This document shows, one piece after another, positions 1 through 53,371 of a stretch of DNA of 53,371 bases. Origin of the DNA: a virus (taxonomy: Duplodnaviria; Caudoviricetes); IMG/VR virus record IMGVR_UViG_3300020473_000702, positions 1 through 53,371 of that record; one strand, given 5' to 3'. The position numbers were made by a program, and so were the translations under genes. The stretch's first letter is position 1, and the number at the start of each line of letters is the position of its first letter. The notes below the pieces were generated by a model. The model saw only the letters and a list, made by a program, of their open reading frames with translations, made no database searches and was not told the DNA's origin.

Positions 1-144
1 GAGATACAACTAGAGATGTTTCCACCGCCACCACCTAAGACACCGAAGGTTGGTACAGATGCACCACACCATAATATCTTAGAGAAATATTATGGTAAGG
101 ATTGGAAACCAACACCAGTAGAAGGATTGGAGGATCATTACTAA
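1..144 (+). CDS. 3' end of hypothetical protein (truncated by window)
   Basis: Frame 1 is open from base 1 (EIQLEMFPPPPPKTPKVG...EDHY) to TAA at 142-144, which overlaps the purN ATG (TAATG). Confidence 0.6.
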   Translation, partial: EIQLEMFPPPPPKTPKVGTDAPHHNILEKYYGKDWKPTPVEGLEDHY

Positions 145-698
145 TGAGATTAGGAGTCATGTGTTCTGGAGAAGGAACTAACTTCGAGAACATTGTACGA
201 TACCCTCAGATGAAACATGAGATTGTGTTAATGATACACAATACTAAACAGTGTGGTGCTGTAGCGAGAGCAGCAAAGTTTGGAATCCCACACGTAAGGA
301 TAGCACACAAAGATGAAGAACAAATGATTCAACTCTTCAAGGCATGGAGGGTTGATCTTGTTGTATTAGCAGGTTACATGAGAGTCCTTAAGAAACCATC
401 TGAGTTCCCATGTCCTATCATAAATGTACACCCATCACTACTACCTAAGTACAAGGGTTTACATGCAGTAGAACAAGCATTAGAATCAGGTGATAAAGAG
501 AGTGGATGCACTGTCCACTATGTTAACGAAGAGCTTGACGGTGGTGATATAATAAGTCAATCAAGAGTTCCTATTTGTCCTGATGATACTGTAGAGACAT
601 TACAACATCGTATCCAACGAGCAGAATATAGACTGCTTCCTTTAGTAATTAATGATTTAGCATATGAGCAAGCCCAAACTAAGTGCATGGTTGTATAG
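144..698 (+). CDS. purN: Phosphoribosylglycinamide formyltransferase
   Basis: SGEGTNF, LAGYMRVL, INVHPSLLPKYKG, GCTVHYV, LDGG motifs; start set at ATG 144 (TAATG coupling) rather than 102. Confidence 0.93.
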   Translation: MRLGVMCSGEGTNFENIVRYPQMKHEIVLMIHNTKQCGAVARAAKFGIPHVRIAHKDEEQMIQLFKAWRVDLVVLAGYMRVLKKPSEFPCPIINVHPSLLPKYKGLHAVEQALESGDKESGCTVHYVNEELDGGDIISQSRVPICPDDTVETLQHRIQRAEYRLLPLVINDLAYEQAQTKCMVV

Positions 699-1050
699 TA
701 TCAACCAAACCAAAAAGAATATGATGGATGAAGATCCATCTTTGGAGAACTCATATCCTAGTTGGATTATTAATAAGTGCCTATCATCCTTTACAGACAC
801 TGTGTTGTTTGCTAATGAGATGAATATGAATTATCATATATCTAAGCGTATGCAATACGACTTTTATATAAATAGTCTGAGACCTAGAAAGAGATTCTCT
901 CCTTGGTCTAAGAAAGAGTCGATTGATTATCTTGATGAAGTTCGTGAGTATTATGGGTATAGCTATACCAAGGCTCTAGAAGTAATCAGGATATTATCAA
1001 CAGATCAACTCGAACATATAAAAAGATCATTGCATAAAGGTGGAAAATAA
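664..1050 (+). CDS. gp62: Sliding-clamp loader small subunit (T4 gp62-like)
   Basis: YPSWIINKCLS...FANEMN...QYDFYINSLRPRKRFSPW...YYGYS; position directly upstream of regA. Confidence 0.9.
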   Translation: MSKPKLSAWLYSINQTKKNMMDEDPSLENSYPSWIINKCLSSFTDTVLFANEMNMNYHISKRMQYDFYINSLRPRKRFSPWSKKESIDYLDEVREYYGYSYTKALEVIRILSTDQLEHIKRSLHKGGK

Positions 1051-1466
1051 TGTCCGTTGATACTGAGATCCAGTGGAAACAGTCTGATATGATTGAGGTA
1101 GGTCTCAAAGAACCAGATGATTTCCTAAAGGTTCGTGAAACATTAACACGAATTGGTGTTGCTTCTAGAAAAGAAAGAAAGATATATCAGTCGTGTCACA
1201 TCTTGCATAAGCAAGGAAAGTATTACATAGTTCACTTCAAGGAACTCTTCGCACTTGATGGTAAGAACACAAACATCACAGAGAATGATATTCAGCGTAG
1301 AAATCGTATAACACAGTTGTTATCTGATTGGGGATTGGTTACGATCATTAATCAGGATAGTGTTGGTGAGCTTGCACCATTAAATCAGATCAAAGTTATA
1401 TCTTTTAAAGAGAAAGGTGATTGGACTTTAGAGTCCAAATATAATATTGGTAAGAAGAAACCGTAA
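1050..1466 (+). CDS. regA: Translational repressor RegA
   Basis: PDDFLKVRETLTRIGVAS, QSCHILHKQGKYYIVHFKELFALDG. Confidence 0.95.
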   Translation: MSVDTEIQWKQSDMIEVGLKEPDDFLKVRETLTRIGVASRKERKIYQSCHILHKQGKYYIVHFKELFALDGKNTNITENDIQRRNRITQLLSDWGLVTIINQDSVGELAPLNQIKVISFKEKGDWTLESKYNIGKKKP

Positions 1467-1518
1467 CATCCGTACTCAGTTTTCTGGTTTACCACATGGT
1501 AAATTCAGTCCACCACTG

Positions 1519-1551
1519 CTTAAATAGTAGTGTGATGCCTTCGGGGTCACA
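1519..1551 (+). promoter_or_regulatory. T4 late-type promoter (TTAAATA) followed by a UUCG hairpin in the hsp20 leader
   Basis: CTTAAATA 1519-1526; TGTGAT-G-CC-TTCG-GG-G-TCACA 1531-1551; AAGGAGG Shine-Dalgarno 1568-1574. Confidence 0.55.
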
Positions 1552-1579
1552 TTCAATTAGTCGCTTCAAGGAGGACACC

Positions 1580-2023
1580 ATGCGTAGATCATACTGGGAT
1601 ACCTATAGCCCATTTCAATTAGGATTCGATGAAACATTCAACAGACTCGAAAGACTGGCAGAAGCTGGACAAAATTACCCACCCTATAATGTTTTTCATG
1701 GGGGAGATGGTAGAACCGTTCTGGAAATCGCTCTTGCTGGATTTTCAAGAGAAGATATCGAAGTTACCACCGAACAAAACATCTTAACAGTTAAAGCAGC
1801 TGCAGAAGAAAAGGATGAGAGATCCTATACCCATAAGGGTATTGCTACAAGATCATTTGATAGGAGTTGGCAACTAGGAGATTCTATTGAAGTTGAGAAT
1901 GTTGAGTATAAGGATGGATTACTGGTTGTGAATCTTACTAAGGTTCTTCCAGAGAATCAGCAAAAGAAATTCTGGTTCGGCACAGGTGCTGCCAGAGAAA
2001 AGTTAGAGGCTCAGGTCTCTTAG
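1580..2023 (+). CDS. hsp20: Small heat-shock protein (Hsp20/IbpA family)
   Basis: NYPPYN, LEIALAGFS, HKGIATRSF, DGLL motifs; ATG 1580 follows a strong SD. Confidence 0.93.
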   Translation: MRRSYWDTYSPFQLGFDETFNRLERLAEAGQNYPPYNVFHGGDGRTVLEIALAGFSREDIEVTTEQNILTVKAAAEEKDERSYTHKGIATRSFDRSWQLGDSIEVENVEYKDGLLVVNLTKVLPENQQKKFWFGTGAAREKLEAQVS

Positions 2024-2050
2024 TGGAGTAGTGGTATTTTGTTATGAATC

Positions 2051-2086
2051 AAAGGGGGAGCTTGACTTTTGTCGAGTTCCCCTTTA
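2051..2086 (+). terminator. Rho-independent terminator-like hairpin after hsp20
   Basis: AAAGGGGGAGCTTGAC-TTTT-GTCGAGTTCCCCTTT, about 15-bp stem with G-U pairs. Confidence 0.7.
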
Positions 2087-2090
2087 TAAT
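2062..2090 (+). promoter_or_regulatory. Sigma70-type early promoter
   Basis: TTGACT (2062-2067), 17 nt, TATAAT (2085-2090). Confidence 0.75.
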
Positions 2091-2112
2091 GTCTAGATAC
2101 ATCCATTAAAAT

Positions 2113-2496
2113 ATGAGCATCAAACTTATCGTTCTTAATACAGGAGAGCGAGTAGTGGCTGATATACATGAGATGAGGAGAGCTACTATAGATCCTAAAG
2201 AACCTGCTACCATAGGGTATGTTATGGTTCATCCTCAGATCGTTACAGTCTCTAGGGGTATTCCAACTACTCAGAAATTTCAGACTAACGAACCTGAATT
2301 GAAGGTATCTTTTTCCCCTTGGAATCCTTTTGCAAGACATCAACAGTTTCGTTTGAATCTGTATAGTGTTGTTAGTATAAATGATGTTAGGGAAGATGTT
2401 GAGAAGATATATCTTGACGAATTCCATGTAAAAGATTATGAGATGGTTGCAGAGGAACTATCAATTATGTACACTGAACTTACTGAATATTCTTAA
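2113..2496 (+). CDS. Hypothetical protein (paralog of the next gene)
   Basis: ORF downstream of promoter; FSPWNPF motif shared with next ORF. Confidence 0.75.
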   Translation: MSIKLIVLNTGERVVADIHEMRRATIDPKEPATIGYVMVHPQIVTVSRGIPTTQKFQTNEPELKVSFSPWNPFARHQQFRLNLYSVVSINDVREDVEKIYLDEFHVKDYEMVAEELSIMYTELTEYS

Positions 2497-2497
2497 T

Positions 2498-2845
2498 ATG
2501 ACTATACAAGTTATTAACATGAAGTATTCCAACGAGCAAATTATTTGTGATGTTGGAGAAGTATTCCATGATCAAGACTCAAAGGAGAAAGGAGAGAAAC
2601 CTATTTGTTTAGCATTCACAGATCCTTATACTCTACATGTTGTAAATGAAACTGAGGAAGGTTATAATATTAACTTCAAGAAATGGAATCCATTTACAGA
2701 TGATAGGCAGTTTAATGTTGGGTTTGATATGATTGGTATAATTAGTAGTGCTAAGCCTGCAGTGCAGAAAGCATATGAACAAAAGATTTTAGCAGACAGT
2801 CAACCAATAGAAGAGACTAATGAAGAAACTACTACGACTGAATAA
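2498..2845 (+). CDS. Hypothetical protein (paralog of the preceding gene)
   Basis: FKKWNPF motif; ATG 2498 directly after the previous stop. Confidence 0.75.
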   Translation: MTIQVINMKYSNEQIICDVGEVFHDQDSKEKGEKPICLAFTDPYTLHVVNETEEGYNINFKKWNPFTDDRQFNVGFDMIGIISSAKPAVQKAYEQKILADSQPIEETNEETTTTE

Positions 2846-3065
2846 TGAACCTTGGATCCTTGCTGATGTATCAGAGATACCAGAGGCAGAATATGGTGAA
2901 CCAGATTGTATTCTGGAAGATCCTATCACATTAGATGGTGAGAGGTGGCCAAAGTATTCAGCAGACTTTCAAATAGTTGTTAGATCTACTGATATAATAG
3001 TGATGGTTAATCCAACAGACGAAGCTTTAAATACAGCAGAAGCAAAAGAACTACTTACTGAATGA
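2820..3065 (+). CDS. Hypothetical protein upstream of DNA polymerase
   Basis: GEPDCILEDP motif; ATGA overlap with gp43. Confidence 0.7.
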   Translation: MKKLLRLNNEPWILADVSEIPEAEYGEPDCILEDPITLDGERWPKYSADFQIVVRSTDIIVMVNPTDEALNTAEAKELLTE

Positions 3066-5554
3066 AATTTTACACCAATGTTGAGCAAGCAGGTCAGAAC
3101 CTTCTTGTCCGTGGTTATGAGGGAGGCAAGGCATTTAAAGATAGGGTTCCATTTAACCCTACTTTATATCTCCCAACATCTAACTTCTCTAAATGGAGAA
3201 CCCTTGAGGGGAAGTGTGTAGAGCCTATGAAGCAAGGTTCCATTGCAGGTGCAAAGGAAACTATAATGAGGTATAGAGATGTTGCTAACATGGAAGTGTA
3301 TGGTAACACAAGATACCTGTATCAGTATATCGCAGAGGAATATTCTGATGATCACATAAAGTTTGATCCCAAGGCAATTAGAGTATTCAACATCGATATT
3401 GAAACTGCTGCAGAGAATGGGTTTCCTGATATCGAAGCAGCAGACCAAGAGATACTAGCGATCAGTATTAAGGACTCCTTTACTGGTCGCATTACTGTCT
3501 TTGGTGCTAGATCATTTGATAATAAACATGAAGATGTAGACTACCTTCATTTTAAAACTGAACAGTCTATGCTATCAGCATTTTTGGAGTACTGGAATGA
3601 AAATTTTCCTGATGTTATTACAGGTTGGAACGTACAACTTTTTGATATTCCCTATATCGCTGGTCGTATTTCTAGGATTCTCGGTGAGAAGTATACTCGT
3701 TATCTTAGCCCGTGGAGGCTTATATCTAGACGTGAAATTTATATCAAGGGGAGAAAGCAAATCGCTTACGATCTTCCAGGAGTATCTACTCTGGATTACC
3801 TCGAGCTATACAGGAAATTCACTTATACAAACCAAGAAAGTTATAGACTTGATCACATCTGCATGGTTGAGCTTGGAGCGAGAAAGTTAGATCACTCTGA
3901 GTATGATACATTCAAAGAGTTCTATCAGAATGATTGGCAGAAGTTTATTGATTACAACATCCATGACGTTAGGTTAGTAGATCAACTTGATGATAAGATG
4001 AAACTACTTGACCTAGCATTTACTATGGCTTATGATGCTAAGGTCAATTATGAAGATGTGTTTAGTCAGGTACGTATGTGGGATAATTACATATACGTTG
4101 AACTTCTTAAGAGGAAGATAGCAATTCCACCTAAGAAGGAGAGTGCAAACAAATCAGAAAAATACGCAGGTGCTTATGTCAAGGAACCGAAGACAGGATT
4201 CTATGATTGGGTTGTTAATTTTGACCTCAATAGCCTGTACCCTCATCTTATTATGCAATATAACATCTCACCAGAGACCCTCTGGGAGACTGGACATCCC
4301 AGTTCGAGCGTTGAGGGGATCTTAAATCAGGAGGTAGAGATAGATGGGACTTATGCAGTTTGTGCGAATGGAGCACAATATAGGAAGGATGTACGAGGAT
4401 TCCTTCCTGAACTTATGGATAAGATGTACAATGAAAGAGTCATCTTCAAGAAGAAGATGCTTAAAGCAAAGCAGGAGTATGAAAAGAATCCTTCTAATGA
4501 ACTCATTAAAGAGATCGCTAGATGTAACAACATACAGATGGCCAAGAAGATCTCACTTAATAGTGCTTATGGTGCTATCGGCAATGAGCACTTCAGGTAT
4601 TATAAGCTTGCTAATGCCGAAGCCATTACCCTTTCTGGCCAAGTATCTATTCGTTGGATAGAGAACAAGATCAATGTTTATCTAAATAAACTACTCTCTA
4701 CAGATAAAGTTGATTACGTTATCGCATCAGACACCGACTCAATATATCTTAATCTCGGACCTCTTGTTAATAAATTTTTTGCTCATAAGTCTGATAATAA
4801 GATTAAGATTGTTGAGCTCTTGGACAAGATCTGTAAAGATCAGTTGGAACCGTTTATCGAGAAGTCTTACCAGGAACTGGCTTCGTATGTCTCGGCGTAT
4901 GAACAGAAAATGATCATGAAGCGAGAGAACATCGCTGATCGTGGTATATGGACTGCTAAGAAGAGATACATATTGAACGTATGGGACTCAGAAGGAGTCC
5001 GTTATAAAGAACCCAAGATGAAAATAATGGGTTTAGAAACAGCGAGGTCATCAACACCTCAGTATTTCAGGGATAAATTATATGCAGCTTTTAAGATTAT
5101 TATCGGCAAAACAAATGATGAACTTGTCTCATTTATCAATGGTGTCAGAGCAGAGACAAAAGATCAACCATACGAGGACATTGCATTTCCAAGGGGGTGC
5201 AACGGTGTTGAGAAATACTTTTCAAGAACCGACATCTATCAAAAAGGAACGCCCATCCACGTAAGGGGTGCTCTGCTTTATAACCATTATGTTAAAAAGA
5301 ATAAGATAGAGAACAAGTATCCTTTAATACAGGAGGGTGAGAAGATAAAATTCATTTATCTTAAGACACCCAATCCTTTTAGGGAGGATTGTATCTCCTT
5401 CTTCAATGAGATTCCAAAGGAGTTTAATATGGAGAAGTATATTGATCACAAGAAACAATTTGAAAAGAGTTTCTTGAAACCACTGGAAAATGTGCTAGAA
5501 TGCATAGGGTGGAACAGTAAAAAAGTTGTTACGATAGGGAGTTTTTTCACATGA
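3062..5554 (+). CDS. gp43: Family B DNA polymerase (T4 gp43-like)
   Basis: Exo DIET; DLNSLYP; KISLNSAYG; SDTDS; KKRY. Confidence 0.98.
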   Translation: MKFYTNVEQAGQNLLVRGYEGGKAFKDRVPFNPTLYLPTSNFSKWRTLEGKCVEPMKQGSIAGAKETIMRYRDVANMEVYGNTRYLYQYIAEEYSDDHIKFDPKAIRVFNIDIETAAENGFPDIEAADQEILAISIKDSFTGRITVFGARSFDNKHEDVDYLHFKTEQSMLSAFLEYWNENFPDVITGWNVQLFDIPYIAGRISRILGEKYTRYLSPWRLISRREIYIKGRKQIAYDLPGVSTLDYLELYRKFTYTNQESYRLDHICMVELGARKLDHSEYDTFKEFYQNDWQKFIDYNIHDVRLVDQLDDKMKLLDLAFTMAYDAKVNYEDVFSQVRMWDNYIYVELLKRKIAIPPKKESANKSEKYAGAYVKEPKTGFYDWVVNFDLNSLYPHLIMQYNISPETLWETGHPSSSVEGILNQEVEIDGTYAVCANGAQYRKDVRGFLPELMDKMYNERVIFKKKMLKAKQEYEKNPSNELIKEIARCNNIQMAKKISLNSAYGAIGNEHFRYYKLANAEAITLSGQVSIRWIENKINVYLNKLLSTDKVDYVIASDTDSIYLNLGPLVNKFFAHKSDNKIKIVELLDKICKDQLEPFIEKSYQELASYVSAYEQKMIMKRENIADRGIWTAKKRYILNVWDSEGVRYKEPKMKIMGLETARSSTPQYFRDKLYAAFKIIIGKTNDELVSFINGVRAETKDQPYEDIAFPRGCNGVEKYFSRTDIYQKGTPIHVRGALLYNHYVKKNKIENKYPLIQEGEKIKFIYLKTPNPFREDCISFFNEIPKEFNMEKYIDHKKQFEKSFLKPLENVLECIGWNSKKVVTIGSFFT

Positions 5555-5730
5555 GCAGAACCGTATGGACAGTCACTTACCAAGATGATCCAATAGAAGC
5601 ACTTGAACCTGAACAGGTTAGAGTTTTTGAAGAACGTGATACTGCAAGACAGTATGCTTTAATGATGGCCAGTGGTGGTCACAACTATGTTAACATGTAT
5701 GAAAGTGAGGTTAATAAATGGGGTTCCTAG
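5551..5730 (+). CDS. Small hypothetical protein (59 aa, below the ORF-track cut-off)
   Basis: ATGA overlap with gp43 stop; [19 protein letters not shown]...VNKWGS* fills the gap to uvsX. Confidence 0.65.
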
Positions 5731-6731
5731 ATACTGTAATTAAAGAGAGTGGGAATGAGTATGCAAGTATCGTCAGCGATGGAGTCGCTGCAGGAGATAC
5801 ATCCAGTTTTGTTGATACAGGTAGCCATATTTTCAATGCTGTCGTTAGCGGATCTTTGTTTGGTGGTATTCCATCCAACAAGGTTACGGCACTTGCAGGG
5901 GAATCTTCCACAGGAAAAACTTTCTTTGCCCTTAGTGTTGTACGTAACTTTCTTAATCAGCACAGTGATGGTGGGGTTATTTATTTTGAGTCTGAATCTG
6001 CTATCTCCAAGGATATGATTGAGAGCAGAGGTATAGATTCCAAACGTATGGTAATCTTTCCTGTTGCTACTATTGAAGAGTTTAGAACACAAGCTACTAG
6101 GATTCTTGATAAGTATCTGAAAGAACCAAAGGATAAGCGTCAACCATTGATGTTTGTTCTTGATTCTCTTGGTATGCTATCAACATCAAAGGAGATGGAA
6201 GACATCTCTAATGATAAACAGGTCAGGGATATGACCAAATCACAGTTGATCAAGGGTGCATTCAGGGTATTGACCTTGAAGCTTGGACAGGCAAAGGTTC
6301 CTATGATTGTTACGAATCACACATATGATGTGATTGGATCCTATGTGCCACAAAAAGAAATGGGTGGTGGAGCTGGACTAAAGTATGCTGCATCTACTAT
6401 AATATATTTGACCAAATCAAAAGAGAAGGAAGGTACAGACCTAGTGGGTAACATCATTAAGTGTGAAGCCAAGAAATCTCGTCTAACCAAGGAGGGTTCT
6501 AAAGTTGCTACTAGATTATACTTCGATGAACGTGGATTGGACAAGTACTATGGACTCTTGGAATTGGGTGAACAGTACAACATCTTTACGAGGGTGGGCA
6601 ACCGTCTCAAGTTCGGTGAAACTTCTGTTTACCCTAAATCTGTTCTTGCTAATCCTGAGAAGTATTTCACAGACGAAGTGATGGCTCAGTTAGAGGAAGC
6701 AGCAAGAACGGAGTATAGTTATGGTAACTGA
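5718..6731 (+). CDS. uvsX: RecA-like recombinase UvsX
   Basis: Walker A GESSTGKT; VLDSLG; EMGGG.GLKYAAS. Confidence 0.95.
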
Positions 6732-8115
6732 GAGGATAGAAAATACTATCCTTCGGAATCTTCTTTGTAATGAGGAGTACTATCGTAAGGTAGTACCTCA
6801 TCTTGATTCAGAGTATTTTCAGGATGCTGTTGATGTAGTTCTCTTTGAAGAGATACAAGATTTTTCAGCTAAGTATGATAAGACTCCTACTAAAGAAGTT
6901 CTAAAAATTAATCTTGGTAATAGGACTGATCTTACAGATGAGACCTATAAAAATGCTTTGATTAGATTGGATGATCTTAACGATGAATGGGTTGATGCTG
7001 ATTGGTTATCTGATTCTACTGAGAAGTGGTGTCAGGATAAAGCAATCTATAATGCATTACTCAAGTCAGTTAAGATTGCTGATGGTAATGATGAAAAGTT
7101 ATCTAAGGATGCTATCCCTAGTATTCTACAGGAAGCTTTAGGTGTATCATTTGATGAGCATGTAGGACATGATTACATAGAGTCTGCTGATAATAGATAT
7201 GAGTTCTACCATAGAGAAGAGGAGAAGATACCATTTGACTTAGAGAAGTTTAATTACATTACTAAAGGTGGTCTTCCTAATAAGACTCTTAACATAGCAC
7301 TTGCTGGTACAGGTGTTGGTAAGTCTCTATTCATGTGTCACATGGCTAGTGCTTGCCTGTTGAGAAGTAAGAATGTTCTCTATGTTACTATGGAGATGTC
7401 TGAGGAAAAGATTGCAGAACGTATTGATGCTAATTGTTTGAATGTTAACATCAAAGATATTGTGGATCTACCTCAGATGATGTTCAGATCTAAGATCGCT
7501 GATCTTGAGAAAAAGACTAAAGGAAAGATTATCATCAAGGAATATCCTACTGCTTCAGCTCATGCTGGACATTTCAGGGCATTACTTAATGAACTAAAAC
7601 TTAAGAAATCATTCAAACCTGATATAATCTTTATAGATTACCTTAACATTTGTGCTAGTGTAAGATATAAAGGACACATTGTTAACTCTTATACCTATGT
7701 TAAAGCGATTGCTGAAGAGCTTCGGGGTCTTGCTGTCGAGTTTGACCTACCGATTGTTAGTGCTACTCAAACTACTCGTTCTGGTTTTGGGTCTAGTGAT
7801 CCTGACCTCACTGACACTTCAGAATCCTTTGGACTCCCTGCTACTGCTGATCTTATGTTCGCTCTCATTTCTAGCGAGGAGCTGGAACAGGAAGGTAGAA
7901 TAATGGTTAAGCAGTTGAAGAACAGGTACAATGATCCTACTTCAAATCGTAAGTTTGTTGTGGGTATAGATAGAGCGAAGATGAAGTTATTTGATGTTGC
8001 AGAATCTACTTCTGATATCATGAGTGAGAAGGAAGAAGATCCAGACGTTAATGCTTTTGACGCAGTAAAACAAAACCAAGACCGCCTTAGTAAATTCGCT
8101 GAATGGAATGTTTAA
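6721..8115 (+). CDS. gp41: Replicative DnaB-like helicase (T4 gp41-like)
   Basis: AGTGVGKS; IFIDYLNI; SATQTTR; [11 protein letters not shown]; KQLKNRY. Confidence 0.96.
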
Positions 8116-8353
8116 ACACGGAGACATAGTTGAGTTCCGAGGAGATAGAGGTTTCGTTAACTTCTATGATAAAACAGCACCATACTTCACATTGTGTGTG
8201 AGACAATGGGAAGATCCAGGTAAAATGCATGGCGTAAGTCAATGCAATGTCCTAGTGTATCGTACACACTGGGATGAGGTTATAAAGATAGATCCAGCAC
8301 CTAATGCTGATACCTATCACTCACAAGAACACCGTTATTCAGATCCACAATGA
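8108..8353 (+). CDS. Hypothetical protein
   Basis: ORF overlapping both neighbours in operon fashion. Confidence 0.65.
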   Translation: MFKHGDIVEFRGDRGFVNFYDKTAPYFTLCVRQWEDPGKMHGVSQCNVLVYRTHWDEVIKIDPAPNADTYHSQEHRYSDPQ

Positions 8354-8760
8354 CACAATCAGTTGATTATGATAAGTACCTAGAGTTTGTCGATGGTACT
8401 ACAAGCCACCCTTCTAAGAGTACAGATGAGTTCATCAATAGAATTAAAGATTTAGAATCTAAGGGTGTTGATATTCCTAGACTTCTTACTGCTGCTGTTG
8501 GTATCAGTGCAGAAGGTGGAGAGTTCACAGAGATAGTAAAGAAGATTGCTTTCCAAGGTAAGGAACTTACAGAAGATACTAAGGTTCATCTTTTAAAAGA
8601 ATTAGGTGATGTGTTCTGGTATATTGCACAAGCTTGTAATGCATTAGATCTAGACTTCCAGACTATAGTAGTTACTAACATGATGAAGTTAGCAGCACGA
8701 TACCCAGATGGTGAGTTTGATATATTCCAATCAGAGAACCGAAAGGAAGGTGATATCTAA
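8350..8760 (+). CDS. mazG: MazG-like nucleotide pyrophosphohydrolase
   Basis: AEGGEFTEIVKK...KELGDVFWY...KLAARYP. Confidence 0.9.
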   Translation: MTQSVDYDKYLEFVDGTTSHPSKSTDEFINRIKDLESKGVDIPRLLTAAVGISAEGGEFTEIVKKIAFQGKELTEDTKVHLLKELGDVFWYIAQACNALDLDFQTIVVTNMMKLAARYPDGEFDIFQSENRKEGDI

Positions 8761-8764
8761 GACC

Positions 8765-8796
8765 ATCCCCCTCTAAATACTAGAGGGGGATTTTTT
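8765..8796 (+). terminator. Terminator hairpin containing a late-promoter motif and the downstream SD
   Basis: ATCCCCCTCTA-AATAC-TAGAGGGGGAT perfect 11-bp stem, then T-run; CTAAATA at 8773-8779. Confidence 0.8.
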
Positions 8797-10437
8797 ATGG
8801 CCAATCCAAAAGTAGAATTTAGTTCTACTGATTACAATAGAGTACCACGTACATGTCCTGATAGGAAAGGATTTATTTCTTTGATGGAAGAATTATTCTC
8901 GTGCTCTGATTTCTGGATGGTTAAACAACAAGGTAAAGCAAAGTTTGCTAGGATACCTAAGAATAAAAATCAAATTGATTTATTCACAGATGATCTGGGA
9001 TTTGAATCTGTTATTAAATCTAAGTTGTTGAAGGATAATCAGAAGCAAGAGAAGACTTTTACTGGTACAGGATCAAAGAAGAGTCCAAAGATATTTAATT
9101 ATAAAACCATACCAAATTCATGGTCATCCTATAAGGATTCAGTAGCTATTCAGTGGCTTGATCCAAGAGATGCAAACATACAACAAATTATAACCATAGG
9201 TACAACAGGAAAATCAGGTGAGACTATTAATGCAGCAGCAATGACTAAGGCTCAGGAGATGGGATCTGCTTTTGTTTTTAAGAGAGCTCTCAAGCATGAT
9301 GATAGATGGACTTCATGGGAAAAGTTAAAGGAAGATGATACTGTTAGTACAGAGTTGAATAGGATATGGAAGGATGTTGTAGGGTTGGATCGTGTTACTA
9401 ATGATTGGTATAAGAATTTTTATGCTCAGAATAAAAAATTATTACAGGTAGTTGGTAGCCATCAGTTTACTGAGTTTGAACGTGATGGTGATTTTATGGA
9501 TTGGGTAACAGGATATGTAAGAGATAATGGATGGGCTGCTGGTGGAAAGAAAGATAACTGGAACCCTGCTGATATTTGGATCATGACTAATAAGTGGAGA
9601 GACTGGATTAAGGTACTAGAGGATGCTACTTCTGTACCAAGGTCAGGAGCACATTCAAATATTGGTACTGCTATTGATATACAACTTCTACAGTTCAATG
9701 CGATAATGAGAGCACTGTTTCGTAAGAAAGAGATATGGGGTATATCTCTCAAGAAGGTAAACAAAGATATAGCTGAATGGGCAGAGGTTAATGTTCATTG
9801 GGATAATGATGCTGATAAGAAGTTAGGATTCAATCAGATGAAAGCAATGAGATATACTTATGACTCAACTAATTGTGATTGTGGAAGGAAGGAAGATAAG
9901 AGTGGAACTATTCAACTTGCTACTCAAGATACTAAGTTGAATGTTAAGGGTGCTGGTAGCACCATGTATAAGTTTCAGATAAAAGCAAATGATAGTACTA
10001 AGTTTAGTGGTCTGAAGTATGAACCAACTGATGATACTGCTGGTGCAGCTAGATTGGGTAAAGCAACTGTTGATTATGTTGAGGATCTTTTTAAGAAATA
10101 TGCTGCGAGAATAAAGTTTACTGGTAGTAAAGATGATTATCCACAAGACCCTGATGAATTTTTAAATCAAAAAGATAAATGGATTCATGTGATTGGTAGA
10201 GTTAAAGATCATGGTGTGACAATTCAAACTTCAACAGCATTAGAAGCTTACAATAATATTTTGTTGATCTTTAACAGCAAACCATTTGTTTCTAATTCTA
10301 AACTCATGCAATTATCTTGGTTGGATTCTTTCTTCTCTATTAATGGTAAAGATAATAGAGATAAATTTTTAACTGATATGGTATTCATCGCTCAGAAGAT
10401 GGGTAGAAGATATGGTCCATTTGGTAAGTTATACTAA
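8797..10437 (+). CDS. Hypothetical protein, possible PD-(D/E)xK nuclease fold
   Basis: 546-aa ORF; AQEMGS...WNPADIW...GISLKK arrangement (inferred). Confidence 0.6.
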   Translation: MANPKVEFSSTDYNRVPRTCPDRKGFISLMEELFSCSDFWMVKQQGKAKFARIPKNKNQIDLFTDDLGFESVIKSKLLKDNQKQEKTFTGTGSKKSPKIFNYKTIPNSWSSYKDSVAIQWLDPRDANIQQIITIGTTGKSGETINAAAMTKAQEMGSAFVFKRALKHDDRWTSWEKLKEDDTVSTELNRIWKDVVGLDRVTNDWYKNFYAQNKKLLQVVGSHQFTEFERDGDFMDWVTGYVRDNGWAAGGKKDNWNPADIWIMTNKWRDWIKVLEDATSVPRSGAHSNIGTAIDIQLLQFNAIMRALFRKKEIWGISLKKVNKDIAEWAEVNVHWDNDADKKLGFNQMKAMRYTYDSTNCDCGRKEDKSGTIQLATQDTKLNVKGAGSTMYKFQIKANDSTKFSGLKYEPTDDTAGAARLGKATVDYVEDLFKKYAARIKFTGSKDDYPQDPDEFLNQKDKWIHVIGRVKDHGVTIQTSTALEAYNNILLIFNSKPFVSNSKLMQLSWLDSFFSINGKDNRDKFLTDMVFIAQKMGRRYGPFGKLY

Positions 10438-11633
10438 TGTCTAAGAACACTCACCTAGAACATTTAGAAGATAGCATCTTACTTGATGGTAAGAAGGGTG
10501 CAGAAGATGCATTCAAATTTTTAGATTCTTTGGCTAGAACTTTTACTGGTAAGGGTGCTGGTAATTTTAAGATGACTACGAAGTGGGATGGTGCACCTGC
10601 TATATTCTGTGGACAGTATCCAGGAACAAATCAGTTCTTTGTTGGTACTAAGTCTATCTTTAATAAGGATGCGAAGATTAATTATACTGAAACTGATATT
10701 GATAATAATCATGGTCATGCTCCTGGTCTTACTGCTAAGTTAAAAGCTGCTTTAAAGTATCTTCCTTCTATAGGAATTGAGGGAGTGGTACAGGGAGACT
10801 TATTGTTTACTGATGATAAGAAAGTAGAAGTGGTTGATGGTAAGAAGTCAATTACATTTAAACCAAATACAATAACATATGCTATACCACAAGAAGACAG
10901 TGATTATGAATTGGCTGATGCTGCAAAGATAGGAGTAGTATTTCATACCACATATACTGGTACTAGTATTGAAAGACTTCATGCTTCTTTTGGTTTTGAT
11001 CCATCTACTCTTAAGAAGGATAAAGATGTGTTTGTTATTAGTGCAGAGATAGACACGTTAGGTAAAGATGTTTTATTAACAAGTCAAGAAAAACAGAAGT
11101 TGATTGGTTTGAAGCAGAGTAGCTCACAGTTAGTTAAAACTTGTGGTCCTTTCTTAGATGGTGTAGCAAAGCAGATAGCAGAGAACGATCAACTTACCAT
11201 TGGTGTTAAGCTTAAGCAGTATTTTAATAAGTATGTTCGAGAAGGTAAGCAAGTAGGAAATAGTTTTACTTCTGATTTTAAAGATTACTTTAGTGGTGAG
11301 TGTAAGAAGGCAGCAGATAAAGTAAAGCAACCAAAAACTAAGGCAGCAAAACTTGCTAAGTTATATAATGGTCGTGACTTTATAGATGGTCATGGATCTC
11401 AGTTTGATAATACTGTGAAGTTATATAAGATCATACAGGATGCTAAAGAAATATTTGTTACTAAGCTTGAGAAGGGTGAGAAGTTTGGTACTTATATCAG
11501 AACTGATAATGGTCTTGAGATGACTGCACAAGAAGGATATGTTGCTATTAAAAATGGTAAGGCTACTAAATTGATTAAGAGGTTAGTGTTTAGTCAGGCT
11601 AACTTTGATGTCTCACTCAAGGGTTGGTCATGA
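10437..11633 (+). CDS. Conserved phage protein with RNA/DNA ligase-like nucleotidyltransferase motifs
   Basis: TTKWDG (motif I), VQGDLLF (III), QEGYV (IV), KLIKR (V); N-terminal NTHLEHLED. Confidence 0.65.
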   Translation: MSKNTHLEHLEDSILLDGKKGAEDAFKFLDSLARTFTGKGAGNFKMTTKWDGAPAIFCGQYPGTNQFFVGTKSIFNKDAKINYTETDIDNNHGHAPGLTAKLKAALKYLPSIGIEGVVQGDLLFTDDKKVEVVDGKKSITFKPNTITYAIPQEDSDYELADAAKIGVVFHTTYTGTSIERLHASFGFDPSTLKKDKDVFVISAEIDTLGKDVLLTSQEKQKLIGLKQSSSQLVKTCGPFLDGVAKQIAENDQLTIGVKLKQYFNKYVREGKQVGNSFTSDFKDYFSGECKKAADKVKQPKTKAAKLAKLYNGRDFIDGHGSQFDNTVKLYKIIQDAKEIFVTKLEKGEKFGTYIRTDNGLEMTAQEGYVAIKNGKATKLIKRLVFSQANFDVSLKGWS

Positions 11634-12202
11634 AAAAAGCTTGGATAGTTTTTGGTAGGTTTAATCCTCCTACTATAGGACATAAAAAAATGATAGACCA
11701 GCTTCAGAAACTTGCTGGTAATGATGATTATATGGTCTGGCCTACCTGGACAAATGATAAAAAGAAGAATCCTTTAAAACATCCAGATAAGGTTAACTGG
11801 ATGATTAAGATGTTTCCAGAACACTCTACTCATATACAGTCTGATAGATCTCTTAAGACTTTACCATTTATTTTACAGCATCTTATGGTGGAAGGTTATA
11901 GTGATGTGGTTATAGTATGTGGTAGTGATAGGACAAAAGCTTTTGATTTTAATATTAAGTATAACAGGGTAGAGACTGGAGATGGTCAAGCTTATTATGC
12001 TTTTGATACTATAAAAATTGATTCAACTGGGTTGAATAGAGATCCAGATTCTGATGGTGCTGAAGGTATGTCTGCATCTAAGATGAGGGATGCTGCTAAG
12101 AAAGTAGATACGGTTAATTTTTTAAAGGGTGTTGAAGGTTTACTAAATACAAGTGATGCTTTAACATTGATGGAAGATGTTCGGGAAGGACTTGGACTGT
12201 GA
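11630..12202 (+). CDS. HIGH-superfamily nucleotidyltransferase (cytidylyltransferase/NMNAT-like)
   Basis: FGRFNPPTIGH, GSDR, MSASKMR; ATG 11630 overlaps the previous stop. Confidence 0.85.
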   Translation: MKKAWIVFGRFNPPTIGHKKMIDQLQKLAGNDDYMVWPTWTNDKKKNPLKHPDKVNWMIKMFPEHSTHIQSDRSLKTLPFILQHLMVEGYSDVVIVCGSDRTKAFDFNIKYNRVETGDGQAYYAFDTIKIDSTGLNRDPDSDGAEGMSASKMRDAAKKVDTVNFLKGVEGLLNTSDALTLMEDVREGLGL

Positions 12203-12480
12203 AAACATTTAGAGACATTAAAAATCAAGCAGTAAGACAGAACTTCAGACAGAAGGAATGCTTCACTGAGGGACAGACTGTGATGAATGTTAACACTGGT
12301 ATCAAGGGGAAGATAATCCGCACTGGACCGAACTATGTTATTTGTGTTTCTGAAGCCCGAGAAATGTTTAGAGCTTGGGTCAGGGACATAAGAGAAGTCA
12401 ATGAAAGTATAAATAAACCAAGAAGAACAGCCTTTTTTACTCATGGACAAGCAAGCACCTACAACATCAGTGCAACATAA
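12199..12480 (+). CDS. Hypothetical protein (small beta-barrel/SH3-like)
   Basis: GTG start overlapping previous stop; G.IIRTGPNYVIC...FRAWV.D. Confidence 0.7.
   Translation: MKTFRDIKNQAVRQNFRQKECFTEGQTVMNVNTGIKGKIIRTGPNYVICVSEAREMFRAWVRDIREVNESINKPRRTAFFTHGQASTYNISAT
12408..12415 (+). promoter_or_regulatory. T4 late promoter
   Basis: Exact TATAAATA 27 nt upstream of ATG 12443. Confidence 0.7.
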
Positions 12481-13003
12481 TGATGATTATTCTAAAGCAC
12501 TAATCGAATCATATGCACAGTGGATGGATGGAGATACCTTCCAAGGAACTACCATCAAAGAGGAACCTGCTACTATTGAAACACCAATAGGTACTATACC
12601 TAAGCCTGATTTTGATAAGGAAACTATCCCTACTATTAAAGTGGTCAACACTGATGATGGTAGCACAAAGGATCCTAAGGCTAATGCTGGTGCACCTGAT
12701 AGCACAAAGATCAAGCAGTCACATGGTGCTGAGATAAAGAATAATGCTATTAGTGTTAAGAGAGAAGAGGTTGAAGTTGAGAAGAAGGCAACTAGAGAAG
12801 AATTAGAAGCTAAGTTAGAAGAGATTCTTACAGAACTTAGTGAAATGACTGAGACTACTTTCACTATAACTAAAGAGAGATGGGAGAAAGCAGCTGCAGA
12901 GAGAGAAGGCAAAGTAGTTGAAGAAGAAGCAGGATGTAGTACCAATGAGTCTAAGAAGCAAAAGACCATTGATAAAATAATGAGCTATTCTAGAAAAAAG
13001 TAG
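12443..13003 (+). CDS. Acidic, charged hypothetical protein (possible prohead-internal); probable -1 frameshift extension to 13149
   Basis: 186 aa, E/K/T-rich; ends AGA AAA AAG TAG. Confidence 0.75.
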   Translation: MDKQAPTTSVQHNDDYSKALIESYAQWMDGDTFQGTTIKEEPATIETPIGTIPKPDFDKETIPTIKVVNTDDGSTKDPKANAGAPDSTKIKQSHGAEIKNNAISVKREEVEVEKKATREELEAKLEEILTELSEMTETTFTITKERWEKAAAEREGKVVEEEAGCSTNESKKQKTIDKIMSYSRKK

Positions 13004-13046
13004 AAGGGCTTGCACATGATAGATGGGGTCTAGAAGAAGGCAAGTC
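12994..13046 (+). other. Putative programmed -1 ribosomal frameshift signal
   Basis: In-frame A_AAA_AAG 12994-13000; stem GGCTTGC (13007-13013)/GCAAGTC (13040-13046); -1 frame open 13000-13149. Confidence 0.65.
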
Positions 13047-13145
13047 AAAAGGAAAAAAGAAAAAGACTGTTGAGATCATGCCTCGTATTGACGATGGTAA
13101 AGATATGAAGAACCCAAAGAAAGGACCAGATATATACGTGAAGGG

Positions 13146-13152
13146 ATAAATA
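13146..13152 (+). promoter_or_regulatory. Late promoter-like motif
   Basis: ATAAATA upstream of the lipase gene. Confidence 0.5.
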
Positions 13153-13172
13153 ATACTAATTGAGTTTTTATT

Positions 13173-13766
13173 ATGACATTAGCAAAAGAGGCAATACTCG
13201 AAGCACTTAAGTGTTGTAGAGATGTGTATCCACATAAGCAAGACTTCCTAGTTAGTAGGAAGGTGGAAGGTCATACCATTCTTGCAGTTGAAGGAACAAA
13301 TGAGACTACAGACTGGATAACCAATCTGAAGTTTCTTATTAAACGTGACGATTGTCACAGAGGATTCAAGAACAATGCTAACAGGACACTAGCCGAGCTA
13401 GTGGTAGCATATGAAGGATTGGATCCTAAGAGAAAGCTTGTTATTGCAGGTCATTCTCTTGGTGGAGCAACCGCTACCTTAATTGCAGACTTGTTATGGG
13501 AGTCAGGCAATAAGAATGTAGCCCTAGTAACTGCTGGTTCTCCCAGACCAGGTGGACGTAGGTTAAGAAAGAGGATTAAAGATCTTGAACATCTTCGGTT
13601 TGTGCATGGTGATGACATTGTTCCAGGGACTCCTCCTTGGCTTGCTGGCTATGTACACACTCATCCAGTTATCAAACTAGAAGACGAGAAAGATACTCGT
13701 TTTGATGGAGTTGCTGACCATAATATAGGTGACTATTATGAAGCAGCTCTCAAATATTATAAATAA
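13173..13766 (+). CDS. Class 3 lipase (alpha/beta hydrolase)
   Basis: GT...DW.TNL lid, HRGF, GHSLGG nucleophile elbow, GSPR.G, DDIVP, DH. Confidence 0.88.
   Translation: MTLAKEAILEALKCCRDVYPHKQDFLVSRKVEGHTILAVEGTNETTDWITNLKFLIKRDDCHRGFKNNANRTLAELVVAYEGLDPKRKLVIAGHSLGGATATLIADLLWESGNKNVALVTAGSPRPGGRRLRKRIKDLEHLRFVHGDDIVPGTPPWLAGYVHTHPVIKLEDEKDTRFDGVADHNIGDYYEAALKYYK
13758..13765 (+). promoter_or_regulatory. T4 late promoter
   Basis: Exact TATAAATA upstream of ATG 13805. Confidence 0.7.
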
Positions 13767-13804
13767 CTTCAGGAAATTAATTGTAAATCAATAGGAATTA
13801 AGTC

Positions 13805-14602
13805 ATGCCCATACTTGGATCTATAGACAGTGCTGATTTTACTGCCACCGTTGCAGTTACTAATGCTTCAGCAACTGTTACTAAAGGCAACGCAGATACT
13901 ATCGTTGCTGGAGATATTATAGTTCTGGACGGTGTTCAGTACTATACTAAGGTAGTCGATGGTAATACTATTACCCTCGGTAAAGCATATGCTGGTAGTA
14001 CCAATGCTACATTAGCAGCAAACAAGGTACAAAGACGTACTGCACCCAAGGCATTGGCTGATTTCCTATTGAGTAATGGAACTTCTACTGCATCTACAAC
14101 TAGTATTGTTGGTGTAAGTCAGGCAGAAGCACAACTCAGTGAGAACAAAGCACGTGGTATCTCTAGTCCTGGATGGTGGGCATATAGGACATATACAGAT
14201 GCTGCTGGTTCCACACGTCATAAGGCAGAATTGATTACATCATACAAAGATGGTACTGCATTCAGTGGAGACTTCACTGATGATACAATTGCTGCTGATA
14301 TTACTTCCTTGATTACAATTGATACCCAACCTGCTAACCAGAATACATCTGGTGGTGGAGCAACATTTACTGTCGCTGCATCTTCTACAGGTTCTGGAGC
14401 ATCTCTCACCTATCAGTGGCAACGACTTGATGTTACTGGTGGAGAATGGACAGATGTATCAGGTGCAACTTCTGCAAATCTCGCACTCACTGGTGAAACT
14501 GCTGATGAGACTGGAGATAAGTTCAGAGTTAAAGTCAACAACTCCATTGGTGGTGTTGAAGTAATCACTGATGGTGCTGCTACACTAACATTCGTTAGCT
14601 AA
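13805..14602 (+). CDS. Probable virion structural protein with C-terminal Ig-like domain
   Basis: PGWW.Y.TYTD..G.TRHKAEL; C-terminal ITIDTQP...ATFTV.A...YQWQ...FRVKV Ig pattern; late promoter. Confidence 0.75.
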   Translation: MPILGSIDSADFTATVAVTNASATVTKGNADTIVAGDIIVLDGVQYYTKVVDGNTITLGKAYAGSTNATLAANKVQRRTAPKALADFLLSNGTSTASTTSIVGVSQAEAQLSENKARGISSPGWWAYRTYTDAAGSTRHKAELITSYKDGTAFSGDFTDDTIAADITSLITIDTQPANQNTSGGGATFTVAASSTGSGASLTYQWQRLDVTGGEWTDVSGATSANLALTGETADETGDKFRVKVNNSIGGVEVITDGAATLTFVS

Positions 14603-14609
14603 TATGTAA

Positions 14610-14966
14610 ATGAATTTTGATGAATTGAACCAGGACAACTGGTTAATGTTTGCTATTAAAAATTATGATAACCCACTCTCAGTAACCTACGAAGACTTTG
14701 AAGAAGATTTAAAACGCTTCAAATATATTAAGAGACTTCTGAGGAGATATGAAACAAGTGGAGATTTCAAGGTCCATTTGATCCTAAATCATATTATAAT
14801 ACTATATAATGCATTTGGTGATGCAGCAACACCGTTGCTATTCTTTAAGATAGATGCATCACATTGGTCTATACTGAAAGCTTTTATGTTCTTTCTGGAT
14901 AGACTACCACCTACAATAACTACTGGTATTGATCAAGAATGTCTACGTCAACTGAATCTAATTTAA
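14610..14966 (+). CDS. Conserved T4-like phage hypothetical protein
   Basis: FAIKNYDNP...DFEEDLKRFKYIKRLL...LILNHIIILYN.FG. Confidence 0.8.
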   Translation: MNFDELNQDNWLMFAIKNYDNPLSVTYEDFEEDLKRFKYIKRLLRRYETSGDFKVHLILNHIIILYNAFGDAATPLLFFKIDASHWSILKAFMFFLDRLPPTITTGIDQECLRQLNLI

Positions 14967-15661
14967 AAGAGATGATGGCTGGCGATGGTGCTGCATTACA
15001 AATGCCACCAGCGTTCGTATTTGTTAATGCTAAATCTGCTCGCAAATATAAAAAAGCGAATCAGGATATGGTAGATGGTCGCACTAAAGGTGCTAAAACT
15101 ATGCTCTCTCGTATACAAAAGCGTAAGAAAATGAAAGAAGATCTAGAAACAACTATTTCTGAAGCAGCACCTACTGAAACAGAACGTGCTCAAAAGCAGA
15201 TTGGTCAAATGAAAAAGTTGAAGAGGCAAAAGCAACTTCAAACTAAGAAAGATCAAGCTAAGAAAGGAATGCAGGACAAGTCTAAGGAAATGGATATCCT
15301 TATGAAGGCTCGTCTATCTGACTTTAAGAAGAAAGCTTCTAGTCAAACAAAAAAATTACAAAAGAATGAAGTGGAACACACAGGTGATAATATTATGACT
15401 GAAAATGCAGCAACACAAGATGCTTTAGATGTAGCATTACAAGTAGCGACATCAGAACTTAATCCTAGAGGAGAAACAGAATTTGCTAAGATTACTTTTG
15501 CTGATAAGTCTGAACAGAATTTAGATAATTTCTCTGCTAAGAAGATAGCAGCTGCCTATGCTCAATTGGGTGATGAGCAACAACAGCAGTATAGATTTAT
15601 GTTGAATAAGGATGCGTCAACCTTCCAGTCTGCTCTGGATTTCGCAATTCGTAATACCTAA
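14939..15661 (+). CDS. Hypothetical charged/coiled-coil protein
   Basis: 240 aa, K/E/Q-rich; VDGRTK motif. Confidence 0.7.
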   Translation: MSTSTESNLKEMMAGDGAALQMPPAFVFVNAKSARKYKKANQDMVDGRTKGAKTMLSRIQKRKKMKEDLETTISEAAPTETERAQKQIGQMKKLKRQKQLQTKKDQAKKGMQDKSKEMDILMKARLSDFKKKASSQTKKLQKNEVEHTGDNIMTENAATQDALDVALQVATSELNPRGETEFAKITFADKSEQNLDNFSAKKIAAAYAQLGDEQQQQYRFMLNKDASTFQSALDFAIRNT

Positions 15662-16032
15662 TGGCCGAGAGTATCAACGCTGCTATAATAGAGCGGCTGG
15701 AGAAAGTAGTTGATACTCTCCAAGACAATTCAGTTAAGATGGGAAACCTTCTTGCCGTCCACAACGAGAAGTTGGACAAGCAAGATAGGATTGATGGTGT
15801 TCTCTTTGAGAAGATCGAGTCAGTCCATCGTGAAGTAAACCGTCAAGCAATTGATATAAAGAGGGGTTGTGAAAGGGATATACGTAAGGTTGATGACCGC
15901 CTTAGAGTCATGGAAAAGAAAATGTGGACTATTTTTGGTGCTCTTTCTATTATATCTTTCATCGTTAGTCCAATCGGACAAAGAATCATTAGACCAGCAT
16001 TTCAACCGTCACAAGCAGAGTTGACGAGATAG
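15661..16032 (+). CDS. Coiled-coil protein with C-terminal transmembrane helix
   Basis: LAVHNEKL...LRVMEKKMW followed by hydrophobic TIFGALSIISFIV. Confidence 0.7.
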   Translation: MAESINAAIIERLEKVVDTLQDNSVKMGNLLAVHNEKLDKQDRIDGVLFEKIESVHREVNRQAIDIKRGCERDIRKVDDRLRVMEKKMWTIFGALSIISFIVSPIGQRIIRPAFQPSQAELTR

Positions 16033-16049
16033 AATTTTTCTAGTATAGT
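16021..16049 (+). promoter_or_regulatory. Sigma70-type promoter for primase-nrdAB
   Basis: TTGACG (16021-16026), 17 nt, TATAGT (16044-16049). Confidence 0.7.
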
Positions 16050-16072
16050 AGTGAGTACTATAAAGGTATTGG

Positions 16073-17059
16073 ATGTCCGTACTAGACGAACAGTACATAA
16101 CACTAGTATCTCACAGGCTTAACCTCTTTTCAAATAAGAAGAGAGGTCTTTATAATTTTAGGTGTCCTTATTGTGGAGACTCTAAAAAGCATAAGAATAA
16201 AGCTAGGGGATACATCTTTCAGATAAAGAATGATTATGTTTACAAGTGTCACAATTGTGGTGTAGGTAGAACACTATCAAATTTTCTGAAGGATCAGGAT
16301 CCATTACTCCATGACCGATATATCATGGAGAAGTTTCGTAGTGGAGACAAAACTGGGTCACGTACATTCACACCCGAACCAAAATTTAAGTTCAAAAATC
16401 CTACTTTCAATACAATTGATTTAGAGAAGATTTCAGAGCTAAATACCTCACATCCAGCAAGAAAATATTTAGAAGATAGGCAGATTAAATGCCTAGATTA
16501 CTTCTACTATTGTCCTAAGTTTAAAGCTTGGACAAACAAACAGAAGAAGACATATGATACAGCAAGAAAGGATAGTCCGAGAATAATTATACCATTTAAA
16601 GACAGTGATGGTAAGCTCTTTGGGTATCAAGGTAGATCGTTAGCCCCTACAGCAAAGATGAGGTATATCACGATCATGCTTGATGAGAGTAGACCTAAGA
16701 TTTTTGGATTGGATAGGATTAATAAGGATAAACCAGTTTACATTACAGAAGGACCATTCGATGCTACATTTCTTAAAAACTCGGTTGCTATGGCTGGCTC
16801 CGATGTTGATCCTAGGACGTATAGTTGGAGCGATTATATTTGGGTTTATGATAATGAACCACGCAACAGAGAAATCGTCAGTAGAATCTCCCGATCCGTG
16901 GATAGAGGAGATAAGGTCGTAATATGGCCTAAGAATATACAGGAGAAGGACATCAATGACATGTTCTTAGCTGGACATAATGTACAAACCGTGGTAGAAT
17001 CAAATGTATACTACGGACTAGAAGCAAACCTTAGACTTAACGATTGGAAAAAAGTATGA
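16073..17059 (+). CDS. gp61: DNA primase (T4 gp61-like)
   Basis: Zn ribbon CPYCGDS...CHNCG; TOPRIM EGPFD, DNEPRN, KDIND. Confidence 0.95.
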   Translation: MSVLDEQYITLVSHRLNLFSNKKRGLYNFRCPYCGDSKKHKNKARGYIFQIKNDYVYKCHNCGVGRTLSNFLKDQDPLLHDRYIMEKFRSGDKTGSRTFTPEPKFKFKNPTFNTIDLEKISELNTSHPARKYLEDRQIKCLDYFYYCPKFKAWTNKQKKTYDTARKDSPRIIIPFKDSDGKLFGYQGRSLAPTAKMRYITIMLDESRPKIFGLDRINKDKPVYITEGPFDATFLKNSVAMAGSDVDPRTYSWSDYIWVYDNEPRNREIVSRISRSVDRGDKVVIWPKNIQEKDINDMFLAGHNVQTVVESNVYYGLEANLRLNDWKKV

Positions 17060-19371
17060 GCAACGGAACAGACATTAAAGTACATAAGCGTGATGGTGCT
17101 ATAGAGGGGTTGAACCTTGAAAAGATTCATAGAGTAGTAGCAGACGCTTGTGAAGGTCTTGGTAGTGGTGTAAGTGCATCACAAATAGAAATGAATTCTG
17201 GTCTACAATTCTATGATGGAATAGAGACACAAGATATTCAAGAAATTCTTGTTAGATCTGCGAGTGATCTGATTAGTTTAGAGCAACCCAACTATCAATT
17301 TGCTGCTGCTAGATTGCTTCTGTATGGTCTTAGAAAGCAGGTGTTTGGATCACAATGGCCAAAGGGATACCCCCATCTATTTGACCATGCTACAGAGTGT
17401 GTAACAAAAGGTGTATATGATGGTAGCATTTTATCTAAATACACCAAAGAAGAGTGGGATAAGATCAACTCTTGGATAGATCATGATCGTGATTTGTTAT
17501 TCACGTATGCTGGTCTTAGACAAGTTGTAGATAAATATCTTGTACAAGATCGTAGTACTAATGAGGTGTATGAGACACCCCAGTACATGTACATAATGAT
17601 TGCGACTACTCTCTTTCAAAGTTATCCCACAGAAACGAGACTGGATTATGTCCGAAGATACTACAACGCAATCAGCAGACACTACATCAACATCCCCACC
17701 CCAGTCATCGCTGGAGTCAGAACACCTATTCGTCAATTTGCATCTTGTGTTCTGGTTGATATTGATGACACCCTCGATAGCATCTTTAGCAGTGATATGG
17801 CTATTGGCAAATATGTCGCACAGAGGGCTGGTATCGGCATTAACGCAGGCAGAATCAGGGGCATCAACAGCAAAATCCGTGGTGGAGAAGTTCAGCACAC
17901 AGGTGTGGTCCCCTTCCTTAAAAAATTCGAGAGTACTGTTAGATGCTGTACGCAAAACGGCATTAGAGGAGGGTCAGCTACTGTCCACTTTCCTATCTGG
18001 CATCAAGAAATCGAAGACATCCTCGTCCTCAAAAACAACAAAGGAACAGAAGACAACAGAGTCAGAAAGTTAGACTACAGCATACAATTATCTAAATTAT
18101 TCTATGAGCGATTTATCCAAAACGGTACTATTAGCCTATTCAGCCCTCATGATGTCCCTGGGTTGTATGACGCTTTTGGTGGCGATACCTTTGACGAACT
18201 CTATACTCGATACGAATCAGACGAATCGATCCCAAGAAGTACCATTGATGCTCAAGAGTTAATTCTTGACCTCTTGAAAGAAAGAGCAGAGACTGGTCGT
18301 ATTTACATCATGAATATTGACCATTGCAACACCCATTCATCCTTTAAGGATAAAGTATACATGAGTAATCTCTGTCAGGAGATCACTTTACCTACTGATC
18401 CTATTCAACATATCGATGGTGGTGGTGAGATAGCATTGTGTATTCTGTCTGCTGTTAATGTAGGTAAACTACGTAACCTGGATGAGATGGAAGAACTATG
18501 TGACCTATCTGTGAGAGCTTTAGAGGAGTTAATTGATTATCAGAAGTATCCAGTAGAAGCAGCACGTAAGAGTACCCTTGCAAGACGTTCTCTTGGTATA
18601 GGATACATTGGTTTAGCACATTATCTTGCTAAGAATGGTGTTAAGTATGAAGATCCAGAAGCATGGAAGTTAGTTCATGACTTGACTGAAGCATTCCAAT
18701 ACAATCTACTCAAAGCATCTAATAAGATTGCTGAAGAAAAAGGATCTTGTGATGGATTCAGTCAAACAAAGTATTTTGATGGTTATCTACCCATAGATAC
18801 TTACAAGAAAGATGTAGATGAAATTGTACCCAACAAACTCAACTATGACTGGGAAGAACTTAGAGAGTCTATCAGAATTCACGGACTCAGACATAGCACT
18901 CTATCGGCACAGATGCCTTCAGAGTCCTCATCGGTTGTCTCTAATGCTACAAATGGTATTGAACCACCCAGAGATTATATCTCAACGAAGAAGTCTAAGA
19001 AGGGACCTCTCAAGCAGATCGTACCTAACATTGCCACCCTTAAGAATAATTACACGCTCTTGTGGGATATGCCTTCTAATGCTGGTTATGTTAATATAGT
19101 AGCAGTGATGCAGAAGTTTTTTGACCAAGCAATCAGTGGTAACTGGAGTTATAATCCACAACAATTTGAGAACAATGAGGTTCCTACTTCAGTGATGGCT
19201 CAAGATTTGTTAACCACTTACAAATATGGTTGGAAGACATCTTATTACCAGAATACATATGATAGTAAGACAGATGAGGTTGATCTAGATTCAAATAAAG
19301 AATCAGTTCAAAATCTTCTAGAAGACATATTTGCTACCGAGGAGGAAGACTGTGATAGCTGCAAAATCTGA
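17056..19371 (+). CDS. nrdA: Ribonucleotide reductase class Ia alpha subunit
   Basis: ATP-cone KRDG; QFASCVL; SNLCQEI; YYQN; C-terminal CDSC. Confidence 0.97.
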   Translation: MSNGTDIKVHKRDGAIEGLNLEKIHRVVADACEGLGSGVSASQIEMNSGLQFYDGIETQDIQEILVRSASDLISLEQPNYQFAAARLLLYGLRKQVFGSQWPKGYPHLFDHATECVTKGVYDGSILSKYTKEEWDKINSWIDHDRDLLFTYAGLRQVVDKYLVQDRSTNEVYETPQYMYIMIATTLFQSYPTETRLDYVRRYYNAISRHYINIPTPVIAGVRTPIRQFASCVLVDIDDTLDSIFSSDMAIGKYVAQRAGIGINAGRIRGINSKIRGGEVQHTGVVPFLKKFESTVRCCTQNGIRGGSATVHFPIWHQEIEDILVLKNNKGTEDNRVRKLDYSIQLSKLFYERFIQNGTISLFSPHDVPGLYDAFGGDTFDELYTRYESDESIPRSTIDAQELILDLLKERAETGRIYIMNIDHCNTHSSFKDKVYMSNLCQEITLPTDPIQHIDGGGEIALCILSAVNVGKLRNLDEMEELCDLSVRALEELIDYQKYPVEAARKSTLARRSLGIGYIGLAHYLAKNGVKYEDPEAWKLVHDLTEAFQYNLLKASNKIAEEKGSCDGFSQTKYFDGYLPIDTYKKDVDEIVPNKLNYDWEELRESIRIHGLRHSTLSAQMPSESSSVVSNATNGIEPPRDYISTKKSKKGPLKQIVPNIATLKNNYTLLWDMPSNAGYVNIVAVMQKFFDQAISGNWSYNPQQFENNEVPTSVMAQDLLTTYKYGWKTSYYQNTYDSKTDEVDLDSNKESVQNLLEDIFATEEEDCDSCKI

Positions 19372-20515
19372 TGAAATCAGTGGTATGACTGTCTTCAATA
19401 CACAGAAGGTTGATACCACCAAAGGACAAATGTTCTTCGGTCCTCCATTAGGAGTCCAGCGATACGATAAGTTTAAGTATCCTATTTTTGATAAGTTAAC
19501 ACAGACACAGTTAGGTTTCTTTTGGAGACCAGAAGAAGTATCTTTACAGAAAGACAGAGCAGATTATCAGACGTTAAATGCAGCACAAAAACACATATTT
19601 ACAGCCAACCTTAAGTACCAGATCCTCTTGGACAGTGTACAAGGTCGTGCACCTGGTATGGCTTTCATGCCTTACTGTTCACTACCTGAGCTTGAAGGTT
19701 GTATGAATATATGGCAGACTATGGAGATGATTCATAGTAGGTCATACACTCACATCATTAAGAATGTATACCCTGACCCATCAGAAGTCTTTGATACTAT
19801 ACTAGATGATGAAAAGATACTAGCACGTGCTCAGTCAGTTACTAAAGCATATGATGAGTTCATTAATTATGCACAGGAATATGGTCAAAGTAACAGTTGG
19901 AAATCTGATATGAAGGATCATCCTAACTCAGAGTGGACACGTAAAGATTTAAAACGACATTTATATAGAGCAATTGCTAATGTATACATTCTTGAAGGTA
20001 TTCGCTTTTATGTCTCTTTCGCTTGTTCCTTTGCATTTGGTGAGCTTAAGTTACTCGAAGGGTCAGCAAAAATTATCTCCCTTATTGCTAGAGATGAATC
20101 ACAACACATGGGAGTCACGAATAACATCCTTAATAAATGGAACGAAGGAGACGACCCTGAAATGATTGATATAGCAAAGGAAGAAGAGGAGAATGTATAT
20201 CAGATGTTTAGAGATTGTGTATCAGAAGAGATAGAGTGGGCAGAGTATTTGTTTAAGGATGGTAGCATAATTGGACTTAATGATGTATTATTACAGAAGT
20301 ATGTTGAATGGACTGCTAACCGTAGGTTAAAATCAATGGGATTGAAACCTATATACGATACACCGCTAGCCAATAATCCACTACCTTGGACTGCACACTG
20401 GTTATCTTCTAAAGGATTACAAGTAGCACCACAAGAAACAGAGGTTGAGAGCTACATGATAGGCAGTATTAAACAAGATGTTAAGAAAGATACTTTCGCT
20501 GATTTCAAATTATGA
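19352..20515 (+). CDS. nrdB: Ribonucleotide reductase class Ia beta subunit
   Basis: FFWRPEE, LLDSVQGR, EMIHSRSY, EGIRFY, RDESQH, VAPQETE; GTG 19352 follows a GGAGG SD (start uncertain). Confidence 0.95.
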   Translation: MIAAKSDEISGMTVFNTQKVDTTKGQMFFGPPLGVQRYDKFKYPIFDKLTQTQLGFFWRPEEVSLQKDRADYQTLNAAQKHIFTANLKYQILLDSVQGRAPGMAFMPYCSLPELEGCMNIWQTMEMIHSRSYTHIIKNVYPDPSEVFDTILDDEKILARAQSVTKAYDEFINYAQEYGQSNSWKSDMKDHPNSEWTRKDLKRHLYRAIANVYILEGIRFYVSFACSFAFGELKLLEGSAKIISLIARDESQHMGVTNNILNKWNEGDDPEMIDIAKEEEENVYQMFRDCVSEEIEWAEYLFKDGSIIGLNDVLLQKYVEWTANRRLKSMGLKPIYDTPLANNPLPWTAHWLSSKGLQVAPQETEVESYMIGSIKQDVKKDTFADFKL

Positions 20516-20754
20516 CCGACACACCTACACCACGAGACGAGTCGTGGAGAGAAGAATACCTAGGTATGAAAGTTCACGGCAAATTAAACAGAGAATTGCT
20601 GATGAATGGACCGAAGAGTCTATCCCAGAGTTGGTTGATGCAAGCGATGCACAACGACTGGAAGAAGAAGAAAGGTATCAAAGACCCAGAACCACCCGAC
20701 TGCCAGTCGAGCCTCCAAGAGTTCTTCCAGAGGAACAAAGACCAAGGAATTTAA
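20512..20754 (+). CDS. Conserved cyanophage hypothetical protein
   Basis: WREEY...LL.NGPKSLSQSW...W.K.KGI..PEPPDCQSS; ATGA overlap with nrdB. Confidence 0.7.
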   Translation: MTDTPTPRDESWREEYLGMKVHGKLNRELLMNGPKSLSQSWLMQAMHNDWKKKKGIKDPEPPDCQSSLQEFFQRNKDQGI

Positions 20755-20781
20755 TACCCGATCCGTGGGAAAATTATTATT

Positions 20782-21744
20782 ATGACGATCAAACTGAGAA
20801 AAGAGAGGGTTGAAAACCTCAATAATTATGGCGAAAAATACGACTTAATATACATCGACCCTCCCTTCGGTCTCGATAGGGAGTTCTTCATGTTTGAAGA
20901 GAACAAGAAGGTCTCCTTTGATGATAAATGGGAGTCAACTGATGCCTATATTGAGTGGTATGCTACTGTAATACAGGATTGTTATGCAGCACTGAAACCA
21001 AATGGTTGGTTGTACTGTCACAATAATTTTGATAGTAATGCACTGGTACTAGGTGACCTTACTAAAGAGATTAGAGGTAAGTTTTACACCAATATATCAT
21101 GGAAGAGGTCAGGTCCAAAGAATAATATCAAGAAGGGATGGGGAAACATCGTTGATTCTATCATGACTTTCCGTAAAGGTGACCCATATTTTGATGTTCA
21201 GTACCAACCATTAGATCCTACCTATGAAGCCAACTCATTCAAGAATAAGGATGAGAAAGGGTTCTATGCATTAGGTAAATTGACTGGTGAGAAGTCAAGA
21301 CCAGGTCATAAGTATCAGTACAAGATGTATGATCCTGAGTATGGATGGAGATTTGACTTTGAGAAGACTAAAGAGCTTGATGCTCAAGGTCTGATTCATT
21401 ATGGTAATAACCTACCATACAAAAAGATTTATCTATCTGAGTCTAAAGGGTCTCCCATTCAGAATTTCTGGGATGATATACATTTCATCTCTAGATCAGA
21501 GAAGAATAAGCGTAGGTATCCTACCCAGAAACCCGTAAAGTTATTGGAGAGGATTATCAAGTCATCATGTCCTAAAGATGGGACAGTTTTTGACCCCTTC
21601 TGTGGGTCTGGAACCACTGCTGTAGCAGCATTCAATCTTGATAGAGATTGTACTGTATGTGATGTTAGTGATGAAGCTTTAAAAATAGCACAAGCCGCAC
21701 TAGTCGAGTGTGGTGCTCACACAGAGGAAAGATTAATAGGATAA
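20782..21744 (+). CDS. Orphan amino-DNA methyltransferase (N6A/N4C, beta-class motif order)
   Basis: N-terminal DLIYIDPPF (motif IV); C-terminal YPTQKP and DPFCGSGTT (motif I). Confidence 0.9.
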   Translation: MTIKLRKERVENLNNYGEKYDLIYIDPPFGLDREFFMFEENKKVSFDDKWESTDAYIEWYATVIQDCYAALKPNGWLYCHNNFDSNALVLGDLTKEIRGKFYTNISWKRSGPKNNIKKGWGNIVDSIMTFRKGDPYFDVQYQPLDPTYEANSFKNKDEKGFYALGKLTGEKSRPGHKYQYKMYDPEYGWRFDFEKTKELDAQGLIHYGNNLPYKKIYLSESKGSPIQNFWDDIHFISRSEKNKRRYPTQKPVKLLERIIKSSCPKDGTVFDPFCGSGTTAVAAFNLDRDCTVCDVSDEALKIAQAALVECGAHTEERLIG

Positions 21745-21772
21745 ATATGGCTAGAGGTATAAAAATTATGAA

Positions 21773-22204
21773 ATGGCTGAGGAGGGAGTTTATGAAAACC
21801 CCTGGTTATATGAAGGTGAACCTTTCATTACTGACCATATTGGCGACCAGTTCGGTTTTGTCTACAGGATTACTAATTTGCAATCGGGTAGGCAATACAT
21901 CGGAAGAAAATATTTCTGGTCAAAGCGTAAACCTAGAGGTGGTAAGAGAAGGGTTACGTCTGAGAGTGACTGGAAAAAATACTACGGAAGCTCTGACGAA
22001 CTTAAGGCAGATAGAAAATTACTTGGGAACACCAACTTCAAGAGAGAAATCTTATCAACCCATACCACCAAAGGCAAGGTAAATTATGAGGAAACAAAAC
22101 AATTGTTTCTTAATAATGTCTTGCAAGAGACCTTGGATGATGGAACACCAGCATATTATAACAGTAACATATTAGGACGCTACTACAGAAAAGATTATGC
22201 CTAA
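21773..22204 (+). CDS. GIY-YIG family endonuclease-like protein
   Basis: FGFVYRITN...QYIGRK, YYGSS, conserved E and YYN; ATAAATA at 21741-21747 upstream. Confidence 0.75.
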   Translation: MAEEGVYENPWLYEGEPFITDHIGDQFGFVYRITNLQSGRQYIGRKYFWSKRKPRGGKRRVTSESDWKKYYGSSDELKADRKLLGNTNFKREILSTHTTKGKVNYEETKQLFLNNVLQETLDDGTPAYYNSNILGRYYRKDYA

Positions 22205-22865
22205 AATTGATGCACGAATTATAAAAAAACAGACTCCAATCTTTGTTACTACAGTTGATGGTTATGAATCAATCAATTCTCATGTGAAGAAGTACATTCT
22301 AGAACTGAAAAAGCAAAACCCTGAAGGGATTGAGAGTAATGTTAGAGCATGGAGAAGTCATTGGTTTACTCATAAGTTAACAGACGTATTTAATCCTCTG
22401 GTAGACATAATGACTTCATGTTGTAATTATGTTAGTAAGGAGTATTATAATGATGGTCATGCTGAGTTTGAACCCTTTAATTTTTGGGTGATGGATTATG
22501 AAGATGGTGATGAGACTCTACATCACAATCATTTTCCCTCTCATTTCTCGGCTGTTTATTATGTTGATGTTGAAGAAGGATGTGCACCTTTAATCATTGA
22601 AGGTGAGAGTATACAACCTGAGAATGGTATGTTAGTTGTATTTCCTGGACATCTAGATCACGAAGTACCAAAAACTAAGGGTAGAAGGATGGCTGCTTCT
22701 GGTAATTTTCATCTAAAACCAATTGATATATACGAAAAACCTCCAGATGATGAGGTGGATAAGTTTAAAGACGAAGGTTTTAGACGAAAAATAGCTGCAG
22801 CTAATAGTGAGGATTACTATACTAAACAACTTAAAAACAAAAAACCCATAGGATTTAAGTCATGA
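22197..22865 (+). CDS. 2OG-Fe(II) oxygenase superfamily protein
   Basis: HHNH...FSAVYYV...G.LVVFPG.LDHEV...R.AASGN. Confidence 0.8.
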   Translation: MPKIDARIIKKQTPIFVTTVDGYESINSHVKKYILELKKQNPEGIESNVRAWRSHWFTHKLTDVFNPLVDIMTSCCNYVSKEYYNDGHAEFEPFNFWVMDYEDGDETLHHNHFPSHFSAVYYVDVEEGCAPLIIEGESIQPENGMLVVFPGHLDHEVPKTKGRRMAASGNFHLKPIDIYEKPPDDEVDKFKDEGFRRKIAAANSEDYYTKQLKNKKPIGFKS

Positions 22866-23071
22866 TTAACCTTGATGAAAAGTTCCATAACTATCTAGAA
22901 AATGGAGGTAAAACCTTTAGAATTGATGGTGTTAATGAGACCCTTAAGGGTTACGGATACCATTGTGATGGAAACGACATAGTGGGTTACTACGTAACGA
23001 CAACTAACTATAAATTGTACTATAATCTGAATGAACAGTTCCTACGAATGGAATCTTTAAACGAACAATGA
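22862..23071 (+). CDS. Small hypothetical protein
   Basis: 69-aa ORF with ATGA overlaps on both sides. Confidence 0.7.
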   Translation: MINLDEKFHNYLENGGKTFRIDGVNETLKGYGYHCDGNDIVGYYVTTTNYKLYYNLNEQFLRMESLNEQ

Positions 23072-23739
23072 AATTATTTTTAGATACAGCGATAACGGAT
23101 GAAGTCCGTAAACATTTTAAGACTGGTTTGATTGATGGTTTAACTACTAACCCGTCTTTAATCAGAAAGAGTGGTAGAAACCACGAAGAAGTCTATCAAG
23201 AGATCAAAGAGATTGGTGTTACAGACATCAGTATGGAGGTCATTGGTAGTAAAGAGAACATGATCTCTGAGGGTAAGAGACTAGCAAAGAAATTCCCTAA
23301 GTGTGCTACTATTAAAGTACCTTGTACACCTGATGGATTGATGGCTTGTAAGGAACTTTCTGAGAATAATATACGAGTCAATGTTACTCTTATTTTCTCA
23401 CCTTCACAGGCAATTCTTGCTGCTAAAGCAGGTGCTGCATACGTTTCACCATTTGTAGGTCGTGTTGATGATAATTCATTCGGTGGATTGTGTCTTATTA
23501 AGGACATTGCTAACGTATTTGAGAAGCAATCATGGGATTCTACACAAATATTAGCCGCATCTATTAGAGGTGTGAGAGATGTAGGTAGAGCATTTGAATA
23601 TGGTGCTGATATCTGTACTATACCAGTGAAAGTCTTTGAAGGAATGTACAATCATATCCTTACAGATAAGGGGTTGGACATCTTTGATAAGGATTATGCT
23701 GCTTCAATTGAAGGTCAAGCTATACTAAATAGTCCGTAA
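23068..23739 (+). CDS. talC: Transaldolase (TalC/FSA family)
   Basis: LFLDTA, GLTTNPSLI, TIKVP (Schiff-base Lys), NVTLIFS, YVSPFVGR, LAASIR. Confidence 0.96.
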   Translation: MKLFLDTAITDEVRKHFKTGLIDGLTTNPSLIRKSGRNHEEVYQEIKEIGVTDISMEVIGSKENMISEGKRLAKKFPKCATIKVPCTPDGLMACKELSENNIRVNVTLIFSPSQAILAAKAGAAYVSPFVGRVDDNSFGGLCLIKDIANVFEKQSWDSTQILAASIRGVRDVGRAFEYGADICTIPVKVFEGMYNHILTDKGLDIFDKDYAASIEGQAILNSP

Positions 23740-23755
23740 TAAAGACCAACTAAGA

Positions 23756-24013
23756 ATGATCTTTACCATATATTCCAAGCCTGGATGTCCATACTGTGAT
23801 AAATTTAAGGCAGTGTGTGAGCTTTCAGACCTAGAACATGTTATGTATGAGTTAGACACTGACTTTACATCAAAACAATTCTATGAGACATTTGGAGAAG
23901 GTGCTACCTTCCCACAAGTACAGTTAGACACAAGTGGAGAGAGATTACATCTTGGTGGATGTAAAGACTCCATTACATACATGAAAAACAATGAGATTTG
24001 TTGCTTGGTATGA
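23756..24013 (+). CDS. nrdC: Glutaredoxin
   Basis: CPYC, TFPQV, LGG. Confidence 0.88.
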   Translation: MIFTIYSKPGCPYCDKFKAVCELSDLEHVMYELDTDFTSKQFYETFGEGATFPQVQLDTSGERLHLGGCKDSITYMKNNEICCLV

Positions 24014-24216
24014 TTGAAATTACGCATGAAGAATTTGAAAACGGATACGAAGAGTACTTAACAAAAATCGAAAAGGGAGAACAGTTTCTAATCAGACTAC
24101 CTAGTGGTCGTGCTGTTGCTGCTGTCCCTCAAGATGCTGTTGGGAGCTCTCAGTACATACATCCTTGGTATGATTATCATGAATCTGTGGAAGAACTACA
24201 AGAAAACGCTGGATGA
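24010..24216 (+). CDS. Small hypothetical protein, Phd/YefM-like N-terminus
   Basis: IEITHEEF...YLTKIEKGEQFLI...GRAVAAVP pattern. Confidence 0.55.
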   Translation: MIEITHEEFENGYEEYLTKIEKGEQFLIRLPSGRAVAAVPQDAVGSSQYIHPWYDYHESVEELQENAG

Positions 24217-24820
24217 TATATTCCCTGAGTTCAAGTTTGAATCTCGGTGGTGTAACTGGTGCAATAAGAATGATCTGAACATGACGGCAGACATTTATAC
24301 TGCCCCACATTTCATTAAATCAAGACAGGTTAACATCTGTAATGATAAGACTGATATCTATAACAATGTAATATACCCTAAGACAGGTGCTAAGGTTCCT
24401 TGTGGATTACTCCCCTGTTTTGGTATGGATCTCATGGGTTTCAGTGAGAAGAAAGTAATCATTGTATTCGATTTTCAACATCCAATAGAAAAGTTCCTGT
24501 TCTCTGTGGACTGGTTACCTAAAGCTACGAAATCATATCGTTTCTTTGAGATGGGTAATCATTTTTCAGAGAATATTTTTGTGCGTTATTGTACATTTGA
24601 TGAGGTTGATGATTATTTGCCTGAGTTTAGACAGTACCTTGAAACATACCGTGATATGATTGATGATTCAAAACCTGTAGGAATTGAAATAGATTCTTAT
24701 AAGGACTTCGATACATACATGAAGAGATTAGATCCTATATTAGGATACCTTACTGGTAATTTTGGTAAGGAGAATGCTAATAGAATGATGGATGAGTTCT
24801 TTTTCCCTTACGCAGAATGA
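24179..24820 (+). CDS. pebS: Phycoerythrobilin synthase (ferredoxin-dependent bilin reductase)
   Basis: DIYN..IYPKTG, LPCFGMDLM.FS.KKVIIVFDFQHP, YRFFEMGNHFS, FDTYM..LDP. Confidence 0.92.
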   Translation: MNLWKNYKKTLDDIFPEFKFESRWCNWCNKNDLNMTADIYTAPHFIKSRQVNICNDKTDIYNNVIYPKTGAKVPCGLLPCFGMDLMGFSEKKVIIVFDFQHPIEKFLFSVDWLPKATKSYRFFEMGNHFSENIFVRYCTFDEVDDYLPEFRQYLETYRDMIDDSKPVGIEIDSYKDFDTYMKRLDPILGYLTGNFGKENANRMMDEFFFPYAE

Positions 24821-25002
24821 GAAAGGAAACAGCAGGTGAAGTCATAGGTAATCCACTATGGTTCACTCCAGTGATGTTACTAGCAATACTATTACTGATA
24901 GAGGGTCTTCATACCTCTGCTCACTTACATCAAGAGTTAGATGTACATGGTATCTGTAGGCAGAATAAGGAGTATATTGAGAGCAAGGAGGACAGTTATT
25001 AA
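24817..25002 (+). CDS. Small membrane protein
   Basis: NPLWFTPVMLLAILLLIEGLHT..H hydrophobic helix; ATGA overlap. Confidence 0.65.
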   Translation: MRKETAGEVIGNPLWFTPVMLLAILLLIEGLHTSAHLHQELDVHGICRQNKEYIESKEDSY

Positions 25003-25015
25003 ACTGACACACTAG

Positions 25016-25045
25016 TGGACACATTGCCCATTTATATGCTATTAT
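25016..25045 (+). promoter_or_regulatory. Sigma70-type promoter with extended -10
   Basis: TGGACA (25016-25021), 18 nt, TG-C-TATTAT (TATTAT 25040-25045); predicted start near 25051. Confidence 0.55.
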
Positions 25046-25050
25046 ATGAA

Positions 25051-25165
25051 TGTTGAGGGATAACGGTTCTCTAGCCCCATTTCTGGGGGTTCAGGTGTAA
25101 GCGATTCCCTAGAGGTAAATTTGGGCATATAGGTGAAACCTTGCAGATGCCCCGTTCTCTCAACA
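25051..25165 (+). ncRNA. Structured non-coding RNA candidate (~115 nt), family not assigned
   Basis: GC-rich intergenic block; closing stems TGTTGAGGG/CTCTCAACA and AACGG/CCGTT; internal stems CTCTAG/CTAGAG, CCCCA/TGGGG, GGCAT/ATGCC, AGGT/ACCT. Confidence 0.7.
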
Positions 25166-25224
25166 CTCCTTTATTATACAGACCCGTGTTCATTTACAAG
25201 CTTTTAGAGTTGGCTGAAGCAGCA

Positions 25225-25410
25225 ATGATTGCCTCAACACTCTCTGTGGGTTTGGTGGCTACTGGTACTGCTGCTATTAAGGGCACAGAACCACCAGACT
25301 TTAGTACATTTGTGGTTGCAATTCAACCACCATATGAGTCTGATGATAAGAGAATATATCCTGAGATCTTAGATGAAAAAACTGATACGGAAATACCTAA
25401 CATTAGTTAA
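25225..25410 (+). CDS. Small hypothetical protein with hydrophobic N-terminus (start uncertain; GTG 25186 possible)
   Basis: ORF between the RNA and the next gene. Confidence 0.5.
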   Translation: MIASTLSVGLVATGTAAIKGTEPPDFSTFVVAIQPPYESDDKRIYPEILDEKTDTEIPNIS

Positions 25411-25723
25411 TAAGATAGAAGAGAGGCACTATTGGCCTCTCTTTATCTTTCTTTCCTTGTACTTTGTAGTACCATACAGTGAGTTTGTAATCACTGCTCT
25501 GATTATATACTACTTTAGAGGAGGAGAGAAGCTTGTAAAGAGAGTGATAAAGTCTATCACTTCAAGACTTCCTGAGTGGGTGACCGTAGGTGGGTCTGTT
25601 ATCTTCTTCCTTGTGATGCTAGATGATACACTCATGTACTTGTCTGTACTTGCTATTGCATACTACAGCAATAAGAAAGCAAAGGAAATAGCTTCAAAGG
25701 ATGAAGCGTTGCAAGACAAATAA
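25373..25723 (+). CDS. Membrane protein
   Basis: Several hydrophobic segments (WPLFIFLSLYFVVP; GGSVIFFLVMLDD). Confidence 0.7.
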   Translation: MKKLIRKYLTLVNKIEERHYWPLFIFLSLYFVVPYSEFVITALIIYYFRGGEKLVKRVIKSITSRLPEWVTVGGSVIFFLVMLDDTLMYLSVLAIAYYSNKKAKEIASKDEALQDK

Positions 25724-25737
25724 CTCTGTGCTATAAT
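25709..25737 (+). promoter_or_regulatory. Sigma70-type promoter
   Basis: TTGCAA (25709-25714), 17 nt ending in TGC, TATAAT (25732-25737). Confidence 0.7.
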
Positions 25738-25764
25738 ACATACCATAACCAAAGATACTATACT

Positions 25765-26388
25765 ATGTCCTGTTCAAAGATTCGCAAGCACCTAGAAGCT
25801 GCAGAAGGAGAGGTTCGTCAAGCACTTACTGCTTCGTTAGAAAATAAGCATGAAGAAAACCTTACACTGCTTGTTGATACACTTAATAATATTAAGGAGT
25901 TGCTAGTTACTACACCTATTCGTGGTGTGGATAATGTAACTGAGCACTACAGAAAGAATGCAGAGCACAACTTTACTATACCAGATCCTGATGGCGGTGT
26001 TAATACAGTTGATGGTTATAAGTTTAACTTAGAGTCTGATATAGATTTAAACACTGGTGGGTATAAGGTTCCAGCAGATATATTACAGTTCCCTACAACT
26101 ATACCAGGTGCTGATATTAAGCTTGATAGCACAAGTGATAATATAACTTTCACTGGTGGTGATTTTAGTGCATGTAATAATGCATCATGGGATTATAATC
26201 TAAGTGGGGTTACTGTAGGAGACATTGATCTTAGTGGTAACTTAGACTTTACTACCAATGATATACATTACACTGATAATGTTGTTAGTCTAGGTGATAC
26301 CAGAGTCGGTAAAGACTTAGATAAGTTAGATGATGTTGTTGATAAAGATAAACATGCACAAGATCTTAATGATCGAGACGGTGAATAA
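25765..26388 (+). CDS. Hypothetical protein (helical N-terminus, acidic low-complexity C-terminus)
   Basis: Monocistronic ORF between a promoter and a terminator. Confidence 0.7.
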   Translation: MSCSKIRKHLEAAEGEVRQALTASLENKHEENLTLLVDTLNNIKELLVTTPIRGVDNVTEHYRKNAEHNFTIPDPDGGVNTVDGYKFNLESDIDLNTGGYKVPADILQFPTTIPGADIKLDSTSDNITFTGGDFSACNNASWDYNLSGVTVGDIDLSGNLDFTTNDIHYTDNVVSLGDTRVGKDLDKLDDVVDKDKHAQDLNDRDGE

Positions 26389-26393
26389 TAAAC

Positions 26394-26417
26394 AACCCCC
26401 CTTCGAGGGGGTTTTTT
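26394..26417 (+). terminator. Rho-independent terminator
   Basis: AACCCCC-CTTCGA-GGGGGTT followed by T-run. Confidence 0.85.
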
Positions 26418-26422
26418 AATGT

Positions 26423-26429
26423 CTAAATA
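26423..26429 (+). promoter_or_regulatory. Late promoter-like motif for the fibre island
   Basis: CTAAATA directly after the terminator, upstream of ATG 26455. Confidence 0.55.
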
Positions 26430-26454
26430 CATAAGATAGTACTATGGCTACGGT

Positions 26455-29400
26455 ATGTCTAGAGCAAGAGTTGACCAAATAGTCAATCAGTTAGGAACTG
26501 GATCGGTTGAATTCCCAGAGGGTTTACAAGTTTCTGCTGGAAAAACATTAAAGATTGGTGGACCTGTAGAAGCTTATGGAGGAACTACAGGAACTGCTGG
26601 TCAAATTTTAAAAGCTGGGAACAACTCAGAACTGGTATGGGGTGATAGTGATAGCGTAACTCTTGCTGCTGGTGATGGACCTAATGCAAATCAAAAGGTT
26701 ATTAACCTTACACAAAGTGGTACTGCTGGACAGCAACAGATAGTATTCAGAGCTGGTAGTAATGTAACTCTTACTCGTAGTGTTAATGAAATTATAATTG
26801 ACTCATCATTTGTTAATGATAACACCGTTACTAGACTACAGGCTAGTGGCGGTACTTTAGTATCTGGTGATATAGTTTTCACAGGAGTTGATGCTACAAC
26901 AGTAGCACAGACTGGTCAAACAATTCAGATAGGATCTACTGATACAACATACACTGCTGGAACAGGTATAACTCTTACTGATCTACAGTTTTCTATAGCA
27001 CAGGAAATAGAAACTACATCTACACCTACCTTTGCTTCTCTAACATTAACAGGTAACATTGGTGCAGTAGATGGAAACTTTAGTGGTGATGTTTCAGGTA
27101 CTTGGACTGGTGGTACTATACCTATTGATAAGGGTGGTACTGGTAACACCACAGCATCAGCAGCATTCTTAGGACTTGCTCCTTCCGTTGGTGCTCATAC
27201 TAATAGATTTTTGAAGACAGATGGTAGTAGTATATTCTGGTCAGATCTACCTGCGAGTGGTGGATTTACTCCAAAGACATATGACTTAACTGGTGAAGCT
27301 GGTGGATCATCAAACACCGCTAAGATAAGACTGACTGATAATGATGGTTTAACTGATGATGTAACTCTTGTTGGGCAGAATGATATTACAATCACACGTT
27401 CTGGTAACACTATAAATTTTGGTTCTAGTTTTACTGATAATAATGATAACGATTATGTAGATACTGCTACTCTTACTGGTACAAATTTAGTTTTAGGTAG
27501 AACAGGAGCACTAGCAGATCTCACAGTTGATCTATCATCATTAGGTGGTGGAGGTGGTGGTGGAAGTGATACTGATAGTACCTATGATTTGGATACACAG
27601 GCTACCTCTGGTGGTGTTGCTATTAGATTAGTACCTGGTGGTGATGCTCTTGGTGATCCTATTGATGAAGCAAAAATAATTGGTGGTGCTAACGCAACGG
27701 TTACTAGAGAAGCTAATGGTAATATTACTATAGCTGCTACTGATACAGACACTGATACTATCACAAGGTTGAGGATAACTGGACCAGGAACTACTGGAGG
27801 AGCATATGCTTCTGGTGATATATCATTGCAAGCTAGTGGATCAGTTAGCATGGTTCAGTCTGGTAATACTATTGCTATCACTGCTGATAATAGTAACAGT
27901 TATGTTGATAACGCATACTATAATGCTATAACTGGAGGATTAACTATAGAGAGAACTGATTCGTTACAGGATATTAATGTTCCTGTATCTAATCTACAAG
28001 CGTATCTTGATACTAGGTACGTTACATCAGGTGGTCTTGCAGATGCTAAGATAACTTCTGCAACCTTTAGTTCTAATACTGGTAACCTTACTCTTACTCC
28101 TAATGATGGAACTGGATCTATAGTAGTCAACCTTGACGGACGTTATGTAACAAGTACAGGTGATAATAATTATGTTACTAGTGGTTCATGGCCAGCTGCT
28201 TCTAGTAATCCACCAGGATTCCATGTATCAAGACCAATATTGAGATTAGGTAGGAACGATGGTGTCAATGTAGATATTGAAACAGAAGACTTATATGATT
28301 ATCTTGATGGATTATATGCACCAATTACTGCTAGTGATACTAAAGTAGATAATTTCTCCTTCACTGATGGTAATTTATATCTTTCTGTTAGTGATGGAAC
28401 TAACTACACATACAATCTTGATAACAGATATACAACACATCAAGATTACATAGATACTGCTACTTTTAATACTACTGATGGTGTACTTACATTAACACAG
28501 CAGACAGAAGGTGGTCTTGGTGGTACAACAAGACCAGATATTACTGTTGATTTGGATGGTAGATATAAACTTGCTACTGCTCAAGACGTATCAATTAGTT
28601 CACTGTCTTGGGATGGAAGTGCTGGTACTATCAAAGCTATTAAGAGTGATAGTACTCAAACTGCAAACTGTAATATTGATGGTAGGTATGTTGATACAGT
28701 AAGCTTTAGTGGTGGTGTATTTACTTTCGGTAGAAACAATGGAACTACTACAACAGTAAATCTTCCTGAAGGTAGGGTTGATATTCCTACTGGTACTTCT
28801 ATGTTATTCGCACAGGCTTCAGCACCTGTTGGTTGGGTTAAGTCTACATCGCATAACAATAAAGCACTTAGACTTGTAAATGGTGCTGGTGGTGGTAGTG
28901 GTGGACAGATGGATTTCACTACTGCATTCTCATCTAATATATCTACAGGAGGTAGTATTGATTCTTCAGGTTTAGGTATTAATGGTAGTGTAACATCAGG
29001 ATGGGGTTCTGGAAGTCTTGATTCGGATGGACTCGGTATAAGTGGTTCTCCTGATGGAGGTTATGGATCTGGTGGTGGTATTAATACTTCTGGTCTTAAT
29101 ATTTCTGGTAATCCAGACGTTAACATGGGCAACATCTCATTCAACTCTGGAAACATGAAAGCATATCCAGGTAACCTGTATGCTAGAGCTCATTCTACTA
29201 GCATAAGTCAGATGCCTTATCACGGACACAACTATATTGAAGGAAGACATGAAAGGAGAGGAAACGCTACCGATGATGGTAGAGCACATGTTCTATCCTA
29301 TCATGTAATGGTTCAAACTGGTGGTACTGGATCTGGTAGTGCTCATGGACACTACATAGATGGATATGGTAACGTCTCTGGTAATCCAGGATATAGTGGA

Positions 29401-29628
29401 TCTCTTAGTGCAAGTTCTGGTGATCTTGGTATAGGTGGTAGTGCAAATGTAAACTTCCCTTCTATATCAATTGGTGCAGGTGACTTAGGTATAAGTGGAT
29501 CTGTAACTGATAATCGTGCTATTACCTCATCATTTAATGGTAGTATTAATGGTAATGTTGGATTTACTGCTGGTAATATTGCCTTGAATGTTTCTTATGT
29601 TGATGTTATAATATGTACGAGGACATAA
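26455..29628 (+). CDS. Tail fibre protein with collar-like domain
   Basis: G/T/S-rich; repeated (V/L)DLDGRY units; IPTGTSMLFAQASAPVGWVK collar; C-terminal YVDVIIC. Confidence 0.85.
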   Translation: MSRARVDQIVNQLGTGSVEFPEGLQVSAGKTLKIGGPVEAYGGTTGTAGQILKAGNNSELVWGDSDSVTLAAGDGPNANQKVINLTQSGTAGQQQIVFRAGSNVTLTRSVNEIIIDSSFVNDNTVTRLQASGGTLVSGDIVFTGVDATTVAQTGQTIQIGSTDTTYTAGTGITLTDLQFSIAQEIETTSTPTFASLTLTGNIGAVDGNFSGDVSGTWTGGTIPIDKGGTGNTTASAAFLGLAPSVGAHTNRFLKTDGSSIFWSDLPASGGFTPKTYDLTGEAGGSSNTAKIRLTDNDGLTDDVTLVGQNDITITRSGNTINFGSSFTDNNDNDYVDTATLTGTNLVLGRTGALADLTVDLSSLGGGGGGGSDTDSTYDLDTQATSGGVAIRLVPGGDALGDPIDEAKIIGGANATVTREANGNITIAATDTDTDTITRLRITGPGTTGGAYASGDISLQASGSVSMVQSGNTIAITADNSNSYVDNAYYNAITGGLTIERTDSLQDINVPVSNLQAYLDTRYVTSGGLADAKITSATFSSNTGNLTLTPNDGTGSIVVNLDGRYVTSTGDNNYVTSGSWPAASSNPPGFHVSRPILRLGRNDGVNVDIETEDLYDYLDGLYAPITASDTKVDNFSFTDGNLYLSVSDGTNYTYNLDNRYTTHQDYIDTATFNTTDGVLTLTQQTEGGLGGTTRPDITVDLDGRYKLATAQDVSISSLSWDGSAGTIKAIKSDSTQTANCNIDGRYVDTVSFSGGVFTFGRNNGTTTTVNLPEGRVDIPTGTSMLFAQASAPVGWVKSTSHNNKALRLVNGAGGGSGGQMDFTTAFSSNISTGGSIDSSGLGINGSVTSGWGSGSLDSDGLGISGSPDGGYGSGGGINTSGLNISGNPDVNMGNISFNSGNMKAYPGNLYARAHSTSISQMPYHGHNYIEGRHERRGNATDDGRAHVLSYHVMVQTGGTGSGSAHGHYIDGYGNVSGNPGYSGSLSASSGDLGIGGSANVNFPSISIGAGDLGISGSVTDNRAITSSFNGSINGNVGFTAGNIALNVSYVDVIICTRT

Positions 29629-29634
29629 CTTAAT

Positions 29635-29964
29635 ATGAAATTAGAATCTGGTGATTACTGCCCACTAATCGGTGGTCCTTGTAAGAAATGGGAATGTAAG
29701 TGGTTCATACAGTTGAGGGGTACTCATCCTCAGACAGGTGAAGAACTTGATGAATGGGATTGTTCTATTAGTATGTTACCTATGCTTATCATTGAAGCAT
29801 CCAGTCAAGCAAGACAGGCTGGTGCTGCTGTAGAGAGCTTTAGGAATGTTAGTTATGAACAGACACAGGAACTGACTAAGGTCATGATACAAGCACAAGA
29901 AATTGTACCTGCTATCTTATCAGAAACTCTAAATAATAAAGGTATCATTGAAAGCGGTAAATGA
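29635..29964 (+). CDS. Fibre-associated conserved protein (Cys-rich N-terminus)
   Basis: CPL...C...C.WF..LRG.HPQTG...W.C...AAVESFRN. Confidence 0.7.
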   Translation: MKLESGDYCPLIGGPCKKWECKWFIQLRGTHPQTGEELDEWDCSISMLPMLIIEASSQARQAGAAVESFRNVSYEQTQELTKVMIQAQEIVPAILSETLNNKGIIESGK

Positions 29965-30578
29965 AATTCTCTATTATAGTTGGTCAAGACATTACTGATG
30001 GAACAGTCAGTTGTGATGGTAAGACATATGGTGAGAGAGATTTTACCAGCAATGCACCAACAGATAAGTGGGAGCATGTTTGGGCTATACATTACGACTC
30101 TGTTAATAATGTTAATTTTATTGAGTGGAAGCAATCTAAACCTGAAGGTAGAGAAGCTTCTACTGAGATGTCTGATGAATTGAGAGACTATTACAATGCA
30201 TGGGCTCGTGCTGAGTGTGAAAAGATAGAAACAGAAATAGCAGCAGCAACACAAGCACAGCAGGATAAAGAAGATAGCGAATACTTAACTGAATGGGATA
30301 ACTGGGGAACTATTGCTGAAAGAAAACAAGCTAGAAGTATGAGAGATGATTTGTTGGAAGTAACAGACCATCATGAATATATTACAAGCCTTAAAAATGA
30401 TGAGTGGGATACTTTTAGACAGTGGGTTAGAGATTTACCAGCAACATTCGCTTCACCATTAGATATTACATTTGAAAACCTACCGTCAGGATACAATACA
30501 AATGTGTTTGGATGCTATGAATCATTCAAATCTGCGGTTCAAAAGGGAAAAGATATAAAGGCACGATTCTCTGGTTGA
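29961..30578 (+). CDS. Putative tail fibre assembly chaperone
   Basis: C-terminal R..RD.LL..TD...W..FRQ.VRDLP motif typical of fibre chaperones. Confidence 0.65.
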   Translation: MKFSIIVGQDITDGTVSCDGKTYGERDFTSNAPTDKWEHVWAIHYDSVNNVNFIEWKQSKPEGREASTEMSDELRDYYNAWARAECEKIETEIAAATQAQQDKEDSEYLTEWDNWGTIAERKQARSMRDDLLEVTDHHEYITSLKNDEWDTFRQWVRDLPATFASPLDITFENLPSGYNTNVFGCYESFKSAVQKGKDIKARFSG

Positions 30579-30584
30579 TAAATA
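30578..30584 (+). promoter_or_regulatory. Late promoter-like motif
   Basis: ATAAATA upstream of ATG 30614. Confidence 0.55.
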
Positions 30585-30613
30585 CCTTTGATGCTGTGAT
30601 AAGGCGGTAAATA

Positions 30614-33600
30614 ATGTCCAGAATTAGAGTAAACGAACTCATCAATCAAGGTGGTAGTGGTCCTACCCTTGCAGTCGAAGGTCTTAAGATACCTAGCACT
30701 AAAAATTTAGAAATTGATGGTTCTATTATTCTTAATAGTAACCCAGGATTATCAGGCCAAGTTTTAGGAAGAGGTTCTACAGGACTAGAGTGGTTCAGTA
30801 TTTCCACAACAGATAGTAACACAACTTACGTAGTGTCTGCTGTTGATGGAGTTAATCCAGTAACAGATAAAGTAATTAAATTAACTGCAGGTGGATCAGG
30901 TGGATCAAACTCTGAAGTAGTTCTTGTTGCAGGTTCAAACATAGCTTTATCCAGAGATGGATCTAGGATTACCATTGATGGCAATTTCACAGATACTGAT
31001 ACAGTAACGAAGATAGGTGCTAATGGTACAGGTTATACTGATGGAGATGTATCTATTATTGGTAGCGGTGCTACTAATATTACTCAAAGCGGTAGAACGA
31101 TCACCGTAAATTCAACTGATACAAACACAACATATACAGGAGCTAATGGTGTAACCATTAATTCTGAAAATCAGATTCAGATTGGACAGCCAGTAGGAAC
31201 AACTGACTCTGTAACATTTAACTCTCTTGTAATATCAGGTAATCTTACAGTACAGGGAACGACAACGTACTCTAATGTTACCACTGTTACTACAACAGAT
31301 AAGTTCATATTTTTAAATGATGTCCTCGCCCCTTCAGATAGTATAGCTGATGGTGGTGGTATAAAATTAAAAGGAACTACCGAGCACACTATTCTCTGGG
31401 ATAATAGTGAGGATGCTTGGAAGTCCTCAGAGAACTGGGATCTATCTATAGGTAAGGAATATAAGATCAATGGAATCAGTGTAATAGATTCTACTGGTCT
31501 TGGTAATACTGTAGTAAATTCTAGTCTTACTGGTGTTGGTGCATTAACAACTGGTATTTGGAATGCTAATACTATAGGTATAGCATATGGTGGTACTGGT
31601 GCTACCACAGCGTCAGCAGCAATCACGGCATTGTTACCTGCTCAAGCAGGTAATTCTGGTAGATATCTTACAACAGATGGTAACACATCTAGTTGGGGTC
31701 AGATACCCTCACTGTATGCAGGATGGGCAATAGCAGATGCTACTGTAAATGTTACTATTGCTAGTAATGATATTCTACAAGTAGTAGGTACTGGTGCTAC
31801 TACAGTTAACCTTGATAATACCAATAAGAAATTAACTGTTGACTCTGCAGATACTTTATACTATCTGACTGTAGAGAATGATACACAAGCTAGCACAAAG
31901 ATTGTTCGTTTAACTGATAGTAATTCTAATGCAGAGGAGTTTAAATTAACTGCTGGTACTGGTGTTACTCTTACTAGAGGTGGTGCAAATAACAATGAGT
32001 TAACTTTCTCTGTTGCACAAGACTTAAGTGCTGCTGCAACTCCTACATTTGCTGGTCTTAATGTAACTGGTACATTAGATGCTAATGCATACACTGGTAA
32101 TGCAGATCAGTTATCAGGATTAACAGGAGCAACTTCGGGAACTTATGGTAGTGCTAATACTATACCTATTATTACTGTAAGTCCAACAGGAAGAATAACA
32201 AATATTGCTACTACTTCTGTCTCTGGAGGAGGTGGAGGTGGTACTCCTAATGCTGGTGGAGTAACAGGATCAATACAGTATAATTCTGGTGGTGGTTTTG
32301 CTGGAACTACCAAATTATTATGGGAACCTGGTGGTGGTGAGCTTAGAGTAGATGGTTATATTAATACAGATAATATTGTATCTGCTGCTGGTAATATAAC
32401 TTCTCTTAACATAATAGATTCACTTAAGTTACCTAGTAAGACAACCAGTGAAAGAGATGCATTGAATGTACTCAATGGTACTTTGGTCTATAACAATAGT
32501 TTAAACCAAGTTGAGATGTATCAGGATGGAACTTGGATTCAACTAGGACAGCAAGTAAGTCAAGCAAGTATAGGTGATCTTAGTGATGTAGATACAGAAA
32601 CACTTACGGTAGGACATATACTTAAGTGGGATGGTACTAAATGGTCAGCAGTAGCTGATCATGGTGAAGGTGGTGGAGGTGGAGGTGGTAATGCAGACTT
32701 ATCTCAACTCTCTGTATACACTTTAAATCCTTCAGGTGGTGGTGGATTAACATACAGTCCTTCTAATGGTATATTCACATATGCACCACCAGATCTTAGT
32801 GTTTACCTAACATCATATGAGGAGACTGATCCAGTCTTTGTTGCTTCTGCTGCATATAATATAACTAATGTTCAAACTGCTAACTGGAGTGCTGCATATC
32901 AATGGGGTAATCATGCTAACCAAGGATATCTAACAAATATTTTAAGTGAGAATCTTTCTGATCTGTTTGATGTATCTAATGCTGTACCTTCAGATGGACA
33001 GGTTCTTAAGTGGAGTTCAGCACAGAATAAATGGGCTCCTGGATCTGATCTATCAGGTGGTGGTGGAATTGTAGGTGGATTGACTGCCTTCTCTGTATCT
33101 ACAGGATCACCTGCTTCAGGTGGTGGTAGTTTATCTTATGATAATAATGGTACGTTTACTTTCACACCTGCTGATGTATTTAATGGAGACTATAACAGTT
33201 TAACTAACACACCATCATTGTTTGATGGTACATGGAATTCTCTAACTGGTAAGCCTGCTGTACCATCTACATTAGGTACTATAACAAATGTATCTACTTC
33301 AGTTGATAGTGCTGCTGATGGTAAGGTATTAGCATGGAGTGATAATGATGGACTATGGGTTCCAACTACTATGGCTGCTGCGTCAGGTAGTGATAACTTA
33401 GATGATGTAACAGATAGAGGTAATCAGACTACTAATACTCTTGTTGTTGGTGGTGTTGATGTATCTAATGATGGTACATTGAATGGTGCTTTATCACTTA
33501 TTGATACTGGATCTCACTCGGAGATTAGATTCAGAGCAAATAGTGATACCAGTGTACAGGGAACTATCAAGGGTGAAGAAAGTGATATGTTCATCACCAC

Positions 33601-36151
33601 TGCTAATGGATACGTTAGCATCAATACTTACGCTAGGATATATTCTAATGGTAATGTAGAATTTAATAATGGTAATAATGGTACGTTTAAGGTTAGTGGT
33701 TTAACCTACCCTGCGGCTGACGGGAATCCAGGACAGGTCATGACCACAAATGGGTCGGGTGTTATTAGTTTCACCAACCTTGCTTCAGCTCCAACATCAT
33801 CAGACATACATGATGTTAGTACTAATGGTTCTACTACCAGTAATGTTATTACTGTTGGTGGGTTAGATCTTACAGGTGTGAATCATAAGTTAAGGTTCGG
33901 TCCTTCTCAGACCTTACAGATCTATCATGATACTACAGTAGATCAGATAGTAGGTAACACAGTTGATCTATCATTGAGGACTGTTAACTCTGATCTATTG
34001 ATAGGTTCTACTGGTGGTATAACAAAGATTACTAATGGTGGTGGTGCTAGTGGAGATCTATTAGCACAGTTTGTTAATGGTGGTACAGTTGAGCTCTACC
34101 ATAATGGAACAAAGCGTTTGGAAACCACTGCGACTGGAGTGACGATTTCGAGTGCTCTAGATGTTGGTTCTTTAACCATTGGTGGACAAGGATTTAGGAC
34201 AAGAGATCTTGCTGATGTATCTACTGCTGCTCCTTCACAAGGTCAGATACTGAAGTGGAATGCAAACACAAATCTATATGAACCAGCGTCTGACCTTACT
34301 TCTAGTGGTGGAGGTGGTATAAACCTAACAGATCTATCTGTTAGTACCGTAACAGCAAATGGAGGTGGTGGGTTATCATATAATGCTAACACTGGTGTAT
34401 TTGAATTTACTCCTGCTGTTGTTTCTGCTGCAGACACTCTTGATAATGTTGCTCAAAGAGGTAACACTACTACAACTTCTATCACTGCTCATGGTATTTC
34501 TAGTACCAATGATATTACTGTAGGTGATAGTATCTACCTTAAGATGGGTTCTTCACAGGATTTACAGATCAATCATAGTGGATCTGCTAATATCATTAGT
34601 AGTCCAGGTGGACATCCATTAAGAATTACTGAGAGTGGTGGTAACAGAGCAATTTTCAATGAGTCAGGTTCAGTTGAGTTGTTCTGGAATAAAGTCAAGA
34701 AATTTGAGACTAGTTCATCTGGAATTACAATTAGTGGTGAGATTACTACTACTGGTGGAAACTCAACTAATTGGAATACAGCACATGGATGGGGTAACCA
34801 TGCTAGTGCTGGATATTTAACTGGTTTGAGTGCTAGTTCCCTTAATGATCTATCAGATGTTTCAACAGCATCACCTGGTGCTGGTCAGATATTACAGTAC
34901 AATAGTGCTACATTGAAATGGGAAGCAGCAGATCAGGTGATACCACCTAGCGGTGTTGAGAAGGGTATGATTATAATCTGGTCTGGATCGATCAGTAACA
35001 TACCAGATGGTTGGGCATTGTGTGATGGTTCTGTAGTTAATGGAGAACAGACTCCTGATCTAAGAGATAGGTTTGTTGTTGGTGCTTCCATAGGAACTGG
35101 TAATGTAGGTGAAACATATTCTGTTGGTGATAGTGGTGGTAATGATTTAATAACTCTCACTGAGACTCAGTTACCTTCTCATGCTCATGGGTTGAATGAT
35201 CCTGGACATTCACACACTGCAACTGGACAACATGGACATAGTGTTACTGATAGTGGACATAATCATGACGTAAGTGATAATGGTCACTCTCATAGTTGGA
35301 GTGGTAGTGGATCATCAAGTTCACATAGTCACAACTTCAGTACTGGATCTAGTCAGGGTTCTCACTCTCACTCTATGAGTGGTAGTGTTAGTGGAAACAC
35401 AGGTAGTGGTGGAAATCATGGTCATAGTGTAAGTGATCCTGGACACCAACATACAACTGCTATACCTTCTGGAAGTACAGGTGTTGATACTGATAGTCAT
35501 GGAGCTGATACTACTGTTGTTTCTGGTTCTTCTATAAATTCATCGTGGGCTTCTAATACTGGTATAAGTATTAGTTCTGGTGGTGGCCACAGTCACAGTT
35601 TCTATGGAAATGTTGGTGGTAACACAGGTAGTGCTGGTGGACATACTCATAGTGGTACTACAGGTAGTGCAAGTCCATCTGTTTCTGTATCAGGATCTGT
35701 TGGTAGTTCCAACTCTAGTTTAACTGTAGACAGTGGTGTAGCTGCTATCTCTATAGATTCCACAAACTTAAGTCTTGGTTGTGATACTCAAACTACTGGT
35801 GCTACTGTTCTAAGTACAGGTGGTGCTGGAAACATAGACATTAGACCAAAATATTATGCTCTCTGCTACATCATGAAGGTCTCCAGTGGTTCTGGTAGTG
35901 GTGGTAGTGGTGGTGGTGCTAATGTATCTACTGATGATACTGCTCCAGCAACAGCAACTGATGGAGATTTATGGTGGGATTCAACTGATGGTACACTCAA
36001 GATCTACTACCAAGATCCTGATTCATCACAGTGGGTCTCTGCAACACCACCATTATCTCAAGAGGATTATATTAAATTAAGTGATTTGAAGACTGTCGTT
36101 GCAGCATCTAGTGATTTCGCTGATTTCCAAACAAGAATAGCAGCCCTATAG
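30614..36151 (+). CDS. Long tail fibre protein with collar domain and His-x-His needle
   Basis: 1845 aa; GMIIIWSG.I..IPDGWALCDG...TPDLRDRFVVGA collar; 11 HxH motifs; PKYYALCYIMK; C-terminal GDLWW module. Confidence 0.88.
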   Translation: MSRIRVNELINQGGSGPTLAVEGLKIPSTKNLEIDGSIILNSNPGLSGQVLGRGSTGLEWFSISTTDSNTTYVVSAVDGVNPVTDKVIKLTAGGSGGSNSEVVLVAGSNIALSRDGSRITIDGNFTDTDTVTKIGANGTGYTDGDVSIIGSGATNITQSGRTITVNSTDTNTTYTGANGVTINSENQIQIGQPVGTTDSVTFNSLVISGNLTVQGTTTYSNVTTVTTTDKFIFLNDVLAPSDSIADGGGIKLKGTTEHTILWDNSEDAWKSSENWDLSIGKEYKINGISVIDSTGLGNTVVNSSLTGVGALTTGIWNANTIGIAYGGTGATTASAAITALLPAQAGNSGRYLTTDGNTSSWGQIPSLYAGWAIADATVNVTIASNDILQVVGTGATTVNLDNTNKKLTVDSADTLYYLTVENDTQASTKIVRLTDSNSNAEEFKLTAGTGVTLTRGGANNNELTFSVAQDLSAAATPTFAGLNVTGTLDANAYTGNADQLSGLTGATSGTYGSANTIPIITVSPTGRITNIATTSVSGGGGGGTPNAGGVTGSIQYNSGGGFAGTTKLLWEPGGGELRVDGYINTDNIVSAAGNITSLNIIDSLKLPSKTTSERDALNVLNGTLVYNNSLNQVEMYQDGTWIQLGQQVSQASIGDLSDVDTETLTVGHILKWDGTKWSAVADHGEGGGGGGGNADLSQLSVYTLNPSGGGGLTYSPSNGIFTYAPPDLSVYLTSYEETDPVFVASAAYNITNVQTANWSAAYQWGNHANQGYLTNILSENLSDLFDVSNAVPSDGQVLKWSSAQNKWAPGSDLSGGGGIVGGLTAFSVSTGSPASGGGSLSYDNNGTFTFTPADVFNGDYNSLTNTPSLFDGTWNSLTGKPAVPSTLGTITNVSTSVDSAADGKVLAWSDNDGLWVPTTMAAASGSDNLDDVTDRGNQTTNTLVVGGVDVSNDGTLNGALSLIDTGSHSEIRFRANSDTSVQGTIKGEESDMFITTANGYVSINTYARIYSNGNVEFNNGNNGTFKVSGLTYPAADGNPGQVMTTNGSGVISFTNLASAPTSSDIHDVSTNGSTTSNVITVGGLDLTGVNHKLRFGPSQTLQIYHDTTVDQIVGNTVDLSLRTVNSDLLIGSTGGITKITNGGGASGDLLAQFVNGGTVELYHNGTKRLETTATGVTISSALDVGSLTIGGQGFRTRDLADVSTAAPSQGQILKWNANTNLYEPASDLTSSGGGGINLTDLSVSTVTANGGGGLSYNANTGVFEFTPAVVSAADTLDNVAQRGNTTTTSITAHGISSTNDITVGDSIYLKMGSSQDLQINHSGSANIISSPGGHPLRITESGGNRAIFNESGSVELFWNKVKKFETSSSGITISGEITTTGGNSTNWNTAHGWGNHASAGYLTGLSASSLNDLSDVSTASPGAGQILQYNSATLKWEAADQVIPPSGVEKGMIIIWSGSISNIPDGWALCDGSVVNGEQTPDLRDRFVVGASIGTGNVGETYSVGDSGGNDLITLTETQLPSHAHGLNDPGHSHTATGQHGHSVTDSGHNHDVSDNGHSHSWSGSGSSSSHSHNFSTGSSQGSHSHSMSGSVSGNTGSGGNHGHSVSDPGHQHTTAIPSGSTGVDTDSHGADTTVVSGSSINSSWASNTGISISSGGGHSHSFYGNVGGNTGSAGGHTHSGTTGSASPSVSVSGSVGSSNSSLTVDSGVAAISIDSTNLSLGCDTQTTGATVLSTGGAGNIDIRPKYYALCYIMKVSSGSGSGGSGGGANVSTDDTAPATATDGDLWWDSTDGTLKIYYQDPDSSQWVSATPPLSQEDYIKLSDLKTVVAASSDFADFQTRIAAL
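32822..32862 (+). repeat. 41-nt exact direct repeat, copy 1
   Basis: GAGACTGATCCAGTCTTTGTTGCTTCTGCTGCATATAATAT, identical to 37229-37269. Confidence 0.85.
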
Positions 36152-36152
36152 G

Positions 36153-36159
36153 ATAAATA
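36153..36159 (+). promoter_or_regulatory. Late promoter-like motif
   Basis: ATAAATA, then AAGGAG SD before ATG 36182. Confidence 0.6.
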
Positions 36160-36181
36160 AACTGGAAGGAGTAATCTAAGC

Positions 36182-39100
36182 ATGGCCATAAATTTTCCCT
36201 CAACCGCAGGGCAACTAACTGATGGTAGTTTCACCTATACTACAGGTGGGAGGACTTGGGCGTGGGATGGTGTTACTTGGGAAGCTGTTGGTATTGATAG
36301 TACAGGTACTGATGACCTAGCAGTTGTAACTAATAGGGGTGCTACTACTAATGTACAACTTAGTCTTGATGCTGGATTTATAAGTGGTGGTACTTCAACA
36401 TTCACTGGTCTTACTAGTAATGTACAGTGGTCTAGGACTGATAACGCACTGAAATGGGATGATGGATCAGCAGCATTATTTGGTGCTAGTGATGATTTAG
36501 CAATCTCTCACACTACTGCTGAAGGTAATAGGATAGTTGCTCTTGGTGGTTTAGAGATTAATAGTGATGCTATTGCTTTAAAGAATCAAGCAAGCAATGC
36601 TACATTAATTGAAGCATCTTCTGGTACAGGTGGTGAAGTAAAACTATATCAGAATAATGTAGCTAAGGTTACTGTAACAAATTTAAAAACCACTATAGCA
36701 AATACTTTAGAAGCTTCTGGTTTAACTTATCCTTCAAGTGATGGTCTGGCTGGACAAGCTATACTTACTGATGGTTCGGGTGGTCTTAGTTTCGGATCTG
36801 TTTCTGCTTCAGAGACACTTGATAGTGTAGCTGATAGAGGAAGTAGTACCGATCAAACACTATCAATTGGTGGTCTTATATTAAGTGATACAGATTCGAT
36901 AGTTTTTGGTACAGGATCTGATCTAACTATCGTTCATACAGGTAGTAAGAGTCAGATAAGACATTCTAATGCTGGTAATCCACTATCAATTGAGAGTGCA
37001 TATGATGTTAATTTATTAAAGAATGGAACCAGTGACCTTCTTGCTAAGTTTGTTCCTGATGGAGAGGTTAAGTTATATCATTCTGCAGCAGAGAAATTAG
37101 CTACTACGGCGACAGGAATTACAGTTAGTGGTGTTGTTACTGCTACTGGTGGTACTTCAACTGATTGGAATGAGGCTCATGGTTGGGGTGATCATAGTAC
37201 ACAGGGATATTTAACTTCAATATCTGCAGAGACTGATCCAGTCTTTGTTGCTTCTGCTGCATATAATATTACTAATACTAAGATAACTAACTGGGATGCA
37301 GCATATGCATGGGGTGATCATGCTTCTGGTGGGTACGTAGCACTAACTGCTTTGTCTGTTGGTGCACCAAATGCTGCTAGTGGTAACGGAAACATAACAT
37401 ATAACAGTGCAAATGGAGTCTTTTCATTCACCCCACCAGATCTTAGTAATTATTTAACATCTTACACGGAGACCAGCACCCTTGCTAATGTTATTGCTAG
37501 GGGATCAACATCAAATAACTCTGCTACCATTGGTGGTAATGGTAGTACAGGTGGTATCACGCTTGCTGATGGTCTTCTATCAGTAAGAACAGGTACTGGA
37601 AACGTGGCATCTATCGACCTCTATTGTGAGGTTAGTAATGCACATAAGGTAAGTATAAAAGCACCATCACATTCTAACTTCAGTGGTAACATTAACTTCA
37701 CGTTACCTGGAACTCACGGTAGTGTAGATCAAGTTTTACGTACAGATGGATCGGGAAATACAAGTTGGGTTAATCAGACTGGATCTTATACTGAGACTGA
37801 TACACTTTCTTCAGTAACTGGTCGTGGTAGTACAACTACAACTGCTATAACTGTTGGTGGACTGACTGTTTCTGCTGGTAATTCTGTTGCAGAGTTAAAC
37901 TTATCTACTGATAATAATAATCAATATAATGTAACATTAAAAGCTCCATCAGCATCCTTATTATCTGGTAACACAACCTTTGTATTCCCACCAAATAACG
38001 GTAGTGCTAACCAAGTTCTTATCAGTGATGGATCTGGTAATACATCTTGGTCAACTATATCAGGTGGTGGTGGAGGAGGATCTAGTGTTACTATTAATGA
38101 TGCAGCACCTGGATCACCTAGCAGTGGTGATCTATGGTGGAACTCTAACGCTGGTCAGTTAAAGATATACTATAACGATGGTAGTAGTTCGCAGTGGGTT
38201 GATGCTGCTGGTGGTGGTGGAGGTAGTGGTGGTTCTGGTATAACAGTATACTCTGGTGTAGCAAACTATCCACTTGCTTCAACTCATGAAGGACAGATAG
38301 CATATGCTAGTGATATTAATGCAATGCATTACTCTGATGGAAGTGATTGGACAGGTCAGAGAATAGTTACTACAACAGAAAGTGATTCTGATTTTGATAC
38401 CTTGTTAGGTAACTATGAGAAGACATATACTCTTTCTGCGAATGAACATACTGGTGGTACTACATCAGAGAATTCTGCTAGAAAAGTTATTAAGTTAGTA
38501 GATAATAATGGTACAGATGGAGGTAAGTTTACTCTTAATGTTGGTGGTGGTTTAACATCAACACTTACTACTGATGCATGGAGTAACCAATCTATAAACC
38601 TAGGTCTATCTCTTGGAAGTATTCATAACTATACTTTGAGTTCAGATATTAATGCTGGACCTTATGCTACTGATCTAACGCTCCAAGATTCTGTTAGAGG
38701 TATTAGCAATACAATCAAGTTTGCTGGTGCTGATGGACTTACTGTTGAGAGAACAGATGCTAACACAATAACCTTCAGGCAAGGTGGTACTTCGGTTACT
38801 CAGTACACCGATGATATGGCGAAGGATGCTACATGGTCTTCCATAAGCAACGGTACTCATACTGGTATTACTTTTGCCTATGATAGTGGTACAAAATTCC
38901 TCAGTGCTACCGTTACTGGTGGTGGAGGAGGTGGTGGTGGATTAACCTACACATTAACTGGTAGAAATACAAGTTCTACTAATGCATTCATTGATCTAAC
39001 AGATAATGCAGCAACTCCAAATGTTAATAGCATAGAGTTTATTGGTAGTAATGGAACTGATGTTGCATGGGATGGTGCTAACAAAAGAATTACTATCAAC

Positions 39101-39814
39101 AGTAAAGACTATGCAGTAGGAGCTAATGCTGCTGCTAGTGGTGGTGGAGGTTTATCGTTAACTGGTAGCACCTTTACATACACACCACCTGACCTAACAA
39201 GTTTCTTAACATCTGTACCTCAAGCATCAGCAACAATTCTTGGTGGTATTAAAGTAGGTGCTAACCTTACTATGGATGCTGCTACTGGTGTTCTTAGTGC
39301 TAACGCTGGAGCATATACATTACCTACTGCTGGTGTTACTGCTAGTGGAACTCTTGGTGGTGTTAAGGTTGATGGTTCTACTGTTACTATTGATGGTAAT
39401 GGAGTCATCAGTTCAACAGGTGGATCAACTGCTCCATCTATAGGTGATGTTAATGCAACATCAACTAGCATTGCTGATAATGCACGTGGTGAAGTAACAA
39501 TTACAGGACATAAAGGGTATGTTCTTTATAAGATTACTTCATCACATGAAGCTTGGGTAAGATTGTATGTTGATGATGCTACAAGACAAGCTGATAAAGA
39601 TAGAAGTGAAGGTGCTGATCCAGCACCAGGTAGTGGTGTAGTAGCAGAGGTTAGAACTTCTGCAGCAAATCAAGAAGTTCTTATAACACCTGGTGTTATG
39701 GGATTCAATAATAATAATCCAAGAGATGAAAACATTTACGTTTCAATAAATAATAGAAGCGGTTCAGCCGCCACTATACAAGTGACCCTAACCGTTCTAA
39801 AAATAGGAGAGTAG
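36182..39814 (+). CDS. Fibre/stalk protein with MAINFP N-terminus
   Basis: 1210 aa G/T/S-rich; MAINFP...W.WDG.TW; internal GDLWW module; C-terminal domain shared with 46360-47232. Confidence 0.82.
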   Translation: MAINFPSTAGQLTDGSFTYTTGGRTWAWDGVTWEAVGIDSTGTDDLAVVTNRGATTNVQLSLDAGFISGGTSTFTGLTSNVQWSRTDNALKWDDGSAALFGASDDLAISHTTAEGNRIVALGGLEINSDAIALKNQASNATLIEASSGTGGEVKLYQNNVAKVTVTNLKTTIANTLEASGLTYPSSDGLAGQAILTDGSGGLSFGSVSASETLDSVADRGSSTDQTLSIGGLILSDTDSIVFGTGSDLTIVHTGSKSQIRHSNAGNPLSIESAYDVNLLKNGTSDLLAKFVPDGEVKLYHSAAEKLATTATGITVSGVVTATGGTSTDWNEAHGWGDHSTQGYLTSISAETDPVFVASAAYNITNTKITNWDAAYAWGDHASGGYVALTALSVGAPNAASGNGNITYNSANGVFSFTPPDLSNYLTSYTETSTLANVIARGSTSNNSATIGGNGSTGGITLADGLLSVRTGTGNVASIDLYCEVSNAHKVSIKAPSHSNFSGNINFTLPGTHGSVDQVLRTDGSGNTSWVNQTGSYTETDTLSSVTGRGSTTTTAITVGGLTVSAGNSVAELNLSTDNNNQYNVTLKAPSASLLSGNTTFVFPPNNGSANQVLISDGSGNTSWSTISGGGGGGSSVTINDAAPGSPSSGDLWWNSNAGQLKIYYNDGSSSQWVDAAGGGGGSGGSGITVYSGVANYPLASTHEGQIAYASDINAMHYSDGSDWTGQRIVTTTESDSDFDTLLGNYEKTYTLSANEHTGGTTSENSARKVIKLVDNNGTDGGKFTLNVGGGLTSTLTTDAWSNQSINLGLSLGSIHNYTLSSDINAGPYATDLTLQDSVRGISNTIKFAGADGLTVERTDANTITFRQGGTSVTQYTDDMAKDATWSSISNGTHTGITFAYDSGTKFLSATVTGGGGGGGGLTYTLTGRNTSSTNAFIDLTDNAATPNVNSIEFIGSNGTDVAWDGANKRITINSKDYAVGANAAASGGGGLSLTGSTFTYTPPDLTSFLTSVPQASATILGGIKVGANLTMDAATGVLSANAGAYTLPTAGVTASGTLGGVKVDGSTVTIDGNGVISSTGGSTAPSIGDVNATSTSIADNARGEVTITGHKGYVLYKITSSHEAWVRLYVDDATRQADKDRSEGADPAPGSGVVAEVRTSAANQEVLITPGVMGFNNNNPRDENIYVSINNRSGSAATIQVTLTVLKIGE
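37229..37269 (+). repeat. 41-nt exact direct repeat, copy 2
   Basis: Identical to 32822-32862. Confidence 0.85.
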
Positions 39815-39819
39815 TTCCA

Positions 39820-42252
39820 ATGGCAGTAAACTATGGTACAAAGAATGTAAATTCTGATACAGTTGGATGGACTAGACTGGATGTATTAAATGCATTAGAG
39901 GAAGTCTTTTCTGATCTAGGATTTCATGGAGGAACTGCAAAGACTGGTGTTCCTGTATGTGCTTTGTGGCCAGGTCAGACTAATAATGAAGAACCAGTTT
40001 CTCTTTTCAATGGACTAGAGAGTAGTGATCCTGTAAATTATGATTGGATGCATTGTGGTGGTACTCTGACTAATAATAGTAGTAGAGCAGAAAGAAAGTT
40101 TCAAGTAACTGCTAATGGTACTACATCATATTATGTGCAAGAGACTTGGATACCAACTGCACTTAATGCTGGTTCTGATACTCTAACGGTTCCTTATAAT
40201 GATGTACTAACAACAGGAACAGAACTTGTTTTCATTCCTAGTGGTGGAGATGCTAATAATGTTATTGGTGGACTAACACTCAATAAAACTGTCTATGTTA
40301 TTCGTGTCAGTGCTACTGAGATAAAGTTAGCAGAAAACCTAACTAATGCTGGTAATGGTACTGCTATTGATTTAACTGGTGATCCTCCTGGTGGATGGAC
40401 ATCTACTACTAAGTTCTTTACACCACAGTCAGGTTCAGCTAACCAAGCGATCACTACCTATCAAGGTGATCAATTAATATTTAATGTTGATGCTACTGGA
40501 TTCCATATATGTTCTGGTAGTTCGTATGATGCTAATAAAACTTTAGAGTCTGCTAATTCAGCAAACATTGCACATGTACCTGGGCATAGTAGTGGATACC
40601 TTACTGATAATGGTACAACCACAGTCACTTTTGAAACTAAGTATTGGATACAGTCGGAAGATAATACTAATGTAGAAAGCTTTGATAAACCATCTACCTT
40701 ACCAAAAGGTAATGTGCATCAAGGATATCATTATAGTCCAACAGCAGGATTGATTGGACAATCTGGTAGTAGAGTAGTTGAGTATTGTTATGCTAATGAT
40801 ACTAATGCAACTATGAAGGCAAGCATTACTATATTACCAAAGTATACTAGTCAGGCTGAGTACTTTGATCCTTATTGGGATGTTGATATTGCAGGTACTG
40901 TTGGTGGTGCTGCTGCTGAAAAAGTATTGAAGTTAAGAGTATCACGATGGCATTATGGACGTAACTATCAATATAGAGGTCGAGTTAAGTCAGTACATGT
41001 TCTTAATTCAACTGATGGGTGGAGTGGTACTCCAACATTTACTATTTCTGGTACAGATATAGGTGGTGTTACTCCTGGAAATGATGTAAAGTTTGGAACC
41101 AATACAGATGAATCTGCTACTGATGTTGGTGATGGTACATGTAGTCTAGTGTTTACAGATTATGGTGCTGGTACAAGCTTCTATCAGAAGAGTGCTACTG
41201 GTGACTATGCTGTTCTGAAACTAGTACATGATGCTGCTAAAGAATGGGGAACTACTTACTGGGTTTTTGCTCCAAGTCAGACTAATCCCTACACTATGAG
41301 GATATTCGGTGGTGCATATTGGGAGACTCAAAATTGTTGGGGAACGACAGCAACACCAGATAATACTGGTAGATATGATTATGATTGGAAAGGTCTGTAT
41401 GGATTTATGGATGGTGTCTATGCTGGAACTACACACTGGAGTTATTATGTAGATCCACATGATAATCAAGATTATTATTATAAAGCATACTTTGCTGCTT
41501 CTTCTCAACCAACAGATTATAAATTACGTCTTAAGTATTGGAAACCAGTTGCACCAATGGATACTTCCTATGCTGTAATACAATTCCTTCAAGTTGTTAA
41601 TGATCAACCGACAGAGTACTTTACTTTCTCTTTACCTACAGATGGATTTGGAGTTACTAGTCCAGGTGTAGATCTAGATCATTTATTTCATGGTCACATC
41701 GTAGAGTACGATAGAGGATCTGGTGGTACTAACCCTAACCGATCTGTTGATATTGATATGCATCTCCCTGGATATGATTACAGTACTAGTCACCCAGGAT
41801 TTGAACCTGCAAATAGTCAAAGTCTAAGTATGGAGAGTGCATATGGATACTTAAGAAACACTGGAAGTTCATATGGAAGACAAAGAGATAGGTGGTCGGT
41901 TAATATTCATACTGATAATGATTATACTTACAAGAGTATAATACAGTACTATAGGAATCATGTTTATGATAACACTAATTCAGCTATGGATTACTATCGA
42001 CCAATTAAAGGAATACCATTACTGAATTGCTTTGCACCGTGTCCATACTATCTTCCAGATGATTTTGTAATGATACAGATAGCATCTACACCAGGTCTTA
42101 CTGCTTACACGACAGGTGATACTATTACTATTAGTGGTAGTGAAAAGTATGAGATTATAGTAGCAAGTTATGAGAACTCTCAGACTGGTCTTGATCAGGT
42201 GTCTAATGGTTCTACCATTGGTATGGCTTTCTGTGCGAGGATCGTAGGGTAA
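39820..42252 (+). CDS. Large virion-associated protein (possible receptor-binding payload)
   Basis: 810 aa, Y/W-rich; internal GGLTLNKTVYVIRVSATEIKLA beta-domain; C-terminal PCPYYLPDDFV. Confidence 0.7.
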   Translation: MAVNYGTKNVNSDTVGWTRLDVLNALEEVFSDLGFHGGTAKTGVPVCALWPGQTNNEEPVSLFNGLESSDPVNYDWMHCGGTLTNNSSRAERKFQVTANGTTSYYVQETWIPTALNAGSDTLTVPYNDVLTTGTELVFIPSGGDANNVIGGLTLNKTVYVIRVSATEIKLAENLTNAGNGTAIDLTGDPPGGWTSTTKFFTPQSGSANQAITTYQGDQLIFNVDATGFHICSGSSYDANKTLESANSANIAHVPGHSSGYLTDNGTTTVTFETKYWIQSEDNTNVESFDKPSTLPKGNVHQGYHYSPTAGLIGQSGSRVVEYCYANDTNATMKASITILPKYTSQAEYFDPYWDVDIAGTVGGAAAEKVLKLRVSRWHYGRNYQYRGRVKSVHVLNSTDGWSGTPTFTISGTDIGGVTPGNDVKFGTNTDESATDVGDGTCSLVFTDYGAGTSFYQKSATGDYAVLKLVHDAAKEWGTTYWVFAPSQTNPYTMRIFGGAYWETQNCWGTTATPDNTGRYDYDWKGLYGFMDGVYAGTTHWSYYVDPHDNQDYYYKAYFAASSQPTDYKLRLKYWKPVAPMDTSYAVIQFLQVVNDQPTEYFTFSLPTDGFGVTSPGVDLDHLFHGHIVEYDRGSGGTNPNRSVDIDMHLPGYDYSTSHPGFEPANSQSLSMESAYGYLRNTGSSYGRQRDRWSVNIHTDNDYTYKSIIQYYRNHVYDNTNSAMDYYRPIKGIPLLNCFAPCPYYLPDDFVMIQIASTPGLTAYTTGDTITISGSEKYEIIVASYENSQTGLDQVSNGSTIGMAFCARIVG

Positions 42253-42527
42253 TGGCTGATTATACTCTTACAGATTTAGGAACTGTACAATCAAAGGGAG
42301 TTCCAGCTACGAGGATGAAGCACACATCAGTTGTGTGGATACTGAAAACTATGTTTAGTTCTTTAGATCATGGTACTGGTATAAGTAATGAATATAACAT
42401 AAGTGATTTGAAATCATCAAATCAAACTACTCCTATTGCAAATGGACATAAGCCAGAGCTTGCAATTGGTAATGGTAGAAGACCTGTCTATGGTCAACAA
42501 TATCCTCGTGGATATTATAATAAATAA
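42252..42527 (+). CDS. Small structural protein with C-terminal GRRP..GQ.YPR motif
   Basis: TAATG coupling to the 810-aa gene. Confidence 0.7.
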   Translation: MADYTLTDLGTVQSKGVPATRMKHTSVVWILKTMFSSLDHGTGISNEYNISDLKSSNQTTPIANGHKPELAIGNGRRPVYGQQYPRGYYNK

Positions 42528-42546
42528 CCCAAGGGGTCAGGTATAA

Positions 42547-45483
42547 ATGGCAATAAATTTTCCCAGTAGTCCTAGTGTAAACGATACCCATACCCATAAT
42601 GGTAAGGAGTGGACGTGGAATGGTACATCTTGGGTTCAAAGTACAAATGCAAGCAATTATACTTTACCTATTGCTACTGCTGGTGCTCTCGGTGGTATTA
42701 GGGTAGGCAATAGATTAACAATAGATTCTAGTACAGGTGTCTTGGATGCTGATGTACAAGGGGGCGGTGGATCTTCTTATACTGATAGTGATGTTGATAC
42801 CCACTTAAATCAATCTAATCCTACTAGTGGTCATGTCCTTTCATGGAATGGATCTGATTATGCATGGGTAGCTCAGACTACTGATACAAATACACAACTA
42901 ACAACTGAACAAGTTCAGGACATTGTTGGTGCAATGGTTGATGGTGGAACCGAAACTAGAATAGGTGTAACGTATGATGATACTGCTGGAAAATTAAATT
43001 TTGTTGCTGACGATCAATCATCTACTCCATACACTAACAGTGATGTTGATACACATCTGAATCAATCAAACCCAACTAGCGGATATGTTCTTGCGTGGAA
43101 TGGATCTGACTATACTTGGGTAGCTCAGACTGGTGGAGGAAGTGGTGGATCAGGTGGTAGTATACTACAATTAATACAGGAGATTGGTCCTTCTGGTCAG
43201 ATCAGTGCTGTATCTGGACAGGGTAGCAGTGCTGCTTGGATAGATGTTATTGATAAAGACATTACTATTACTGCTGGTGCTAATAAGAGAGTAAAGATTG
43301 AAGTTAATGGTGAACCTAAATTAGATGGTTTCAGAACCATGAGGTATGAGATCAGATTGATACGTACCACTGGAGGAACTGCAACAACATTATACGAAGG
43401 TTTTCAAGGTCTAGCTGATAGTAGTGATAACTATTCAACTATGAATGGTGTCCTTTACTTAGATACACCAGGTGCAGGTACACACAACTATAAGTATCAG
43501 TTTAGACAGGTAGTAAGTTGGAATAGTAGTACTGCTAAAGTAGAACCTGATTCAATGGTTATGCTTCTCACTGAGATGGATCTTAGTGCTAATGTTTTAT
43601 CTGCTAGTGATGTTGATAACCACTTAAATCAGTCCAATCCTACTAGTGGATATGTTTTAAGTTGGAATGGTAGTGACTATGCATGGGTAGCTCAGACTAC
43701 TGATACTGATACAGTTTATACCAACAGTGATGTTGATACACATCTCAATACAAGTGGTGCTTCTTCAGGTGAAATTCTTCAATGGAATGGATCTGACTAT
43801 GCTTGGGTAGCACAATCTAATACTACTTCATTTATTGCTCTAACTGATACACCAAATTCTTACAGTGCTGATCAGTGGGTAAAGGTTAATGCTGCTGGTA
43901 ATGCTATTGAATTTACTACTGCTCCTGCAGAATCAGATACTCTTGATACAGTAACGGGAAGAGGTGCGACAACTACAAATGATGTAACAGTTGGGAATTT
44001 TATTTGTGATAACTTAACTGTTAATGGTACTCAGACAATAATCGATAGTAACACTGTAAACATTGGAGATAATATTTTAACTCTTAATAGTGATGAATCT
44101 GGTACTCCATCACAGAATGCTGGACTTGAAATTGAAAGAGGTACATATACCAATGTATCAATTCGTTGGAATGAGACTACAGATAAGTGGCAGTATACTA
44201 ATGATGGTAGTAACTATTCTGATATTGGTAGTAGCAATTATACCAACACTGATGTTGATACACATCTGAATCAATCTAATCCTACTAGCGGATATGTTCT
44301 TTCATGGAATGGTTCAGACTATGCATGGGTAGCTCAGACTACTGATACAGATACAAATACATTCACTGGTCTAACAGGTACACCGTCTTCATACACTGCT
44401 AATAAATGGTTGAAGGTAAATGCAGGTGGTACTGCTTTAGAATATACTGATGCTCCTTCTGGAGCTTCTGTTACTGTATCAGACAATGCTCCTTCAGGTC
44501 CAAGTGCTGGTGATCTATGGTGGGACTCTGATAATGGTAGGTTAAAGGTATATTATACTGATGCAACACCTGATTCTCAGTGGGTAGATGCTAGTCCACT
44601 TGGTGCTAACAGTAGTATTGGTGTTGGTAATACAAGTATTTCTATAACTGATACTGGTACTAACGGTACTATCCAATTCAATACAGATGGTACTGACCGT
44701 TGGGAGATCACTAGTGGTGGTCACATTCTTCCAAATACAAATGCTTCATTTGATATAGGTAGTGCAGAGTATAAGGTAAGACACTTGTTCTTATCAGACA
44801 ACAGTCTTAAGTTCGTTGATGATAATAATACAGAACATGCATTGAGTGTTAATAGTAACAAACTACACTACGAAGGCAAAGAGGTTCTAGCAAACTGTGT
44901 CTTTACTGGATTGGATAATAATGATACTGTCAAATATAATGGTACGAACTGGGTTAATGTAGAGTTTCCATCAGCTTTTGATGGAACTTTAGCTGGTGAT
45001 CTAACTGTTGATACTAATGTATTGAAAGTTGATACTGCTCAGAACCAAGTAGGTATTGGTACTGCTAGTCCTAATAGTCTTCTACATTTGTATCAACCTA
45101 CTGATGCTGTGTATATTACCTTTGGTCAAGGTCAACATAATACAAACTACTGGCTTGGAACCACTGGTACTACTGCTGGATTCTTTATAGAGCAAGGTAG
45201 CAGTAATAATAGTTTACTAACAGCAGATGCTTCTGATTATGTTTCATTGTATGGTGCTGGAACCAAGAGGTTTGAGACTACTGCTAGTGGTGTCACGATA
45301 ACAGGAGACATAAGTGTTACTGGTAGTGGTTTATATAATGATGGAGCTTTGGATGCTCGTATTAATACTGCTACTGCTACATCTAATCAACTTCTTAGTT
45401 GGACTGGTAGTGATTACGATTGGATTGATCCACCAACACCAGCACCACCAGCATTTCAATCTAACTGGAGGATACCATTATGA
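42547..45483 (+). CDS. Fibre/stalk protein with MAINFP N-terminus and five 31-aa repeats
   Basis: 978 aa; SDVDTHLNQSNPTSG.VL.WNGSDYAWVAQT x5; internal GDLWW module; ATAAATA at 42520-42526 upstream. Confidence 0.82.
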   Translation: MAINFPSSPSVNDTHTHNGKEWTWNGTSWVQSTNASNYTLPIATAGALGGIRVGNRLTIDSSTGVLDADVQGGGGSSYTDSDVDTHLNQSNPTSGHVLSWNGSDYAWVAQTTDTNTQLTTEQVQDIVGAMVDGGTETRIGVTYDDTAGKLNFVADDQSSTPYTNSDVDTHLNQSNPTSGYVLAWNGSDYTWVAQTGGGSGGSGGSILQLIQEIGPSGQISAVSGQGSSAAWIDVIDKDITITAGANKRVKIEVNGEPKLDGFRTMRYEIRLIRTTGGTATTLYEGFQGLADSSDNYSTMNGVLYLDTPGAGTHNYKYQFRQVVSWNSSTAKVEPDSMVMLLTEMDLSANVLSASDVDNHLNQSNPTSGYVLSWNGSDYAWVAQTTDTDTVYTNSDVDTHLNTSGASSGEILQWNGSDYAWVAQSNTTSFIALTDTPNSYSADQWVKVNAAGNAIEFTTAPAESDTLDTVTGRGATTTNDVTVGNFICDNLTVNGTQTIIDSNTVNIGDNILTLNSDESGTPSQNAGLEIERGTYTNVSIRWNETTDKWQYTNDGSNYSDIGSSNYTNTDVDTHLNQSNPTSGYVLSWNGSDYAWVAQTTDTDTNTFTGLTGTPSSYTANKWLKVNAGGTALEYTDAPSGASVTVSDNAPSGPSAGDLWWDSDNGRLKVYYTDATPDSQWVDASPLGANSSIGVGNTSISITDTGTNGTIQFNTDGTDRWEITSGGHILPNTNASFDIGSAEYKVRHLFLSDNSLKFVDDNNTEHALSVNSNKLHYEGKEVLANCVFTGLDNNDTVKYNGTNWVNVEFPSAFDGTLAGDLTVDTNVLKVDTAQNQVGIGTASPNSLLHLYQPTDAVYITFGQGQHNTNYWLGTTGTTAGFFIEQGSSNNSLLTADASDYVSLYGAGTKRFETTASGVTITGDISVTGSGLYNDGALDARINTATATSNQLLSWTGSDYDWIDPPTPAPPAFQSNWRIPL

Positions 45484-45944
45484 CGGCAACAGTTTATAGA
45501 GGAACACTTTTTGGTGATGCAACAAACCATATCAATAATTTTTATACCAATTCTACTGGTGGTAACGTAAGAATTGTATGGTACTACTTTCATATAGGGA
45601 GTTCTCAGCGATTTAGATTCTATGTTGGTGCATCGACACCGCCATCTCCTGCTTCTTTAGGTCTTTCAACTACTTCTCCAATTGATTATAACTATTACGG
45701 AGATGCTAATACTATTAGAATGGGTGATTTTGGCCAAGGTAATTTCGTAACTGGAAAACATTACGGAATTGCTGGTGATAATCCAGGTGGTGCTACTGCT
45801 GGTTCTAATGGGAATCTCCCAACTGAACTGATATTACCTGCAGGTGATAAAATGTCGTTGTTTATTCCTGAAGAGATAACACCTACTTCTCAAGAATACT
45901 GGGAGTTTGCATTGAGATATAATTTTCTACAAATACCAGAATAA
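45480..45944 (+). CDS. Small fibre-associated protein (paralog A)
   Basis: ATVY...N.TGGNVRI...GKH...PTELIL...IPE. Confidence 0.75.
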   Translation: MTATVYRGTLFGDATNHINNFYTNSTGGNVRIVWYYFHIGSSQRFRFYVGASTPPSPASLGLSTTSPIDYNYYGDANTIRMGDFGQGNFVTGKHYGIAGDNPGGATAGSNGNLPTELILPAGDKMSLFIPEEITPTSQEYWEFALRYNFLQIPE

Positions 45945-45947
45945 ATT

Positions 45948-46358
45948 ATGGCAGCAACAGTATACAGTTTAAATGCTTCCAGTAACCAGTCTGGAACTCT
46001 ACTTAACCATCAGAACACTTCTGGTGGTAATCAGAGGGTGATTATAAATTATATAAGGATGGCTAAACAGACTTCCACTAATGGATATATGAATATTTTG
46101 TTCGGACCTAGTGGTGATCTTTCTGATCTAAAGATAAGTTATTGTACTGCTTTTGGTAAGCATGTAGCATGTAGTTATGATATGTACAATAATAATGGTC
46201 ACAATGGTCATCTGTTTCAGTCACATAGTGGTTCTGGTGCAAACGAAGAACAAAATGCACCCACAGAAATAATGCTAGCTGATCAGGAGTATTTCCAAAT
46301 CACTTGGTATGGTCCTAACTTTATCAAGGGTTGTAATATAGTAGTAATACCAGAGTAA
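45948..46358 (+). CDS. Small fibre-associated protein (paralog B)
   Basis: ATVY...NTSGGNQRV...GKH...PTEIML...IPE. Confidence 0.75.
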   Translation: MAATVYSLNASSNQSGTLLNHQNTSGGNQRVIINYIRMAKQTSTNGYMNILFGPSGDLSDLKISYCTAFGKHVACSYDMYNNNGHNGHLFQSHSGSGANEEQNAPTEIMLADQEYFQITWYGPNFIKGCNIVVIPE

Positions 46359-46359
46359 C

Positions 46360-47232
46360 ATGGCCATAAATTTTCCAACATCACCATCAACTAATGATAC
46401 TCATACCCACAGTGGTGTTACGTATGAGTGGGATGGTACTTCATGGCTAGCACAAGGTAGCACAGCAACTTATACCTTACCAACTGCATCATCAACAGTA
46501 CTAGGTGGTATTAAAGTAGGTAATAGATTAACAATAAATTCTGGTGTATTAGAGGCAGACGTACAAGCAAGTACTTATGGTAACAGTGATGTTGATACTC
46601 ATCTTAATCAATCTAATCCTACCAGTGGATATGTTTTAAGTTGGAATGGTAGTGACTATGCATGGGTAGATAACGCAGGTTATAGTAACAGTGATGTTGA
46701 TACACATTTGAATCAATCAAACCCAACTAGCGGTCATGTTCTTAGTTGGAATGGTTCGGACTATGCATGGACAGCTCAGACTGGTACAACTTACAGTGCT
46801 GGTACTGGGTTGAGTCTTGTTGGTACTACATTTAATGTTACTAGTACATACACAAGCTCAAGGACAACTGCAGTTGCAACAACATCAAGTCTAGCTGATC
46901 AAGCATCAGGTAACTTAGACATTACTGCAGCAAAAGCTTACGCACTACTTAAGATACAAACATCACATGCAGCATGGGTAACTCTTTACACTGATACTAC
47001 TAGTAGAACTAGTGATGCTAATAGAAACATAACAACTGATCCACTACCAGGTTCAGGTGTTATTGCAGAGGTACTACTATCTGATGGTGGTGTACAAAAA
47101 ATTTCTCCTGGTTTGATAGGATACAATGATGATGCAACACCAAGTACTACAGTATATGCAAAGGTTCAGAATAGAAGTGGTAGTGCTGCTACCATAATAG
47201 TAACACTCCATTACCTTGCTCTAGAGGGTTAA
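46360..47232 (+). CDS. Short fibre/stalk protein with MAINFP N-terminus
   Basis: 290 aa; two 31-aa repeats; C-terminal domain homologous to that of 36182-39814. Confidence 0.8.
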   Translation: MAINFPTSPSTNDTHTHSGVTYEWDGTSWLAQGSTATYTLPTASSTVLGGIKVGNRLTINSGVLEADVQASTYGNSDVDTHLNQSNPTSGYVLSWNGSDYAWVDNAGYSNSDVDTHLNQSNPTSGHVLSWNGSDYAWTAQTGTTYSAGTGLSLVGTTFNVTSTYTSSRTTAVATTSSLADQASGNLDITAAKAYALLKIQTSHAAWVTLYTDTTSRTSDANRNITTDPLPGSGVIAEVLLSDGGVQKISPGLIGYNDDATPSTTVYAKVQNRSGSAATIIVTLHYLALEG

Positions 47233-47233
47233 T

Positions 47234-50200
47234 ATGGCTCAGTATATTGTAACGCTGAAGCAACGTGATCAGTTGGATGGTTTCTATGCTGATATGAAGG
47301 AAGGTGGGTATAAGCTTATTAGTAAGAGACCTATTAGTAGATGTACACATTATGATCTAACAGAGAGTCAAGCAGATACTATTGCTGGTGACTCTAGAGT
47401 TCTTGCTGTTGAGTTACATCCAGATGAAGATGATAACCTTATAATTGGACCGCATGGATATACTAACAACGAAGTAGCTGTTGCTGCTGGTGATTTTTAT
47501 AAGGGTATTACTTCAGATTCAGGTGATTATCAGTGGGGGCACTTACACTGTGCTGGTGATGATGCACAAAGAAGAAAAGGAACATGGGGTTCTGGATCAG
47601 TCACTGATACTGCTGAATGGTTTAATAATGGTAAGCATGTTGATGTAGTTATCTGTGATAACAATGCTGCTTATGATTGTCAAGAGTGGTACAGTACACA
47701 TGACCCAGCTAAGAATAGATATGTTCAGTATGATTGGTATGCTAACCACAACACAGAGGCTCTTAGTATAGATGATGATGGATACACATCAGCACCTAGT
47801 AACTATACAAAGTACTATCCTAATGCTGGTCACACAGATTATCATGGTACTCATGTAGCAGGTACTGTTGCTGGTAAGTATTATGGATGGGCTACTGAAG
47901 CAAACATCTATACCATTCAGTGTTTGAGTGGGATGGATCCTAATCCATTGCCTACTATGATCATGATGGATTATTTGAGAGCATTCCATAGATCTAAAGC
48001 TATTAATCCAGAGACAGGACATCGGAATCCTACCATTACAAATCATAGTTGGGGTTCGGGATGGGATTTAGGAGCAAATGGTTCAGGTATTTTTGATACT
48101 GGATATACTATTTCAGATATAACTGAAATAGTTTGGAGAGGAACTACATATAACTCATCTAATCCTGGTCCATCTGGTTGGACTATGAGTGGTATTCATC
48201 AGGACTTTGGTATTGGACAAGATAAGACATATATTCCCTACTACAACACAGCAATGGCTGCTGATATTGAGGATGCTGTAGAGGATGGTATAGTAGTTAT
48301 TGCTTCAGCAGGTAACTCAGATTTCTATGTTGCAACTGACTCTACAAGTCCTGATTGGAATAACATTGTCCAGTTTGATACTTCTAAAGTAAGTTTTAAC
48401 ATGTCTGCAGGCCAAGGTCGTGCCTATTATAATAGAGGATCAGCACCAGGAAATGCACCAGGTGCTATCTGTGTTGGTTCTCTTGATAAAGCTAGTGACT
48501 TCTCTAAGTCATCATTCTCATGCTATGGTGAGGCAGTAGATGTATGGGCTCCTGGTACTCATATTAATTCGGCATTTAATTCTCTAGGATATAATGATGC
48601 AAAGTATGGTGGAGATAATTATTTCTATGCTATAAGTGGAACTAGTATGGCTTCACCACAGGTGACTGGAGTTGCAGCATGTCTAGCAACAGGTAAAGAA
48701 AGGTTTACTAACAGTGATGTGAAATCTTTCCTTCAGAACTACTGTAAGGATGGTGATATGACCTTTGATAATACTTATACACCTTCAAGACATGCAGTAT
48801 ATCAACTTACTCTTACTGCAACCACAAATGGTTGGGATGTAAGTGGTCCTGATAGATATAATTCTCATGTTAATGCTATTAATCCTACGATTGAGATCTT
48901 TGAGGGTGATACAGTAGAGTTTGTTTTCAATTCACCTGAACCTCCTCTTTTTGTTACATCATCTCCTGTAACTGGGTTGACTCCTGGTTCACCACCACAA
49001 GGACAAGTCTCTTGGTTCCCACATCAAGGTACTAGTACAAGTGGAACATTCAATGCAACTCCAGGATGGCCAGGTAGTGCTGGTGATTACTACTATGCGT
49101 GTGGTGATATGGGATTATCATTTACTACATGGCCACAAGGTATTCTTAGAGTGCATCCCCCACTACACTATGATGATCCGCATATTGGTGCTGGATCTGT
49201 AAACAAATATTTGTTATCAGCAAACCCAAGACCAGTAGCAGATGGGTTTCCTAGTAGGTGGTATCAGCAACAACTTAAGGGTAGAAGAAGAGATGTAGAA
49301 GCTACCTCAAATAACCCACCCAATATGCAACTCTATCCTAGAGAGAATGTATATCATAGAGGGTTTAAAATACATCAGAGAATACTTTTAGATGAAGCTT
49401 ACTGGATAAATGATGTAACATTACCTTCTAATACTGATAGTACTAATAGTGAAAATCAGGTAAAGGATTTCGCTCTCGATTCTAATGGAAACTTTTGGAT
49501 TTGTGGAGCGAGGGATGATAATGCTGGAGCATTGAATAGTTATATTGTGAACATAACTAAGACAGGTGTATATAATGCATCAGTTGATTGTAATGCTGCT
49601 GATTCTTTAACTCCTTTTGGAATTGCAGTTGATGATAATGATGATATCTATACCTATCATGGGTATGGAAGACTTGCTAAATTTAGTCTGAGTGGTTCTT
49701 CTTTAACTCAGGATTATTGTAGAGAAAGTGAGTGGGGTGGTGGAAGTACTTTTGGTGAGGGTATGGGTGGTAGAGGATGTTTATTTGCTAATGGAACTAA
49801 CCTTACCGTGTGGGGTAATAGATCTGGTATTCATTTAGGACATACTTTTGATGGTTCTACTGGTGATGTAAGTTCTGGTGGTTACACTTATGTTAATGGT
49901 GGTAACCAAGCTTATGTTTATTTCTATGGTGCTAATAAAATAGGTGGTACAATTTATGCATGTGGACGTTCTTATGGTGGAAACACAAACGGTAGCAATG
50001 CTTTTTGGGTAGTAGCAACTGTAGGTTATGGGGTTGCAGGTTCAATGAAGTTTTATAGTGGTGTCTCTAATGCTACATGTTATGGAGTAACAAGAGATTC
50101 TGATAATAAATTTTATGTTTGTGGACAGATGGATAATGTTCCAACACTCATGAAGATTGATGCCTTTAACAATGGTGTTATAGGACAAGGAGTTGCATGG

Positions 50201-50632
50201 GGTAGAAAGTTAAACACCTCTGGTAGGTATAGTGATATTGCTGCTGATTCTCAAGGTTGTGTGTACGCAGCAACTGAAGGTGGTCAGATAGTGAAGTATA
50301 ATAGTAGTGGTACAATCATCTGGGCTAAGTCTGTTGCTAATCAGATTCAGAGAATAACAATAGTAGATGATGTAATACATGGTATTGGTACTATAGGAAA
50401 TACTTCATTTAAAGTTTTCCGATTACCTATCTCAGGTGAGGGTCTTACTGATTGGAGTATCACTGATTATAGTTTCACCTATACTAATCAAGGTGGTCTA
50501 GGTGGTCCCGCTACTCAAAGTGATTTTGGTTCTACTGCAAATAGTGCTGTTATATGGGGTAATTTTACATCTTCTGATTATACTATCAATCTTGCTTCCG
50601 AAGTATTTACTCCGTCTTTAACAAACTTATAA
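47234..50632 (+). CDS. Subtilisin-like S8 serine protease with C-terminal accessory (beta-propeller-like) domains
   Basis: Triad motifs VDVVICD, HGTHVAG, GTSMASPQV; oxyanion SAGN; I9-like N-terminal prodomain pattern; C-terminal (A/V).DS.GN..V.G repeats. Confidence 0.9.
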   Translation: MAQYIVTLKQRDQLDGFYADMKEGGYKLISKRPISRCTHYDLTESQADTIAGDSRVLAVELHPDEDDNLIIGPHGYTNNEVAVAAGDFYKGITSDSGDYQWGHLHCAGDDAQRRKGTWGSGSVTDTAEWFNNGKHVDVVICDNNAAYDCQEWYSTHDPAKNRYVQYDWYANHNTEALSIDDDGYTSAPSNYTKYYPNAGHTDYHGTHVAGTVAGKYYGWATEANIYTIQCLSGMDPNPLPTMIMMDYLRAFHRSKAINPETGHRNPTITNHSWGSGWDLGANGSGIFDTGYTISDITEIVWRGTTYNSSNPGPSGWTMSGIHQDFGIGQDKTYIPYYNTAMAADIEDAVEDGIVVIASAGNSDFYVATDSTSPDWNNIVQFDTSKVSFNMSAGQGRAYYNRGSAPGNAPGAICVGSLDKASDFSKSSFSCYGEAVDVWAPGTHINSAFNSLGYNDAKYGGDNYFYAISGTSMASPQVTGVAACLATGKERFTNSDVKSFLQNYCKDGDMTFDNTYTPSRHAVYQLTLTATTNGWDVSGPDRYNSHVNAINPTIEIFEGDTVEFVFNSPEPPLFVTSSPVTGLTPGSPPQGQVSWFPHQGTSTSGTFNATPGWPGSAGDYYYACGDMGLSFTTWPQGILRVHPPLHYDDPHIGAGSVNKYLLSANPRPVADGFPSRWYQQQLKGRRRDVEATSNNPPNMQLYPRENVYHRGFKIHQRILLDEAYWINDVTLPSNTDSTNSENQVKDFALDSNGNFWICGARDDNAGALNSYIVNITKTGVYNASVDCNAADSLTPFGIAVDDNDDIYTYHGYGRLAKFSLSGSSLTQDYCRESEWGGGSTFGEGMGGRGCLFANGTNLTVWGNRSGIHLGHTFDGSTGDVSSGGYTYVNGGNQAYVYFYGANKIGGTIYACGRSYGGNTNGSNAFWVVATVGYGVAGSMKFYSGVSNATCYGVTRDSDNKFYVCGQMDNVPTLMKIDAFNNGVIGQGVAWGRKLNTSGRYSDIAADSQGCVYAATEGGQIVKYNSSGTIIWAKSVANQIQRITIVDDVIHGIGTIGNTSFKVFRLPISGEGLTDWSITDYSFTYTNQGGLGGPATQSDFGSTANSAVIWGNFTSSDYTINLASEVFTPSLTNL

Positions 50633-50635
50633 ATA
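50628..50635 (+). promoter_or_regulatory. T4 late promoter
   Basis: Exact TATAAATA upstream of ATG 50659. Confidence 0.65.
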
Positions 50636-50658
50636 AAAAAGCCTTATGATGTGTTATA

Positions 50659-51123
50659 ATGGTAGATGAAATAAAAGAAGAGGTAGTAGAAGAGAAAGAA
50701 GAGAAGAAGAAAGGTTTATTTGCTAAGGCAAAAGACGCAATTCTTCCCGACCCCGAAGAGCAAGCAGCCATCATCAGTACAATGGTGAGAATCACAGTGC
50801 TGGCCTGGTCTGGGGGCATCTTAACTTTAAACTATGTCGCCATACCTGGCGTTCCTCAACAGAAAATAGATCCGACATTTATAGCTTCAGTTTTTACAGG
50901 AGTTTTGGCAAGCTTTGGCATCCAGACTGCTTCTAAGAAAGGTGATGGTACTATGAAAATGAACGGCAATGGTAACGGAAACGGCGGTGCTCCTCCTGTT
51001 ACTGCAAAAGATATTGAACAGATCATTGCGAAAGCAGGTCCAGTTCAAACAATAAGAGTTGAACAAGCTCCTTTAAAGATCATCTCTGCTTCAGATGATG
51101 ATAGTAAACCTTATAAATTATAG
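50659..51123 (+). CDS. Conserved cyanophage membrane protein (2 TM)
   Basis: VRITVLAWSGGILTLNY...IDPTFIASVFTGVLASFG. Confidence 0.75.
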   Translation: MVDEIKEEVVEEKEEKKKGLFAKAKDAILPDPEEQAAIISTMVRITVLAWSGGILTLNYVAIPGVPQQKIDPTFIASVFTGVLASFGIQTASKKGDGTMKMNGNGNGNGGAPPVTAKDIEQIIAKAGPVQTIRVEQAPLKIISASDDDSKPYKL

Positions 51124-51125
51124 TC

Positions 51126-51395
51126 ATGAAAATTAAATTTAATGATATTGCTAATGCAATCAGTGTTATATCAGGAGTATCCCTCGCTGGTATTATTGGT
51201 GTAGGATCCTATGTATATCTAAACAAAGATGCTATCATTGATGACATCAAAGACGCAGCAATTGAGTCTGTTGTTGGTGGTATGGGTGCTGGTGCTCTAG
51301 GTGGTGCTGGTGCTCTTGATCTAAAGTTACCTTCTGATCAAGCGTCTAATCCTACTGCTGCTTCCCCAGCTGCCCCAATTCCATTCCCTAATTAG
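51126..51395 (+). CDS. Small membrane-anchored hypothetical protein
   Basis: N-terminal hydrophobic helix, YVYLNKDAII, G/P-rich tail. Confidence 0.7.
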   Translation: MKIKFNDIANAISVISGVSLAGIIGVGSYVYLNKDAIIDDIKDAAIESVVGGMGAGALGGAGALDLKLPSDQASNPTAASPAAPIPFPN

Positions 51396-51446
51396 GGAAA
51401 AGGGAAAAAAATTTTCCAGCAAAAAATTACCCCTTAAGGTTTTCGT

Positions 51447-51704
51447 ATGGACTTCCAGAAGATAGCTTCTACTGGAACGGCTGTGACTGTTCTAGGTACT
51501 GGTGCTTTTGTCGGTGGCAATCATGTCATCGACCAGAACACTGGTGGTCCAGAGCGAAGACAGTCGGAACAGATAGAACAGATAAGGCAGGTGGTAGCAG
51601 AAGAGTTGTACCTTCAACTCAAGGATGCATTCCCGCCTAAAACTGGTGGTGTCTCTGGTAAAAAGGATGCACCACCTTTAAACTATAGACAAGAAATAAA
51701 ATGA
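51447..51704 (+). CDS. Hypothetical protein
   Basis: 85-aa ORF with hydrophobic N-terminus. Confidence 0.65.
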   Translation: MDFQKIASTGTAVTVLGTGAFVGGNHVIDQNTGGPERRQSEQIEQIRQVVAEELYLQLKDAFPPKTGGVSGKKDAPPLNYRQEIK

Positions 51705-52003
51705 GTCATCCTAATGGTTACACCAAAGAGATGATCAAAGAGATCCTTGGTACTTCATGGCCTACTATGGGTGATAGCGAAACTGGTAATGAAATGAGAA
51801 AGAGAAAGGGTAGAGAGATGAGAGAAGGTAAGAGACCTTACCCTACATACCCATCAAAGGAGTCTAGGATAGCAGATAAGTCAGGCAAGTTTGATGAGAA
51901 TGGACAATACATATACCCAGAGGGATCTGGATTTAATTATACACAGTGGTTGTTAGATCATCCAGATTCAGCCGAAGCAGCATCCAGTACAAAAGTATCA
52001 TAA
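51701..52003 (+). CDS. Hypothetical protein
   Basis: HPNGYTKEMIKEILG; stop/start overlap with previous ORF. Confidence 0.65.
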   Translation: MSHPNGYTKEMIKEILGTSWPTMGDSETGNEMRKRKGREMREGKRPYPTYPSKESRIADKSGKFDENGQYIYPEGSGFNYTQWLLDHPDSAEAASSTKVS

Positions 52004-52012
52004 GAGGATCCT

Positions 52013-52318
52013 ATGCCTGAATCAGACGCAGAATATTATAAGAAGCAAGCAGATCAAGACGCAAAGCTTGAGAAACTTATTACAAAAGAAGAGCATCTAA
52101 ATGAACAGGTCGATGACCTTGATGATAGGATGCGTAGCTTAGAGAAGCAAGTGTGGGGTGCTGGTGCAGTCCTTGCTGTTATCTTTGGTGGTATTGGTAT
52201 CATCAGTCAGATGGAAGGTGTTAACATGTTCCCAGTAGGAGAGCATGAACATGAGATTGATCGCAAGCATCTCGTAGAGTCTGAGGTGTACAATAAGATG
52301 TTTAATCAAACTAAATGA
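52013..52318 (+). CDS. Coiled-coil plus transmembrane protein
   Basis: GAGG SD; LDDRMRSLEKQVWGAGAVLAVI. Confidence 0.65.
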   Translation: MPESDAEYYKKQADQDAKLEKLITKEEHLNEQVDDLDDRMRSLEKQVWGAGAVLAVIFGGIGIISQMEGVNMFPVGEHEHEIDRKHLVESEVYNKMFNQTK

Positions 52319-53193
52319 GCATTAGAATCCCATTGATAGGGATTGGAAATCAAACTATCCCTAGAGTTACCGTTAATGGTACAGGAATACCTCTTGTGCA
52401 GCCTATTAATTCTGGTGTTAGATCTATTAATACTATTCAGATAGCAGATAACCGTGTCTGGATGCAAGACCCACCTCAAGCAATACCAATAGCGGTTCCA
52501 GTAACAGTTAATGCTGGTACACCTATCGTTAATATGCCTGGTTGTGTAACAGTACACAAAGAGAATGCTAAGAGAGATCCATCTAGAAATAAGAATCTAG
52601 TTAATGATGATCCTAAAGGACAGACCACCTTGTGTGATGCTGGTATGCCTTCATACTTACCAGCAGAATATGATTATAGAGAATTAAGTTGGCAGACAGT
52701 CTATCAGGATCAAGAAGAGGTTGATGAAGGTGTTGAGGCACAAGAACAAGAACCTATAGATGCACCTGCACCACCTCCACCACCCCCTGCAGGTGGTGAG
52801 ACTGCTGAAGAGGTAGAATGTCCTCCATTAAATGCAAGACGCATTGGAGACCTGAATCAAGCAGGTACAGAGAAGATCAAAGAATATAAACTGACAGTTG
52901 ATGGTAAGAGATGTGAAACCATATGGGAACCTGTTCCAGTAATAGAGCAATATCTACCATCTGTTGCTACTGTTAGTACTACTGCGACAATTGCTACTGT
53001 GGCGACAGCGAGTGCCCTATTTGCCAAACCCCTAGCAGATCTGCTCCTGAAGGTTGTGAAACCTGTCGTGAAGAAAGCGATTGCGAAAGTTCAGAAGATG
53101 CTTGGGAAGAATCCACGCCGTCCGACCCTTCAGGAGATACGGACTGATCAGTATCGAGAGAAGAAGGGTTTACTTCCGATGAAGAAGAAGTAG
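52315..53193 (+). CDS. Conserved cyanophage hypothetical protein (Pro-rich, C-terminal hydrophobic helix)
   Basis: PIVNMPGCV..H...LV.DDPKG....CDAGMPSY; AKPLADLLLKVVKP. Confidence 0.75.
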   Translation: MSIRIPLIGIGNQTIPRVTVNGTGIPLVQPINSGVRSINTIQIADNRVWMQDPPQAIPIAVPVTVNAGTPIVNMPGCVTVHKENAKRDPSRNKNLVNDDPKGQTTLCDAGMPSYLPAEYDYRELSWQTVYQDQEEVDEGVEAQEQEPIDAPAPPPPPPAGGETAEEVECPPLNARRIGDLNQAGTEKIKEYKLTVDGKRCETIWEPVPVIEQYLPSVATVSTTATIATVATASALFAKPLADLLLKVVKPVVKKAIAKVQKMLGKNPRRPTLQEIRTDQYREKKGLLPMKKK

Positions 53194-53371
53194 AAGGGTC
53201 ATTGAATGTAGGTTGTGGGAAGTCATGGGTGTGAGGTTTGATAGTACCACCTGGATTTGTTACCACAACGTCAGCACATACAGATGCATAAGGTGACTTA
53301 GGATGGAACATGATGCCCTGCTTCAGGAGCTCACCACAATTTTTTAGTCTTGCGATCTCAAAATCTAACCG
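52994..53371 (-). CDS. 3' part of a conserved cyanophage hypothetical protein (truncated by window)
   Basis: Minus frame is open from the window end: RLDFEIARLKNCGELLKQGIMFHPKSPYASVCADVVV. Confidence 0.7.
   Translation of the reverse strand, partial: RLDFEIARLKNCGELLKQGIMFHPKSPYASVCADVVVTNPGGTIKPHTHDFPQPTFNDPSTSSSSEVNPSSLDTDQSVSPEGSDGVDSSQASSELSQSLSSRQVSQPSGADLLGVWQIGHSLSPQ

Follow-up and report, generated by a model that had tools for sequence, protein, structure and literature searches.

Does translation of a gene in a viral DNA stretch finish where its reading frame ends, or does a fraction of the ribosomes carry on in the -1 frame and add a tail to the protein? The question is raised by a locus in the window (the whole stretch of 53,371 nucleotides that was analysed), which is a fragment of a T4-like cyanomyovirus. 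The locus is composed as follows.

12408-12415, + strand: TATAAATA, a box resembling a T4-type late promoter, 28 nt 5' of the start codon
12443-13003, + strand: 0-frame gene, 186 aa plus TAG, ending in TCT AGA AAA AAG TAG
12994-13000, + strand: candidate slippery heptamer A_AAA_AAG, in the 0-frame phase X_XXY_YYZ
13000-13149, + strand: -1 frame extension, 49 codons plus TAA, reading R-K-K-V-E-G-L-A-H-D-R-W
13001-13003, + strand: 0-frame stop TAG, directly 3' of the heptamer in the "shifty stop" position
13007-13046, + strand: stem-loop, beginning 6 nt 3' of the heptamer
13007-13013/13040-13046, + strand: arms GGCTTGC/GCAAGTC of the stem-loop, with an inner hairpin at 13020-13024/13028-13032
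13069-13098, + strand: conserved motif V-E-I-M-P-R-I-D-D-G within the extension

A programmed -1 frameshift had been proposed for this site in an earlier note, and most of its description of the locus was reproduced. The 186-aa ORF ends in the heptamer and its abutting TAG, and the -1 frame has a TAG stop at 12991-12993 and is then open from 12994 to the TAA at 13147-13149. The extension peptide of 49 residues (VEGLAHDRW...DIYVKG) has no start codon near its 5' end, as this frame contains no ATG, GTG or TTG before the ATG at 13078. Folding recovered the stem GGCTTGC/GCAAGTC, with its inner hairpin, as the minimum-energy structure. The late promoter that the note had placed after the extension was not found; the sequence there is GATAAATA, and an exact TATAAATA is present upstream of the gene at 12408-12415 and next at 13758-13765. 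This box has four exact matches in the window and is not enriched, as 87 of 100 shuffles reach at least four. Its role as a promoter is presumed solely from its position, and the label "late" for the 186-aa protein is taken only from the copy 28 nt upstream of the start. Relatives do not share the -1 stop ahead of the heptamer; in them the -1 frame is open for 0-33 codons upstream.

In one sequence taken alone, a slippery heptamer followed by a stop can be expected by chance, since AAAAAAGTRR, which occurs once in the window, is present at least once in 56 of 100 shuffles. What does exceed chance is the hairpin, as does the conservation. The stem-loop of the window has a folding energy of -13.1 kcal/mol (z -4.49), and none of 200 dinucleotide shuffles folded as well. 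An error in the homopolymer was excluded, as independent assemblies share the run of six A. A contig from an RNA library (X13) spans 12321-13073 with one mismatch, no gaps and the same A6 run, and a DNA contig (X14) is identical across 12985-13220. A strain contig of about 93% identity (X16) differs by indels of 1+1+1, 9 and 6 nt and is free of them at the heptamer; within the extension, five of the six listed substitutions affect the third base of a -1 frame codon, and a 6-nt indel lies inside this stretch.

The conservation of the junction was assessed in relatives. For IMG/VR, the best 80 of 426 relatives were read, of which 77 loci were evaluable; overall, 108 junctions were read, corresponding to 84 unique upstream genes, and 77 of these genes have a heptamer junction, here termed type A. 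The 77 unique type A genes all have AAAAAAG followed by the T of the stop, without a single exception, so that the check for conservation suggested in the earlier note came out in its favour, while consensus frequencies at the positions flanking the heptamer range from 0.31 to 0.90. A stop codon follows the heptamer directly in all 77 (TAA in 33, TAG in 23 and TGA in 21). The run of A at the site is six long in 41 genes and seven in 36, and never longer. The codon before the heptamer is GAA in 36 genes, TCA in 16, AGA in 11, GCA in 11 and GGA in 3, that is, five codons for five amino acids with a final A in every case. Since the preceding codon varies and only its final A is fixed, it is the nucleotide that is constrained, rather than the amino acid. 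The spelling of internal Lys-Lys pairs in the type A genes was AAG-AAA in 280 cases, AAG-AAG in 203, AAA-AAG in 50 and AAA-AAA in 47, and an in-frame A_AAA_AAG was present at none of these 580 pairs. The heptamer is conserved beyond the needs of the protein sequence. The type A sequences fall into 37 identity clusters at 90%, 10 at 80% and 5 at 70%; they are kin, so the 77 genes do not represent 77 independent events. One of the 120 listed homologues (P0024) has a protein tail ...GYSTK and, judged from the protein sequence only, may lack the heptamer.

The -1 ORF is conserved as a protein. The -1 ORF contains a motif [VIL]E[VIL][MLI]P in each of the 77 evaluable IMG/VR loci and in every isolate read, of both junction types. 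In type A loci the -1 frame always reaches V-E-[VI]-M-P-x-I-D-D-G, at 5-126 codons past the junction. Between junction and motif, the 73 unique extensions (1,897 codons) contain no stop in the -1 frame, against 212 in the 0 frame and 277 in the +1 frame, and all gaps in the alignment of the -1 ORF are multiples of three. No ATG, GTG or TTG precedes the motif in 33 of the 73, and in a further 20 the sole start codon before it is the GTG of a GTGA. The extensions are mosaics of short modules. One such module, GLDGKACWKGY...NCVK, is part of the -1 ORF and is not preceded by a start codon in three sets of loci (L017, L042 and L043; L019, L020, L048-L051 and L055; L079 and L082); in S-PM2, Syn1, S-RIM32 and S-CAM1 this module belongs to the upstream protein, in the 0 frame. 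Judged by the shared motif, the indels in threes and the contrast in stops, the -1 ORF is coding. The earlier note had also considered homologues that encode the full length in one frame; there were none among the DNA loci read or among the 120 listed proteins of 102-326 aa, drawn from 224 matches, that the check for in-frame fusions covered.

The structure downstream of the stop is retained as well, although not as a fixed sequence. Over the 50 nt after the stop, the mean minimum free energy in type A flanks was -13.98, compared with -7.58 for windows from the same genes, and 42 of 68 unique type A flanks were within the lowest 5% of their own gene. A helix begins 4-9 nt after the heptamer in 54 of the 68, so that the stem predicted in the earlier note proved to have counterparts, with hairpin sequences that differ between lineages. 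The arm GGCTTGC is retained in a different codon phase between the window and S-CAM1. Compensatory changes in the arms were recognized by eye (GGTCTTG/CAAGACC, AGTCTTG/CAAGACT, AGGCTTG/CAAGCCT and GGCTTGC/GCAAGTC); MAFFT aligned the 5' arms and, through differing loop lengths, left the 3' arms in separate columns. The subclade of S-PM2, Syn1 and S-RIM32 showed no convincing downstream hairpin (own-gene percentiles 0.22-0.72). An AGGAG or GGAG box was present 8 or 11 nt upstream of the heptamer in 32 of the 68 unique type A flanks and absent from this position in the window.

Taken together, the conservation of heptamer, -1 ORF and hairpin supports the reading of the earlier note, and the 3' end of this T4-like cyanophage late gene very probably carries a conserved programmed -1 ribosomal frameshift. 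The majority of ribosomes would decode AGA AAA AAG and end at the TAG at 13001-13003, giving the 186-aa protein, and a fraction would slip back by one base on A_AAA_AAG. The slip could proceed either by re-pairing of two Lys-tRNAs from AAA-AAG to AAA-AAA, or by movement of the peptidyl-tRNA from AAG to AAA, with the A site occupied by the stop codon. The shifted ribosomes would then read GTA GAA GGG and add 49 residues, with the V-E-I-M-P-x-I-D-D-G motif, to give a transframe protein of 235 aa. Slipping would be favoured by a lone host tRNA-Lys(UUU) that pairs weakly with AAG, by the stop abutting the heptamer, which is slow to be decoded, and by the hairpin 6 nt downstream. No tRNA genes were found in the window. 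Prochlorococcus marinus MIT 9201, taken as a stand-in for the host of the phage, gave 38 tRNA matches including a single tRNA-Lys with anticodon UUU and none with CUU; this check covered the one Prochlorococcus genome. That shifting takes place, how efficient it would be and what the two isoforms would do are inferred from these features. One reading of their role is that a late protein, basic and largely unstructured, would be given a tail at a fixed low ratio, possibly in association with the head.

The locus could also be explained without any frameshift, if the downstream ORF were a small gene in its own right, at which ribosomes either reinitiate after termination or start independently, and the A-rich end of the upstream gene merely encoded Lys-Lys. 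Its start would be the GTG of a GTGA, a nearby GTG or the ATG of the motif, which lies at 13078 in the window and would give a peptide of 23 aa. Existing records are annotated in this way (S-PM2 p146, Syn1_164 and S-RIM32 gp084, the latter starting at the M of the motif), and a GAG or GAGG just ahead of the motif's ATG could be a ribosome-binding site. Moreover, the 21 of 77 unique type A genes with a TGA stop have an overlapping GTG at which re-initiation is possible, many other type A genes have a GTG or ATG 3-8 codons downstream, and relatives with the other type of junction, type B, clearly start at an overlapping ATGA. However, the 33 of 73 extensions that lack a start before the motif are nevertheless free of stops (for up to 126 codons), have indels in multiples of three and contain protein modules. 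The M of the motif is not conserved as a start, because it is L in S-WAM2 and internal in type B proteins. A separate gene also leaves unexplained why the A-preceded AAA-AAG, a rarer spelling of Lys-Lys, is found at 77 of 77 junctions and at none of the 580 internal pairs, and why a hairpin 4-9 nt downstream accompanies the heptamer type of junction only. This explanation thus appears improbable.

The frame could also be changed by slippage of the RNA polymerase on the A6-A7 run: one A inserted into some of the transcripts yields exactly the same fused protein, and the site is indeed a homopolymer run of six (41 genes) or seven (36 genes). The known bacterial sites of transcriptional slippage use about nine or more A or T, though, and the runs here never exceed seven. 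Polymerase slippage needs neither the terminal G nor the adjacent stop nor the hairpin, yet all are conserved. The contigs from RNA libraries have A6 without an indel, which is weak evidence against it because contigs drop rare variants. We consider polymerase slippage very unlikely. Least credible of all is a downstream ORF that is not expressed, being a decaying remnant or an artefact of assembly with an indel in a once continuous gene. The single window could not by itself have ruled against it, but the same junction is present in isolates, in metagenome contigs of many studies and in assemblies from both DNA and RNA libraries, no in-frame version exists among the 120 listed proteins or the loci read, and the -1 ORF is under coding constraint.

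The proposed ribosomal frameshift resembles several known systems. E. coli dnaX reportedly makes its tau and gamma products by a -1 frameshift on the very same heptamer, A_AAA_AAG, followed as here by a hairpin some 6 nt further on and preceded by a box that is matched by the AGGAG or GGAG 8-11 nt upstream in many relatives, although not in the window. It is also said to rely on a single tRNA-Lys(UUU), a situation seen here in one stand-in host. The dnaX gene is unrelated, and its shift shortens the product, with a -1 stop soon after the site, whereas the shift here would lengthen it; unlike in dnaX, the 0-frame stop abuts the heptamer in every type A gene. A stop directly 3' of a slippery run, the "shifty stop", is said to raise shifting in E. 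coli reporters; it is known mainly from reporters, while the present case would make it a permanent trait of an entire gene family in nature. The capsid protein of T7 (gene 10A/10B) is reportedly another late product extended by tens of residues through a -1 shift near the stop, with a major short and a minor long form, as proposed here; its slippery sequence differs, its stop does not directly follow the site and the protein is unrelated. Frameshifts are further known in orfA-orfB of the IS3 family (IS911, IS150) and in the G/GT tail chaperone of lambda. In IS911 (A_AAA_AAG) and with related heptamers, an upstream ORF is fused to a -1 ORF lacking an efficient start, as would be the case here, and in the IS3 family and lambda the mechanism is likewise conserved across very divergent sequences, but the genes at the present locus encode neither a transposase nor a tail chaperone. 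According to a paper cited in PMC10885494, the tail chaperone forms of T4-like phages are produced with no frameshift. The site described here would thus place frameshifting in another gene of these phages.

The function of the upstream protein was approached by several searches. The product of 12443-13003 belongs to PHROG 4359, a family with no known function, and is homologous to S-PM2 p145 and Syn1_163. PHROGs searches matched solely families of unknown function, the window protein matched no Pfam family, and a type B relative matched only DUF7201. A profile search of the PDB gave nothing usable (best E-value 0.24), nor did the ESM Atlas, and Rfam matched nothing within 12300-13300. An AlphaFold2 model from a 31-sequence alignment, of low confidence (pLDDT 55, pTM 0.17), contained four short helices.

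In type B junctions the heptamer and the hairpin are both missing and an ATG overlaps the stop (ATGA); in the hairpin test, 0 of 7 were in the lowest 10% of their own gene. The downstream protein has a leader of its own, MKTFKQ[LF]RE[ED] or MKSYRQFLEY, and the N-terminus of the T4 internal proteins IPII and IPIII is MKTYQEFIAE. Common to these leaders are M-K-[TS]-[FY] and an F or L at position 7, a likeness too short for statistics and confined to the 10-residue leader, with no homology detectable beyond it. PMC9026906 (section 2.6) states that IPIII needs no more than its first 10 residues to be incorporated into the head. The proteins here are basic and late, like IPII and IPIII, and the extension of the window, unlike these, has no capsid-targeting leader. 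It is conceivable, though doubtful, that the frameshift replaces such a leader, and that type A and type B are interchangeable routes of delivery swapped at least twice. The replacement of each type by the other at least twice is provisional, because the tree was a quick IQ-TREE search on mosaic proteins. The cargo in both routes would be the downstream polypeptide, which is basic and bears the V-E-V-M-P-x-I-D-D-G motif along with shuffled mini-modules. If this tentative idea were true, the type B downstream protein would be delivered through its own T4-like capsid-targeting leader (MKTFKQLREE or MKSYRQFLEY) with ATGA coupling, and the type A downstream part, having neither leader nor start, as a fixed fused fraction. 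The site would then act as a natural switch that turns a coupled pair of genes into a single recoded gene or back again, heptamer, abutting stop and hairpin being gained or lost as a package.

A frameshift in this gene was not found described in a literature search, in which no mention of the S-PM2 locus tags was found either. Since the mechanism is a textbook one, the gain would be a new instance and a handle on a late protein family and not a new principle. Few viruses of the ocean are as abundant as T4-like cyanophages, and annotations are transferred from their genomes on a large scale. With a conserved recoding site these records would be put right, and a clear frameshift would become open to testing in marine phages that can be grown on their host (S-PM2 or Syn1 on Synechococcus). 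The site would, in addition, provide a natural, family-wide example of a stop fixed directly after a slippery heptamer, and the alternation with the ATGA-coupled form a built-in evolutionary control for the purpose of the fusion. The 20 records of isolate or SAG phages that were examined annotate no frameshift at the locus; they give the ORFs as two hypothetical proteins, leave the downstream ORF unannotated or carry no annotation at all. Where the downstream ORF is annotated, its start is placed inconsistently, at a GTG, an ATG or an internal M.

The gene in question ends in a run of A residues at which the earlier note had proposed a programmed -1 ribosomal frameshift. Reading of the site bore out each sequence element described there:

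12443-13003 (+): ORF of 186 aa, ending AGA AAA AAG TAG
12991-12993: stop codon in the -1 frame
12994-13000: heptamer A_AAA_AAG, in the correct phase
13007-13013/13040-13046: stem, with an inner hairpin
13078: ATG, with no start codon of the extension 5' of it
13147-13149: TAA to which the -1 frame stays open, coding for the proposed 49 residues

The stem with its inner hairpin was the minimum-energy fold (-13.1 kcal/mol, z -4.49, none of 200 shuffles as good). In one window, the heptamer with a stop is not remarkable by itself, since 56 of 100 window shuffles contained AAAAAAGTRR at least once. The A run, which the earlier note wished to see checked for sequencing error, is not a homopolymer error, because the same A6 run was present without indel in independent DNA and RNA-library assemblies. 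A second A_AAA_AAG (GGA AAA AAG, 13053-13059) was noticed inside the extension in the phase of the -1 frame; a slip there would meet a stop within a few codons, 5' of the conserved motif of the extension. This second heptamer is not conserved and is probably incidental, as close relatives have AAA AAG AAG AAG at this position and one strain carries a 6-nt deletion there.

Junctions were read at 108 loci. Besides the window, these were 17 named phage or single-cell records, 14 IMG/VR loci retrieved with the window protein as query, and a further 76 taken from the best 80 of 426 IMG/VR relatives that an alignment search brought up (three of the 80 extend past their contig ends, and 14 are contigs already among the 14 loci). 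Six additional loci were read later. The 108 junctions reduced to 84 unique upstream genes, 77 with the heptamer and an abutting stop (type A) and seven without the heptamer (type B). In all 77 type A genes, AAAAAAG and the first base of the stop (T) were invariant; at the 30 positions on each side of the heptamer the consensus frequency was 0.31-0.90. The preceding codon was GAA, TCA, AGA, GCA or GGA, specifying five amino acids with the last base always A, and the stop was TAA in 33 genes, TAG in 23 and TGA in 21. Elsewhere in the same genes Lys-Lys was mostly encoded by AAG-AAA or AAG-AAG; AAA-AAG accounted for 50 of 580 pairs, and an in-frame A_AAA_AAG for none of these 580 internal pairs. 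The type A sequences are related (37, 10 and 5 single-linkage clusters at 90%, 80% and 70% protein identity), so the 77 genes are not 77 independent events. Despite this kinship, the variation around the heptamer indicates that time was ample for synonymous change.

The -1 ORF was conserved as well. The -1 frame of the heptamer leads, in all type A loci, into the motif V-E-[VI]-M-P-x-[IVL]-[DNEK]-D-G, located at 13069-13098 in the window and 5-126 codons 3' of the junction among type A loci. Between junction and motif, 73 unique extensions (1,897 codons) were free of stops in the -1 frame, against 212 stops in frame 0 and 277 in frame +1; all alignment gaps there were multiples of three, and five of six listed substitutions between the window's extension and that of a 93%-identical strain fell on the third base of a -1-frame codon. 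No ATG, GTG or TTG precedes the motif in 33 of the 73 extensions, and in 20 more the only start-like codon is a GTG formed with the TGA stop. The Met of the motif is not a conserved start, being internal in type B proteins and replaced by Leu in S-WAM2. The most telling evidence for continuous translation comes from one module. The module GLDGKACWKGY...NCVK is part of the upstream 0-frame protein in S-PM2, Syn1, S-RIM32 and S-CAM1. Nine IMG/VR contigs have it directly behind the heptamer in the -1 frame, and their first possible start codon falls inside or after it. The module is also found in the -1 ORF of Marine virus AG-345-P14 and four relatives (L078, L095-L097), where a GTG lies 3 codons past the junction. 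Modules thus cross the junction as though it were internal to one protein.

Folding of the 50 nt after the stop was much stronger in type A flanks than in windows within their own genes (mean MFE -13.98 versus -7.58 kcal/mol), with 42 of 68 unique flanks in the lowest 5% of own-gene energies, and a helix of at least 5 pairs started 4-9 nt after the heptamer in 54 of the 68. The stem sequence differs among type A loci: forms included GGGCTTGC/GCAAGTCT, AGTCTTG/CAAGACT, GGTCTTG/CAAGGCC, AGGCTTGCG/CGACAAGCCT, GGTGGGCAA/TTGCTCATC, GGAGCACCC/GGGTGCTCC and a long stem spanning the motif codons. The codon phase of the arm GGCTTGC differs between the window (GGG CTT GCA) and S-CAM1 (GAG GCT TGC), an indication of selection at the RNA level. 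The S-PM2/Syn1/S-RIM32 subclade had no clear hairpin after the heptamer and has AAGGAGG shortly 5' of it; an AGGAG or GGAG core 8 or 11 nt 5' of the heptamer was present in 32 of the 68 flanks and absent from the window. A complete Prochlorococcus genome, used in place of the host's own, had just one tRNA-Lys, whose anticodon is UUU, among its 38 tRNA matches, all of which were read. In E. coli, according to work on dnaX, A_AAA_AAG is shift-prone because tRNA-Lys(UUU) is the sole tRNA-Lys.

Type A was represented by eleven isolate or SAG species. Type B comprised nine isolate species (S-RSM4, S-WAM2, S-H9-1, S-MbCM7 (ACG-2014h), ACG-2014e, ACG-2014i, ACG-2014j, S-CAM4 and Sf-CH1b) and three IMG/VR contigs (L137, L139 and L140). 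Type B genes end in AAG AAA AAA TGA, GGT AAG AAA TGA or GTG AAA TGA; A_AAA_AAG was absent from the junctions read, and the stop shares bases with an ATG (ATGA). The downstream ORF has the same relative frame and motif as in type A and begins with its own leader, MKTFKQ[LF]RE[ED]CGC or MKSYRQFLEY. Type B flanks gave no sign of a hairpin, none of seven lying in the lowest 10% of folding energies of its own gene. A quick maximum-likelihood search on 50 upstream proteins, which are mosaic, gave a midpoint-rooted tree with type B as two separate well-supported clades nested in type A, so that at least two switches between the types are needed. The heptamer, abutting stop and hairpin hence occur exactly where the downstream ORF has neither start nor leader. 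Frameshifting predicts this pattern, which a Lys-rich tail or simple coupling leaves unexplained.

Conservation of the heptamer and stop, the continuous -1 ORF, the hairpins and the type B contrast together support the interpretation of the earlier note, and a functional programmed -1 frameshift, with predicted forms of 186 and 235 aa, is probable. Re-initiation, or independent initiation of the downstream ORF, would fit the GTGA cases and current annotations, but is unlikely given the start-less stretches and the nucleotide-level constraint. Transcriptional slippage on the A run would yield the same protein; however, no run is longer than 7 A, and this rival, which would leave the G, the stop and the hairpin unexplained, is very unlikely. 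That the downstream ORF is a remnant or artefact is contradicted by its conservation and is scarcely credible. Within the frameshift interpretation, tandem slippage on the heptamer is favoured, as all seven of its bases are invariant, and the invariance of the abutting stop suggests that slow termination there adds to slippage. Such a contribution of a stop abutting a slippery site is known as the 'shifty stop' effect.

The mechanism is classical, and the cyanophage site would be a further instance of it. None of 20 phage records examined had a joined or slippage CDS annotated at the site. In the literature searched, mostly main texts from outside the subscription journals, no description was found; an earlier report, or virion proteomics tables with these proteins, may exist. 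Passages of PMC2908710, PMC1079782, PMC3014915, PMC4810235, PMC10885494 and bioRxiv 10.1101/2025.10.02.679949 do not describe it, and the PRFect main text makes no mention of cyanophage, Synechococcus or Prochlorococcus.

The upstream protein belongs to PHROG 4359, and the type B N-terminus matches Pfam DUF7201. No match to the family was found in PDB or Atlas, nor to the site in Rfam; the AlphaFold2 model was of low confidence, with four short helices. Across the alignment of the upstream family and the extensions, short modules, basic or containing Cys, form a mosaic; among the modules are GLDGKACWKGY..NCVK, a CxxCxGxGCxxC unit, GLYANIHAKRKRG.., KDIDNDGD.., a ..HNCAKKV..THYD.. unit and an APPGKKYERMVKHIKK..AYATAWKH unit annotated DUF6321 in Sf-CH11. 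Modules were seen to be gained, lost and moved between upstream and downstream ORFs. The type B leader resembles, over a short stretch, the first ten residues of T4 IPII and IPIII (MKTYQEFIAE), which section 2.6 of PMC9026906 describes as a capsid targeting sequence sufficient for head incorporation. This short resemblance suggests, and does not prove, a head-internal role. A bolder reading prompted by it, that fusion by frameshifting replaces the type B leader, is rather doubtful.

The window, an entire IMG/VR record with an estimated completeness of 28%, was placed by nucleotide and protein searches among T4-like cyanomyoviruses (Kyanoviridae), with AG-345-P14 as best overall match. The gene order is DUF6267 protein, cytidylyltransferase-like protein, 93-aa protein, gene in question, lipase and 265-aa protein; S-PM2, Syn1, S-RIM32, S-CAM1 and others share this neighbourhood without the lipase. 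In these relatives both the gene (S-PM2 p145, Syn1_163) and the small one next after it (S-PM2 p146, Syn1_164) carry the annotation 'hypothetical protein'. The class-3 lipase (Pfam Lipase_3, E 4.7e-20) lies directly 3' of the frameshift cassette in the window (13173-13766) and AG-345-P14 (3407-4000 of locus L002); in S-PM2, Syn1, S-CAM1 and the remaining isolates read, no lipase occupies that place. Its DNA is 78% identical to the lipase of Prochlorococcus phage P-SSM2 (2979-3593 of locus L001), where the frameshift gene is absent. The 93-aa ORF (12199-12480) overlaps the start of the gene in question by 38 nt, and small ORFs homologous to it occur in L004-L006 and L021-L032. RefSeq phage records call its homologue 'ribonucleotide reductase alpha subunit' or 'NrdB', a name that looks like a propagated mis-annotation, as no Pfam family was found for the ORF and it is far too short for that enzyme. 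The N-termini of this ORF and its homologues (MKTFRDIKNQ/MKDFKKLREE) are also reminiscent of the T4 capsid-targeting leader. A second exact TATAAATA was found at 13758-13765, about 40 nt 5' of the 265-aa gene (13805-14602); homologues of this gene carry the annotation 'head protein'. Exact copies number four in the window, and two of them precede genes of this cluster. AG-345-P14 also carries a cyanobacterial NdhI-like ferredoxin-type gene (4284-4826 of locus L002), its protein 78-84% identical to those in Prochlorococcus, Synechococcus and Cyanobium genomes.

Follow-up and report, generated by a model that had tools for sequence, protein, structure and literature searches.

A putative two-module joint between tail fibre proteins of T4-like cyanophages

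How do the products of several separate tail fibre genes, lying side by side in a phage genome, come together into one appendage? Among the ocean's main photosynthetic bacteria a large share is killed by cyanomyoviruses, and little is known, to our knowledge, of how the many 'tail fiber-like' genes of these phages make up an appendage. The 2005 analysis of P-SSM2 only lists candidate fibre genes (PMC1079782), and the paper on S-SCSM1 reports 45 proteins of the virion that mass spectrometry detected (PMC9602691). The window analysed here, a whole stretch of 53,371 bases of viral DNA, contains a region best explained as a cluster for the assembly of tail fibres in a T4-like cyanophage of the family Kyanoviridae. 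The relatives retrieved for the genes of the window are classified as Kyanoviridae and the best of them are cyanomyoviruses; a tblastn search with one protein of the cluster, P0004, matched 80 records, 51 of which are Synechococcus phages and 4 Prochlorococcus phages, and by megablast the region matched nothing in the phage collection, from which records of its own genome may have been left out. Two small modules recur along this cluster. The first, which we call the socket, is about 42 aa long and has the motif AP..P..GDLWW.S..G.L..YY.D...QWV; the second, the plug, takes up the first 35–40 residues or so of a protein and has the motif MAI[ND]FP.SP...D.....G..W.W[DN]G..W. The genes and modules are arranged as follows.

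26455..29628, plus strand: 1057-aa fibre-like protein (phrog_6002 virion structural protein), without plug and without socket
29961..30578, plus strand: 205-aa protein, possible fibre assembly chaperone by a weak PF16778 (Phage_tail_APC) match (E 3.5e-4; 20.8 bits, under the 26.6-bit cut-off)
30614..36151, plus strand: P0001, 1845-aa fibre and putative chain starter, with an MSRIRV N-terminus and a C-terminal socket
35921..36046, plus strand: socket 1, P0001 residues 1770-1811, 34 residues from the C-terminus
36182..39814, plus strand: P0002, 1210-aa fibre with a plug at the N-terminus, a socket mid-chain and a beta-sandwich tip at the C-terminus
36182..36301, plus strand: plug 1, P0002 residues 1-40
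38084..38209, plus strand: socket 2, P0002 residues 635-676, with Gly-rich linkers on both sides
39820..42527, plus strand: two genes, of 810 and 91 aa, that separate P0002 from P0003, without plug or socket
42547..45483, plus strand: P0003, fibre of 978 aa in which a plug at the N-terminus is accompanied by five hairpin repeats and a socket
42547..42666, plus strand: plug 2, N-terminus of P0003
44467..44592, plus strand: socket 3, P0003 residues 641-682
45480..46358, plus strand: two look-alike small genes of 154 and 136 aa, with the N-termini MTATVY and MAATVY
46360..47232, plus strand: P0004, 290-aa stalk and putative chain ender; besides the plug it has two hairpin repeats and a beta-sandwich tip, and no socket
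46360..46479, plus strand: plug 3, N-terminus of P0004
47234..50632, plus strand: P0005, 1132-aa subtilisin-like S8 protease (PF00082, E 2e-25)

An earlier reading made from the letters of this DNA (the sequence-only reading) had proposed three sockets and three gene starts of the MAINFP type, and both counts were reproduced by motif scans and profile matches alike. In a six-frame scan GD[LIVM]W[WFY] occurs at exactly three places (35963, 38126 and 44509, all on the plus strand), which fall inside the P0001, P0002 and P0003 reading frames, and M[AS][ILV]NFP at exactly three (36182, 42547 and 46360), each being the first codon of a reading frame, where 'exactly three' is valid for the 53,371-base contig and not necessarily for the whole phage. 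Over their 42 aa the three sockets are 54–55% identical, 21 of the columns being invariant, and the three plugs have 42–60% identity over 40 aa; for sockets and plugs the profile E-values are 1e-20 to 2e-22 and 4e-13 to 5e-20, respectively, and the profile search of the window found nothing over noise beyond these six modules. It also agrees with the proposal that P0001, with its MSRxRV start, has a socket and no plug, and that the 290-aa P0004 has a plug and no socket. The AF2 monomer of socket 1 is a small beta unit of four strands with a pLDDT of about 90; in plug 3 residues 1-30 have a pLDDT of 81–87 and form three short strands. No Pfam family was found for either module, and the search of PDB chain sequences with both profiles returned nothing below E 0.37. 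Cyclophil_like2, which came up in 37 of 66 sockets, had a best E of 0.0017 and a score under its cut-off, and was treated as a chance motif.

The same reading had taken the genes that follow each plug-bearing stalk for globular payloads, which the comparison with other loci does not support: the 154/136-aa proteins belong to a small-protein family that recurs within such clusters, with three copies in locus L006 and one 140-aa copy in L010. The 810-aa and 91-aa genes are kept in L006 at 89% identity, and S-H9-1 has a gene pair (767 and 77 aa) matching them in size and position. In S-H9-1 and P-SSM2, too, the last stalk, which has a plug alone, is followed by a gene for an S8-type protease, and in L035 an S8-like gene, recognised by N-terminal similarity, comes after that stalk. 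In the ESM Atlas the 154-aa and 810-aa proteins fall in unnamed viral clusters only. The beta-sandwich tip is common to P0002 (residues 1092-1208) and P0004 (173-288), with 47% identity; in P0004 it is a generic beta-sandwich, and Foldseek found no match at E ≤ 0.001 for the P0004 model or for the socket model.

If the modules are two halves of one joint they should occur together, and this is what was observed. At E ≤ 1e-4, whole-record counts in 25 phage records gave 15 with both modules, 10 with neither and 0 with one alone, all 15 socket-bearing records also carrying a plug; the cyanomyovirus genomes that had been chosen blind to the modules carry neither (10 of 10). Sockets and plugs are equal in number in nine of the 15 positive records (P-SSM2 4:4, ACG-2014i 3:3 and seven records 1:1) and unequal in six (S-H9-1 1:2, ACG-2014f 2:4, S-CAM7 1:3, S-N03 13:11, MC09 13:10, S-B68 10:3). 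At the level of the locus the agreement is closer, since in 24 complete-looking clusters the numbers are the same in 19 and within one of each other in all 24 (Spearman 0.84). Thus, of the one-to-one covariation across genomes that had been expected, a strong co-variation of copy number stood, while strict equality did not, both because of the six unequal records and because several loci have tandem socket arrays, with a spacing of ~50 aa, and only 1 or 2 plugs. One collagen-like protein has 5 sockets, accompanied by only 1 or 2 plugs. Tandem sockets that outnumber the plugs indicate that sockets also have a purely structural use. Some small proteins consist of little beyond a plug and a socket, with lengths of 156 aa (L016), 212 aa (L001, L020) and 120 aa (L018), and these speak for the joint. 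In all 121 matches (81 sources) the plug opens the reading frame, M being at profile position 1 in 94 of them, M within 4 residues in 24 and Val in 3, as would be expected if a free N-terminus is needed.

Neither module is rare: IMG/VR yielded at least 598 pattern matches, of which 409 were confirmed, and 114 phage records have a socket match. The record of S-SCSM1 labels its socket protein 'virion protein'. The 21,116 plug-profile matches among 1.84 billion proteins (E ≤ 0.001) were rejected as a measure of family size, most of those listed matching only the W.W[DN]G..W half; four of the ten top matches in that search are Kelch-repeat proteins (Pfam).

The order of the modules along the clusters is also regular. 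All 19 balanced clusters are bracket-like, a socket (S) opening and a plug (P) closing, in the strings SP, SPSPSP, SPSPSPSP, SSPP, SPSSPP and SSPPSP. The nearest upstream module is a socket for 114 of 141 plugs (74.5 ± 4.9, maximum 93, in 2000 within-locus order shuffles), and a plug gene comes directly after a socket-bearing gene in 47 of 121 cases vs 72 of 1054 after other genes, although the P-values of the order and neighbour comparisons overstate independence, the loci and genomes being related and fibre genes clustering anyway. Two plug genes tend to come after two-socket proteins (S2 P P; S B2 P P; S. B. B2.. P P). A pairing of subtypes is visible between adjacent sockets and plugs; it is inseparable from conserved synteny and was excluded from the evidence.

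A contact between the two modules is predicted by modelling. Three copies of P0001 residues 1760-1845 and three of P0002 residues 1-60 were folded with one program, ESMFold2, on separate alignments that we built ourselves, and the 3+3 model reached an ipSAE of 0.73 (runs 0.66, 0.73 and 0.79) vs 0.19 for the best of three controls, with a contact agreement between runs of at least 62% and a partner pLDDT of at least 64. The same mark was reached by 58 of 80 solved complexes and by 2 of 110 mismatched pairs, a calibration that is only rough for the 3+3 set-up, which differs. On the plug side the predicted interface comprises P0002 residues 1-8, 22-26 and 31-39; MAINFP, together with the final strand of the plug, would lie against socket strands two and three (Y40, in the numbering of the 86-residue socket fragment, and QWV) and the residues just beyond. 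All five invariant or near-invariant plug columns (M1, A2, F5, P6 and W33) are inside this interface; the conserved socket columns are not enriched in it (7 of 14). The sequence-only reading had envisaged folding all nine socket–plug pairings, and for the one that was folded, P0001 socket with P0002 plug, the prediction passes its controls. If plug and socket are homologous, the model could be stacking one repeat on another as within a single chain.

Taken together, these data lead us to consider it probable, with reservations, that separate fibre proteins clip together by two small matching modules into chained or branched fibres. Such a two-module joint seems to be of a kind not described before, and neither the GDLWW nor the MAINFP motif was found in the literature searched. 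We infer that the proteins are trimeric, that the appendage may be branched, that assembly follows the order of the genes and that P0001 is anchored, as follows. Trimeric fibre proteins would be joined through a reusable two-part joint, in which the socket is probably a trimeric node in the fibre and the plug a short beta meander requiring a free N-terminus, three plugs being predicted to pack onto one socket trimer. P0001 would start the chain, its anchor probably being the ~210-aa MSRxRV N-terminal domain that it has in common with the 1057-aa protein (BLASTP 38% identity over 213 aa, E 7e-28). The C-terminal socket of P0001 would then receive P0002, the mid-chain socket of P0002 would receive P0003 as a side branch and the socket of P0003 would receive the 290-aa stalk P0004. 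P0001 is laid out as the MSRIRV N-terminus, a collar domain (Collar PF07484, residues 1451-1497, Pfam), an HxH-rich stretch, a Gly/Ser linker, the socket and two short helices; a socket placed on a Gly/Ser linker past a seemingly complete collar-type fibre end makes more sense as a module added for docking than as a part of the shaft. The docking in gene order that had been proposed from the letters alone is strengthened in this way by one folded pairing and by co-varying counts, and weakened in two of its elements, the equality of counts everywhere and the unrelatedness of the two halves.

The latter point concerns the origin of the modules. Plug and socket probably belong to one family of hairpin repeats, as copies that have diverged, and are not unrelated complementary parts as first supposed, a view that stems from intermediate repeats matched by the profiles of both: 29 repeat segments in DUF2793-type proteins, among them segments of P0128, P0134, P0135, P0176 and P0254. 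With 44.7 bits for P0128 and 28.5 bits for P0176, these two score over the cut-off of PF10983 (DUF2793), which is 27 bits; at E ≤ 1 none of 66 sockets and none of 48 plugs matches this family. The DUF2793 repeats and the modules have a motif grammar in common (P.SP..GD, an aromatic pair, G.L.Y and [DN]G..W), whereas the repeats stand in tandem within one chain and the modules of the window do not reach PF10983. Compared directly, the plug and socket profiles give a weak signal: by hhalign the local P is 0.003, from 8 columns, and the global score, 8.3, is barely higher than the maximum of 7.8 over 30 column shuffles. The sockets of the window also match phrog_3304 at positions of about 108-169 of its 177 (P0001 1773-1813, E 6.7e-6; P0002 635-675, E 7.4e-5; P0003 624-684, E 8.1e-5), as do those of L010 and L035; the name of PHROG 3304, 'L-shaped tail fiber protein assembly', is an annotation label only.

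This kinship opens the way to the best surviving alternative, in which each module, as a member of one hairpin-repeat family, would only be a self-contained node for trimerisation or registration: the plug would start the folding of the trimer at the N-terminus, the sockets would keep a collagen-like or Gly-rich shaft in register, and the co-occurrence would reflect the same kind of fibre gene, with no binding of plug to socket across proteins. The flanks of the sockets are indeed usually Gly-rich or collagen-like (G+S accounts for 39% of the residues within 15 positions of a socket on either side vs 25% of the whole proteins), collagen-like repeats come directly after many plugs, and both the tandem arrays and the repeat segments matched by both profiles also speak for such nodes. 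The weak fold matches of the socket point the same way, being trimerisation elements: the collagen XV/XVIII trimerisation domains (Z 3.7–4.0) and, in the tailspikes of P22, Det7 and CBA120 (TSP3), the C-terminal part, which is interdigitated (Z 3.2–4.5). These, however, all fall under the Z level counted as meaningful. We regard this explanation as unlikely, since it leaves without explanation the absence of internal plugs in these fibres and the conservation of MAINFP at the very N-terminus, the equal counts in 19 of 24 clusters and their bracket-like order, the existence of starters without a plug and enders without a socket, and a hetero-complex model that passes its controls.

Where phage fibres have an N-terminal domain in common, it is usually the baseplate that this domain binds, and the plug could likewise be a common anchor for some other site on a baseplate or adaptor protein, shared or competed for, with the sockets as unrelated structural nodes. 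The other N-terminal domain, common to P0001 and the 1057-aa protein, follows the same logic within the window, and plugs outnumber sockets in S-H9-1, ACG-2014f and S-CAM7. Nevertheless, none of the 25 genomes has plugs without sockets, the number of plugs follows that of sockets, up to 11 plug proteins per genome would require as many sites, and the plug–socket model passes its controls, which together make an anchor of this kind decidedly improbable.

A recombination role has been proposed for conserved motifs in T-even adhesin genes, and that the modules are mainly linkers for the homologous exchange of fibre cassettes, with no binding role, is very improbable in our opinion: L006, a close relative (P0001 and P0002 at 91–93% identity), does keep the modules while having a third member of 507 aa instead of 978 aa and three small genes instead of two, and the three plug genes hardly differ in their first 17 bases, but the mean column identity of the DNA alignment is only 71% for plugs and sockets alike, many third-codon positions vary while the protein motif is kept, so that selection acts on the protein, and recombination alone would leave the N-terminal position, the matched counts and the predicted complex unexplained. 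Recombination-linker and binding roles are not mutually exclusive.

If the plug–socket joint is real, it would supply a fibre-on-fibre rule readable from sequence, by which gene lists become testable wiring diagrams, and it would explain how cassettes are exchanged without broken assembly, as in L006, where the third member differs and the modules are kept. The joint may let phages swap their host-recognition parts and would offer a handle to predict or re-target the host range in laboratory cyanophage–host pairs. A bolder version, which we put forward tentatively and with more doubt than belief, is that a plug of ~40 aa and a socket of ~42 aa, derived from one hairpin repeat whose contact within a chain has become a contact between chains, constitute a universal reusable joint of marine T4-like phages, with wiring that can be read from gene order as balanced brackets and with diverged plug–socket subtypes as orthogonal pairs that decide which part joins which. 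Were this so, the modules would amount to a genetically encoded construction kit for host-range evolution, assembling trees of fibres, and to a small portable trimer-to-trimer connector for protein engineering.

Branched complexes of receptor-binding proteins are known from G7C (gp63.1/gp66), CBA120 (TSP1-4) and the Klebsiella phages of KP32 type, where docking takes place on T4 gp10-like domains (Pfam PF07880). As in those systems, a short conserved N-terminus is predicted here to dock on a dedicated domain of another fibre, several distal domains would be carried per appendage and the genes of the putatively joined proteins are adjacent. In contrast to them, the docking unit here would be a 42-aa module that can be repeated within a protein and lies between collagen-like segments or at the C-terminus, and plug and socket seemingly come from one repeat family. 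In fold the socket has a weak likeness to the N-terminal part of CBA120 TSP4 (residues 33-78, Z 2.5–2.8, rmsd 4.3 A over 45 residues). A Pfam scan (E ≤ 0.01) found no PF07880 in P0001-P0005; a relative of P0004, P0120 (76% identity over 26% of the query), carries it according to a precomputed list.

Like the T4 fibritin foldon and the trimerisation units of collagen XV/XVIII and P22 tailspike, the modules are small, built of beta-hairpins and placed beside collagen-like or fibrous segments. Their motif seems to resemble that of the foldon (Pfam family Fibritin_C); no sequence match to the foldon, collagen XV/XVIII or P22 units was found in Pfam (E ≤ 0.01 and E ≤ 1) or among PDB chains. We know of none of these units that receives the N-terminus of another protein.

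The long tail fibre of T4 is a chain of gp34, gp35, gp36 and gp37 (PMC1079782), and its gene order is roughly the order of assembly. No T4 gp34, gp35, gp36 or gp37 family was found in P0001-P0004 (Pfam, E ≤ 0.01), the only hit being the Collar PF07484 of P0001. Both fibres would consist of separate proteins set end to end in a T4-like virion. Each junction of the T4 long tail fibre is unique, whereas in the clusters described here one type of joint appears to be reused, from 1 to about 13 times per genome.

Within this contig, a six-frame motif scan gave exactly three matches to GD[LIVM]W[WFY] (35963, 38126 and 44509) and exactly three to M[AS][ILV]NFP (36182, 42547 and 46360), each of the latter being the first codon of an ORF. 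The sockets, GDLWW modules of 42 aa that share 54–55% identity and have 21 columns without variation, and the plugs, N-terminal MAINFP modules sharing 42–60% over 40 aa, were all recovered by enriched profiles at E values of 4e-13 to 2e-22, the rest of the window staying at noise. The three-plus-three count of the sequence-only reading is borne out within the contig, and the profile scan confirms a socket without a plug in the first fibre and a plug without a socket in the last stalk; the module coordinates had been correct to within one codon. All long ORFs of the 53,371-base contig lie on the + strand, the relevant ones being:

30614-36151, +, P0001, 1845-aa fibre with a socket; phage tail collar domain PF07484 at residues 1451-1497 (Pfam)
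36182-39814, +, P0002, 1210 aa, plug and socket
42547-45483, +, P0003, 978 aa, plug and socket
45480-45944, +, small protein of 154 aa between P0003 and P0004
45948-46358, +, small protein of 136 aa between P0003 and P0004
46360-47232, +, P0004, 290-aa stalk with a plug
47234-50632, +, P0005, 1132-aa subtilisin-like S8 protease (Pfam)

P0001, P0002 and P0003 are assigned by PHROG as tail fibres. The P0004 stalk matched 80 phage records by tblastn, 51 of them Synechococcus phages and 4 Prochlorococcus phages, and the retrieved relatives S-H9-1, P-SSM2, S-N03 and marine virus AG-345-F15 are classed in the Kyanoviridae. Just downstream of the fibre cluster, a 154-aa protein at 50659-51123 carries DUF6450 (Pfam, E 7e-33).

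Used as a scanning pattern against IMG/VR, the socket alignment matched at least 598 stretches, of which 409 were confirmed by tblastn and from which 76 loci were retained; in the phage collection, at E<=0.01, a socket-like stretch was present in 114 records and a plug-like one in 34. Profiles built from the three window copies were run on 81 sources translated in all six frames, namely the 76 IMG/VR loci, 4 phage loci and the window itself; they gave 208 socket and 121 plug matches with zero overlap between the sets. Every one of the 121 plugs lies at an open-frame start, profile position 1 being Met in 94, within 4 residues of a Met in 24 and Val (GTG) in 3, and many are followed directly by collagen-like Gly-X-Y repeats. 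The AF2 monomer model of P0004 has its N-terminal ~32 residues as three short strands (pLDDT 81–87 for residues 1–30). The position of the socket is variable (at most 60 residues from the C-terminus in 26/208, at most 150 in 54/208), and its flanks are enriched in Gly/Ser-rich or collagen-like sequence, G+S making up 39% of the 15 flanking residues versus 25% overall. Socket 1 is attached by a Gly/Ser linker downstream of the P0001 collar and HxH region, and socket 2, in P0002, has Gly runs on both sides; the P0001 C-terminal fragment was modelled as an AF2 monomer with four strands and then two helices (pLDDT ~90 at residues 11–50). Sockets also occur in tandem arrays, with four spaced ~50 aa apart in locus L042 and, in L037, one 1960-aa protein that has five of them between collagen-like stretches. 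After its collar domain, P0001 has a long Gly/Ser-rich H-x-H run (residues ~1500–1700, window ~35100–35700) reminiscent of the metal-binding needle in T4 fibre tips.

The proposed 1:1 covariation of the modules across genomes held for co-occurrence but only partly for number. Both profiles were searched in 25 records, matches being kept at E<=1e-4, and plugs were present in 15/15 socket-positive records, while neither module was found at this threshold in the ten genomes selected blind to the modules (S-PM2, Syn9, P-SSM4, P-HM1, S-SM1, S-SM2, S-SSM7, Syn19, P-RSM4 and S-ShM2); the genomes counted are related, mostly one per genus. Three of these ten gave partial plug matches only, at E 0.002–0.008 and starting off profile position 1. 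Since 13 of the 15 positive records had been reached via a socket match, plug presence is the real test for them; the other 2 came from the P0004 search. The counts of sockets to plugs are equal in nine records (P-SSM2, 4:4; ACG-2014i, 3:3; 1:1 in S-RSM4, S-CAM1, S-SCSM1, S-WAM2, Sf-CH1b and the further records G001 and G002) and differ in S-H9-1 (1:2), ACG-2014f (2:4), S-CAM7 (1:3), S-N03 (13:11), MC09 (13:10) and S-B68 (10:3).

The order of the modules was followed in 24 loci in which the sequence extends at least 3 kb leftwards from the first module and 4 kb rightwards from the last, written with enriched profiles as strings of sockets (S) and plugs (P). Socket and plug numbers were equal in 19, rising to 20 when adjoining tandem sockets are taken as one site, and differed by no more than one in all 24. 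The balanced strings, SP (11 loci), SPSPSP (3, the window included), SPSPSPSP (1), SSPP (2), SPSSPP (1) and SSPPSP (1), are all bracket-like, a socket opening and a plug closing; the unbalanced set consists of S (2), SPP (S-H9-1), SSP (1) and one tandem socket pair with a single plug. As there are only 10 distinct strings, the effective sample of this test is small. Over all loci the nearest upstream module is a socket for 114 of 141 plugs, against 74.5 +/- 4.9 (maximum 93) in 2000 within-locus shuffles of module order, and a plug gene directly follows a socket gene in 47/121 cases versus 72/1054 after other genes (odds ratio 8.7), both figures being inflated by fibre-gene clustering and locus kinship. 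P-SSM2 and ACG-2014i have the gene string S, PS, P, S, P, with an additional S, P pair elsewhere in P-SSM2. In locus L010 a baseplate hub gene and a tail fibre gene precede the chain-starting socket protein, and orf295 of P-SSM2 is socket-bearing; its N-terminus, according to Sullivan et al. 2005 (PMC1079782), resembles T4 baseplate proteins.

Among the plug–socket pairs implied by the sequence-only reading, that of the P0001 socket with the P0002 plug was modelled, as three copies of P0001 residues 1760–1845 with three of P0002 residues 1–60 (alignments of 66 and 48 rows). It reached an ipSAE of 0.73 (runs 0.66, 0.73 and 0.79) versus 0.19, 0.00 and 0.00 for the controls, with at least 62% of contacts common to the runs and partner pLDDT of at least 64. 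In the calibration, which applies only roughly here because of the custom alignments and the 3+3 set-up, 58 of the 80 solved complexes but only 2 of the 110 mismatched pairs attain the score mark, and the predicted contact is model confidence for one pairing rather than a measurement. The predicted interface comprises plug residues 1–8, 22–26 and 31–39 and socket-fragment residues 15–16, 18, 30–35, 37, 40, 42–45, 47–50 and 52–60; its closest pairs bring the socket W48-V49-S50 strand to the plug T32-A35 strand and W26, and socket Y40 and V49 to plug F5. It takes in all 5 invariant or nearly invariant plug columns and only 7 of the 14 conserved socket columns. GDLWW is absent from the listed interface residues and therefore may form the core of the socket unit.

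Docking of plug on socket between fibre proteins is the best-supported explanation and, we believe, a fairly probable one, because the complex model passed and the comparative patterns are unexplained by its rivals; co-occurrence and bracket-like order speak for it, but the counts are unequal in 6/15 records. The main rival, by which plugs and sockets are only trimerisation nodes, appears unlikely: it leaves those patterns unexplained, even if the fold matches of the socket model, all weak, agree with it. These were to the C-termini of CBA120 TSP3 (Z 4.5) and the P22 tailspike (Z 3.2–3.5), the collagen XV/XVIII trimerisation domains (Z 3.7–4.0) and the N-terminal part of TSP4 (Z 2.8); they fit a trimeric node for the modelled socket and prove nothing.

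The two modules have a motif grammar in common, made up of P.SP, one acidic residue, two paired aromatics, G, [DN]G and W-V, and their profiles compare weakly (local P 0.003; global score 8.3 versus a maximum of 7.8 in 30 shuffles). Matches of the plug profile include the tandem-repeat proteins P0128, P0134, P0135, P0176 and P0254, two of which pass Pfam DUF2793, and in 29 repeat segments of the five the plug and socket profiles match at identical residues. Because these repeat units are matched by both, plug and socket are probably, on sequence grounds, diverged copies of one hairpin repeat. Such a repeat would normally be stacked in tandem inside one chain, and the docking contact may be the same intra-chain contact made between chains. 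Further hairpin repeats are seen as five SDVDTHLNQSNPTSGYVLSWNGSDYAWV-like units in P0003 (window 42829-44328), two in P0004 (46627-46770) and a looser set of five G..L.W......W units in P0001 (32612-34921); they match the plug profile weakly and below threshold, in its second half. The same half (W.W[DN]G..W) cross-matches the Kelch-repeat proteins P0126, P0146, P0151 and P0186 in 11–29 stretches each, so plug-only motif or profile searches over-count badly.

Nothing supports the payload role that had been given to the genes between the stalks, and these could equally be chaperones or tip proteins. The 154-aa and 136-aa proteins have like N-termini (M[AT]ATVY), gave no BLASTP match to each other at E<=1e-3, matched no Pfam or PHROG family and fell in the Atlas into unnamed viral clusters only. 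Such proteins, of 131–154 aa, recur in plug/socket clusters in 2–3 tandem copies (three at 18165-19411 in L006; one at 10832-11251 in L010). L006 has a conserved version of the 810-aa protein, whose counterpart in S-H9-1 is comparable in length and placement. In four lineages, S-H9-1 and P-SSM2 among them, a subtilisin-like gene comes right after the chain-ending plug-only stalk of 254–290 aa (window 46360-50632; L002 24518-27383; L003 21772-24368; L035 10496-12923, by N-terminal similarity only); the adjacency suggests a functional pair, in which the stalk goes with an enzyme or the protease serves maturation. P0002 and P0004 have in common a ~117-aa C-terminal beta-sandwich (39214-39814 and 46876-47232; 47% identity; phrog_15343), for which Foldseek gave no PDB match at E<=0.001 and no clear structural relative. 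A second class of N-terminal domain, MSRxRV, is common to a 1057-aa protein (26455-29628) and P0001 (30614-31250), the ~210 aa being 38% identical (E 7e-28), and is probably a common anchor of two different fibres; the 810-aa socket fibre of S-H9-1 has a visibly similar start. L006 is 91–93% identical to the window in P0001 and P0002, and its P0003 is a 507-aa mosaic (16645-18168; 978 aa in the window) with pieces 64–76% identical, internal segments missing and both modules kept, which by sequence comparison is an example of cassette remodelling.

Neither GDLWW nor MAINFP was found in the published full text searched, and the listings of literature on cyanophage fibre architecture contained no description of such modules. 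In the branched complexes of G7C, CBA120 and the KP32-type Klebsiella phages, N-terminal anchors dock on T4 gp10-like domains, a domain not detected by Pfam scan in P0001–P0005, and in the T4 long fibre distinct proteins are chained, each with a junction of its own. The system of the window would work like both, whereas its predicted joint is different, very small and reusable.
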